Origin: Mytilus trossulus
Lineage: Eukaryota
Assembly: GCF_036588685.1 (NCBI RefSeq)
Contig: NC_086373.1
Span: 73,346,001 to 73,410,000, forward strand
DNA length: 64,000 bases
Direction: 5' to 3'
Under the pieces are notes generated by a model. It searched no databases. It was not told where the DNA came from and was given only the letters and a program-made list of their open reading frames with translations. Shown here piece by piece: positions 1 through 64,000 of the stretch. Within the stretch, counting starts at the first letter, position 1; every line of letters starts with the position of its first letter. The translations under genes were made by a program, and so were the position numbers.

Positions 1-700
1 CCTTTAGGGGCGGTTCTAGGATTTTGAAAGGGGCGTTGTTCTATCAAATTAAAAAAAATCCCCGAGTGAAGCGAGACTAAAGACAATATTGACGATTTGA
101 AGCTAAAACACGATACTTTGTCAAATCCAAGGGTTAACGACCTTTTCGCCCGAATCCACCATCTCCCTTGAAATTACAACAAAGTTAAACTTCGTACAAA
201 CATCGTAGTTTCCAAATAGGAAAAAGAAAGGTTTCTCATTCCTTCATATTTTTTTTTATCTAAGCTGGGACATAAACTATTTTATTATATTTTGTGTACA
301 ACGTAAATCTAAATCAGTGTTTTAAAGTTAAAAAGAAAGTTAAAACCAATTTTTGTTAATTTCTGCCCAAAAAGAATTGTATCTAAGAATATCCGAATAT
401 AAAGAAATCAATCTGATCTAGATTAGTTTCAGACTCAATGGAATTTATAACGACTTTTTGAATATCCGAATATAAAGGAACTATTTTAGGATCGAATTTA
501 ATGAGGACTGGTAATATTTAAGATTGTTTTAAAACAGGGGGATTAGCTTGAGATCAATCAGACTTCATTTAGATGGATGTGTCTTAAAAAGTAATACAGA
601 AGAGAAAAAGAAATTGGGGAAAGGGGGGGGGGGGTTGCGGGGAGTAAAAGGTTTTGAAAGAGAAACGTATTTTCTGTTTATTTAACATTTTAAATTTAGG

Positions 701-811
701 CAATCTTATTTAAATAAGTTCTCATCACTTGCTCCTCGATTTTTTATATGTCACACGACGACATATAAGAAATCGAGGAGCAAGGGATGAGAACTTATTT
801 TAATAAGATTG
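701..811. mobile_element. 111-bp palindromic MITE with 9-bp TSD (Mutator-like)
   Basis: 52-bp arms with 3 mismatches, 7-nt loop; aaatttagg at 692-700 and 812-820. Confidence 0.85.
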
Positions 812-1230
812 AAATTTAGGTAATATAATATCTTCCTCGGTTCTTTTTCTCTGTAAGCATATCATTGAGGGAAAGAAATTCAAAAGCAATTATTCTGATT
901 TAAACTCAATAACCCTTGCAGTTATGTTTTTTTTTATATTCATACACCGATTTGAAAGTACACAGTTTGTGAAAGTCTTAATCGTCACCAATTAAATAAA
1001 AAAATGGGAATAAATTTAACAGAAACAATTAAAAAAAAAAAAAAACCCCATTAAATCGCAATTTTAGAATGAGTCTAAATATATATTTTTTTATCAATTT
1101 TAAACTTACCAAAAGTCGTATTTTCGCCTTGCTTTACCCTGCAAGAAACTTTCCTATGATCCGTGGATTGCGGACTGACGTCAACATTTCTAAAACGTTC
1201 ACGTAAATTGATGGCGTCATGTGTTAAAAC

Positions 1231-1379
1231 AGTTATTGGCCAATCAAATCGGTATATGGAATTTAATCTGCACAGCGCGAGATGACCCAATAACTCGAAC
1301 TCCTACGTCGTTCGGGTTATTGGGTCATCTCGTGCTGTGCAGATTAAATTCCATATACCGACTTGCTTGGTCAATAACT
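1231..1379. repeat. ~70-bp-arm palindrome
   Basis: agttattggccaatc...taactcgaac / gttcgggtta...ttggtcaataact, few mismatches. Confidence 0.9.
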
Positions 1380-1538
1380 ATAACATATTATCGCTATTTC
1401 GTGCATTTTTCCTATGATCTTTTTTTGTGATAATTTTTATATCATGCTACTCGCTAGAAACTAAGGATGCAAGTGGCGTGCTAATGAAATTGACATGAAA
1501 TTGACAACGTCGTCATAGGTAAAATAGCGATCATAAAC

Positions 1539-1638
1539 AGATTATCATTGGTCATCTCAACTCGATTGCCTTTCTCGCTTTCGCCGTTACCCGCTCAAGC
1601 GAGAAAATCAATTTCGTTGAGATGATCAACGATAATCT
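1539..1638. repeat. Imperfect ~45-bp-arm palindrome
   Basis: agattatcattggtcatctcaac...ttctcgctt / aagcgagaa...gttgagatgatcaacgataatct. Confidence 0.8.
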
Positions 1639-4282
1639 ATAAATATAGGAGAAACTTAGTTTTTTCTTTATCTATGAAACATAAAACGACAGACTGGGTG
1701 AAATTCAATTAGAGAATAGCTTTTCATTAATATTTCTGAAAATACACAAATATTGTGATATCAAATTCAATATGATTATCTGCCCATGGTTTTAAAAAAA
1801 TATTTGCTGAAATTTTAAATACACCTCACGACTTTTGATTTTTTGATAGTTTGATCTTTTAATTTTAGCGTTTTTGCTTTATGTTAAGTGATACTTGCCA
1901 CGGTGTATAAATATTATTTCAACCAAAAAAAGATATTTTAAAACATGCCCACAAGGGATGCACAGCGAAAGATACCCGATCTACCTTTAAATATGAGGCT
2001 ATCTATCTTCATATTTCCGCACTCAGTCACAACTTTGACTATTACGTGCCGTAATAGGCATAATTTTATAAGGCTGTACTTTAAAACCTGACCGTGGAAG
2101 GGCTGTATAGCCAGTCAATGTCGTTAAAATCTTCCGTCGTCGTTGCTGTGAAATGAAACCAGGCGTGTCGTTTGCATTCTCGAGTAAATTGTTTCCCATT
2201 TTTATCAACTCGACACCTTTGATACTTTCTACGGTTTGGGATTTCCTTTTAATAATTATAGTGGTTAAAAACCAAACAGTAAACTATAAATGCTTACATC
2301 CACGTCATTTTGTATCTGCTGAATAGTTGTGACATGCGTATAATTGTCTACCTTAAATTTTCATTATTTATTAAAATAATGTTCAATGATTTAAAATTTG
2401 TGATACTTACATTTCAACAAACATTTCCTGATTATTTTTTATAATATATATGTTGCAAACCAGATAACAAAGTGACTGATGTTGTATTTTGCAATGTGTT
2501 TTTTCTCAAGAAAATTACTTTTTGGAGAACCTTAAATAATGCTAAGAGAATATATATATGGGGAGGTGTGCATAATTCTAAAAACTTTTAATTTCAGCAT
2601 TATCAACCAAAAAATAAAACAACAATTTCATACTACTATATATCTTTTTAGGTCCAAGGACACAGTTATCGTCCTTTGGTACGAATATAGTCCCTAGTGA
2701 AAACAGTGTATAACTTGCATGTTTTATTTAATACACTTTCCCAATTTATTTCTTTATATTAAATGCATGAAATATTAAGTAGGGGGATGTAATTACATGT
2801 CAAAAAAATTTGGGTGCTGAAACTTTATGTTAAGTAGTGATTTGGTCCAGTTCTGAAGCTGTCAAACTGAATTTTACATCCCCTTAACACAGAATTGTCA
2901 ATAATTTGAGTTAGAGCTGGGAGAAGTTTCTATAATTTTGATATTATTTGTCTCACTGGTAGGACACTACACTGTAAAAATATTTTTGAGAAAGAGCATG
3001 TGCGATTTTTTTAATTTGAATTTATTGTCTAAAAGAAATGCACTACGAAATAACTGTGTTCTCGGGCCTTTTGACCAAACTCAGTTAACGTACGTACATA
3101 TTCCTGATACTTTTAGTGAACCCCTAGTCTCATGAAAAATATCATTCATTTGTAAAGGGGTTGTCGTTTGGTGTTTTATATCGTATTTGTTTTTCGGTTT
3201 ATTGTTTTGTACATAAGTCGGGTTGCCGAATAGTTTTCTCGTTTGAATGGTTTTACATTTATCAATTTGGAGTCTTTTATAGTCTGCTGTACGGTATGAG
3301 TTCTGCACATTGTTGAAGGTCGTATGGTGAACTATATAGTTGCCTACGTCATTTAGTCTCTCGTGGTAGGATTCAACCACATCTTCTCATTCTTATATCA
3401 TATAGACTTATAAAAAAATGGGGTAGGTGCCATTACAATATCTTTCTGAATTTGTGTTTATTTTGTTGTGACTCATTGACGTTATTCAGCGCATCTTTTT
3501 TATTCCTGGTATTTACTATTTTTTCTATTGCAGGATATTAATTCTTAGTCAATTAGTAGAAGTGTAATAAAGTTTTCCTTGATTGGATAACTGCATGTGG
3601 TGAAACAGGTTGACAAGTCAAACACTTATTATATTTTATTTCACACGAGTGACAATATTTTTCACAGCTTTTACAGTAATTAAACGCATCTGACATGCAA
3701 TATTCTTTTTACGACACATACAACACAAAATGTTTGTTGACAAACTGTGATATTAATTTTATTTATTTTACGTCTGGTATCTCAATATGATGTGAATGCA
3801 GTTAATACATGTATACTAATTATAGATGTGGTATTATCATTATTTAGTTTTACAATGTTCTAAAGAAAGTCGCATTTGCATTGTTAGTTTTTAATGCGAT
3901 CTGTGCATTATATATACACATAGATATAATAAATATATTAATAAGTGCTGCATCCTTTAACAGAATTTAAACATCCGTGTCAATGACTTGCAGTATATTA
4001 TAATCAAATGGTCAATCGACCAATATCGTCAGCTTGAACCATGATTCTTGCAATTTAAAGGAGTTCATGCCATCGATTTATTAGGTTGTATCATTAGTAG
4101 GAAAACTTGATATTAATTTTAGTGTTTGATGAATGTTAATAAGCAGTTCTCCTTTAATGAGACATAAACAACTCTGCGTTAAGGCGTAACTACATGTAGT
4201 GGTATCAATATTGGAAATCTTACGGATTAGAAAATCATTATAGGATTAGAAGAGCAGAAGAATTGAAAGGATCGAACTCGAG

Positions 4283-4285
4283 ATG
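4283..4285 (+). CDS. GUCY1B2: sGC exon 1 (coding part is ATG only)
   Basis: GAG ATG|GTAAGT perfect donor; an ATG-only first coding exon is the usual sGC beta architecture and exon 2 begins in phase 0 with TAT GGA (Y2-G3). Other ATG|GT candidates cannot be fully excluded. Confidence 0.72.
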
Positions 4286-7200
4286 GTAAGTCAGTGAATT
4301 TATTTTTTATATCAGTTTTTTTTGTATATCATTTAATAAAGTTTGAAAAATATGGCCGTTTTTACACTACAAAATCTACTATGAGTACAGATAAATTGAT
4401 GCATCTAGGAAAATGTTAAGGCATGACAGGACCTAAATATATAAAAGTTAATATATATAGTGTATGTTTCAGAAAATTAAAAACTTACCTATGTTTTGAT
4501 TTGCATTTTTTTCTTCCGCAGGAGATAGCAAAATAAACAAACACTCGAGTTTCATTCGATACGGTCCACTCAGTTACACAGTTGAAAAAATCACATATTT
4601 TTGGCAGATGTCTATTGTCTATCAAGAACTTCTTCATTTAAATCAATACATGTACTATATGAGGGTGGCTTCTAGTTCTTCATTTCAAACTTAGTTTATT
4701 TTGGCACCTTCTGCAGGAACGAAAAAAATGAAAAGCAAAATCTAGTTAAGTTTTCAATGTTTTTGAACTTTAAATGCATTTTAATTTTACTTATCTAGGT
4801 CCAACCGACCTAAAACTTTTGAAGATGCACTGGTCTGTCTGTAGTCAGATTGAAATGTGTCGTGTAAATACGTCCATATTTGCAAAAAGGTTATGCTGAA
4901 CCTTAAAATTTTGTTTTCATTACAAAATTCCAGAAATATAAGCATTATATTTTAAATATTACTCTCATTTAAATTTTAAATATATTACTTCCATGATATA
5001 AGTCTCAACAAATATTATAATCAAATATGCTTCATAACCGGATTTTCTACAAATTTAAATTTCCAAAGAGAAATTCGAGAATTTTAAAATATTATCAGAA
5101 ATCACGATATTTTGATAATGTCAAAAGAACTGAAGCTTAAACAGAACAGACATTCTTCCAAACAAAAAAATACCGACAAACATACACACATGGAAACAAC
5201 GGAAAGCACTAAAAACTAAAGCTGGAATACAATTAGAAGCATAATATAAAATACATGAAGGGTCAAAAAGTGAGAAAAAAACTCGTTCTATTCCGATATA
5301 TCGCTTTCAATGAAAATGAAACCAAGTCAACAACATGGCACTCAGAACACATTAGAATACAACAGCGTTATGCTGGCACTATGAACTCCTGGGTGCTTAG
5401 TTCAATTTTGTCATGTTGAAGCTTGCTTTGAATGGAACTTCTACACAAAAAGATTTAGGCGGAAGAAATGTCTTACCAATACTAGAAATTTTGGATACTT
5501 TCAACATGTCAATCATATCTGTATCGTGTGCACAACGCGCTTTAAGCGTGTATTTAAGCGTACGAGAAGCGTACCTTAGCGTTAATCGGGCGTTCAAGTA
5601 ACGTGTGTGGGCGTATGGCTGGCGTTTGTCTAACGTAGATGGAATGCACGCTACGAAGAAAAACAAAAGTCTCTTGAACGTATTTGAAACGCGTCCTGGT
5701 CGTATCTGGGACGATAATCCGTGCTTTCGGCGTGTCTGCGACGTTTTATTATGGAATGTTTGTTACGAACATACCCGCATACGTTTTAGTTAAAGTCGAA
5801 CGATCTTGAAGCGTATACAACGTGCCCTAAACGTGTCTCAAACTTATCTGTAGCGTTTTCAACGAGCTTGTAGCGTATGTATTGCGTTCGTGTAGCGTAC
5901 AGGTATAAGCTAGACAAACGCTTGAGCTGGATGAAAATTTTTAAGCTGCATAAAAATTTCATGGAGTTAAAGCGTTCACCAAGCGTATATCTTTGCATTT
6001 GGACGTACTTTAAACTTATGCAACGCGCGTTTAACGATTGCTTAGCGTTCCTCTGGGGTGCAACTAACGAAGTCGACTTTATAAATTTTCTCTGTTCGTC
6101 TGGTGCACGCCGGTTCATCATCAGAACCCGGTTTTGTCTTTTGACGGGACTCGCTTTTATTTATTTTTCAAAACACATGTTTATAAAAGCCAAATCGCTA
6201 TCACAATCCCTTTCGTATACCGCATTGTACTTACCTACAAACTAAGTTGAAATAGTGTAGTACTCTGCACAGATACTTAATAGTACTGGTATTTTGGCTA
6301 TGTTCATGATTTACGGCCGTTTGGAATTGCGACCGTCTATAGGATAAAATTAGATTTATTTTGGTTAACGTCCTTCAATGTAAGATTGTTTTAAAACGTG
6401 TAAAAGCATATTTTTTTTTTATCAAAATGGATGGCTTCAAACGCAACTTATAGCTCTGAATATAATTTGGATGAAATGAAATTATGTAAAATATTGTTGA
6501 GAAATGTTTTCAAGATTATAATGTATTATATACTCTTTCAAAGAATTATTATTCATTGTCCCGCAGTAAAAAATGAGAACAATGCTATTGTTATTAAAAT
6601 AAGCAGGCATTAAACTAGATGTTTACGGATTCAAATTAAAAATAAGGTTATCGATATCGATATCAGGACATTGTGTGACGTCAGCTTGCAAGAGAATTGA
6701 AAGTGCAAAAGTATTTAGAATTTATTGGGATACACTGACTCCGTCGTAAATTGCAGAATTTTTTAATATTATTTTTATTTTTTAAGCGCTTTCTCCATGT
6801 AAAATGAGTGCAAATAGTTCAAGAACTGGGTATGCTCAAAAGGACATATATAGGACTAATTAGGCATGCATAATTATGCCAGTCTTATAGATGTTTAATG
6901 ATTAAATTCAAGTGCACAGTTTTGAATATTTTTTGTATGATTTTGCAATGATTTCATTTAATTGCACAGCTGCATACATTCACATGTATAAATGTAGTAA
7001 GATTAAGAATGGAAATGGGGAATGTGTCAAGGAGACAACAGCCCGACCACATAACAGACATAACAGCAGATGGTCACCAATAGGTCCTCAATGCAGCGAG
7101 AAATTCCCTTACCTGGAGGTATCCTTCAGCTGGCCCCTAAATAAATATGTATACTAGTTCAGTGATAAAGAACACATGTACTAAACTCCAAATTATACAC

Positions 7201-10200
7201 AAGAAACTAAAGTTAAAAATAATACAAGACTAACAAAGGACAGAGGCTCCTGACTTGGGACAGGCGCAAAACTACGGCGGGGTTCAACATGTTTATGGGA
7301 TCTCAACCCTCCCCCTATACCTCTAGCCAATATAGAAAAGTAAACGGATAACAATACGCATATTAAAATTTAGTTCTAGAGAAGTCCGAGTCTGATGTCA
7401 GAAGATGTAACAAAAGAAACTAAACAAAATGACAATAATACAAAAATAACAACAGACTACTAGCAGTTAACTGACATGCCAGCTCCAGACTTCAATTACA
7501 CTGTTTGAAAGGTTATGTATTCATCATATGAATATCAGGCACAACCACTCCAGTTAGGGATATAGTATCATATCATCACATTATATATGAGAAGAACACT
7601 ACCCGTGTCATGCCACCAACTGGGTTTTAAATAAATGTGTTTAGTTCGGATGCAAAGACCCTATAAGTGAATCAATATTAAAGCCAAAATATGCCATCTT
7701 TAATGACCTGACAACAGTATCGTAACTTTATCCCTTCTTAATAAGTCTATTTAAAGGTTTTGTTAGCTTCTGAGGTGATTACTGACATGTTTGTGCTTTA
7801 TAAAGAATATTACCATAAAAGATTGGATGTGAAATACCTGAACGTATAAGAAGTCTGCATGTAGAGTTATATTTACGAATGATGTCCTTGTACCGATGAT
7901 AAAATTTAGTAAATGTTTTGAATAGTTTGTAATATCGAAATCCCTGGTGTAAAAATTTTTCAGTAATACAGAAATTTCTCTCGTTAAAATCTAAAACGTT
8001 GTTACATACAGGAGCGAATCGTACAAGTTAAGATATATAAACACCGTAAGATGGTGACAAGGGAACGTCACCATAAGAAAATGGATAATTTACGATAGGA
8101 AATGAAAAATCATCTCTTTTATCATACATTTCAGTATTAAGCTTCCCGTTAATGATATAGATATCAAGATTGAGGAAAGGGCAGTGGTCATTGTTAGTAT
8201 TAGCTTTATGTAAAGTAAGTTCAACATGATAAATTTCTTTAGTATACATACTGAAGTCGTCTTATTGAGAGCCAATATATCATCCAAATATCTAAAAGTA
8301 TTATTAATTTTTTGTATCAGATGTTGTTTCGATGGGTCTTTGCTGATTTTTGTCATAAATTGTAAATTATAGCAATACAAAAACAGGTCCACAATAAGTG
8401 GTGCACAGTTAGTCCCCATTGGAATTCCGATAACCTGACGATATACGGAATCTCCAAAGCGAACAAAAAAGTTATCTAGTAAAAATTCAAGAGCATATAT
8501 ATATCAAAGTATGTCCAATTGACATATAATTCTTTTGTTTATTGCTACTTAAAATGACCTAAAAGAGTTTGAACATATATATTCACATTCTGACTTTTTA
8601 AATGCCCTTTAATTAGGTGTGTGATTTTTTTCTTAATATGAATGTGAGGCAATGTGGTATATAGGGTAGAAAAATCGTAGTGTTTACTTTTACAATTTAT
8701 ACAGGAATCGTGCATGGTGCACAGATCGTATGCACATTGTAAAACAACGTATTCAAATTCAATATAGCAATTGTAAAACTGGGTTCTATGCTCAGTTCTA
8801 CAAAATCATCGTAAATCTTTATACAGTTATGATGCAAGCACCACCCGCGTTTGGCGTAGCAAAATATAAGTCGGATATTTTATAAGCTTTTTTAACAGGC
8901 ATCTGTACACAACCTTCATATTTACTCCATAAAAACGTTTTAGTGTTAAATCACTTCTCGTCGATATTCGTAATCAAACTAGATGTTGACTTTTTATTTT
9001 GAAAAGGCGTTACGAGTTGATTTCAATTTTCGTCCTTTTCTTTTTTCTTTGTACCTCTTTACCTGACTATTAAACATTATATTCAGTACGTTGATGATTT
9101 TCTGTAGCAAAAGAAGAATACTAAGCTGCTTTTTTCTTAAAACAGCTATGTACACAAAATTTCAAAGTTTTGAAATGACGTTAATCAAAGCACTCTTTTC
9201 CTAATATAATTTTCATCCTTACTGTACATTATTTGAGGCATGTATTATTTGATTTTTCTTTCGTTCATTCATTTACTTCATTTAACGATTAACGAGAAAA
9301 CAGAATATTCCTAAAAATTGAAATTTACGCATAAACAAAATTTGTTCTGTCCAACGAGCTTTCACCTCCGAGTTTTTACCGCTTTAAAATGGATCAAATC
9401 CGAAATATCGATATCCATGGAATGTATAACTGGTTAAACTCGCGAAAAGTAGTATTTTTTGGCTATTATTTACCATTATTTGAACAGTTTTTTTCATTCA
9501 TTCTTTATGTTGTTGTTTTTTGTTTATGTTCAAAAGAAAATACAAAACGAATACTAATCTTTTTCAGTATGGACATATACACTTGTGTATAAAGGAATTA
9601 GTACTAGATAAGTTTGGACAAGAAGTATGGGACAATATTTTGTAAGTATTAGAAACGATTTGCTTTAGTTTTTTGTGAATGTAAATTCGAATGGTATTTA
9701 TTAAAAAAAAAAATCTGGTATTCTATGTCGTTCACCAGTTTTTACAATGACGAAATGATAAGCCTAATAACTCCCTCAGCCAAAGATAAGGGCATACGAT
9801 ACAGTTGTTTATCTATTACACCACTGTCCCATATTATTTTTGGGGAAGGGTACCGACTAACATGTTTAGCATTCTGTATGTGGTATTCGCAAGTCATGAA
9901 TATAGGAAACAGTACTATATCGCTGTTCGAAATTCTTGAATATATTGATGGAAAACAAATTCAGGTTACAAACTAAAACTGAGGGAAACACATCAAATAG
10001 AAGAGGAAAACACTCACAAAAACACTAAAGTGCAACAAAAAAACAAACGACAATGCAACACACACAGAAACGAACTAGAAGATAACAATTGCCATTTTCC
10101 TTACTTGGTACGAACATTTAAAGAAAAAATGATGGGTTGAACGTAGTTTTGTGGCTAAACAAACCTCCCGCTTTTACGGCAATATTAAATATAACACGTA

Positions 10201-13200
10201 TATGAAAACAATACATGATAGGACTACAATACAAAAAATGGAAGAACATTCAAGACAGAGAAATACACAAACTAACAATACAGTAGAACATTACGACATG
10301 CTAATAGTTATTAAAGGAACCAGACTTATAATTTTATACGCCATACACGTGTTTCGTCTACATAAGACGCACCAGTGACGCTCAGGTCAAAATAGTAAAG
10401 AAATCTAAACAAAGACGAAGAACCCTGATGACCTAATAAACGTGGAATTCAGTGTTGGTTTTTTGTTTTTCGTTTCTGCATTCTGTATAAATTATTCGTT
10501 TATCATTTTGTACAGATCGTTCTTGTAATGACAAAGATAGCCATACAAACATGTTTTAACCCCACCACATGCTATATATGCCTACTTCAAGTCAGGAGCC
10601 TGTAATTCAGTGGTTGTTGTTTGTTGCTATATATCATATTCTTTTTTCGTTTATTATTTTGTACATAAATCAGGCCGTTAATTTTCTCGTTTGAATGGTT
10701 TTACAATTGTCTGGGCCTTTTATAGCTGACTATGTGGTATATGTGTTTCGCTCATGGTTAAGGCCTTACTGTACCTATATTTGTTAATTTCTGTGTCATT
10801 TGGTCTCTTATAGAGAATTGTCTCATTATCAATCACAGTATATTTGCTTATGTTTGTATGTTCTAAATGTACTACTGTTTTGGAATAAATATTAAGTCAT
10901 AAACTAGGCCATACTAACCTGATTTATTAATTTTAGTGCAGAATATGAACATACAACACTTTATCGATAGTTTTAGATATGACAACATATTAAACATTAA
11001 TCTATAATGAGACAATTTCAAAAGACTATCTAATTAGATGGGTCTTACCGTTTACATTATTTTAATTTAAACTTTATACTGCTTTTTCTTAGACACTAGA
11101 CATTAGCGTTAATTTTCTAGCAGATCAGTCGAGATATAATGTAATAGTTTCAATGTTTAGCTAATCTATACGAGTAAACTATCGCAGTAAAATCGTTACT
11201 GTCTGAAAAATTCAATATAATTATAGGCTTGAAGAAGTTCATAGATTGAGATTTTAAATACATTGAGTAAAAATATTAACTTTAAAGTAGTTAATTACGT
11301 TCACATATTTTTCCAACAGTGTTTAAACTAAATCAGTCACTGATTCAAACACTTATACGCCAGACAGCAATTAATAGTAGATCTACAATGATTTGAATTG
11401 CCGTATCCATGGGGATTTATCATTGATACATCCCTGCAAGATGATCAAATACGAAATGCAAATATTCGAAAATAAAAATTATAATAAGCTTCTTGTTTTA
11501 TTGTCATCTATTGTCATCAAATAAAAGAAATAAGCGTAATGAAACTTCACAGAGTAAACCGCTTTTTATAACACCAAATCTATGAAGTGTCAAGTTACAT
11601 AAGAACCAGGAAGTGAGGAAAACATGACAAACATGACAAACACGACGAACAAAAACCTTTTCAAGGTTACATCAATTTTAAGCTCAATATGTATAATGGT
11701 GCATGAATATAACAAATGTTTCCTCTTCCTGTTCTAGTTTGTCAATTTATCATTTGATTGAAATGCATTAGAAATTAACAAAAGCTCTAATTATTTCTTT
11801 TATTCTAACCAAAATTTATTTAGACATTTCTCTAAGTATCAGACACACAGAAACAATAAACCTACCATTTTTTACCCAGGTCGCGGGTCACTTCAAAATA
11901 AGATGGTCAGTTCGTCGGGGTTTCTTCGATCGTGGTTCAAAATACTTCTTTAAAATTCTTCCAACTTGCCTGATTCTTACAAAGACTGGCTCTAAAAGCT
12001 AAACTTTTTTTCATTTGATCATAATAACACTCTTCTCTTCATGTATAATTGTAGTATGTTTATTGTAAATACAATTTTGTAAACAATTTTATATAAACAG
12101 TTATATCTGGTGCAGAAAACTTTGTTTTAGATTTATGAGTTTGACTGCCCCTTTGGTATCTTTTGTCCCTCTTTTATTACCACTGGGTCGATGTCTCTGC
12201 TGGTGGACATTTTGTCCCCGAGGACATCTTCCGCCCAGTAGCAAAACTAGCCATGGCGTTGTCAGTTTGTTTTAGATTTATGAGTTTGACTGTCCCTTTG
12301 GTATCTTGCGTCCCTCTTTTATTACCACTCGGTCGATTTCTCTGCTGGTGGACATTTTGTCCCGGAGGACATCTTCCGCCCAGTAGCAAAACTAGCCATG
12401 GCGTTGTCAGTTTGTTTTAGATTTATGAGTTTGACTGTCCCTTTGGTATCTTTCGTCCCTCTTTTAGTATGATATGTTTTAATATTTGTAGTATGCAAAA
12501 GGTAAAAGACCTATTACTTTTTTTCCAATTAAGATACTTTACAGTGATTTGAGAATATATATATTACGATCAACTGCATAGCCTTGTATACCTACCATGT
12601 AAATATTTCAATTACACAATTTGTTTTCAATTCCACGAATAAAGGTCTTGATAGTTCACCTACACAGTGATACTGGTAGAACTTTACATAACATAGATTT
12701 AAAGACTCTAACTATGACAAACATTTATTTATTGTACATATATCAAGGAAGATTTAGAAATGGAATAGTTCATTTTCATCGCCATTAATAGGTATCACAA
12801 TCAGGTCAACATTTTATCATATTGTTTGCATCGTGTCTAGTACAAAGCATCTTAGATTAACACCAACAAATATAACCGGACGGGAGTAGTCAACAGTAGG
12901 TCGTATGTGAGTAGCTACGATGTTTTGCAAATATGAGACAGAAACAAAAAGTGTACTATCACTTAGTACATAGTGTAAGCTACGACTTATTCGTTCGTGT
13001 TATGGTTATGAAGACATCCAGGAAATGAAATATATTTGAAAATTCAAAGACAGTTCGTCTCCAAAACGATAGATCACAAACAACAATGATAAACTAGAAA
13101 TTCTAACTGTTTAAATATCTTAAAATATTGTCTTTCGACGGGTGATTTACTAAGAGTAAAACGTTAAATAAAGTAAAATTGTTAGTAATTTATCAAATGA

Positions 13201-16200
13201 ATTCATTTCATTAAGTCATTCTTCAATTAAAAAGTATGATGTACGAAAACATCGCTTTGTACAAAAAGAATGACTTGATTGGTTTTTAAAGAAATAATTT
13301 CATTTGAAAAATTACGAACGATCTACTGTTTTGTATGTTTACATATACAAAAGATATACATCAATCTTTTTCTTATCTATTGTATTCTGCGATACTGATA
13401 AAGCATCACTTTCTGATGATATCATTGAATATGAATAATTTAATACTTATACATTTTGCATGATAATATCAACGTCAGTACAGTGAAAAACAATACTGGT
13501 CAAAGGAAATAAAATACATTATTCCAGCCTCCTTTTATGTCAGAAAGGAAGCTTCCGTTGTAAACTGCCAATTAATATCTCACTTTACAATTTATAAAGC
13601 AAAAACTATATGATTTACTCGTTCTGCTGCACGAAAAATTAATAATTGTTACACATATTTAGACTAAAAGTTTCATTATAAAACGTCAATGACACAGATT
13701 AAAGATATATTTTATCTTAAATCTTTTCTGTAAAATAATGAAAGTATTATCTCTTATCATTAGACGAGTATTATTACAATGATTTTGAATATATATTGTT
13801 TCTAGAAAATTTTCAATGAAATGTGCAAAACCTTTTGCGTTTATTTAGTTTTCCCCTTACTCAAACTAGACAGATCCCCCACCCCCACCCACTTAAAGTA
13901 CCAGTATAAACCAAAATAGACTCTGGTAACTTTTTCAACAAACGCAATAAATTTCATGTATACTCAAGGACACACAACCCAGCTTCTTATGTATGTCACC
14001 ATTGCACCATCATTTCGTGTCCTTTTTACGTTCATGGCTATCATTGTTCATATTCCTACATATGTTGCTATTTCTATTGAAAAAAACAAGCTAAATTCAA
14101 ATATTTAAAAGGTGTATTGAACTTGCATTTTGATTTGAAACGAAGTCCATCCGAAGGAATTTTCCTGTAATGTTCTTTTACATTGTAAATGGGAAACTTT
14201 ATTACATGTTGTAACCATATTCTATGACAAGCATTTAATGAACTTATAATTATCAAGGACATTGTACAAATGTGAATACTTGGAAAATATAAAAAAAAAA
14301 ATGGTACTGTAAGATATTTCACTTCAAAAGAGGAGCGAAAGATACCAGAGCGACCCTGTCACAGTCAAACTCATAGGTCGAAAATAAACTGACAACGTCA
14401 TGGCTAACAAATAAAAAGACAAAGTCTAATCCGGTAAGTCACATTCGTGGTAAAAAGGGAAGTGGATTATAGTTACAACATAAGGAACATATCTGTTATC
14501 ATCTGCGAAACGGTTATTCCATAACGGTCAATCAACTCATGATGGCGTCCGTAAAATTAACGAAGGGATGATTTCAACGGCACCATTTGGAAATCTTGGT
14601 TTGATTGCGTCCTGGTGAGCAGCAACCCTCTATCAAGGAAATCATCATAGGTAATACACGCCCGGAATATCGTATCAATTGGGAGAAATGTACTCCGTAT
14701 GCAGGCGCTGCTAGAATGTTGCTACAAAGATATTAAAAGTTCACATTTGGCGTGTTGCTATCTCTGCATGAGATATCGGATTTAACTTCCCCATTCTAAC
14801 CTACGTACTTAAGGATGTCTGCTTGTCATGTTTTGGAATATTTGTCAGATTTTCGAAATCCTTTGGTTTTATCCATTTCAATGCCTTAAAAAAAAAACCC
14901 ATTTTTCTTTTTAAAAATCTTTTACATGTATAATTATAAGTCAGTTGTAAAAGTCTTATAAAATTTTATTTATTTTTTAATAGTACTTGGGAACCTTAAC
15001 TGGTCAATGATAAAGCTATGAAAAATCAAGAGAGAACATTTTCCCGCCAAAATTCCAATAATATCTCGAAAACAAGCACATGAACCCCCATATTTTTTTT
15101 GCTATTTTGATTCCTCAATTTATTCTCTTTCAATGCATGCTAGTTTTATGAAAAGTTATTTATATTGAAACTGAGCAGCGAACATCCTTAAGGATCAGTT
15201 TGTGTTGTTTTCCTTTTGATAATTGGTTTTGTTTGACGTGCCGATCTCATAAGTAAAACCCTTACCAGCTGGTCTTCATCGTGAATTCTCAAATTGTGCT
15301 GGCTGTTAAAACACAATGCTCTGTATATGTCTGTATTAAGTCAGAAGCCTGCACATTATTTTTTTCGTCTGGTGCTATATGATTACAATTCAGGGTGTTG
15401 ATTTTCTCGTTGAATTGTTTTACATTTTGTAAGGTCTTAAAGCGTACTATGTTGTACTAGTTTTGCTGATTTTTATAGGTGTTTAAATCCACTCATCTTT
15501 GGTAGACAGTTGTCTTAAAGTCAACTGTACCCAGTCAATTCATTTTAACATAAGCTACTTAGAGAACAGAGTAAAAAACCAGAATCTATAAAACTGACTA
15601 TGGACCCCATAAATCTTTTCCATTACACCAATTTTAATGTAAAACAATTGAAATTTGTTTTTATTTCAACGTAAGTCTTTGTAAAGGATTTTCCCTAGTG
15701 ATGAATTTTATTTTCATTATAAGCATGAAGTTTAGGAACATGATAATACATTGAACCACATACAATATAGTTAAAATTCAAAGTGGGAAAAATATTTTCT
15801 AAAATGAATATCAATGGTCATTAATTTATTTAACTATTATATGTGGATATGAATTTTGTTATTGAAACATACTCTATGCCTAAGCAGATGCCATTAATCA
15901 GTTTGTTATACAACATGCTACAGTTTAATATTACTTGTTTTTCATATCTATCTGATTATTAATTCCTCTACTAGCATTTAATTCTGTTTAGATATTTCTC
16001 TTTATCAAAGCCCAGTAGGCTGAGAAAACATTATAAACTGTAATTGCCTTTATAATTAACAAAACTCAAAAGCAGTGCGCACTTGAACAAATGGTAAAGT
16101 TGATAATGATACTTCTTTTTAAAGTTTTTTTTAAAGATTTTATTCATAATTCGAACTATTTTGCTTCTTTTTTTTTTAAACAAAAGGATATAAGTTTGGA

Positions 16201-19200
16201 GGGTATGTAATAAAATTGCTTTTATTTCAGATATTACGTTAACCGTTAACATGATTTAAAACATAAATGTCCTGAATTTTCAGTTGATAATTCCAAAGTT
16301 AATAAGAAAGTATGGTTTCAAATCAATCGAGAAGAGTTGAACGTGCATGGATTTTAGTATTCTGTTGAGGGACAATACGTCATAGATTCCTTTAAATATT
16401 TATACACCCCCGGTATTTATTTTGATTTGTCTTGAGTGTCCTGGATAAAGGTAATCATGAAACGGCCACCGAACTCAATGACGCATAGATTGTTATTTTA
16501 GTACGTTATCACTTAGCATTTACGGCCATTTTTACTGTTTCGTGTCCCTCACAAACCCTACGTCCCCACATTGTCTTTTGAGAAATAAAATGACTGTAAG
16601 AAAAAAATATTGAATAAGAAAAAAAAATGATTCACAATTTGCTGTCGATATGCACATCTACGTAGTATGTCCTTGTTATCTACAAAGTTTCATGCAATTC
16701 TGTTGTGTGGTTTCAGAAGAGATGCGATGACAAACGGTTGCATTAGTATATTGATGGCAAATAAGTTCAAAGGCGCGTAACTCCTAGAAAAGTGAATCGT
16801 AATTTCCTGTCGATATGCCATCTGCGTAATATGTACTTATTATCTAAAAAGGTTTCATGAAATTCTGTTGTGTGGTTTGAGAGGAGTTGCGAGGACAGGA
16901 AACAACTGATGGACGGACATACTGGTTAAAAACATTATACCCTCCGCAACTTCGTTGGGTATATCTAGCCCAGTAGTCAAAGTTTTCACATGAACATCAA
17001 TAATGTGGTCATTCTTAGAAATTTCCTGTTTACAAAAGTTTGATTTTTTTCTCAAAAACTAAGGATTTTCTTATCCCAGGCATAGATTACCTTACTCGTA
17101 TTTGGCACAACCTTTTTGGAATTTTGAACCCTCAATGCTCTTCAACTTTGTACTTGTTTGGCTTTAAAAATATTTTAATATGAGCGTCACTGATGAGACT
17201 TATGTAGACGAAACGCATGTCTGGCATACTAAATTATAATCCTGGTACCTTTAAAACTAAGCATAATAAGGGACATGTATTTATAACCTAGACATGTTAA
17301 TGACATGAACATGATTTCCTTTGAAAATTAATCAGGGACATAAATTTAACTAAAATATTGATACGCAACTGTAAACCAATATTAAATATTACAGTTTAAT
17401 TAACTTTTTTAAATAAAGGGCATGGACATTTTTACCGAGGAATATTAATGACATGGACATGATTTCCGAGGAAAATTAGTCTAGGACATACATTTTATTA
17501 ATTTGTTTTACACAACTCTTTAAAAATATTTCTGATATTAAAACATAACATTTATATTTACCTTATAATGCTAGGGGCATGGTTGTTTTTACCTCGGAAT
17601 ATTATTAACATGGACATGATTTTATTGGAAAATTAGTCTGAAGACATTCATTTTAACAAAAATAATAATACGCAACTCTTAAACAGTTAAAAGATATCAT
17701 AATTTAACATTTCAATTTCCATTGTTTATATGTCATCCAATTTATTATAGAACATGATTTCCAAGGAAAACTAGTCTGAAACATACATTTTTTTTCTTTA
17801 ACAATATGTATTATATTAAAACGTAACATTTATATTTAGCTTTTAAAACTAAGGGCATGGATATTTTTACCTAGGAATATTATTGACATGGACATGAATT
17901 CATTGGAAAATTAGTCTGAAGTCATTCATTTTAACAAAAATATAAATACGCAACTGTTAAACAGTTAAAAGATATTATTATATAACATTTCAGGTTCCAT
18001 GGTTTATATGTCATCTAATTTATTATAGGACTTGATTTCTCATGAAAATTAGTCTTCGGAAATAGATTACTAACATCGGACTAAATATACTAGTAAATTA
18101 TGTAACCATGGACTTTTTAAACTAGTTATAGTCAACAATATAATAACATAAACGGTACCACTTTTCCTGTACCAGATGCGCATTTCGACAATACATTTCT
18201 CTTCACTGATGCTCGAGGCCAAAATAATTGAAATCCAAAATTTATATAAAAGATGAAAAGCTATAACCCAAAAGGTCCAAAAAGTATAGCAAAATCCGTA
18301 AAAGGGATCAGAGCGTTGAATGAGGGAGATGCATTCCTTAATTTATAATAATTTCTAACATTTGGTAAAAGCAAATTAATAACACAAAAAATCCGTATTT
18401 TTTATGCCATTACCGGAGTACTGGCTACTGGGCTAGTAAAACCCTCGGGGACTAACAGCCCACCAGCAGAGGCATCGTCCTAGTGGTAGAAAATGATTGA
18501 CTATTTAAAAACGCTCGTGAATATGACTAAACATAGTATAATATCTAAAAAAAAATATCGAGAAATTTATTTGATATAAATAGAAGTTAGGGTAATCGTT
18601 TATCCCCAAATCATTCAAGCATATCATTCTATTTGTCACTTGCTGACGGCATGAACCTCAAATGCATTCTAGAAAGTTTCATTTTTAAAACGTCAACTAG
18701 TTATGTATTAATCCATTTGTCAGGTTTTTTTTCTTATATAATGCAAGATTTTTTCATTTTCCTTGCTTTAATCAAATTGTGAATGGAATGGGAAATGTGT
18801 CAAAGCGACAACAACCCGACCAAAGTGCAGATAGCTGTCAAATAAAGTTTACAAATACAAATATAAACTCAATGTTAGGAGAGGTTTCACGCCTTGAAAC
18901 TAGTTTAATTAGGAATAAAGGATACAACAGATACAGTTAGGTCTGCCTCATATCTTGACTTACATCTAGAAATTTACAATGAGACCGCTTGAAAACAAAA
19001 CTTTACGACAAAAGAGATAATTTCAGCTTTCCAATTGTATACTTTCCATTTCTAAGTAAAACATTCAAGCAGCACCTGCATACGGGGTATATATCTCCTA
19101 AAATAGGAATCCTAATTGATACGATATTTCCGTGCTTGTATTTCCTACCATGATTTGCTTGATAGAGGGTTACTTCTCACAAGGACGCTATTAAACCAAG

Positions 19201-22200
19201 ATTTCCGAAAGGTGAAGTTAAAATCATCCTTTTATTAAATTTTACAGACGCCATAACGAGTTGGTTGACCGTTATGGGTTATGGAAGTACTGTTTCACAG
19301 ATGATATCGGATATGTTCCTTACGTCGTAACTTCAATCCTCTTCCTTTTTATGTATGTGACCTACCGAATTAGACTATTTACCGGATTTGTTTTAACATG
19401 AGCAACACGACGGGTGCCACATGTCGAGCAGAATCTACTTATTCTTACAGAGCAACTGGGATCACCCCCAGTTTTTGGTGGTGTTCGAATTCGTGTTGCT
19501 TATTCTGTAGTTTTATATGTTGTGACATGCGTACAACTGTTTGTCTGTTTGTCTTGGCGTTATCAGTTTATTTCCGATTTATGAGTTTGGCTGTCCCTCT
19601 GGTATCTTTCGACCCTCTTTTAATTCCGCCATATTGTCTATGTGATTGTCCAAATTCGTGAGCTTGTAATTCAGTGGTTGTCCTTTGTTTTTTTTGGGGT
19701 TTTATTTAATCATTTAGTCCATGAACCGAATCGTTATTTTTTCTCGTTTAAAAAATTTAAATAACAAAAATATATACATTAATAAAATATTCAAAACGGA
19801 AAGTCCCTAAGCAACTGGCAAAATCAAAGTCCTAAACACACCAAATAAATGAAAGACAACTGGCATATTATGGACTTGGTACAGTCATTTCCTTTATGCA
19901 GAAAATAATGATCTAAATCTGGTTTAATAGCAAGCTGAACTTCTGACATGTTTGACATTCGCATACAGTTTCGTCATCTTGAAATATTGTGTGAACAAAA
20001 CAAAAACAGACATAAAACGTAAAAAATGTCAAAACAATATTACAGTACTAATCAAAGAGTATGCGAAATTTATATCATTTGTAATTTTGGGCTCTTTGTA
20101 GGCTACTATGCGGTATGGGTATTGCTGATTGTTGAAGGCCGTACGGTGACCTATAATTGTTAATGTCTATATCATTGTGTGTCTTTGTGGAGAGTTGTCT
20201 CGTTATCAATCAAACCACATATTCTTGTTTTTATAGCAATATTGCTGTAATCTGTTAAAATTTGTTTGAAACTAAGAAATAAAACACAATTCCTGGATTT
20301 CTTTTATACATTGTTTTTTATTTGATTCAGGGAAAAGTCAGTATTACACGAAGGTACGGATTTCCTGGTATTTCAATCATACCACGACGATAAAACTTTT
20401 GCTTTAGTGGGAGCTGTGTGTGCAGTATCAGGTACTGTTTTAGATTTAAATCGTTTAATTGTTCTTGTAAAATAATACACAAAAAGATAATCAAAGACAC
20501 GAGGCAAATTATTTTGTACGCCAGATGAAAGTCTAGTATATCAAAATGATTTTATAGAAAATAAGACGGAACTATTTTAGAATAATGTTACTGATAACGT
20601 TTCATATAATTTGTCTAGTTTTTCCTGAAGGCAGCTAACCCACAATCTCTTTGAAATTTGATAGAAGGAAAAATTCATATTCATAACAAAGTATAAAGTT
20701 TATAAAATAAATATGCTTTGAAGTACTTTCTAATGCTGAAATTGACCTCTAGACATATATGATACACTTTGATTGCGTGGTTATCACCCGGTATGTCTTT
20801 GATTATTTTAGAGGTAAATATATTTTATTTCAGGGCAGATTAAGTGCAATTTCTTTTTTAAACACAAAACGTCCGATTTGGTACAATTGAAATCATTGTG
20901 AGAAAAAAGATCTTTTTTGTTTTTGTTTCAGGAATACCGTTAGACACAGTATTAGAAGTCTTTGGTGAATATTTTGTGCAGTACTGTTTTCGACATGGAT
21001 ACGATCAACTATTGAGAACACTTGGCAAAGACTTCATATCATTTATACAAAATTTAGATGCTTTGCATGCAAATTTACAACGCACTTATTCTAAACTACG
21101 ACCTCCATCATTCAGGTGAGCATTTTTCTTTTAGTTCAATAATTATTCTTCTGACATTCAGAACAGATTTAACATAGAGAGAATCTGTTGATTGACAATT
21201 AGGTATGAAAAGAAGATTACATATGGTTGATTACATATTATATACGTCAGGTCTATCATTGTAGATGTAGGGATTAGAGAAGGACTTCTACCTTAATACA
21301 CACTATCAAATGATCAAATCAAAATCAAATAAAAATCTATTTTATTAAATGGTGTAACGAATAAAGTCAAAGCAATATATAACAGTTACAGCATAAGCTC
21401 TACCTATTCAAACCATTTCGTATGCACAAATTGAAAAATGTTGTTGTATATAACAAATAGGTTAACAGATTAAATGTACATCGTCGGAAAACATAAAAAT
21501 ATCAATGGTACGAGCTTTACATATAGGAAGAAAAGTAGGGTGGATTAAATCTTGTCGAACTTTTCCATATTTTGTGACAATTTCATATACTTTTGATATT
21601 CAGTAATTTAATGTATAAAAAAAATATGCATTCGTTTTATTTTACAATTGAGCACTGTTTAAAATTCAGTTTTTGATTTCGTTATCTTAGATTTCTAGAA
21701 ATCGGGAAAGATCTGCGAACAGTAGACTACTATTATTGTTATAATTTCCCTCTTTCAAATTGACATTTCAAAGCTGACACTGAGAATAGTAATTTTTACA
21801 TCCGAATCTCCCAAACGGTCTTTCATATAATTGTTATGAATATATAAAATGTTAAAATCACTGTTGGTATAAAACAGAAGCAGGATATAAAGACGATATT
21901 CTTATTTATATTTTGAGCCTCAGTTCATTTGTGCACTTGCATGACACTTTGAAACAAAATAGCTGATTGTGTGAAAATTCTCAATATAAGGAATATAAAA
22001 GAAGGATGAAAGATACCAGAGGGACAGTCAAACTCATAAATCGAAAATAAACTGACAACGCCTGGCTAAAAATGAAAGAAGACAAACAGACAAACAATAG
22101 AACACATGACACAACATAGAAAACTGAAGAATAAGCAACACGAACCCCACCAAAAACTAGAGATGATCTTAAGTGCTCCGGAAGGGTAAGCAGATACTGC

Positions 22201-25200
22201 TCCACATGTGACACCGGTCGTGTTGCTTATGTTATAAAAAATCCGTTAAATAGTCTAATTTGGTATGTCACATTCATGAAAGGGAGAGGGATTCTAGTTA
22301 CGACGTAAGGAACATATCCGAAATCATCTGTGAAACGGTTATTCCATAACGGTCAACCAACTAATGAAGGGACGATCAAAAATAGCATGTTAAGATTCAT
22401 CATTAGCTCTAGACAAGTATGTGTACAGAATGAAACAAAAACCGTGTATATGTAATGTTAGAGATGATGAAGTGTTTTCATGGGTAAGAGTATACCACAA
22501 ACTAAAATAACGCCCTCTTACTCCGAAAGACTCACATAACTCTGTGTAGGATCATTCAACAAACGTTTATCAAAATGAATAAATAAGTATGGTCAAGTTA
22601 CAGTTATAGGACTAGATCACATATTGAGGTAAAATTTTGCATACAACTTCAGCTTGTTGACCTATGAATAAAAATCGAAAAAAAATAATGCATTTATCCC
22701 TTTCATTGTTTTAAAATTAGGAAGTGTTCTTATATACCAAAAAAAACCAATCGTAAATATAACTGTTTTATTAGTAGAGAATACTCGACAATAACTTTGA
22801 ATTAAGAAACATACAGAAAAAACGAGTAAATTATAGTACACGAATAGTCCACATACTTTGATTAAAAAAATAAAGAAGAATACAAAACTATGAGTTAGTT
22901 GAAAAAATGTCGTTAAGATAAATGGACAAATAAAACTAAAATAGACGAAGCATGCACAAAATGTATGTGTGTTTTACTCGATACTGTTTAATATGTAACG
23001 GCACAGTGTTGAATGTATTTTTGTATGTCATCCTTCCAATGTTTAAACGAACAACAATTTTGTAGTTTTGAACAGATGTGTATTTAAATGTTTGTTTCCA
23101 AATGCAAAGAATGAAATGTTGGTCATCAACAGGGCATCATGTAACGATAATTTCGTAAAAATATGTGTCGTTTATGTATAGTCTCAACGTATTAAAACCC
23201 CATTGGTGGCCTTGGTCAGCTATGATTTCTACTCTTCGGTCTGGTTATTGTCTCGTTGACACATTCCTTGTTTCCATTTTCTATTCTATTTATTAAATAT
23301 TCATTTACAGATGTGAGCGAAAAGATGCAGATTCTGTTTATTTGCATTATTTTACAGAAAGAACTGGCTTGCACCCAATAGTAAAAGGTAATTATGTTGA
23401 TAATTTTAATTACAATATTGTACAGATAGAGCCTGCTCACATGTAATTATGTTAACAATTTCATTTTATCAATATTTAAGAACACGGGTGTCATTCAGTT
23501 TATCGAGAGAAATGGGCGTGAAAGACTAGCTAACGGCGGTCAAGTATTGAGAGATGATCGTGAAAGTTCTGGTAACGGATCGTGAAAGACATTTAATCGA
23601 GAAGACATATGCAAGATCAGTAAATATTCTAATTTAATTAATTACACAGACATATTTACGACAAAATAAAACTGTCTGTCAAAATGGTTCAACATTATGA
23701 TCAGTATGTCAGAATATCCAGTTTCAAAAGTACACAGTTATTACAAATGGACAAAAGGCAGATTGCTTCTCGACATTTCAATGACATAAAAATGTAAACA
23801 AACACGATTTTTTCACAAATTCGACGAAATAAACTACGTTTATCAAAATAAGGGCATTGTATTTGAATTAATAAAACGGTTCTCATAGTTATTTTGAATA
23901 AATATAATCTGAAACTTTGTAAATAAAGAACTATTCACACAAAATTGATTTTTTTGGATCGTGAAAGATCACGTACCGCGTTTTTGAAGATCGTGAAAAG
24001 GATCGTGAAAGATCTGATGTTACGAAGACGTTCATGTTGCTGACAGTGCGTGTTTCAGAATGAAGCGCGAAATATAAATCAAACGTTTAATATTTTTTTA
24101 TGGCTAGCATTATTCCATACAATAGTTTATTTTCTTATCTAAAGACCATCAGAATTGGCTCAATTTTATATTTTGAAATGATATAGTTATCAAAATAAAT
24201 CTTACCTATAATGTTGATTTGGTGCCACGCAACTTCCGATGTCACTGTAGGACGTAGTGCAGTTGCCAAAAAAGTAAATTTTATATTATCCATCAATGTA
24301 TGTTAGTGTATACTGCAAGTTGTTACACCCGGCACTTGAAACTTTTGTTTAGATCTCAAAGAGGAGCTAAAATGAACTGCTGCGCATACAAACAATCCAT
24401 ATCATCGCTTTCTCGGGATGTAAGCGGGGTAACAGGAAATTTTTATTTGTACAAGTACAAATAGTTATCAAAGGTACCAGGATTATAATTCAGTACGCCA
24501 GACGTACGTTTCATCTACATAAGACTCATCAGTGACGCTCATATCAAAATATTTATGAAGACAAACAAGTAAAAAGGTGAAGAGCATGGAGGATCCAAAA
24601 TTCCTAAAAGTTGTACCAAATACGACTACGGTAATCCTTCGTTTTTCGGAAAATTCAAAGTTTTGTAATCAAGAAATTTTTATCAAATGACCACATTATT
24701 GATATTCATGTCATCACCGAAGTGTTGAATACGGGGCTGGTGATACCCTCGGGGACGAAACGTCCACCAGCAATGGCATCGACCCAGTGGCGTAAATTGT
24801 TAGTAAAGGTACTAGAATTATAATTCAGTACGCAAGACGCGCAAATACATTGAAATTATTATTTGGGCATTCGTGAACATGTTGTTTGTAAAATAGTTGG
24901 ATGATTGTAGGATGAAGTTTTTATCGTCATGTGAAGTACTCACTTATCATGAGTTATAGGATACCCATATTTTGTATATTGGATCCTATAAACTAAATGT
25001 CCGTCAAACAGGATTCACCTGACTTTGAATTTTCCTCATTTCATGGATGAAGATTCATTTTAGTGGTCAAGTCCTTATCGAGGATTCGTTAAGCTTTATG
25101 ATAACTGTCTGGTGTTATGATTGTAAGGTGTATATTTTCGACTTGTGCAAGGTTTCAACTAACATTGAACTCATTATCATGCATCAATCTGCAATGTTTG

Positions 25201-28200
25201 TTTTATGTTGTTTGGCCTTTTGAATATATACATGTATGCAATAGCGACAAGGTGTGTCATGTATGGTGTACATGTCTGTCAGCATGTTTCTTATATGACC
25301 ATGATGACTTCAATTGTGTTTGATTTAATAAATGATAGAAAGATGTCTATGTTTGGCTGTCGGTCAGGGTTCATATACTTTTGACCTTATGTTTCGAATT
25401 AATTGGCCAAGCATAACTTTTACATTTGTCAGTTTCTAAGGCACTGTAAGGATCGGAACACATTTATTTGGTGTACGGGATATTTGTAGAGATCTGTATG
25501 GCATGGTTCATCTGACCATGGCCTTTTATTTTTTTATGAAACATTGATAATCTTAAGCGCATTTGACACCCAGATTTGACACTTCTATTAAAACCCTTGA
25601 TATTATAGACGTTCAACACATATACTTTCATAAGTAAAGCAAACAAGACATTGCAGCATTTGCGCTTCGGTATTCTATAATATGTACTATATAGTTAAAT
25701 CAATCCTTATCTGCATTGTTTATAAAGAACTTAAAAAGTTCTGTTGCACACAATGTTGGTTATCGTTTAATCCAAAACTACACATGAAATGTGCTGTTTT
25801 TGCTATGATTTTTTGTTTGATGGATAACATTTTGGTTTACACGTTGCATATCCATATTAATGGCTAACTAGTGTCGGTGTGCCTGAAGTGCACTAGACTG
25901 ATTCACAGAGCTGAATCTTTCACACTTATTTAGACACGTTATTAGTTGGGGTTTTTTTTAACTTTTGAGGTTATTAATAAGTGTTGAATAGAAAAAAAAA
26001 AGATAATAGCTTTAATCATGTTAATGTTCATCCTTATCAAAATAGTTACAGGCTTCAACCACTTGCAGATTTATCAAATGGTAATAGAGATACTGATTTC
26101 TGATTACTAGTATTAAATCTGGTCACGCATTTTCTTTCACGATCGAAAAAATACGTTGCCTGATCTTTCACGATCAAGTTTGATGGAAATTCAACAAATT
26201 CAAGGTTTTCATAAACAAATTAACGCTTTTAATGGAAGAACATTCTTTAATTTTACTGTACTATCAGATACACCAAAGATTGAATTTCAAATATATCATG
26301 ATATTCTGAAATATCATGCTTTATAGGTACACAAAGCGTGTTTTTTTTTAAATTAATTTCATAGAGACGCATTGCGCCTTTTATGTTTTTTCAAAAAGTA
26401 CTTCATATTTTCTTTATCTTCTTTCACAGTTATGTTGAGGAAGTTAAACCATTTTGACAGACATATTTTTTTGTTCGGATTTGTTCCGCGTTTTGAAAAT
26501 TAAGCGATTTTTTCAAAGATTCTGACCTAGAATGTACATTAAATGACTTTCACGATCCGTTACCAGAACTTTCACGATCGTCCCTCAATACTTGACCGCC
26601 GTTAGATATTCTTTCACGCCCATTTCTCTCGATAAACCGAATGACACCCGTGAAGAAGTTATTGAACGAAAACAACCCGTATAATACTAATGTAATGAAG
26701 GGTAATGGGTTCATTACTATCTTAAAATTATTTCGTGAATATATAATAATTAAATAATAAAAGTATTTCTTAATATGCACAAATGCCAAACCGTTTAAAA
26801 GCGCTTCAATATATTAAAGTGTTCTCCGATTTCTTTAGCGGGTGTGATTGTTGCATCCTGTCTTATTTCCATAGAATTATACGTTTGTATTCGTAAGTTC
26901 GTCTGCATTTTGTTTCCCGACCCATCTTATAGCTGTGACTGAACCCATTAGAAAATAGCTACGCGAAATCTCTGTCTTAATATTTTACCAGTAAAATTTA
27001 GATTTCATTAATTGAAATAAAAAACGTAACAACAGACAAAAGCATAGCGAACGGGTTTTGATTTATAAACACTGTGAGATAGGAACATCACTGTCAAAAA
27101 AAGTGAAAGCTTACCAAAGGGGACGAAAATTTAGTTACATATAAAGTATATTTAAAACATGCTTGATCATGTGAAAACAATCATCAAGATAATGGTAAGT
27201 GTTGTATAATGTATCAATTATTTGCAATTTGGACGGGTCTTTACTGAATTTTGATTTCTATACTTATATTGATAAAACTCGTATGCATACGACTGTCATT
27301 GCGTCCTGTATTTATGAGAGAGGTATTTATCAGATCAAATGACGCATCATTGTATAGAAACTTGTAAAAAAAAGAAAACAAAACCTCATGCGTCTTAAGC
27401 GCTTGCGGGATTTACCTTCATGTTTGGCTTTTATTCTTATATTAAAACGATTAGTTAATTTATTCCAATCATTGTTTCCGCATGTCGCTGTCTGAAATCT
27501 TCTTAAAAGTTGTTACTACTGATATAAAAGTATATTTTTATCACGTTTATTTCTTGTTGCTTTCATTTCGTTTCATTTCTAACTTAAGGTTCCACTAAAG
27601 TCAAAATATAGGACACTTCATAAACATCTAAACTTTGCCTGTATTTTTCAACCTATAATGAATAAAGTCATAAACTATGAAAACATATATTCATTTAAAC
27701 ATACTTTACATATACACACAGTGTAAATTGTAAATAAACTTGAAATTGTTATGTTGTGGCCAAACCGGTTCTTGGGGTAAACTCTAAATTTTCAAAAAAA
27801 TCTGCAGGCCTGCAAGACGACTTAATTTGCTTAAAATTGGTTTGGATGAATACTGTAACATGTAATGCAGGGCAAGCTAATGCTGATTTGTCACATACAT
27901 ATGTTTTAATGGCATATTTGTCCAATTTCTGTATTGTACCTTCCATATTCGTTCACTTAGATACATGAAATTAACTGAAACTCGAAAATCAATACATTTT
28001 ATAAAAAATCAACAATGGCTTGCCCTGCATTACATGTAATAGTATTCGTCCATACCAATTTTAAGCAAATTAAGTCGTCTTGCAGGCCTGCAGATTTTTT
28101 TGAAAATTTAGTGTGCACCCCAAGAACCGGTTTGGCCACAACATAACAATTTCAAGTTTATTTACAATTTACACAGTGTGTATATGTAAAGTATGTTTTA

Positions 28201-31200
28201 ATGAACATATGTTTTCATAGTTTATGACTTTATTCATTATAGGTTGAAAAATACAGGCAAAGTTTAGATGTTTATGAAGTGTCCTATATTTTGACTTTAG
28301 TGGAACCTTAATAAAGCTTTGTCTTTATTTTATTTTTTTAGTTTCTGTTTTGTATACTGATTTGTTTGTCTTTTGATCTGTGTCTTTTTTTTTTGTCATG
28401 CTGCTTTTTCGACTAATGAGTTTGAATGTCCCTTTGTTATCTTTTGCATCACTTTTAGACCTTTATAAACCTCAACTTCCTTAACCTATAAAACTCTTTT
28501 TGCATCCCTGATCTAACATCTGCAAAAGTACATTAAGCTTAAAACAAAATTTCACTTTACATAACTGTTCCTCCTTTAATTTACTATATCTGCTAATTAC
28601 TCAGAGCTTTTATCTTGTAATGTTGATATAACTTGTCTCAGACAACGATTTTTGAATACAACCTATAATTAAATATTAAATCATGCACTCAAGATCTAAC
28701 ATTGAGAGAAGATTAATTAAGTTTTTCATTCTTGAAAAACTGAAATAACAGAATACTGAATTCCAAGAAAAATTCAAAACGGAAAGTCCCTAATCAAACG
28801 GCTAATTCAAAAGCTGGATAACCATAATTCTCAGCGCTGTTCACTTTCGTATTTCATTTGGCCATGTATCTTTGTTTTTATCCAAGCGATACCGATTAGT
28901 CTTTTGCATACGAAATGTGAATATGACATAAAGAATTACAAATCTAGTATGTTAAAGGATGGATGTTTTTTCCTTTTTTTCAACAAAACAACAAAAATAA
29001 AAAAATCAATACCGTTCATAAGGCAGCTAAATTGTTTAAGATATATTTTACATACAGTATTTGCAATCAAGTAACAAAAATGTCTTTTTTGTTTTCCAGC
29101 ATGCATAATGCAATTGATAAGTACAATACGCCATAGTGTCATTATCAGCAAAGATATTCATAAAATTAAGCTTCGTACTTATGTCCGTATCAAATTAAAA
29201 TAAACCTAGCATCCCTTTTGTTCAGATAGTTTCAATTCAACATGACTAAGATTAATGCGATTTCCTTGAAACGAAAAAAATTAGTTTTGTTTTAATAATC
29301 AACACAAGAGAACACAGTGTTGACGTTATTGCTGAGAGCGTAGTAAGATCGCTGTATCATCGTAGTCTGATCTACGTAAGCACTTGCTAAAACCGCAATA
29401 GAAACGTGGTAATATCGTAATGCAATTAGATAAATCATGTTTTGGTCAGAGTAAGAAGGTGATGAGTGTTGTAAGATCATGATAATCGTGGTGAGGTCGC
29501 AGATCATTGTGGTGAGAACGTGGTAACATCGTAGCGGGGTCGTTGTTTAAGCATCGTAAAAACAACGAAAATTTACATTTCATGCCGCTCATACCTCGAC
29601 CACACCACGATCTGATTTTTTTTAGAAGACGGTGTTGCGTTGCGATCGTGCTCTAGTGGTACGGGGCTTAAGTCATTATCGGTTTTAGGGTTAACATATT
29701 CCAGAATATTAACGGTTTACCGAGTGTGAATTTGCCTTCCTCTACTACGTATCTCGATATTTTATACATTCATGTATTTATTTCTGATGTTTCTGTTTTG
29801 GATTTGTTTAGCTATTGTGGAATGTCTTATAGTTTGTATTCAAAATAAGTATAAAGTAGCCTTTCAATTTCGTCATTCTCATTATAATTGTTTGAACTGG
29901 TATTGTGAAATAATTGAATAAGTTTCAAGATTACATATTCGTTATAAAAGTGCGTCACTGTATGTGATGTCTTATGTTCTCTGTCGTTGATAGAAGATGC
30001 CCGTTGTTGTTCTGCAGTTTGCATATTGGGTTGACTCTTAATTTTGTTGTGCATGTTCTCTGTTGTGCGTGTTTTTTGGATGAATTTCTAAAGCGATGTT
30101 TTAAACACTGGCATATAAGCGGGAGGTTTGTCTAGCCATAACACCAGGTTCAACCCACATTTTTTTCTTTAAATGTCTTGTACTAAGTCAGGAATATGGC
30201 ATATGTTATAAAATAGTTCTTGTATATGGATGTTGGCGTTTGTTTAAGTTGCAGTCCAGTGTTCCTGTCAAAAATGTTTAACAAGTGAAGAACTGCACTT
30301 ACTCCAAAAAAAATAAAAAATACACAGAATGGAAGTTCAGAAAATATAACTAGGTATTATTAATGCGAAAAATGCGACTTGGTGTATGACTATAACAATA
30401 GTTAGAACTCACTTTATATTCCCTCAAAATGTAATACTTAATAACCGCAAACAAAATGAAATTAACCGTATCATAAAAGTGTCGGACATTTTGGATGACT
30501 AAAGTATCATTATAATGGTGTGGATTGTTAATAGCATTTCAATGATCATATTGTATTGCAATATATATTCTCACTATGAACCCTAGTGGTTGAACTGTTT
30601 GTGTCCTCATATGGAAAATAGCTCGTAAAGAGCTATCTTCTACACAAACAGAAAAAGCATATTGCAAGTCCTTTAATTTCACTTTCAGATAAATTGATAT
30701 TTTGGTATATTCCTAATAATCCCAAACTTAAGTGAGTGCTAACATCTCATATATATCTCAGTGATATCTTTTTCTGATATTCTATCGATATTTTACAGGT
30801 GTCGTAAAAGTTGTAGCAAGAGAAATTTACAATCAAGAAGCTGAAATGGAAGTTATAAGCATATCAAAACAACAAATAGAAGGTGGACTTGACCAAGAAC
30901 ACGTGATATTCATAGTTAAACTTAAAGACATCGATAAAAAGACGATACCAGATAACAGTTTGAATGTTTTTCAATCAAATGGCAGTCAAACGTCTTTAAA
31001 TACTAGTCATTTTTGTAAAGCATTTCCATACCATATTGTTTTTGATGAAAATCTTGAAATCAAACAATGCGGTGACATGATTCCAAAAATATTGCACATG
31101 TGCTTGAAGGCAAATACTTCAATGACAACACTATTTGATATAACCCATCCTCCCATGAAATTCAAGCTTGAAAATATATTGACGTTTATCAACAGTGTAT

Positions 31201-34200
31201 TCTATCTTGGAGTGAAGAATAACAAAAGTGCAGAAACTAGACTTTTTCTCCGAGGTAAGTTACTAGTATACAATCACATGAACTTTTTTCGTTACGTACG
31301 CTCGACACACCAAACAGTCAGAAAACGCTCTATGAAGCAGTGAAAAACAACCCATTAATAATTAAAAAATATTTAAGATTGTGACTTATTTTATAGTTAA
31401 TAATAAGAAATAGTACAACTTGAAACATTCAACTTATAAACTGATATATGACTTATGTTGTTTTCTTATGAAAATCTGTAATTTATAGCAAGAAATGAAC
31501 ACGGATTACCCTTAACAGTAAGAAATTGACTTAACATGTTATCTAATGATATGATATTAACATGTGTGTTACTGTCTGTCATATTAGTTTTGATACATGT
31601 CATGACGTGAGGTTTTTTTTGTCTGAATTGTTTGACTTTTTGGTGACGACTATACGGTATGTGTACTGTTCATTTTGAAGGCAGTACGCTAACTTATATA
31701 TCATTAGTTTAAACATATTTATTTATAGTGGATTGGGAAACAAGTTTTAAAACTTATATTACTCCCTTTCCACTTTGCGGGTGCGAGTGCTGCCTTGTAG
31801 CGGCATTAGCCTACTCTTTTTCGAAATCTACATGGGTGTCTTTAACGTGCAAGAGATGTAGCTCTCTCCTAACACGGGTCAGCCATTTATCGTCCCTTTC
31901 CGACGGACTATCATCGTTTCCTGAAGACCATACTCGCAGATGGTGTCAAGGGAGAGCCGAAAATTGAGTTCCTGAAATTTTCATCCCAAACGGGAATCGA
32001 ACCAGGAACCTTTGTGTTAGTAGTACGATGCACTAACCACTACACCACGGCTCTCTTATATATCATTATATAAACGTCATGTGGACTATAGTGAATAATT
32101 GTTCCATTGACATGCATACTGCATCTCGTTATTTTAATTAAGTTGCGATGAGACATTTGGAAAAAAAGCAATAGAAACGGATGCATCGAATGTTGCTTTG
32201 ATTTGATACACCAAGCGCATCATTGGTCCTCTATGACACAAATACTCCATAATCATGGTCTTGATAGACGAACCAATTATTAATCATCTTGATAAGTTTG
32301 GTTTTAACTTCTTCTTGTCACACGACGTTAATTACTTATTGCTTAAATGCGTTTGGTTTGTTTTTTTTGTTTTTTTGTATGTCAAATGCTTTGGATAGAT
32401 GATGTAGGTTTGATGATGTTTGTATAGAGTAATATAACAAAAATAGCGAACTCCTAGGCACGTCTAAAACGGAAAGTCCGTAATCAAATGGAAACATCAA
32501 AAGCTCATTAAACACATCAAACGAAATGATAACAACTGTCATAGGTTTGTATCAATAACATTTCCTGACTGCATCCAACTGGGTATATTTTTTTAAAGTA
32601 AGTTTTTTGTGTGGTCAATGAATAACAATTCCATTATGTGTATCAAAACTCTTTTTATAACAAAGTCCACACTATGATTTATTGTACAAGTTATAAGTGT
32701 CATTTCAATCCAATATTGTACAAATGTGTTTTCATTCTCAATTTTAAAGTCAGCATACAGATTACACAACATATTATTTGTCTGAATTATTTTTGTTGAT
32801 CAAATGCATTGGTGAGATTAGTTATGTTCTATTATGCACGTTTGTTTTGTAGGTCAAATGATTTGGATAGATGATTTACATTTGATGATGTATGTTTGTT
32901 CACCTCGACTTTCAAGTTTACTGGAGCTAAAACAACTCAATATTTATTTGTCAGATATACCGTTGTATGATGTAACAAGGGAGTTAATTCTTCTCAATCA
33001 ACAAAGAATTGCTGAGATTGACATAGCGTTAGTATTATCGAATGGTCACTAAGAAAGAACTATAGAAACACAAACTGTCAAATCACTTGTACTATCATTT
33101 TAATGTATCTTACCTGACAAGAGCCCATGATTGGTTCTATGAAAATGACTTCTACCTTATGCAGTTTGACATGAAAAAACAATATTTATCAGAATATCAA
33201 CATCGGGCCTTTGTTCTTTGCCCTATTCTTTCTTTAATAAACTCCGTAACAATAAGTGAAAAAAAATCAAAATCTGGTTATTGAGTGATTGTTTGAACTA
33301 AACATCAAAATTAGTAACATTCTTGTAAAGTGTTAAAATAAGCTCAATGTAATATCAATATCATATAAAATACATTATTTTTCATTTAAATACCATACAC
33401 ATTTTGGTCTGACTTATGCCGCTTTGTCCAACAAATATTAAGTATAACATCAAAAATAATTTACCCAAATTCAAGGTTGTCATCACCTCAACCCGCGTCA
33501 GCATGTCTTTGCAAAACTTATAACACTGTTTATATTGCATTTTCAGTTACATCTTGCACAATATAGACTAACTAAAAATAAACCTTTGTAGGAAAAAACT
33601 GGATGAAACGACAGCAGAATTAAAGATAACTTCTCGCCTTTTAGCAGAAGAAAAACAAAAGACTGACAATTTGTTATTTCAAATGTTACCACAAAAAGTA
33701 GCTGACGAACTTAAAAATGGCAGAACTGTTAAAGCTGGTGAGTTTATAACATAAACGTCTTATTGATCGAATACATGTACGATACTTGTAGGTTATCACC
33801 AACAGATATTCTTATAAGTATAGCTGATATTGATACCTTATTCATACCGTTTTAATGGCTATCATTTGTCAACCTCAATCATCGAACTAGAGACAAACGT
33901 AGAAACTAATTATTATACAGATCATGTCTTACAAAATTGATAATCATCAAAGGGTAAATTAATCTGATGCAGTTGTAATCTTTGTGCAAGATGATTTTAA
34001 CAAAGAAATCATTGTAATAATAGATTCCATGCAAATAAGTAAAAATTTAAAAGCATTTGTCAGCCCTTAATCCTCTGTCATTGAATACATCTTTTTTTAG
34101 AAAAGTTTGCCGATGTTACTGTACTATTCAGCGACATAGTGACCTTCACTGATATAGCTGTAGCTTGTACACCATTGGATATTGTCAGAATGCTTAATGA

Positions 34201-36903
34201 ACTGTATCAAAGATTTGATGCCAGAACAAGTGAACATGACGTCTATAAGGTACCAAATCCGTTTTTTTTTTAAACTTATGAAGTTTTGAGGCTAAATATG
34301 ATTTATCGTGAAATCAAGATATAAAGCCTTATCGCCTATGAATCTGTTTAAGGCGAATGAAAAGTTGTTCATCTAATATAAGTGAGGCACAGATTCAACT
34401 GCGAAAGTTTTCTGAACATGTAAAGTAAAACCACAGCCTTTCATGATAGCATTGTCAAATGTTTCCTAGCATATCATCTGTATTTCTTAATATTCATCAA
34501 AGAAAACTCAAAATATTTTTATTTTATTTGACATTTCATATAACATAAAGTACTTAGTACAATATCGTTTGGAAAGATGGTTAAGTGTTAAATAAAGGCA
34601 ACAGTAGTATACCGCTGTTCAAAACTCATAAATCCATGGACAAAAAACAAAATCGGCGTAACAAACCAAAACCGAGCGAAACGCATTAAATATAAGAGGA
34701 GAACAACGACACAACACCGAAACGCAACACACACAGAAACAGACCAATCATCAGACAAAACACCATGAGAATAACAAATGTAACATGAAAACCAAATACA
34801 TGAATTTGGGATAGACAAGTACCGTGCCACGTCTTATCTCAATATCTCAAAAATAAGAGAAAACACAATCGACTCAACGTTAAAATGCAACACAAAGAGA
34901 AACGAACAATATTATAACAATGACCATCTTCCTGACTTGGTACAGGACACTTTTAAAATTAACATTCACATTTAATAAATTCGTTCATGTTTAAAAAAAT
35001 CATTAAAAATAGGATTTTATCTTATTCTCTCTTGGAGGTTTTCAATAAATAACTCAGATCAAACCATAATTTAAAAAAAATATGACTTTAGGTTGAAACC
35101 ATAGGTGATGCATATATGGTAGTTAGTGGAGTACCAGAAGTCAAGAAAGTGCATGCCCAGCCGGTTGCCAAATTTGCTATAGATATGATAAAAGAAGCCA
35201 GCAATGTGAAATCACCAGCTACAGGAAAACCCCTACAAGTGAGTCGTTTTAAACCATAATGATTGATTTATTATTAATTTATGTACTTTTTGCATGTTTA
35301 TTTTTCACAGACAGTAACATGTGTAACTAACTTCTACCCCTCTATTATTGACCTACATGGGACTTTAGATATATATAATTTCCTATCGCTTGCTCGTATC
35401 ATTTTCATTCTCTGCTACGCTTCATCCTAAATTATTATTTTCTCGTTCTTTTATAGAGTTTTCGGAACATTTTTTTATTTGTGAATTAAACGGTCCTGGT
35501 TTATTTTAATTGACCCTTATAAATATTCATATTGAAAAGTATCCACTTGTTGTATAAATAATTCAACTGTTATAATGCTTTTTAGATACGTGTTGGAATC
35601 CACAGCGGTCCTGTAGTAGCCGGAGTTGTAGGTGTTAAAATGCCAAGGTATTGTCTCTTTGGTGACACTGTAAATACGGCCTCACGTATGGAAAGTCATG
35701 GAGAACCTGGTCGTATACATATAAGCCCGACATCATACAGGTATAGTAAATAATTTTTTTCGATGTGTTTACTACAATTATTTTTAAAAAGATGTTTCCG
35801 GTAAACGTCAATGAATAGTAACTGAACAACACAATGCAATCAAATTGGCATTAAGAGGTGGTGACAATTAAGAAAATGTCTACACTATACGAAGATACAA
35901 ATCGTCCCTTTTGAAAAGGTTGTAAACTAGTTCAATTCAAAGGTAAAAAAAACAAGACCAAACATAAATCGACAAATGATTAAGGGACAGCTATAGATAA
36001 TGATGATATTTTAGACTTGGACAGACACATAATTATTTGGTCGATTGACACATGTTTTGCATCATCCATTCCTCCTGACATTTAATCAATTGAAGACCGA
36101 AACACTGTTAAATCGACTCTGCAATCTGTTTTGTTTGAATTCAAAAAAATAAAGTTGATTATTTTTAAGGCGTTATTTTCTAATCTTCCGTACTATACAC
36201 TTAATCGACTATTAATAATTAATTACTGACGTCATTCAAATGTGTATAATCGACATTAATATATAAATGTAGTTAAATGTATGTTTTTGAAGAAAAAATA
36301 TTTGATCTATTTATGTGCACGTTAACGTTAATAAGGAAATGGTACCAACTTTTGTCACTCTTTCCCTTCAAAATTGTTTTCAAGTTTTTTTTTTAAATTA
36401 TTATGTTTCACTCTAGCACTTATGTGTATTATAAAGAATACTGATATGGAAGGGATGAATAAATGTCAGGCAGATGCTCACCTGTATACTTTTTTATTTT
36501 GTGAATACAATGAAATTATATTATTGCAATAACTTATTTCTATATTTTTCTTAGTTTGCTCAAAGATGATGACTATGTATTCAGAGACAGACAATGTATA
36601 GAAGTAAAAGGAAAAGGTTCGCTACATACGTATTTCCTTGTTGGTGAAAATGGTAGATTATTGTCAGAACCAGAAGATGTATTCCATAATCTTACAATTT
36701 TGAAAAAAGACATTCCAGTGAACGGAAGTGTGACTGAAACTATAGGCTATGATAATTATAACGATGAAAGAACACCCATAAAAATCAATGTCGTATTACA
36801 AGACAATAATCAGATGCATAGAAATAATATCAACAGTGTTAATAGAGAGAATAAGAATTTAAAAACGCAGTCCCGGTACAGCACCATGTGTAATGTTCTA
36901 TAA
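4283..36903 (+). CDS. GUCY1B2: Soluble guanylate cyclase beta-2-like subunit, 12 coding exons: join(4283..4285,9568..9641,20331..20431,20932..21115,23311..23387,30799..31254,32853..33027,33592..33737,34101..34249,35092..35238,35586..35740,36555..36903), 671 aa
   Basis: All introns are GT-AG and phases are compatible; exon lengths sum to 2016 nt with no internal stop. Translation gives H-NOX (MYGHIHLC...NLDALH105...PSFRC...HYFTER), PAS ([12 protein letters not shown]...LRGQMIW...YLSDIP), coiled coil ([12 protein letters not shown]...LLFQMLP) and cyclase ([57 protein letters not shown]), ending CNVL*. LNQQR.AE, FSD.VTFT, RMESHG and the CaaX end resemble vertebrate beta-2 more than beta-1; orthology not tested by phylogeny. 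Confidence 0.93.
4343..4886. repeat. Old, degenerate foldback element just inside intron 1
   Basis: ~200-bp arms (4343-4545 vs 4694-4886) with patchy complementarity (aaatatgg.cgt.tttacac; gcag.ag.t..caaaataaac). Confidence 0.5.
6997..8676 (-). mobile_element. Penelope-like retroelement, 5'-truncated and frameshifted (RT + 3' region)
   Basis: Minus-strand [50 protein letters not shown]...[15 protein letters not shown]...PSYGVYIS; 3' region matches 50261-50700. Confidence 0.9.
9568..9641 (+). CDS. GUCY1B2: sGC exon 2 ([25 protein letters not shown])
   Basis: ttttcag|TAT ... TT|gtaagt, 74 nt, H-NOX N-terminal helices. Confidence 0.93.
10338..10381 (-). ncRNA. Dead hammerhead copy (family 1)
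   Basis: Minus strand gcguca-CUGGUGC-GUCU(uaugu)AGAC-GAAA-C(ACGU)G-UA-uggcgu; CUGAUGA box doubly mutated. Confidence 0.6.
10545..10850 (+). repeat. Abundant dispersed repeat family A (other copies ~3155-3390, ~20075-20230, 48026-48196 minus, 53541-53680 minus)
   Basis: Shared ttttctcgtttgaat.gttttaca...gactatgcggtatggg...gaaggccgtacggtgacctata...caatcataccacatcttc. Confidence 0.8.
12121..12466 (+). repeat. 2.4 tandem copies of a 145-bp chimeric unit (PLE 3' end + retrozyme block)
   Basis: Units start at 12121, 12266 and 12411 and are near-identical. Confidence 0.9.
14326..14750 (-). mobile_element. Penelope-like family B, 3' fragment with internal deletion
   Basis: Reverse complement of segments of 19050-19621. 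Confidence 0.75.
14813..15187. mobile_element. Kolobok-type MITE, TTAA TSD
   Basis: ttaa|GGATGTCTGCT ... AGCGAACATCC|ttaa. Confidence 0.7.
16630..16965 (-). mobile_element. HINE-like fragment with two ~164-bp internal tandem repeats
   Basis: Repeats start ~16644 and ~16808; gatggacggac tract and hairpin end; a similar weaker fragment lies at ~43300-43680. Confidence 0.55.
16967..17260 (+). mobile_element. Retrozyme family 1 copy, 5'-truncated
   Basis: Colinear with the reverse complement of 24459-24740; ends in hammerhead + aaattataatcctggtaccttt. Confidence 0.8.
17184..17227 (+). ncRNA. Minimal type I hammerhead ribozyme, weakened helices (sense strand of sGC intron 2)
   Basis: gcguca-CUGAUGA-GACU(uaugu)AGAC-GAAA-C(GCAU)G-UC^-uggcau; core intact, one mismatch in stem II and one in stem I. 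Confidence 0.7.
17270..18060 (+). repeat. Degenerate tandem array, irregular ~130-170-bp period
   Basis: gggcatgga.atttttacc.aggaatatta.tgacatggacatgatt...ggaaaattagtct recurs at ~17270, 17418, 17576, 17853 with partial copies. Confidence 0.75.
18145..18494 (-). mobile_element. Retrozyme family 2 unit (~350 nt)
   Basis: Different body from family 1 but shares the GC-rich block (ctgggct.gt.a.accctcggggac...ccaccagca..ggcatcg.cc.agtgg) and a hammerhead in the same relative position. Confidence 0.7.
18169..18212 (-). ncRNA. Degenerate hammerhead of a second family (AUC triplet)
   Basis: Minus strand gcauca-GUGAAGA-GAAA(uguau)UGUC-GAAA-U(GCGC)A-UC^-ugguac; C3>G and a stem II mismatch, probably inactive. 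Confidence 0.6.
18915..19621 (+). mobile_element. Penelope-like family B, 3' fragment
   Basis: [20 protein letters not shown]...[17 protein letters not shown]...PAYGVYIS remnants, then the 3' end gtttggctgtccctctggtatctttcgaccctctttt. Confidence 0.85.
19780..19960 (-). repeat. Dispersed repeat family C (also ~28745-28820, ~32430-32545, ~40170-40335, ~46130-46280)
   Basis: Shared aaaacggaaagtccctaatcaaatggcaaaatcaaa...aacacatcaaacgaa..acaactgtcat. Confidence 0.7.
20331..20431 (+). CDS. GUCY1B2: sGC exon 3 ([34 protein letters not shown])
   Basis: attcag|G ... G|gtactg, 101 nt, F.V...Y.D..T..LV.A pattern of H-NOX. Confidence 0.9.
20932..21115 (+). CDS. GUCY1B2: sGC exon 4 with heme-ligating His105
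   Basis: tttcag|GA ... AG|gtgag; FGEYFVQYC78...[10 protein letters not shown]...NLDALH105...PPSFR. Confidence 0.96.
21997..22362 (-). mobile_element. Penelope-like family B, 3' fragment
   Basis: Reverse complement of ~19258-19621. Confidence 0.8.
23311..23387 (+). CDS. GUCY1B2: sGC exon 5 with heme-propionate motif ([26 protein letters not shown])
   Basis: ttacag|A ... G|gtaatt, 77 nt, bridges phase 2 to phase 1; not in the ORF track. Confidence 0.93.
24459..24842 (-). mobile_element. Non-LTR retrozyme, one full unit plus terminal redundancy
   Basis: Non-coding; ~45-nt direct repeat at both ends spanning the cleavage site; 335 nt between the two GUC sites (24836 and 24501); homologous to 16967-17260. 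Confidence 0.85.
24495..24538 (-). ncRNA. Minimal type I hammerhead ribozyme
   Basis: Minus strand gcguca-CUGAUGA-GUCU(uaugu)AGAU-GAAA-C(GUAC)G-UC^-uggcgu; G10.1-C11.1 pair changed to G-U. Confidence 0.8.
27588..28307. mobile_element. Foldback MITE with 290-bp inverted arms, TTAA TSD (Kolobok-type GG...CC ends)
   Basis: ttaa|GGTTCCACTAAAG ... CTTTAGTGGAACC|ttaa; arms 27588-27877 and 28018-28307 with about 10 mismatches. Confidence 0.92.
30799..31254 (+). CDS. GUCY1B2: sGC exon 6 (end of H-NOX, linker, start of PAS/H-NOBA)
   Basis: ttacag|GT ... G|gtaagt; [11 protein letters not shown]...[15 protein letters not shown]...LFLRG. Confidence 0.95.
31707..32054 (-). mobile_element. Full-length tRNA-derived SINE with Deu/Nin-like core and 14-bp TSD
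   Basis: Minus-strand head agagccgTGGTGTAGTGGttag...GGTTCGATTCCc (Pol III A and B boxes); core gtccgtcgga..ggacgataaa...cacgttaaagacaccca...tttcgaaaaagagtagg; TSD cttatatatcatta at 31693-31706 and 32055-32068; interrupts an older repeat. Confidence 0.9.
32853..33027 (+). CDS. GUCY1B2: sGC exon 7 (PAS end)
   Basis: ttgtag|GT ... GC|gttagt; QMIWIDD...CSPRL...[24 protein letters not shown]. Confidence 0.95.
33592..33737 (+). CDS. GUCY1B2: sGC exon 8 (coiled coil)
   Basis: ttgtag|G ... G|gtgagt; [11 protein letters not shown]...[25 protein letters not shown]. Confidence 0.95.
34101..34249 (+). CDS. GUCY1B2: sGC exon 9 (cyclase, first metal-binding Asp)
   Basis: ttttag|AA ... AAG|gtacca; [12 protein letters not shown]...[10 protein letters not shown]...DVYK. 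Confidence 0.96.
34588..34958 (-). repeat. Dispersed retroelement-like 3' end (related copy ~9905-10270)
   Basis: Shared aacagta.tata.cgctgttc.aaa...aaactaaaac.gagggaaac...ccattttcctgacttggtac. Confidence 0.7.
35092..35238 (+). CDS. GUCY1B2: sGC exon 10 (cyclase)
   Basis: tttag|GTT ... CAA|gtgagt; [15 protein letters not shown]...SPATGKPLQ. Confidence 0.96.
35586..35740 (+). CDS. GUCY1B2: sGC exon 11 (cyclase signature)
   Basis: tttag|ATA ... AG|gtatag; [39 protein letters not shown]. Confidence 0.97.
36555..36903 (+). CDS. GUCY1B2: sGC exon 12 (last; C-terminal tail and CaaX)
   Basis: cttag|T; [14 protein letters not shown]...STMCNVL-TAA. Confidence 0.94.
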
Positions 36904-36957
36904 TGTGCTGTAAATTGAATAATTCTGAGACTGTGATCAAAATTTTTGAATAAAATG

Positions 36958-37162
36958 GTGTTGTTATCTTTGTTACACGAGTTGTTGTTATCTATGAACA
37001 AACAAATGGAAGTTTTTATCTACTTTGACAGGCTATACAGCCCTTACACGGTCGGTATTATCTATGTTACACGAGTTGTTGTTTATCATTGTTACACGAG
37101 TTGTTGTTATCTTTGTTACTCGAGTTGTTGTTTTCTTTGTTATACGAGTTGTTGTTATCTTT
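36958..37162 (+). repeat. ~24-bp minisatellite in the 3' UTR
   Basis: Unit ~TGTTACACGAGTTGTTGTTATCTT; about 4 tandem copies at 37065-37162 plus a detached copy at ~36958-36993. Confidence 0.8.
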
Positions 37163-37201
37163 GGACCATTTAACAGGTCGAAGATGTCTTTCTAGAACTT
37201 C

Positions 37202-37272
37202 AATAAAGAATAATATAATACTGATTTGATTAAACTGTGTGAGCTTTTCCCTATCTCTACTCAATTAATAAA
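37202..37272 (+). promoter_or_regulatory. Candidate polyadenylation signals of the sGC gene
   Basis: AATAAA at 37202 and 37267 (another at 36949), 300-370 nt past the stop; weak evidence in AT-rich DNA. Confidence 0.35.
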
Positions 37273-38479
37273 TAACATTTAAAATACACAATTAAATGTT
37301 GCTTCTACATTTAATTCAATATTTGATTTTTTTGTCTTGAAGATGTTGGGGTCAACTTTTATTGTGTAAACAACTTCACCTTTGTAAGAGTACTTTCATT
37401 ATATATTTTAAGTGTTAGAGAACAACACAGTTTATGAATACCATTATTTTCCTGTTAAAACTCTCTTCCTGTATCTTGAAGATATTTACATTCAAATCAT
37501 GTATCATTTTTAATGAAATCCTCAAAGCTTCAAGTTTAAATTTTACGACACTTGATATTGAATGTCACAAAACTTAACCCCTTTATGTGAAATTAGTTTG
37601 TGGGAAACTGCATTTGATCACTAGTATCCGTAAAGTTATGTACTATATCAAAAGTACAATTAAAAAAAAGATGACTGCACCTAATATTCAATATCAGTTT
37701 ATGTGGCAATAGGTACGTCAAATCGGTATGAGGACTGATGTGTTACGATCTTTTTATCATACACATACGCAATATTTTTTATTATTTTTTTCATTTTTAA
37801 AGAAATGTATGGTATAGTTCTAGAAAATAAAACTAACGGCTTAATTTATATACAAATTAATTTAAGAAAAAAACCAATTATGTAACACAGCAAGAGACCA
37901 CCACCGAATTACAGGCTCCCGACTTGAGAAAGACACATACATAGTGTGGCGGGGTTATACTTGTTTGTAGGCCCCAACCCTCCTATAACGCGGGACAGTG
38001 GTGTAACAGTACAACAAAAGAACAAAATATGGAAATCTTAGCTCATCAGATGGATACAAATAGAATTGCATCCAACAAAAACGCAGAGTACACTTGCACA
38101 GGTTATTTATTGTACATCCCCACAACAAAAAAGACACTAAGTACAGATCTAAGGTTACAGTTATTGGCAACTAGTTCAAATATAATAATCAATAATAAGA
38201 GTGATAATGCATTTAAGTCTTAATTATCAATAAGTACGAATTCAAAATCAAATGAATTAAGTGTAAATACGTTATAAACAGTCGGGGGGAAAACATGATC
38301 TTGTGCAATTACAAGATACAAGTATCGACAGATGATAGAACCATTAAGATGCGTATGTAAATAAAAATAATATTTAGTTTGATTTTAATAAACCGAAAAC
38401 AAAAGCAATATTAATACCAATAAAAGCAATATTCAAAATTAAAGATCAAGTTACAGCGTTGAACATGTCAACCTGTGGT

Positions 38480-39290
38480 TAGTTTGGAGGTAGACTGTTA
38501 CAAAAAATTGTCGGCATACCTATAAGAACAACATGTGTGCCTCATCTTGCCAACATCTTCTTATTGTTATATGAGTTCCTTTGTACACTTACAAATAGAC
38601 AATCAAAGAAACCATATCTTAAATGTCAAATTCAGAAGTATTGATGATGTTCTTTCCATTGACATTCCAAACTTTTCGGATTAAATTCCATTTATATATT
38701 CCTTAAAAATAGAAATTAAAACAACAACAGTCACGGCTACCTCCACCTTGTTTTTAGAATTATACTTCAAATTCAATTTAAGCGGTCATCTCAATACCAG
38801 AATCTATGACAAACGAGACGATTTTTATTCTGAAATTATCAATTTCCCTTATCATAGTAGCAATATTCATACTTCAGCTGCATATTGGATATATATTTGG
38901 TATTCAAGGGTTTGCAGCTTCTGCTCAGACTTTATAAAACGGCACCAGTGTCTGAATAAAATGATTGAGCTAGATCTCGTCCTTTCTTAAAATCATCAGA
39001 AAATACATCATGACCTTGTTGATAGATGTTCCATAGCAACTTCAAAAATAATACACTACGGTCTTAAAGTATAGATTATGGATACTAACGTTGTTTATCA
39101 TCTTAATAACGTGTTATCGTTATCTTTTATTTGTCTTTATAAATATAACTTTTACTTAAGGCTCGGTTTTTTGTGATATTAGTTTTACGTGGCACTGTAC
39201 TCAAACGTCCTATCATTGTGTTAGTATGCTATGATAATTTTTTGTATTTTGATTTTCATATTTTGCTAATGTGCCTTGTTTTGTTTTGTT
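38480..39290 (+). mobile_element. Decayed Penelope-like RT, third family
   Basis: QKIVGIPIRTTCVPHLANIFL, FRSIDDVLSI, LNTRIYDKRDDFYSEIINFPYHSSNI with stops and frameshifts; an oppositely oriented retroelement 3' region abuts at ~37800-38450. Confidence 0.8.
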
Positions 39291-39302
39291 TTCTATGTTA
39301 CA

Positions 39303-40115
39303 TTTTTAGCTCACCTGGCCCAAAGGGCCAAGTGAGCTTTTCTCATCACTTGGCGTCCGGCGTCAGTCGTCCGTCGTCCGTCGTCGTCCGGCGTTAGCTT
39401 TTACAAAAATCTTCTCCTCTGAAACTACTGGGCCAAATCAAACCAAACTTGGCCACAATCATCATTGGGGTATCTAGTTTAAAAAATGTGTGACGTGACC
39501 CGGTCATCCAACCAAGATGGCCGCCACGGCTAAAAATAAAACATAGGGGTAAAATGCAGTTTTTGGCTTATAACTCAAAAACCAAAGCATTTAGAGGAAA
39601 TCTGACATGGGGTAAAAATGTTTATCAGGTCAAGATCTATCTGCCCTCAAATTTTCAGATGAATCGGTCAACCTGTTGTTGGGTTACTGCCCCTGAATTG
39701 GTAATTTTGAGGAAATTTTGCTGTTTTTGGTTATTATCTTGAATATTATTATAGATAGAGATAAACTGTAAACAGCAATAATGTTCAGCAAAGTAAGATC
39801 TACAAATAAGTCAACATGACCTAAATGGTCAATTGACCCCTTAAGGAGTTATTGCCCTTTATAGTAAATTTTTAACAATTTTCATTAATTCGGTAAATTT
39901 ATGTAAATTTTTACCAAATATTTTTCTCTGTTACTAATGGGCAAGGTTCATTATAGATATAATTGTAAGAAGCAAGAACGTTCAGTAAAGTAAGAACTTC
40001 AAACACATCACCATCACCAAAATACAATTTTGTCATGAATCCATTTGTGTCCTTTGTTTAATATGCACATAGACCAAGGTGAGCGACACAGGCTCTTTAG
40101 AGCCTCTAGTTTTTT
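39303..40115 (+). mobile_element. Helentron-associated non-autonomous element (HINE/DINE-1/pearl-like)
   Basis: T-run flanks, 5' subTIR gctcacct with hairpin, (CGTC/GTCC)n tract at 39353-39392, 3' subTIR aggtgagc and terminal palindrome AGGCTCtttaGAGCCT. Confidence 0.85.
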
Positions 40116-40429
40116 ATAGTGATTACAATTTTTACATAATGTAGATTGCTGTACCCCTATCTTTGTCAATATAATGCGACTGGCATACAAGTGAGAGTTT
40201 TAGTTAGCTATAAAACCAGCCGTTTTTTTTTAATTAGAAATTGCCTGTACCAAGTCAGAAATATGACAGTTGTTATCCATTTGTTTGATGTGTTTTGTCG
40301 TTTTGAATTTTCCTCACAGTTCGGTATTTTTATATTTCACAACCAAATTTATATATCTTTGACATTTCTTTTTACGCTCTAATGTATAAAGTGATCGCGC
40401 AGTTCCTTGTAATCCCTTTTGAATCAATT

Positions 40430-40840
40430 GTTGCTCTTGGTGCAGTGGTTTGGATGTCAATTCAGGAGAGAAAGACGTTGATGTTGGTCTGTTAGTCGAA
40501 AATAAAGATCTGGCAATATAATTCTATACTTCACTTATGTTGTAGTGTAAAGAAATGCGATATTGGATGCAGATATTTCATAAGTTGATTTAATTGAGGG
40601 ATAAGAGTTGTTGGCATTTAAATGAACACAAGTTCTTGTTAAGTTTATCTAATGTTATGTCAATATTGTCGATGAATCGAAAGCAAGAAGGTTGATAAAG
40701 TGAGGTATTGAGAATTTGCTGTTTAAATTGGCCGCAAAATATATCCATATGACGAGGCTATCTTTGTATCCATTGCTGTTTCACTAATCGGAAGATACTG
40801 TTCACAATAGCATGTGAAGTTATTGCAATTTAATCAAAAG
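40430..40840 (-). mobile_element. Very decayed Penelope-like RT, fourth family
   Basis: Minus strand LNCNNFT..EQYLPISETAMDTKIASSY, CFRFIDNI, YPSIKSTYEIS..IAFL.TT, DLYFRLTDQHQRL...HPNHCTKS correspond to PLE motifs GTAMGT..APSY, RFIDDI, HP.IKFT.E, LY.KPTD...YL...S.HP. Confidence 0.7.
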
Positions 40841-42277
40841 TAAAAAGTGTGTGATGGTGGTTTTTTTTGTGAATGTAGGAGCTGTTTCAAAGTCTCATTA
40901 AATCATTCATTAGAAAGTTGACCTTCTGCCTTTTTATCTGGAATATAATCATTTTTGGATGCGTATTCACGCAGTCTATGTTATTATTATTCAATCTACG
41001 TCATCTTTATAATGTTAGAAATATACCTATTTAAATCATACAGCGCTATGCATATTTATGAGTTCTTCGTTTTGAATACTTAACATGCTTCAACTGTGGC
41101 ATTGTAGAATTAAACAAATTCAAATTCCGCATTGTTATTTGTTTAAGGAACACATCTATGCAGGTTCTGTGTTAATCAGTGTTAATTATTTAACCTTGGT
41201 TAATTTCAAAATTTTACAATTAAACAAGTTCAAATAGCAGATTGTTTAGGATGCCTATATACGCTGTCTCATTACTTTGAAACCTAGAATAATACAAGGG
41301 TGTTTTTTTTTAACTGACATTCCGTTTCAGATTGTTTTAGTAAAACCAAAATACATTGATATGGTTCATTTTACATCAAACTGCTGAAGGATATAAGTTT
41401 ATATCCGAAATATTTAAAGATACTTTTATTCACTGATTTCTTCTTTCAAAATATTTTTTTTTGTGTTAATTTTGTAGGCGTTTTCAAAACCTAATTTAAA
41501 ATTTTGATTTTGCCTGTCCATTATTTTAATTTGAGTTAACTAACAACTATAAAGACAGTAATAACATTCCAAATTGATAGTATATAATGTGTTCAATAGA
41601 CAATAAAATTAATAATAAATAATATGACTTTAGTGTTCATTTAAATAGGTAAAATCGAAATATTTTATCAAAAACTACAAAGTTGAAACCAATGTTCCAT
41701 GATGTATACTTTAGATTAAATTACTTATAAATATTCTTCTAAAATTTTAAATGTTACTAAAAGGTCCTGATTTTTTTTTATATTATCCTTATTGTTGTTA
41801 AAATCAAATTTAACAAACCAAGCAATTATGCCTACCAAAGATCACAAAACAAAAATCTTAGAGACACATTTTGTTTTTACTTAAATATAAACGATAACAT
41901 CACTATCTGTAAAATCATTGTGTTTAAGTTATATTAAATAATCCCCATCCTAATCGATTTTAATGCATTTGATCGTTCAAGGACAATAATCCCCTTTGAG
42001 ATCAGACGAATGTTCTTATGTCAATGATAGAATTCTACCATTTTTATGGAAAAATCTGTGTTTCGAAAATTTATTTTGAACAGGAAATGGATATTTGTGA
42101 AAACAAATTATACCAAAAAGGTAAGTTTGTTATAACAACTATACATTAAACACATGTAAACCACATCATATTCATAAAATCTGTTATAAACAACATCGAC
42201 ATTATCATGGTAAAACAAGTGATGAGTAAGCATTGAGTAAAGAAATTCTATGTACTTTTCATCAGAACGTATATATA

Positions 42278-42565
42278 GTTCCTGATTCGATTCCCGTCTG
42301 GGATGAAAATTTCAGGAACTGAATTTTCGGTTCTCCCTTGACACCATTTGCTAGTATGGTCTTGAGGAAACGATAATAATCCGTCGGAAGGGGACGAAAA
42401 GTGGCTGATCCGTGTTAAGAAAGAGACATATCTCTTGCACGTTAAAGACACCCTCGTAGATTTCGAAAAAGACTCGCACCCGCAAAGTGGAAAGGGATTA
42501 ATATAAGTTGCAAAACTTGTTTCCCAATCCACTATAAATAAATATGTTTTAACTAAACTAAACTA
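42278..42565 (+). mobile_element. Second copy of the same SINE, 5'-truncated, (AAACT)n tail
   Basis: Starts just before the B box, colinear with 31707-32054 apart from a ~27-nt deletion. Confidence 0.85.
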
Positions 42566-42913
42566 GAGATCATTATGATCCAGAGCTTTTTTCATCTTTG
42601 ATGAGTTTTAATAACCACAGACTTGATGCCACTTCTGGTGAAAATTTGCCTTAAGGGTATCATCAATCCGTAAGTTCGCACTTGTGTGTTGACATAAAAT
42701 ATCATTGATGTGGTCATTTTATGTAAATTTAATGTTTATCCATCACTACGTTTTTCTGCTCCATACTTTGATGCTCATAGCCGTTTTTGGCAAACATCTT
42801 CGAAATTTAACATTGTTATGATCTTTAACATGGTATTTAATTAGACCTTTCAACTTTAAAACGGGCGTTTTTCTAACATAATTCTACGCCTGGAATCTAC
42901 GATGAGTTATTTA

Positions 42914-43117
42914 AGCAGGATCTGCTTACCCTCCCGGAGCACCTGAGATCACCCCTAGTTTTTGGTGGGGTTTGTGTTGTTTATTCTTTAGTTTTCTATG
43001 TTGTGTCATATGTATTGTTTGTCTGTTTGTCTTTTTCATTTTTAGCCATGGCGTTGTAAGTCTATTTTAGATTTATGAGTTTGACTGTCCCTTTGGTATC
43101 TTTCGTCCCTCTTCTTT
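42914..43117 (+). mobile_element. Penelope-like family B, 3' end (another copy at ~43890-44061)
   Basis: Matches 19428-19621. Confidence 0.8.
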
Positions 43118-45558
43118 AATAGTTATTTTTCGACATTTTTTGATATTAATATAAAACCATATAGATAGAACTTTTCTTATTTTTTGCGTGTATCAACCCT
43201 ATTTTAATAGGAATATAACCAGATAACTCTAACTACTAGTACTCTTTTCATCCTCTAGAGATCCGTCAAAGTTGAATAGTAGTGTAAAAACAATGTTTGT
43301 GTTTGTCCTACGCGCGACGCATTTTAGGGGACAAAGAAATACCGTCTATCGTCTGCACATCTGTTAAAGTTTTAAGCGCCCATACGTGTACAATTCATGA
43401 CATTTAAAAAAAAATTAGATCACATTTTTAATAACAATGTCTTGGACAAGTTCGAAAATGAGAGCCGATTAACTCGATTTTCAATAGAGTCATTACCTTT
43501 ATCAATATCAATTATGTGAAAAATTGCATTATTAGCGCTCACGTGTACATCTTTTGCTAGAAGTTTTTATTGAAAGTATATCAGCAATGTCTAGAACAGG
43601 TTCGAAAATGAGTGTCGATCATATTTTTTAAAAGAATCATGCTCCTGGTGAATATCAAGTTATTTAGATTGCATTTCGTTTGTTCTCAAGCCTTGATTTT
43701 TCTAAGATGCTTATGAAAAGTTCTGTTAAGTTATTGCCTTGGAACAATCAAACTATTTGCACTGTGGGGAACCCTGGAAATATATTCCTTTTTCTGTTGA
43801 TTCAATTCTTGCATTCTCTATTTTTTCACTTTTCTCAATTGACAATCATTCACTCACAACCAAACGTCAGAAGGAAAAAGACAAGTCACATATTGAGCTT
43901 TCATGGTGGGATTCATGTTGCTAAGTCTCTAGTTTTCTATGATGTGTTGTGTGTACTGTTGTTTGTCTGTTTGTTTTTCTCTTTTTTTTAGCCATGATGT
44001 TGTCAAATTGATTTCGACTCATGTGTTTGAATGTCTCTTTGGCATCTTTCGACTCTCTTTTCTCTTCTGGTTATATCGATAGCCACATATCTAAGACCAT
44101 TGGAATAAAAAGGGGTTCCATTATGTACATTGTATGTACCCTTCCATTCAATATACAGTTTGCTTCTGGAATAGCACAATACCATTTCAATTCTCCTTAA
44201 TTTGTTCTCAAATGAAGTTCACTTTGCAACAGGAGTTCCTATTAACTCTTAATTGGGAAATATATGACTACAACGAACAGTATATTATATACCAAATTCA
44301 CATAAATTCTCAGTATATGATGGATCTAACTCATTTAAAGTCAGAATTATGGCTGATTGCAGTTTAAAGTGATCATAACTTTTAAGCTCATATTCAGTTC
44401 CAAATATTAGTAGACATATTTCCCATTAGTATTGCCTGATATATTATACTTTGTTCGATCGATATTGAGATTCTGACTTATCACACATCAACAATCATCA
44501 TTACACTGAATTCAGTTATATTATTACGTTAGCATACTCATGAGGGAGGTCTGTAGCAACGATATAATGCTTAGTAGATACAAATTTTAAAGGATAAACG
44601 TGATGTCAAATATCGATTTCATCTATCAAACATAATACAAATGTGATTTATAACGTATGAATGAATGGATGAATATTATTTCTCATTAGCTACTAATTAC
44701 ATAGTTACAGAGAATTTATATTTATATATATATGTAAACAATTACATTAAATATTAAAGCACTTGTGACCAATACAGACAATGTATTTTTGAATTACAGG
44801 CTAACCAGAACGAGTGGGCCTCATATTTATCATTTTCATAACTCTCTATAGTGTTTCAAGAACAACACACTTACTCGAGCACATTTATTGCTGAAATTGA
44901 TATTTCAGTATGTATTTAAGTACCAAACTTAGCTTACAGCCTCTTTATGTCTTGATGAAGAGAATAACATGACATGACATAATGATATTCCTCACCGATG
45001 TCTCTTGATTTGAAAAGATGGACCATCCTTTTATTTCTGGATATGATGTTCCAACTTCCCGTTTCAATGGGTAATCGGTGACTTCCACATCTAAATTTGC
45101 ACTGTCATTTTTGTTTATTATTGACAATTTAAAAAAAAATAACTTTCCAATTTAACATCAGATACCTTTACGTACACATCTAAGTCACATATTACTCGTA
45201 AAATTAGAATCTTAGAAAGACAATAATCTATATAAATAATACAGAAATTGCATAATGTTCTTGCTACCGACTATAATCAATTTGTACGTGTGAATAGCAT
45301 TTTCAGTCATTAATATTTAATGTATAAACAAAGTTCTTTAATGTAAGGGGTCCAAAAGCATAATTTTGCTATTTGATAAGGAACTATTCGATTTGAATTT
45401 TCCTTGGGTATTTTTGTTCCATTTAACTTTGTGTTGCTAACAAAATACACATATGAATGATGTAGTCTGGATTATCTTGTAGTACAGCAAAAGTGAAATA
45501 AAAGTCCTCCTCGATTAGAAAAAAACATCTTCTCATTATAACTTTGACTCCCCTTTAA

Positions 45559-46093
45559 GGAGGCTCGCGGGTACAAAAATTTCAACCAAAATTAGTTATT
45601 AGTAGTATTAGTTATTACTTTATGATATGGTACAAAAATCAACCCAAAAAATCGATTCGGTTTGGCCCCAGATGACTTTCAAATGTTTATATCATTGAAA
45701 AGGCTCCAAATTATCTCCTTTTGGTGCCAAAATGCCATTTTTTTTTTACATTAAAATTGAAATCTCTTTTTTAACTCATCGGTGACCTACATTTTTTATT
45801 ATTGTTTTCAAATAAGCTGTACACAAACAAAATGATTGTAAAATTTAAGCGATTTCTGTCATTTATTTTTATTTTCATTTTGATATTACCTTTATTTGTT
45901 CTATTAGTTCAACAAAAAAAAAGGACATTAAAAAAAATGTATGCTTTTTTCAGAGGCAGATTGTGAGCTTAAATGAACGGTGACCCCATTTTTTTATTTC
46001 ATTTTTCTATTAAGTATATGATAAAGTTCCTTTATACATATACAACCAAATCCTATATTACACAAAACATTTGATTTATACCCGCGAGCCCCC
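45559..46093. mobile_element. Kolobok-type MITE, TTAA TSD
   Basis: ttaa|GGAGGCTCGCGGGTA ... TACCCGCGAGCCCCC|ttaa (14/15 TIR). Confidence 0.88.
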
Positions 46094-46959
46094 TTAAGCT
46101 GTGTAATGATGACGCGAAAACAACCAATGTCTAAAAAAAATATGTGTAACAAGTCAGGAATATGACAGTATGTATCCATTCGTTTGGTGTGTTTGGGTTT
46201 TGGACATTGCCATTTGATTAGGGACTTTCCTTTTTAAATTTTCCTTTGAGTTTGATATTTTTGTTATTCTATTTTTTTCAATTTTATGAGCAGAATACTC
46301 ACAGACATGGAAACTGAATTATAACCGTAACAGGGTATTTATTTACAGATGTTATGGTTATTTATCTTTTTATTTTTTGTTTGTTTTCCTCAATCTTGTT
46401 TTTAGGTGGAATTTGATATCTTGAGTAAAATGTCGGTTATGCAAAGATAACAAACCAATGCAACTAGAAAAAACAAACAGAATTTAAATGTAACCGACGG
46501 AAGATTATAGAAATGGCATATGTATGTACTATACATTGTACATTTTTTAACAGAAAGTTATGATATGTGAAAAATTAAAGGGTATTCTGATATTTCATTG
46601 GACGATAATACAGATAATAACGGGAAATGAAGAAAAAACATATAAACAAATATGTTTGAAATAGTTAAATTTTAAAGATAATCAAGTTTAGTGATTGGCC
46701 TCGCCATTTCAAATGTTCTTTTCCATGTTGTATCCCTAATAAAAGTCATAAATTTTCGTTGACTATAAAAAATCAAGCGGACATATCAAAGTTTTGAGTG
46801 TGTAAAAAAGCAACAAAAAAAACTTTATAAGTTTTATGCGTTAGAAATGATTTACTGAATTCACTTCCATCCTCTGGCTTAAAGTCAAACATTTAGTTTT
46901 TGTTTTAGAACCAATAATTATGAATATATCTTTCCCTTATAAAGTCATAACAGTTTGGT

Positions 46960-47225
46960 CAGTTGAAATATCTTCGGTATGGTCATATTTATAAATTAAC
47001 AAAACTGAATTGCTGTAGGGATGGTGTATCTTAGAAATAAATCATCTATCTGTATTTGTATTTGGAAAAAAAACCAGATTGTAACTGTTGGTACTTCATG
47101 CTCGTCAATTTCGTGCTTCAATTGGTCTTTTAACTTTTTTATTCGATCGGCGTTAGTGAGTTTTTTGTAGACAAATCGAGCGTCTGTCGTACAAATCATA
47201 AGTCTGTGATATTTGATGAGTTTTT
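46960..47225 (+). mobile_element. Highly decayed retrozyme-related copy
   Basis: ggtcatatttataaatt... and a broken hammerhead (ggcgttagtgagttttttgtagacaaatcgagcgtctgtcgt); a related fragment lies at ~42620-42730. Confidence 0.5.
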
Positions 47226-47475
47226 TTATACAGCTTACTTACACTTACATTTCTACTTGTTACACTGGTTATAGTTCATGTTGTTCTTTTTATTGGTGTT
47301 CCTTGTCTTGTACTTTTTTACTTGGTCTTCAACGATAAACCAGTGAACACATCTTCATCAAAAGAGGGTAATAATACAAGGGCAATATTTAAAACTCATT
47401 AGATCAAGAGAAATGCAATGGCACATGTGGCACACTGTCCTGTACCAAGTCAGGAAAATGGCTCTTGTTATATTA

Positions 47476-48014
47476 TCTATAATACTTAAATTACGAGGTC
47501 CAATTTGTCAGCCGTCATCACGTAAAAACGATGATCAAAGAATTCAACCTTATATATAACTAATATAGTACAATAGTGTTGATTAAAAATTACACCACTC
47601 CAGGCCCATTTGTTTTCCACGTAATTAATACTGCCAATAAATAAGAAGTTCCGAGTCGAGTCCGACACCGATACCAATAGTATATTCAACTGTTACCTAT
47701 TCCTACATGATCTGTATGTTTCGCATTTGACAGGCGCACCACCAAACGGTCTATTTAGAATTTTGCTGTATACTGTTAAAAAGTACTCCACGGCCCTTTT
47801 GTTTTGCAAATTAATAATATTACCAATAATTGATAGGTTCCAGGTCGACGGGTTCAACATGTTCAAACAGAAAGATTTTGAAAACAGAGAAAACTGTGCA
47901 TCTTATAATCGGCATGACTTGATCAGATGACAATACCAATACTAAAATAAGGCATACGCATAGTTATATACTTTGATTCAGTCACGGACCCGCAATATCA
48001 CGGGTGTGTTCTAG
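47476..48014 (+). mobile_element. Non-autonomous Helitron
   Basis: A|TC start, subterminal hairpin ACCCG-caatatca-CGGGT (47988-48005), CTAG|T end, no TSD. Confidence 0.75.
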
Positions 48015-48949
48015 TATATATAAAAAAAGAAGATGTGGTATGATTGCCAATAAGACAACTGTCCACAAGAGACCAAAATGACACAGACATTAACAACGAT
48101 AGGTCACCGTACGGCCTTCAACGATGAGCAGAGCCCATACCGCATAGTCAGCTAAGGCCCCGATAAAACAATGTAAAACAATTAAAACGAGAAAACAATT
48201 TTGTGTTTACTCGGATTTCAGTGTTTGTGTGATTTTACTTTATACAACCATCATTTCGTGTATAAAACATCAGAAATTGTTTTGTAAACGTAAATGCATT
48301 AACTTGTTGTAAATCATAAATCTACAGCTTGCATTCGAGTTATTTAAGAGTTTTGTTTTAAATCCAGTTAAAACCCTGTGATTAAACATTTCGTTTTTTA
48401 ATGTTTTCAATAAATTCCCTGGTTAATTATACCTTTCAGTTTCCTAAAATGTTAATGGTAGCTGATTAATGAGCGTACGTATAATTGTTACCTTGAAAAT
48501 AGAAAGATGTGTGAAACTAAACACGCACACAGAAACATCAATATAGGATTTTATCTAGTTCAAATTCAGTTTAGTTCATCCATATACAATAGATTTTGGT
48601 CATTTAATGTTTTTTATAAATAATCCGCAGGCGCTCGGAAAAAAATATGTCATAGACTTAAAAATACTTCATCCCGTTTTATGATAAGGTTAATATGATT
48701 ATTTACCACTTTGTCGTGCAATGATTGCACAATTATTCTTTTCGATTTACAATGTACATAGTTGCGTTTATCCTAAAGCCTGGGCGATGATTTCACGGCA
48801 ATTTCACTTTGCGACTTTTCTTGTAATAACCAGACATCGAATGAATGCATGCAAACCGTTCTCACAGTCTTAGAAAAAATCGCAATCAAAACATTTTCGG
48901 ACCAATCATACCAATATTTCGAATTTAATTTAAAAATTAAACGGTAGAC

Positions 48950-50700
48950 ATTATCTGTGAACAAAGCTCTGTTCATTACCGGTTAATAGGTTAAATAAAA
49001 TTTTAGAGGATTGCAGCACAATTTCATATAACAGTCCTAAGTATGAAATAGTTCAAATTATTATGGCATATTGTTATTCTAAACTATTTCCAAAAATTGA
49101 TCGACCTGAAAATCATAAAAAAACATTTTATTAAAATAAAGTATGTCAATAAAGGTTTTGATTTTGTAAATATTGCCGGTATATTTAACGACCATTCTAT
49201 TAAAGAACAAATTCCTGGATATGTTGACAATACTGAGGTCCCTCTTATTTGTTATATTTACAAGAAATCTACTCGAAAAAAATTGTGTTCAATTATAACC
49301 AATTGTGTAAAGATGTTAATATCAGTGAAAATACACCTACTTCATGTAATTGTATTAATTCCGCATACATTTATGGAACAATTTCCCATGTTATAACAGG
49401 AGACCTTAACATCGTTCAAGACCGAGAGTTTAAAGCATTCCTCAGTAAAGGACCTAAATATCGTTCCCCTTAAGTTATTAATTGGAATGAGTGTCGTAAT
49501 ATCATCCACGACGCACTCCGTACTTACTGTTTGAAATGGATAAAACGGGAAAAGGCTAACAAAAAATCTTTGGACTCTTTTTTCAATTCAGTAATGAACA
49601 TAGTTGTTATACGTATTCAACATTTTTAAGAGCATTTTATTATTAACATAACCACAATAAACCTATTTCTCGTATCAAACATAAACTAAAAGAACTAGCC
49701 AAGTAATTTGTTTTTATCCCGGCCGATAAAGCTGCTAATAATATTATTATGGTTTGACGTAAATTTTACATTGAGGTTCTGAAAAAAGAAATTAACAATT
49801 CACCAACATTCCAACTGACTCCATTTTCAGAAAACGACATCTGTAACAAACATAAAATTTTAGCTTCCGCTTTACAAGCAGAACCAAATACAATGAAAGT
49901 CCCAACTATGTATTGGCTTCCGAAGCTCCAAAAAAAACCTTACAAATATTTGTATTGCTATGAGTTACAATTTATGACAAAAATCAGCAAAGACCAGGGC
50001 AGTGGTCATTGTTAGTGTTATCTTTATTTAAAGTAAGTTCAACATGATAAATTTCTTTAGTATACATACTGAAGTCGTCATTATTGAGAGCCAACGTGTC
50101 ATCCAAATATCTAAAAGTATTATTAAATTTGTTTATCAGATGTTGTTTCGATTGGTCTTTGCTGATTTTTGTCATAAATTGTAACTCATAGCAATACAAA
50201 AACAGGCCCGCAATAAGTGGTGCACAGTAAGTCCCAATTGGAATTCCGATAACCTGACGGTAAATTTTGTTTAATTTCTTTGGTTACATCTTCTGACATA
50301 AGACTCGGACTTCTCTTAAATTGAATTTTAAATGTACATATTGTTATGCGTTTACTTTTCTACATTGGCTACAGGTATAGGGGGAGAGTTGACATATCAT
50401 AAACATGTTTAACACTGCCGCATGTTTGCGCCCGTCCCAAGTCAGGAGCCTCTGATCTTTGTTAGTCTTGTATTATTTTAATTTTAGTTTTTTGTGTACA
50501 ATTTGGAAATTAGTATGGCGTTCATTATCACTGAACTAGTATAAAAAATTATATTTGTTTAGGGGCCAGCTGAAGGACGCCTCCGGGTGCGGGAATTTTT
50601 CGTTACATTGAAGACCTGTTGGTGACCTTCTGCTGTTGTTTTTTCTATGGTCGGGTTGTTGTCTCTTTGATACATTCCCAATTTCCATTCTCAATTTTAC
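48950..50700 (+). mobile_element. Penelope-like retroelement (same family as 6997-8676), internally deleted and partly inverted
   Basis: HVITGDLNIV...LSKGPKYR, FVFIPADKAANN, PTMYWLPKL on +; RT core (GIPIGTYCAPLI...FRYLDD) inverted at 49997-50260; 3' end on + to 50700. Confidence 0.9.
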
Positions 50701-51058
50701 ATAATATAGTCACGAGAAAGTACGGTTTATTAATTTACTTTCCATAACTTGGAATGTTTTTAAAATAGTACTCTACCACATTTAAATAAGTCACCATTTT
50801 TGGGGGATATAAGCGAAATATATTTGTTTTACTTATTATATTTATCTGAAAACCTTTTTTTCCAAAAACATAAAGTGTCTGTGGTAAAGTTGTAGGTATC
50901 CCACATTAAATTTTGTTCTATTTATATCGCTGTTGTTCTTTCATATTTTAAAAGAAATTTAAATGACTATGTAATGAATATTAAAGAGCTAGACTATGCG
51001 ATGAAAAGTCAAAATTCTTACTTTATACTTGTTTGGCTTAATAAATATTTTAATCTGA

Positions 51059-51107
51059 GCGTCACTGATGAGTCTTATGTAGACGAAACGCAACGCACGT
51101 CTGGCGT
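51059..51107 (+). ncRNA. Type I hammerhead ribozyme, core intact, in a truncated retrozyme copy (51021-51139)
   Basis: gcguca-CUGAUGA-GUCU(uaugu)AGAC-GAAA-CG(caacgca)CG-UC^-uggcgu: stems I, II, III and all core nucleotides present; predicted cut after 51101. Confidence 0.85.
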
Positions 51108-51720
51108 ACTAAATTATAATCCTGGTACCTTTGGTAACTTTTCTTTTTGTTGTGGAAAATTCCAATAGTGTGTATGTGAAATGATGATTAATAAGAGTAT
51201 AAGAGTCGCTGTATAATTACCAATGCGACAACTATCCATAAACCAAACTAACAAAAAAATGTGAACAACAACATTGACAGTACTGTATGAAATTAATTCC
51301 GAGGAGGAACTGACCAAAATAACATGGTAAATAGAAGATAAGATTAACAACGGTACTGTTTACAATTGACAAAATAAGATTGATCAACATTCACCTAAAT
51401 GAGAACTAGTGCCCCACTGAAAAGGTTAGTTACACAGTTCCTGTGCTACTTGTGACACCCGTTATGTATCTCTTAATAAGTAAAAGTCATAATAAAATAT
51501 TTAGTTTTGGAACGCGCAGAACAGTTAGAACTGTGGTTTTTATATCTGTGATTTGGTATCATTGTTTAGTTTAAAATGAAGATGAAGATAAGTTGCTAGT
51601 GTAAAATTATTAATGAGAAAAAACAACCAACACCAAAAACTGTAAAGCACGAATTAGGAATGCTGCGATAATACAAAACAAGTTTACTCGTCAGGATCAT
51701 ATAAATTACCAAATACGTAT

Positions 51721-52372
51721 AGATTATTACATGGCATTTTACATATCAGACCCTTTATCGGCCCAAGGCTATGATATCAGCCCAAGAGCCGCAGGCTAAT
51801 ATCATGAACGAGGGCCGATAAAGGGTCTGATTTGAAAAATGACATGGAATTATCTTTTTATCATATACTTCAGCAGAAGAAATACAGACAAGAACTATTA
51901 AAATTTAATTTTGTTTGTCTTAGCATTTTCAGATAATATTTACAGACAATCAAAAAAAAATCTTAACTTTTTATTGCATGCTATTACAAGCATATATTTA
52001 TATGTTCACAACAATTATCATGTTCTTCATTAATACTGTCAACCCATTTATGTCTTTTAAAACAAGTTTAATTTAATTTATTTTTGCTCCTCAACCATTT
52101 TAGGAAAAGTCTTAGCACTTGCCGTTTTCCGCGTTCTGTTGACGTTTTCCAGAAATGTACGAAGTTGCATGTGATAAACGTCACGGACATTAACGGAAAG
52201 GCATGTGATAACATACCGGAAGCAGTCAATAAAGGTACCTTTATCAGTCCGCTATTGAAATTCCAAGGAATCTGGTCAATAAACCTAGTAATCCTTTCAT
52301 AGCATTTTGATATTTTCAAATGTTATTGAACTGTAAAATTTTAGTAATATTTAATACAAGTATATGATAAAA
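51721..52372. mobile_element. Non-autonomous element with terminal palindrome and short inverted repeat pair
   Basis: Hairpin 51721-51855 (atcagaccctttatcggccc / gggccgataaagggtctgat) then tttatcatatactt, whose inverse lies at 52358-52371; superfamily not determined. Confidence 0.6.
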
Positions 52373-55300
52373 TACAGTAAAACACAACGTACCAATCACC
52401 GTCAACTGAATCCTTTGACAAATAGACAAACAAAAAAACAACAAGCAAACAAACAGGCATGATCAAGTTAATCAGATTTGATATACTTTTTTAAAAATTG
52501 TGTTTAACGTTCACACAGGAACTTCTTATCGGATGTTAACCATGTTTCGTAAAATAGAGTAAGCAATAACAAATCTCTGAAGTCATGCCCCCGTCCGAAA
52601 ATCACTCACTTGTAAAAATGAACAATTGATGGGACAAAGATTCTATAGAAAGTCAGTTCTAAAATATGCTCGATACTACAGAAAACTAGTTTATGAAGCA
52701 ACAGCAGTCTGTTAAAGACTGTCGTACAAAAAAACTTCAGAATAATCAGAAACACTATTCCTAACAAAAAGATTTTTTTTAAATCGGAAGGATGTGTGTG
52801 AGGCCAGTTAGATTTAAAAATCAGCTAATAATTCAATCCTTTGTTTTTATATGATGAAAGACCCATACACAGTTTAAATTTATGGTTTTTGAATGTCACA
52901 GTTCTATTAGCAACATTTCAATAGTCGGGGTTAGGGTGATAAATATAGTCTTATGAATTAACAAACTTGTCTCGTATATTATCTCTGATCATAGCTCTTA
53001 ACAATTGTATTTCGTATATGATTATCTTAAAGGTCGGAATGAGTGAGATAGTTCTTAATTTGCGAAAGAAAAGGTTGAGAAACATTTATTTTTATCAACC
53101 TATATTTTACGAAGAAGATAATATTTGTTATAAGTGCAACATTACCACAATAGAAGTACATGTTACACTTCCCTATCTATATATACAAATCTTAAGGTTA
53201 AATCTGTATTATAATTATAAGCATTGTACATAACTTGAGAAAATACGAAATGGTTGACACATCGATTGTTACATATGTGATTTTGGTAAAACCGGTGTCT
53301 TTCTGTATTGATCTTCTATCCGCTGTCTGTGTATATATTCAAAAGATAAGTGATTTAACGAAAATGCAGATTATATAACAGTTTATAAGATAACATTGTT
53401 TACATTACTGGAGGTTGGTTATAAGTACAGTTGGAGTATATCAGTACGAAGGTAAGATGTTTGCGATAATTGGTTAGACAAGCGCGTGTCAGTAAAAAAT
53501 TGTTAAATGAAATATTGCATTTTATTTTTTATATATAAAAAAGAAGATCTGGTATGATTGCCAAAGAGACAACTCTCCACAATAGACCAAAATGACACAG
53601 ACATTAACAACTATAAATCACCGTACGGCCTTTAACAATAAACAAAGACCATACAGAATAGTCAGCTATAAAAGGCCCCGAATCTTTACTTTTATTGATT
53701 TTTTAAAGCATATTGGATCCTTGTCCGGATATACACCAGTGTACTTCATGAGACCAGAAGTCATCGGACGCCTCATAAATAAACTTCTGATAACTTGATA
53801 AGACAGGTTAAATACGGATAAAGCTTTGATAACTAGATGAGTATTAGTCCCCTGTTACGGAGATACCAGGTATTGTTTTAAAATGTTGACCTAAACTAAA
53901 GGGTTGGACCACTGCAAACTCAATGTTGGGTCTCGCCTGTCAAATTGCAGCCTGTTCTCTAGAGGATATTTATTGTTTCGCAGTATGTGGTTTTTCTAGC
54001 AAATGATTTTTCAATCGTTTTGTATCAATGAAAATGGCACAACATTTTATTCCGTTATATTTAACTCGCCGTTTGTATATTCAAGTGTGTGCTTATTCAA
54101 GTGACTATCGCATTTTTTTTTTAATTTCAAGCAGTATTAATGTGTTATTTTCTCCGCAAGAAGAATATCGGGTATGTTCAGATCGCTTATTCGCATGGAC
54201 AGATGCTGTTGTTTGTTGATATCAGCTATATTTTGGGGTCATTGATTTTCAAAACGAATAGCAATGCAAGTACTATATAATGTACGCAATAACTTTCACG
54301 TTTCGTTGGAATCCTCAGTTGAAGTAATATGTTGTTTTAGTGGTACAAGTAATTTTCATCGGTCTCGATCCAGCCGATAGATTATGCATTATCTCTTTAA
54401 TAACAAATTAATTCTTCTTTACACATTTATGTTACGGTTGATATATTTGTTTGTCATAAGAAAATATAAGATAATATTATATGTCAACTCTTGGAAAATT
54501 CAATTCTATTTGACAACAAATGACTATGGCCAAGTTTATACGGTCAAAGAAAACGTTGACCAAGTTAGCTTTGATAGTGATAACTGGGCTTTAAACGTAT
54601 CAATACATGTGTTCTCTATTGTTGCGTTTCAACGTAATGGTAGCAAATTCCAATAGATATACAATTGTTAAACAATTTTCGAAATCTCATAAAAAGTTCC
54701 TAAAAGTCACTTTTCTCAGTAATATTTACAACATAAAATGTCTCGCCGTTTTCTCAGAAAAAAAACAGGTTAAAGTTGACACATGATCTAATAGTACAAG
54801 TATATTGATTCGAGAATTTAAAAAAAATACCGTTTTCGGACTGTCAGTACAAGTGTAGTCTTATAAAGGTTGACACTAAACGTATTATAATTGATGCGTG
54901 TAATTTCCATTGTTACTATACTGCCGTGGAAATTGAACTTTTTTTTAAAAGTAAAACAATTATCTCTGAATGTACCGTAATTAAGTTTTATTGTTTTCAA
55001 TAGTACATGAATGTGATTTTTATTCAATTCGCTGCCAATGAATTATTTACATCCTTTATATGTTTCCCGATAAGATATGTAATAAGGTTTTGTTAGATGT
55101 TAAGCAGTGCGTAGAATTGCCCTACCTTAGGTTTAATCACTTTATACACCATTTTATAAATAACTTTTGAACAGTATGGAGGTAAGTTGGATTTTAAATT
55201 ATGTGAAATGTAAATAAAATGATTGATTTAAAAACGGCGAAAGAATCATATCATGGATCGTCTCGTGTGGAAGGTCGTCTGCTTTAAGATCTTTGGAATT

Positions 55301-57279
55301 TGATAACGTGCACTGCTTTTGTGACACAGTTTTTCGAAAAATGCTATGATTGCAAATCTGCACTAATTATTAAAATATAAAATGTTCAGGAATTCCTTCT
55401 TTTAAGAAATTTGTCTATAGGCTATACTACAAGAACAAAACTTTTGAAATACTTTAAGCTAAGGAAATCTAATTCGCGAATTATTGAATATTTGAAATAA
55501 AAACTCAGTAAGAAATAAAATATTTTAATATCAAATCTTCAAAATGATATGCAATTTATATTTTTGATTAAAATATTTAAAACGGATTCTCGAACGAAAT
55601 TAACATGCTGTGTAATGTATACTTATTTGACTGACATCTTCAAAAGTTTATGTTGTCGAAATAGATTTTTTAAAATATTGAAAGTATGTGTTTCCACCAT
55701 ACAAGAAACTTTAATTAAATCATTAAATCAAACGTGAAACATTACATACCTTGATTTAGTTGAAAAATACCAATCTAATACACAGGGAGATAATTTACGA
55801 TAAGGACAATGATTTCAATAATAACGGTATACATTACAAAAGATGAATGGAATGTACCTGCCATTTATTGAAATACTAAATTGACCATAATACTTAAAAT
55901 CACAGTTTACAGAATTGTGAAAAAAACGATGACCATTTACTGTCAGGGTAAACTCAATGATATTTTACTAACTTAAGAGTACATTTCTTTCTAACCAAAA
56001 TTTTGTAAACGTTGTGTAGCGTTTTTTGTTGTTTTCTAAACGCTACAATAGTAGGAACAAATTTATCCTGTGTAAACTTTTAATAGTCGAATGAACAGAA
56101 CGATATTCCATAAATAGCCTATTACTTAACGCAACAATCAAATGAACTAAAAAGTTATGTCCAAATTAAAAGCAAATGCATCAACTAGCACTTGTATAAC
56201 TATTTCGCCTGTATTTGAAACTTTTTATATTTTTTTTAATCAAAATCAAGAAATCAACTATCATGAACTTATCCTAAGAGACTTAGTTGCAATATGATGC
56301 AACCTGGTATACCAAAAGTCATATAGGTATCATTTTTCTTTAAACACGTTATTTAAATAAAAAGTCAAAATGTGAAAGTAATCCTAGACAAAATATCCGG
56401 TATCTTTTTTTATGACCCGTGACTTGGATGTTTTATAACTAGGTAACATTTCATTGTAAAGTACATATGGTTGTAGATTTTATGATGTGAAGTTTAATAC
56501 GTATTTTGGGATATTTTTTTTAGCTACGAGGCAATCGGTAAATTTAGTTGTATGATAAAAAGGGTTGTACTAGATTGATTACTGATACAAAATGACATGC
56601 ATGTTCATTTATTTATCTTGTCAAAATAAATGAAAATAAAAGTAGATGTAACCACCATCGCTTATTTACTGATACTTGCAATTTAAGAACAGTTTTAAAA
56701 AATACAGGTTGGTTGTACAAATTGTATAAGTTAATTTCGATTCGAAGAACATATCAAAATTTTCATATTCAACATATAGAAGAAAGGGAACACGACAACA
56801 GTTTGAAGGAATTGGAAGGCTCTACACTTGAAAATTAAAAAAAAAATCTTTCGGCTCAACCGTGAATATTTCGAGTCAAATTCTTTTCGCTCGGAGAAAC
56901 ACGAGCTTATATATCCATTCCTTGTTTGCAGTTGCATTGGAACATTCATGTCATGAACTATAACCAAAGATGCAAGACAAAACACTTACGTTAATGTACC
57001 ATCAACTTCTAGATGTTGCCAAGATGATTACTTTGCTGGCTATAAGTTTCAATCGATTATCGCAGTTGGCTTTTTAAAGTTTTATAATTGTGCTCGTGTG
57101 ATCACTTGAGTTTTTTTTTTTGGCTTCCTAAAATTGTTAAAAAAAAGTTCTTTAACAAAGTCTATTTATTTCAATGTAATTTGAACTGAAAACAGTGCAA
57201 TCTAAATATTTCACTTACATGTATAGTCAGCTCAAGTGTAATGAACGGCTTGTTGAAATGTTTTTGGTTGCAACTTCGA

Positions 57280-57400
57280 AACCATGAACTGAATCTTTGA
57301 ATCCATGACCCCTTCTTTGGACCATAACCCCTTCTTTGAACAATGACCTCAATATTTAAACCGTGACCTCATTCTTAGAAACCATGACCTCATGTATCTT
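57280..57400. repeat. ~20-bp degenerate minisatellite, about 6 copies
   Basis: accatgacc(c/t)c.ttcttt.aa recurring. Confidence 0.65.
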
Positions 57401-57869
57401 GATTGGGTGCTTTGTTGGTGATTTTTACCTTTTATTTACACCAATTTATGAAACATCCCTTGAAGAATTTAGCGCTTCCGAAGAATTTTTCTGGATTAAC
57501 CTTCAGCCGAACGTTCAACCTTGACATTTGAAAGCCAATGATAAATACTTGCATTGTTGGTGTAATGACTTGCAATGCATAAGTTAGATCTCATATCAGT
57601 TTTGAAATAGCTACATAATGTTTAACATATGTGACAATATCTTTACGTAATCCAGAAAGGGACTTTCTTTACTAAGTCCGTGCGTAATCATTGTCTGTCG
57701 CTACGGAAAATCTTGCGTATATCGATTTTTGTCTCACCCCTTTATTCTATTTTCGTGTTTAATCTTTTCAAACACAGAAGTTACTTGTCTTTTGTAATAA
57801 ATTATCACAAATATGAACAGGTTATTAAAGACTATAGTGAAAGCAAAGAGGTGAGTACAGAAAAGCACT

Positions 57870-57915
57870 CTATATATATATATATATATATCAACGAGTC
57901 TAATATATATATATA
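57870..57915. repeat. Interrupted (TA)n microsatellite
   Basis: Two TA runs separated by caacgagtcta. Confidence 0.9.
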
Positions 57916-58106
57916 AATTAAAGTCTACTGGTATAACTATATAGCACTGTACCACACATATATTTATAGTACTTTTTACTAGCTTTCAGCAATAGTGATC
58001 AATTCATATTGATTGTGGAGCTGCTATTTAAAATGCATGTTCTTTCTAAGATAATTGTATGTTTTATATACGTTATTTCAGACAAACTAAACTTATTTCT
58101 TTGATC

Positions 58107-61100
58107 CGTGTAGACATCCGACTTACACGGTCATCATTACGCCTTACACCACACACCGTTTCAATGGTACCATACACCATGTTTAAACATTCCACTTACA
58201 CGATCACCACTACGCCTTACACCACATATCTTCTCAATAGTACCATACACCATGTGTAAACATTCCACTTACACGATCACCACTACGCCTTACACCACAT
58301 ATCTTCTCAATAGTACCATACACCATGTTTAAACATTCCACTTACACGATCACCACTACGCCTTACACCACATATCTTCTCAATAGTACCATACACCATG
58401 TGTAAACATCCCACTTACACGATCACTATTACGCCTTACACCATATACCTTCTCAATAGTACCATACACCATGTGTAAACATCCTACTCACACGATCACC
58501 ATAACGCCTTACACCACATACCTTCTCAATGGTACCATACACCGTGTATGAACATCCCACTTACACGATCACCATTACGCCTTACACCATATACTTTCTC
58601 AATGGTACCATACATCATGTGTGAACATCCCACTTACACGATCACCATTACGCCTTACACCATATACCTTCTCAATGGTACCATACACCATGTGTAAACA
58701 CCCTACTTACACGATCACCATTACGCCTTACACCATATACCTTCTCAATGGTACCATACACCATGTGTAAACATCCCACTTACACGATCACCATTACGCC
58801 TTATACCATATACCTTCTCCATGGTACCATACACCATGTGTAAACACCCTACTTACACGATCAACATTACGCCTTAAACCATATACCTTCTCAATGGTAC
58901 CATACACCATGTGTGAACATCCCACTTACACGATCACTATTACGCCGTACACCATATACCTTCTCAATGGTACCATACACCATGTGTAAACATCCCACTT
59001 ACACGATCAACATTACGCCTTACACCATATACCTTCTCAATGGTACCATACACCATGTGTCAACATCCCACTTACACGATCACCATTACGCCTTATACCA
59101 TATACCTTCTCCATGGTACCATACACCATGTGTAAACACCCTACTTACACGATCAACATTACGCCTTAAACCATATACCTTCTCAATGGTACCATACACC
59201 ATGTGTAAACATTCCACTTACACGATCAACATTACGCCTTACACCACATACCTTCTCCATGATACCATACACCATGTGTTAACATCCCACTTACACGATC
59301 AACATTACGCCTTACACCACATACCTTCTCAATGGTACCATACACCATGTGTCAACATCCCACTTACACGATCACCATTACGCCTTATACCATATACCTT
59401 CTCCATGGTACCATACACCATGTGTAAACACCCTACTTACACGATCAACATTACGCCTTAAACCATATACCTTCTCAATGGTACCATACACCATGTGTAA
59501 ACATTCCACTTACACGATCACCATAACGCCTTACACCACATACCTTCTCAATGGTACCATACACCATGTGTGATCATCCCACTTACACGATCACCATTAC
59601 GCCTTACACCACATACCTTCTCCATGGTACCATACACCATGTGTGAACATCCCAATTACACGATCACCATTACGCCTTACACCATATACCTTCTCAATGG
59701 TACCATACACCATGTGTAAACATCCCACTTACACGATCAACATTACGCCTTACACCATATACCTTCTCAATGGTACCATACACTATGTGTAAACATTCCA
59801 CTTACACGATCAACATTACGCCTTACACCACATACCTTCTCAATGGTACCATACACTATGTGTAAACATCCTACTTACACGATCACCATTACGCCTTACA
59901 CCATATACCTTCTCAATGGTACCATACACTATGTGTAAACATTCCACTTACACGATCACCATAACGCCTTACACCACATACCTTCTCAATGGTACCATAC
60001 ACCATGTGTGATCATCCCACTTACACGATCACCATTACGCCTTACACCACATACCTTCTCCATGGTACCATACACCATGTGTGAACATCCCACTTACACG
60101 ATCACCATTACGCCTTACACCATATACCTTCTCAATGGTACCATACACTATGTGTAAACATCCTACTCACAAGATCACCATTACGCCTTACACCATATAC
60201 CTTCTCCATGGTACCATACACCATGTGTAAACACCCTACTTACACGATCAACATTACGCCTTAAACCATATACCTTCTCAATGGTACCATACACCATGTG
60301 TGAACATCCCACTTACACGATCACTATTACGCCTTACACCATATACCTTCTCAATGGTACCATACACCATGTGTAAACATCCCACTTACACGATCAACAT
60401 TACGCCTTACACCATATACCTTCTCAATGGTACCATACACTATGTGTAAACATCCTACTCACACGATCACCATTACGCCTTACACCATATACCTTCTCAA
60501 TGGTACCATACAACATGTGTAAACATCCCACTTACACGATCACCATTACGCCTTACACCACATACCTTCTCAATGGTACCATACACTATGTGTAAACATC
60601 CTACTCACACGATCACCATTACGCCTTACACCATATACATTTTCAATGGTACCATACACCATGTGTAAACATCCCACTTACACGATCACCATTACGCCTT
60701 ACACCACATACCTTCTCAGTGGTACCATACACCATGTGTAAACATTTCACTTTCACGATCACCATAACGCCTTACACCACATACCTTCTCCATGGTACCA
60801 TACACCATGTGTGAACATCCCACTTACACGATCACCATTACGCCTTATACCACATACCTTTTCAATTGTACCATACACTATGTGTAAACATCCTACTCAC
60901 ACGATCACCATTACGCCTTACACCATATACCTTCTCAATGGTACCATACACCATGTGTAAACATTCCACTTACACGATCAACATTACGCCTTATACCACA
61001 TACCTTCTCCATGGTACCATACACCATGTGTAAACATCCCACTTACACGATCACCATTACGCCTTACACCACATACCTTCTCAATGGTACCATACACTAT

Positions 61101-61462
61101 GTGTAAACATCCTACTTACACGATCACCATTACGCCTTACACCATATACCTTCTCAATGGTACCATACACCATGTGTCAACATCCCACTTACACGATCAC
61201 CATTACGCCTTACACCACATACCTTCTCAATGGTACCATACACTATGTGTAAACATTCCACTTACACGATCAACATTACGCCTTATACCATATACCTTCT
61301 CCATGATACCATACACTATGTGTAAACATCCTACTTACACGATCACCATTACGCCTTACACCACATACCTTCTCCATGGTACCATACACCTTGTGTAAAC
61401 ATCCTACTCACACGATCACCATTACGCCTCACACCACATACCTTCTGCATAACACCATACAC
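58107..61462. repeat. 73-bp tandem satellite, ~46 copies
   Basis: Consensus TACACGATCACCATTACGCCTTACACCATATACCTTCTCAATGGTACCATACACCATGTGTAAACATCCCACT; period checked at 58197 and 58270. Confidence 0.97.
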
Positions 61463-64000
61463 AATACCTCTTTCTCACAATAAATCATCCACTATTCAAA
61501 ATTACCCATAACATCATTTATTTACACAATTTATTTTTTTTAACATACATGAAAACAACTGACAAATATCATATACGTGTATCGTTCATAATGGCACAGG
61601 AAACACAATTTTCACCTATCTTTCATTTCACCATTCGGTTTGGGTTTCTTTTGAACCATGATACAAAAAGCTATTGTGTTTGTGATCTTGGATATTATGG
61701 TAAAATGAATGAGGACCAGATTCTTTTAGACTATTAAGTTTGTATCAGGATTGTCTTGCAATCAGTATGTCAGTACCCACATCAGTTTGGTTATAATGTT
61801 TTATATATATGGTATTTTAAACGTTTGCTGTTGGGTGGCTCTATTACGGCAATTTATAACTGAACCATGAAATGGGTTAAAAAAAAATCCAAAGATACTT
61901 TCAAGGTCATATACTACCATACAACTCTTTAGATTGCTTTTAAGTGGTATTTAAATTAGCATACAAACATGATGGTGTTGGGATAAGTTCAATGTTCATA
62001 AATGTAGTTTACAAACTTTAAGAAACAATTAACCTATGCTCTGTTATTATCAATCCTGGGGTCGTTTTCTCAGAAATTTGTGTAGATCACTAATAAGAAT
62101 TGTTGATCCTACTATAACACAAATATACTATAAATAAAAAGAGACGAGCGTATACATCGCTGACACATGTAGATCATCATACGATCTTTAACAATAGATA
62201 GTCAAGGTTTTGCGAGTCTAAACAAGTTGAGAATAAAGATATCGTAAGGTTCGACATTGCAGCTTTTATCTGGTTCATTTTTTTTTCATTTATATTTTTG
62301 TGACCTTTCGTTTCCATTTTAATGTATAATTACTTATTTAATACCTAAACTAACAAACAAAATGATTGGTTTTAGGTGTATGCAAGTATCAGATACATTC
62401 AATAGTCTGAGTAAAAATCTTTTAATAAGGCAAAAGACATTTTTGAACATGAGCACACAAGCTTCATGAATATGAAGGCATGGTCGTTAATTTTGTATTT
62501 ATCAACTATATATATAAATATAAGCTTGTCATTCATTTAGATAGATGAACACTTAAGCCAGTTGAAGTCAGTATTGTTTCGTTATTTTACGTGACATTTT
62601 CCACATCTTTAGAGTTACTTTATTTATCTTGTAGAAGAAATATTTCTATTGGGACTCCTGAAATGTCGTTTTCTATTGGTTAGAAATGTTTCAAGCAAAG
62701 CAATTAAAAAACATCATGGATTCCAAAGACTTAGATAATTTTAGACAGAATTAAAACTTCGTTTTTACAATATACAAAAAAGTACTCGGAGTTAAATTGA
62801 CCCAACATACTTCTAAATGATTTTTGTAGAAATAAACCCAGATGTCAAAACATACAACTGATAAATTCGGTCCTAAAATAAAATATTTTCTTTATGACCA
62901 TCATCGACGATCGTATCCTATTTCCTAAGGTTATTTACCGCTTGACGATTTTCCGACTGTTTGAACATCGCTGAAATTTATTAAAAACAAAATAACACAT
63001 TGAATAAATAATGAGGAAACCGTCCCACAAAAATTTATTGTTTGTTTTCGTCTTACATACAAATATTATAACAATAGTTAGATGCAGGTCGCATTGCTTC
63101 GTTGAATTTTTCTATATGATATATCAGAATTTCGTTTCAAAACTGCCGAGAATTGTATTTTAAATTGTTTCAAAACGAAACCAAAGCATGCCAAAAAATA
63201 ATTGGATACGAGAAACATTATAACACAGACTTTAATACCATATTTCAAATTGAAATATTTCCATGACTTAATAAACATTTAATATGTTTTAACAATGAAG
63301 AAAATTGTGCACACACTCTTGAGTAGGCACGATGACAGCTTTTCCTTTTATAACAATTGCGTATTTGATTATATAACTTATATAATTATTACTGCTCTCC
63401 CTTATGACGGCTAGACAGAAACGAATGAATACTTTGATTCACAAGTTGTTTAAGCAAGTTGTCGTACACAATGCACATTTTGTAAAGAATTTGAAAAAGA
63501 AATATACAAGCATCATGTAATTTAATGTTTCAAGGCAAGATGCTCTGCATGGTAGACTTATAAACATTTCATTTTGACGATATTCAACAGCACAATGAAG
63601 AAATCATTAATTGCTCCATCATAAAACTCAGTAACACTATTGGTTTTATGTAAAAGCTACACGTATGATTATTATATAACTGTTCAAAACATGTCTATGT
63701 AAACAAACATACATAGGTATGAAATAAATTTAAGAAAATCATTTTTAACATTTATTTAAAGGTTTCCAGACTTGAGATACAATAATTGTTATGTTAGTTA
63801 ATACTATTCTATGGAACATTGGTGTATTTGCTCATTATCATTGAAAAATCACTGATTTTAAGATAATTGTGTCGACTAATAATACCGAACAGTGTCAAGA
63901 TAGTAATAAACAATAGTTGATAGACAGCTAAATGATCCCCTTATAAATTAAACTGCATATCTTAAGAAAAAGAATAACAAAGGCCAGCAAAAATGTACCG

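Follow-up and report, generated by a model that had tools for sequence, protein, structure and literature searches.

The window examined here, a 64,000-nt stretch of Mytilus trossulus contig NC_086373.1, holds dispersed retrozyme copies of two families, A and B, fragments of several Penelope-like elements (PLEs) and a non-coding DNA transposon (Table 1). An earlier note, made from the letters alone, had listed six minimal type I hammerheads in ~335-350-nt non-coding units and proposed that the neighbouring PLEs supply the reverse transcriptase (RT). All six sites do contain a hammerhead-homologous motif of 44-49 nt, but both core boxes are kept at only three of them (17184, 24495 and 51059). 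Likewise, three motifs lie in near-full units (303, 352 and 384 nt), whereas the other three lie in 3' pieces of 118-128 nt. The copies are single (0/6 are tandem), mostly 5'-truncated and worn, and because each carries one hammerhead at most, none can give circles by double cleavage. A stem-checked descriptor found two matches in the window as against 0 in each of 100 shuffles, and the Rfam search of the window returned only two weak hammerhead matches, far under the cut-off. There is also a seventh A-like piece, at 42596-42738, that has no hammerhead and was missing from the first list. The six copies, and retrozymes as such, are ordinary.

Table 1. Retrozyme copies, PLE fragments and the carrier transposon in the window (positions of the whole stretch).
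Feature	Position	Strand	Remarks
Naiad1 3' fragment	6993..8676	-	Broken RT; no sequence in common with retrozyme units
Composite tail, ~405 nt	9899..10302	-	Core homologous to 3' UTR core of 1,056-codon Naiad (74%, 98 nt, E 2e-10)
3' piece of family A, from unit position 317 to 79	10303..10420	-	Decayed hammerhead 10338-10381 (two core changes, GUA triplet); front half of composite repeat
145-nt tandem, 2.4 copies	12121..12467	+	Joins the first 71 nt of Naiad2 (its head hairpin) to the last 74 nt; lacks a hammerhead
Naiad2 3' fragment, two pieces	14326..14750	-	Sequence match to Naiad2
Copy of family A, from unit position 126 to 77	16957..17259	+	Intact core in hammerhead 17184-17227, mismatches in stems I and II; cleavage predicted after 17221
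Single full unit of family B, from unit position 70 to 72	18141..18492	-	Hammerhead 18169-18212 with C3>G; head hairpin 18424-18487
Naiad2 3' fragment, RT end and 3' UTR	18907..19622	+	83% over 734 nt; candidate helper family
Naiad2 3' fragment	21996..22370	-	90%
Non-coding DNA transposon, Transib-type, 3,170 nt	23483..26652		115-nt inverted ends starting CAC; 5-nt target duplication
1.1 units of family A, from unit position 32 to 80	24459..24842	-	Hammerhead 24495-24538, core intact, G-U at stem II base; head hairpin 24730-24790; passenger inside the DNA transposon
Decayed RT fragment, further Naiad-like family	38562..38966	+	31% to Naiad1 RT, E 2e-16
Old A-like piece, positions 66-207	42596..42738	+	Head region only; 72%, E 1e-13
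Naiad2 3' end	42914..43113	+	Sequence match; another Naiad2 3' end at 43904-44061
A-like 3' piece, strongly decayed, from unit position 306 to 80	47098..47225	+	Motif at ~47150 with neither core box; 71%, E 3e-9
Naiad1 fragment	48853..50699	+	Internal inversion 49996-50262
3' piece of family A, from unit position 316 to 79	51020..51142	+	Intact core in hammerhead 51059-51107, with 5 nt added to loop III

Elsewhere in the genome both families form arrays of dozens of near-identical units, each non-coding and with one hammerhead, laid out as head hairpin, body, hammerhead and a ~41-nt tail. Family A has a period of 354-355 nt and 9,492 exact hammerheads genome-wide, and family B a period of 350-351 nt and 3,823 (reversed-pattern control, 0 for both). 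Array copies of both carry the core CUGANGA, GAAA and NUH in type I order; the box of family B, previously read as degenerate, is a canonical CUGAAGA, and the decay is confined to the window copy. The GC-rich block said to be common to the two families is real, but the likeness spans the whole unit (70%, 252/358) and includes compensatory stem changes. Against Rfam RF00163, whose gathering cut-off is 34 bits, the array units score 33.0 bits (A, E 3.5e-5) and 32.0 bits (B, E 7.3e-5) over model positions 1-45. In an alignment limited to 7-8 related rows, 95.5% of cells in stems I, II and III are paired (8 rows) and 6 of the 14 pairs change on both sides; none of 500 shuffles attains the covariation score. 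A self-complementary loop III is found in A, B, C and in the copy at 24495. Raw reads from four runs, searched for family A, contain 3,257-10,063 family A reads per run, with a hammerhead-sense bias of 2- to 11-fold in three of the runs, the fourth being unstranded. Head-to-tail joints number from hundreds to 1,203 per run and fit circles and tandem transcripts alike; RNA ends do not pile up at the hammerhead cut site in any of the four runs, and the whole circle does not fold better than its shuffles. The assignment to type I hammerhead non-LTR retrozymes is upheld by arrays, covarying stems and expression of family A.

How did the dispersed copies arise? Of 48 non-edge A-like insertions, 32 end at unit positions 70-89, while their 5' ends are scattered. 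The fixed end lies just before the head hairpin, ~41 nt beyond the cut site, and family A RNA reads pass into unlike sequence at unit positions 79-81 in all four runs. A fixed 3' end combined with scattered 5' ends is the mark of reverse transcription. It could be argued instead that the repeats spread as satellite DNA through recombination and DNA transposons, the hammerhead and its RNA being incidental, as the arrays of dozens of near-identical units and a transposon lineage with ~30 carried copies would allow; but the ends of the dispersed copies already largely refute the satellite reading, the hammerhead stems covary and ~30 copies are few among tens of thousands of pieces, so that we consider it very improbable.

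Two window copies did spread otherwise, one within the Transib-type element and one as the front of the composite repeat, whose junction with its ~405-nt tail is identical in 30 of 30 loci (L221-L250). The carrier has a longest open frame of 77 codons, and its 5-nt target-site duplication was found in 17 of 20 loci (one has six nt, one has none and one lacks an end), in the window copy and in 3/3 further loci. With only ~30 copies, the transposon is too strong a claim as the route for many. Three passenger-free relatives differ across the region of the insertion and do not serve as an empty site. The carrier resembles Transib, as described by Kapitonov and Jurka (2005; PMC1131882), in its 5-nt target duplications and inverted ends starting CAC, and differs in holding a retrozyme passenger; its class is read from its ends and target duplication. 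Genomic hammerhead counts appear to mix several routes of spread.

As to the RT, the PLE pieces in the window are real and of Naiad type, and the earlier proposal that PLEs provide it seems right in kind, but the reasons offered for it fail. Co-occurrence within 64 kb proves nothing, because both element types are expected in almost any such window (per 600 kb there are ~36 pieces of retrozyme and ~25 3' ends of Naiad2). Minimal hammerheads as a hallmark of PLEs provide no link either, because the window PLEs are Naiads, a clade described, in the consulted part of PMC8557442, as lacking canonical hammerheads. Naiad1, the largest PLE family of the window, was rejected as helper since it has no sequence in common with the units (best E 0.65), and its two longest copies have no head. 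The real link between retrozymes and PLEs is the GC-rich block itself, a covarying hairpin in the unit's head, and it leads to a second Naiad family, Naiad2. This family has one 1,000-codon ORF with an N-terminal GIY-YIG domain (Pfam, residues 135-172) and a C-terminal RT (RVT_1, 700-854), both below the cut-off, as well as CxC and DKA motifs. In a set of 21 ORFs, 20 had no Pfam match. Its protein is 56% identical over the full length to that of a 1,056-codon Naiad. CUGANGA is absent from both strands of its 3,369 nt, and its 3' UTR has no one-mismatch core. Naiad2 RNA is seen at a depth of 0-20 over the 5' half of the ORF, not clearly stranded, and clear full-length Naiad RNA was not seen in the four runs.

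The head of the retrozyme unit matches the 5' start of Naiad2 at 86% over 71 nt (A) and 88% over 64 nt (B) (E 2e-18), and in retrozyme and Naiad2 alike the element's fixed end precedes it. In all three it is predicted to fold as a simple bulged hairpin (z -2.6 to -3.5), which led us to drop the idea of a pseudoknot or of a three-way junction, and its inner helix has three two-sided pair changes. There are 68 exact head-to-ORF junctions in the genome. At 18 of 18 Naiad2 loci, which were chosen by head match so that the figure is not a frequency, the head starts 5 nt after a copy of the Naiad2 3' end, giving a partial tandem; two of these loci have an intact 1,000-codon ORF, and 3.3-kb tandems occur on C14. 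Mini-arrays similar to the 145-nt tandem of the window are present on C5, C9 and C11. A homologous head also opens the 1,056-codon Naiad and, in other records, is found on a diverged Naiad and on a different hammerhead unit. The hairpin has no Rfam match. In a metagenome scan, 16 of 24 loci were GC-rich chance matches. We found no published description of a hairpin linking Naiads and retrozymes.

It might be thought that the hairpin is simply an inherited module common to both, a promoter or an RNA-stability element rather than a signal specific to one helper, and that the retrozymes are copied by whichever Naiad is abundant, the 1,056-codon family for instance. That family has its own head hairpin and many intact ORFs in the genome, the tail that follows the retrozyme front in the 10338 composite is related to this Naiad, and the retrozymes' 3' likeness to Naiad2 is weak: 15/22 for A (p ~0.002 among T-ending random 30-mers) and a non-significant 11/22 for B. 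The A tail also matches the 1,056-codon Naiad over 29 nt, but this stretch, tried as a common terminus, is really an insertion inside one subfamily's 3' UTR. Yet the retrozyme head is near-identical only to that of Naiad2, the 1,056-codon head has an extra hairpin, the 3' end of this family matches A at only 9/22, and compensatory pair changes suit an RNA structure better than a DNA promoter; we judge this alternative unlikely. Less likely again as helper is a canonical PLE of hammerhead type, with its endonuclease at the C terminus. Such a helper has been proposed for the retrozymes of vertebrates, and 10.64898/2026.07.22.740005 links those of Xenopus to pLTRs. Long open ORFs of this kind (784-911 codons) are present in the genome, one such family has a canonical hammerhead, and the A 3' end matches one such element at 14/22, so the A-Naiad2 likeness is non-specific and the 3'-end motif is weak as proof of a helper. 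But that hammerhead does not resemble those of the two retrozyme families, and these elements showed no head at their ends, in a survey that viewed 20 of 150 scored GIY-YIG places at 10 kb and leaves room for a further family. Moreover, (TA)n is reached in 15/17 printed stretches downstream of the C-terminal-endonuclease ORFs as against 1/23 A tails and 0/28 Naiad2 3' ends, compared by eye with shorter stretches for the latter two; such a bias is reported for many and is not diagnostic.

Our preferred explanation, to which we give a probability of about 60%, is that the window holds dispersed copies of two homologous tandem families, likely the published Mytilus retrozymes, that are likely reverse-transcribed by a hammerhead-free Naiad sharing their 5' hairpin. 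For other sequences, the literature describes retrozyme multimers that self-cleave and are then ligated to circles. On such RNA, the Naiad2 protein would bind the hairpin where tail meets head, nick AT-rich DNA and begin cDNA a few bases 5' of the hairpin. Synthesis would then pass through the hammerhead cut site, and a template so crossed must be a circle or an uncut multimer; its products would be 5'-truncated monomers or arrays.

A Naiad origin is likely for the hairpin, so the retrozyme probably began as what was left of a Naiad's head and end and then acquired a hammerhead. The common hairpin also suggests that the parasite added the hammerhead itself and did not inherit it from its helper. 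It is tempting to generalize that in Naiads the RT start is set by a conserved RNA hairpin, so far uncatalogued, at the 5' end, that mussel retrozymes are Naiad head-and-end remnants with a captured hammerhead, and that the 65-nt hairpin would make any RNA circle a substrate for rolling-circle insertion by the Naiad enzyme; as a whole, this proposal is tentative, and we would put it at somewhat less than even odds. Which RT copies animal retrozyme circles into DNA is treated as an open question in the literature we consulted in part. The common hairpin points to a single intact enzyme as candidate, to one RNA signal and to one start site, all within reach of an existing in vitro PLE assay.

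Mytilus retrozymes are not new, as the earlier note acknowledged, and neither is the pairing of families that it thought might be. As given in the consulted part of the paper, M. galloprovincialis has non-LTR retrozymes with type I hammerheads, in two similar families of 350-390-nt tandem repeats with a 353-nt clone (Cervera and de la Pena, 2020; PMC7229834), and A and B are likely these families, matched by description. The same text reports abundant retrozyme RNA and, for a Mytilus repeat, self-cleavage at ~0.1 per min, and proposes PLEs as helpers; it contains no named helper, fixed insertion end or common hairpin, and gives about 5,000 motifs as against 13,315 exact ones here. Naiads have been described as having an N-terminal GIY-YIG, CxC and DKA motifs, a C-terminal RT, partial tandems and no canonical hammerhead (Craig et al., 2021; PMC8557442), with which Naiad2 agrees. 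It is a separate family from the 1,056-codon one, whose start matches, by eye, the printed start of Naiad_Mgal; neither a conserved 5' hairpin nor a retrozyme partner is reported in the portion of that paper used here.

Two further systems are instructive. In Xenopus, retrozymes are non-autonomous PLE derivatives that have terminal sequence in common with autonomous PLEs (Li et al., 2026; 10.64898/2026.07.22.740005); there, in a work that does not cover invertebrate relationships, the likeness lies in the pLTRs and the hammerhead is given as the common feature, whereas in the mussel the partner has no hammerhead and the piece in common is a 5' hairpin. The purified PLE Poseidon_Ac starts reverse transcription internally at an RNA stem-loop, with no need for hammerhead cleavage, and the part of the RNA that it binds falls in the first 172 nt of the ORF (Frangieh et al., 2024; PMC11167929). 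As here, its genomic ends are fixed, in its case where RT starts internally on tandem RNA, close to the junction between pLTR and ORF, and public data show no RNA ends at the cut site. Poseidon_Ac belongs to a different clade and starts 111-118 nt into the ORF, within the stem-loop, whereas in the mussel the end falls immediately 5' of a hairpin upstream of the ORF.

The GC-rich block common to retrozyme families A and B, two homologous hammerhead repeat families, also opens a Penelope-like element (PLE) of the same genome. The earlier note had proposed that PLE families in the window, whose pieces are of Naiad type, supply the reverse transcriptase; Naiad1 has nothing in common by sequence with the retrozyme units, but the proposal is likely to hold for Naiad2, a second Naiad family to which a 145-nt tandem in the window pointed and which has the retrozyme head. 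Naiad2 is 3,369 nt long, with a 1,000-codon frame that is open at two loci (L326 and L338) and encodes an N-terminal GIY-YIG, CxC, DKA and RT. The first 64-71 nt of Naiad2 correspond to the retrozyme block (identity 86% with A and 88% with B, E 2e-18), in a head 63 nt upstream of the ORF, and the exact head-to-ORF junction occurs in 68 genome copies. At 18/18 loci chosen by head match, a Naiad2 3'-end copy precedes the head by 5 nt, and downstream frames of at least 250 codons are present at 17, the four that were read being Naiad2. The ends of A and B likewise precede the head, so candidate helper and parasite both have their fixed end only a few bases upstream of one shared hairpin. CUGANGA is absent from both strands of Naiad2, and PMC8557442 describes the Naiad clade as lacking canonical hammerheads.

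The head has a single predicted fold across A, B and Naiad2 (z -3.07, -2.60 and -3.46). Three pairs of its inner helix differ on both sides, and the hairpin that follows shows covariation between A and B; no Rfam model matched the head. A Naiad of 1,056 codons, whose protein is 56% identical to that of Naiad2 and whose ORF, compared by eye, matches the printed start of Naiad_Mgal (PMC8557442), also opens with a homologous head, to which one further hairpin is added. The occurrence of the head in this family too argues that it is a trait of Naiads. Scanning metagenome contigs for the head yielded 24 loci, eight of them AT-rich. Among these eight were one full Naiad2, a diverged Naiad (79% over 285 residues) whose head sits at the corresponding junction, and a distinct unit of about 310 nt with head, body, hammerhead and tail in order, the predicted fold of its head being non-significant (z -0.92).

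Exact genome matches to one 44-nt A hammerhead number 9,492, and those to a 35-nt B pattern 3,823 (reversed controls, 0 for each); as to tandem status, which the earlier note had suggested checking along with copy number, arrays lie elsewhere in the genome, those of A running to dozens of units with a period of 354-355 nt, and B repeating every 350-351 nt. The families were said to differ in body and share the block; not only is the block common to both, but whole units align at 70%. The core of B, described as a degenerate CUGAAGA-type box, is canonical, and the decay belongs to the window copy. Stem covariation was borne out, with 6/14 hammerhead pairs changed on both sides across eight rows (A, B, two of family C and four window copies); Rfam Hammerhead_1 scores were 33.0 bits for A and 32.0 bits for B (cut-off 34). 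Because PMC7229834 (section 14) reports two hammerhead families, with about 5,000 motifs, in Mytilus repeats of 350-390 nt, along with self-cleavage and abundant circles, the two-family pairing, which had seemed possibly new, is already known, as is the class. By size, layout and host, A and B are very probably those published families.

The retrozymes are known, and the window copies (71-90% identical to array units elsewhere in the genome) are ordinary. All six motifs first noticed are in the sequence, with both core boxes kept in only 3/6, and three of the sites are 118-128-nt 3' pieces instead of units of ~335-350 nt. A stem-checked descriptor matched twice in the window vs 0 in 100 shuffles; no second hammerhead adjoins any of the six. 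Two copies spread by non-retrozyme routes. The flanks of the 24495 copy are common to 29/29 other top matches, and its carrier is a non-autonomous, Transib-type element: 5-nt duplications, a Transib hallmark according to PMC1131882, flank 17/20 fetched copies. Exact end matches (367) give about 180 or more copies of the element; 24 exact passenger junctions were found, the retrozyme-bearing lineage numbers about 30, and the passenger is absent from 3/3 shorter relatives. The 10338 copy fronts a composite in which A sequence to position 76-83 joins a 405-nt Naiad-type tail at 30/30 loci (the A portion being a shorter match in one), with 2,916 first-look candidates. The longest composite copies reach unit positions 143-145, just past the head hairpin, where several share a different short leader.

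Features in the window and at fetched genome loci (L-numbers)
Feature	Location	Description
Hammerhead-homologous motifs	10338(-), 17184(+), 18169(-), 24495(-), ~47150(+), 51059(+)	
Composite repeat	window 9899-10420; L221-L250, L218	retrozyme front + Naiad-type tail
145-nt tandem	window 12121-12467	ribozyme-free, head plus end
138/278-nt tandem	window 17265-18055	between A copy ending 17259 and B copy ending 18141; 3' ends of the two copies point towards one another
Carrier of 24495 copy	window 23483-26652	3,170 nt, 115-nt inverted ends
Exon-like frame	window 30765-31340	likely from a soluble guanylate cyclase (Pfam HNOBA match, E 1.4e-17)
Exon-like frame	window 36514-36900	likely soluble guanylate cyclase; assigned by eye alone
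Satellite	window 58108-61446	73 nt, 45.7 copies, 92% matches
Long inverted repeats/hairpins	window 27584-28311, 712-801, 1231-1379, 51736-51840	likely miniature DNA transposons; Rfam microRNA matches below cut-off
Family C	L287:209-1654; L292, L297, L165, L169	third retrozyme family, 548-nt tandem unit
Retrozyme 3' piece	L284:1748-1776; L259, L260, L264, L286	29 nt, in 3' UTR of one 1,056-codon Naiad subfamily, copied along
Insertion, single case	L214:3023-3061	39 nt, unit position 39 (first base past cut) to 77; product expected from copying a cut linear monomer
Inverted retrozyme piece pairs	L206:308-705; L281:3480-3821	recall PLE inverted insertions

Sixty evenly spaced 10-kb stretches held 36 retrozyme pieces (6,653 nt, 1.1%; about 78,000 when scaled to the 1.3-Gb genome) and 25 Naiad2 3' ends, so that both in one window are to be expected. 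Non-edge A-like insertions were pooled from these stretches, the window and 20 Naiad1 loci; of the 48, 32 stop within unit positions 70-89, whereas their 5' ends are scattered. B-labelled rows end at 71-73 in 5/11 cases, or 5/7 once two rows of family C and two that are Naiad2 heads are left out. As most fixed-end A-like copies continue in the 5' direction past the cut site, predicted after unit position 38, we infer that their template was a circle or uncut multimer.

For RNA, counted for family A only, four runs of 8.7, 8.3, 7.3 and 12.7 million records placed 5,845, 6,669, 10,063 and 3,257 reads on one A unit, with a 2- to 11-fold bias to hammerhead sense in three (the usual library convention assumed), the fourth being unstranded. 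Head-to-tail joints at the commonest position (333, 594 and 1,203 in the stranded runs) fit circles and tandem transcripts alike, reads diverge from the unit at positions 79-81 in 4/4 runs, and no RNA ends piled at the cut site were seen in reads mapped to the A unit. In runs X21-X23, mapped to the A unit of L036, one A variant set dominates sense reads more than antisense, most clearly in X23, so one sub-lineage may supply most A RNA.

We put the probability that Naiad2 is the helper copying A and B at about 0.6; that some Naiad does so is quite likely. Against Naiad2, its RNA is thin and lacks clear strandedness over the 5' half of the ORF, and 3'-end likeness is weak (15/22 for A and 11/22 for B). 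A PLE with a C-terminal endonuclease might copy them instead, which we consider improbable: such long open frames exist in the genome (20 of 150 scored GIY-YIG places were examined at 10 kb), one such family carries its own hammerhead and the A 3' end matches a 911-codon PLE at 14/22, but TA runs, judged by eye, mark 15/17 ends of these PLEs vs 1/23 of A and 0/28 of Naiad2. Family C has an unrelated body, a B-like hammerhead (86% over 42 nt) and no Naiad2 head in its unit. Its copies stop close to unit position 412 and next to TA runs, which is also how C-terminal-endonuclease PLEs end, and it may therefore use a different helper.

Returning to Naiad2, ribozyme-free head-plus-end tandems of 135-145 nt, in the window and on three other contigs (C5, C9 and C11), show that remnants of this kind arise and increase in number with no hammerhead present, and they are a plausible precursor state of the retrozyme. 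The link to Naiad is testable and apparently unpublished, no statement of it having been found in the literature covered, to which subscription papers, Repbase and Dfam did not belong. According to PMC11167929, a purified PLE binds near the junction of pseudo-LTR and ORF, cDNA starts inside the RNA at sites that are the genomic ends, and hammerhead cleavage is unneeded. Naiad2 protein would, by analogy, bind the head where tail meets head, a junction that every retrozyme circle would contain, and begin cDNA synthesis just 5' of the head.
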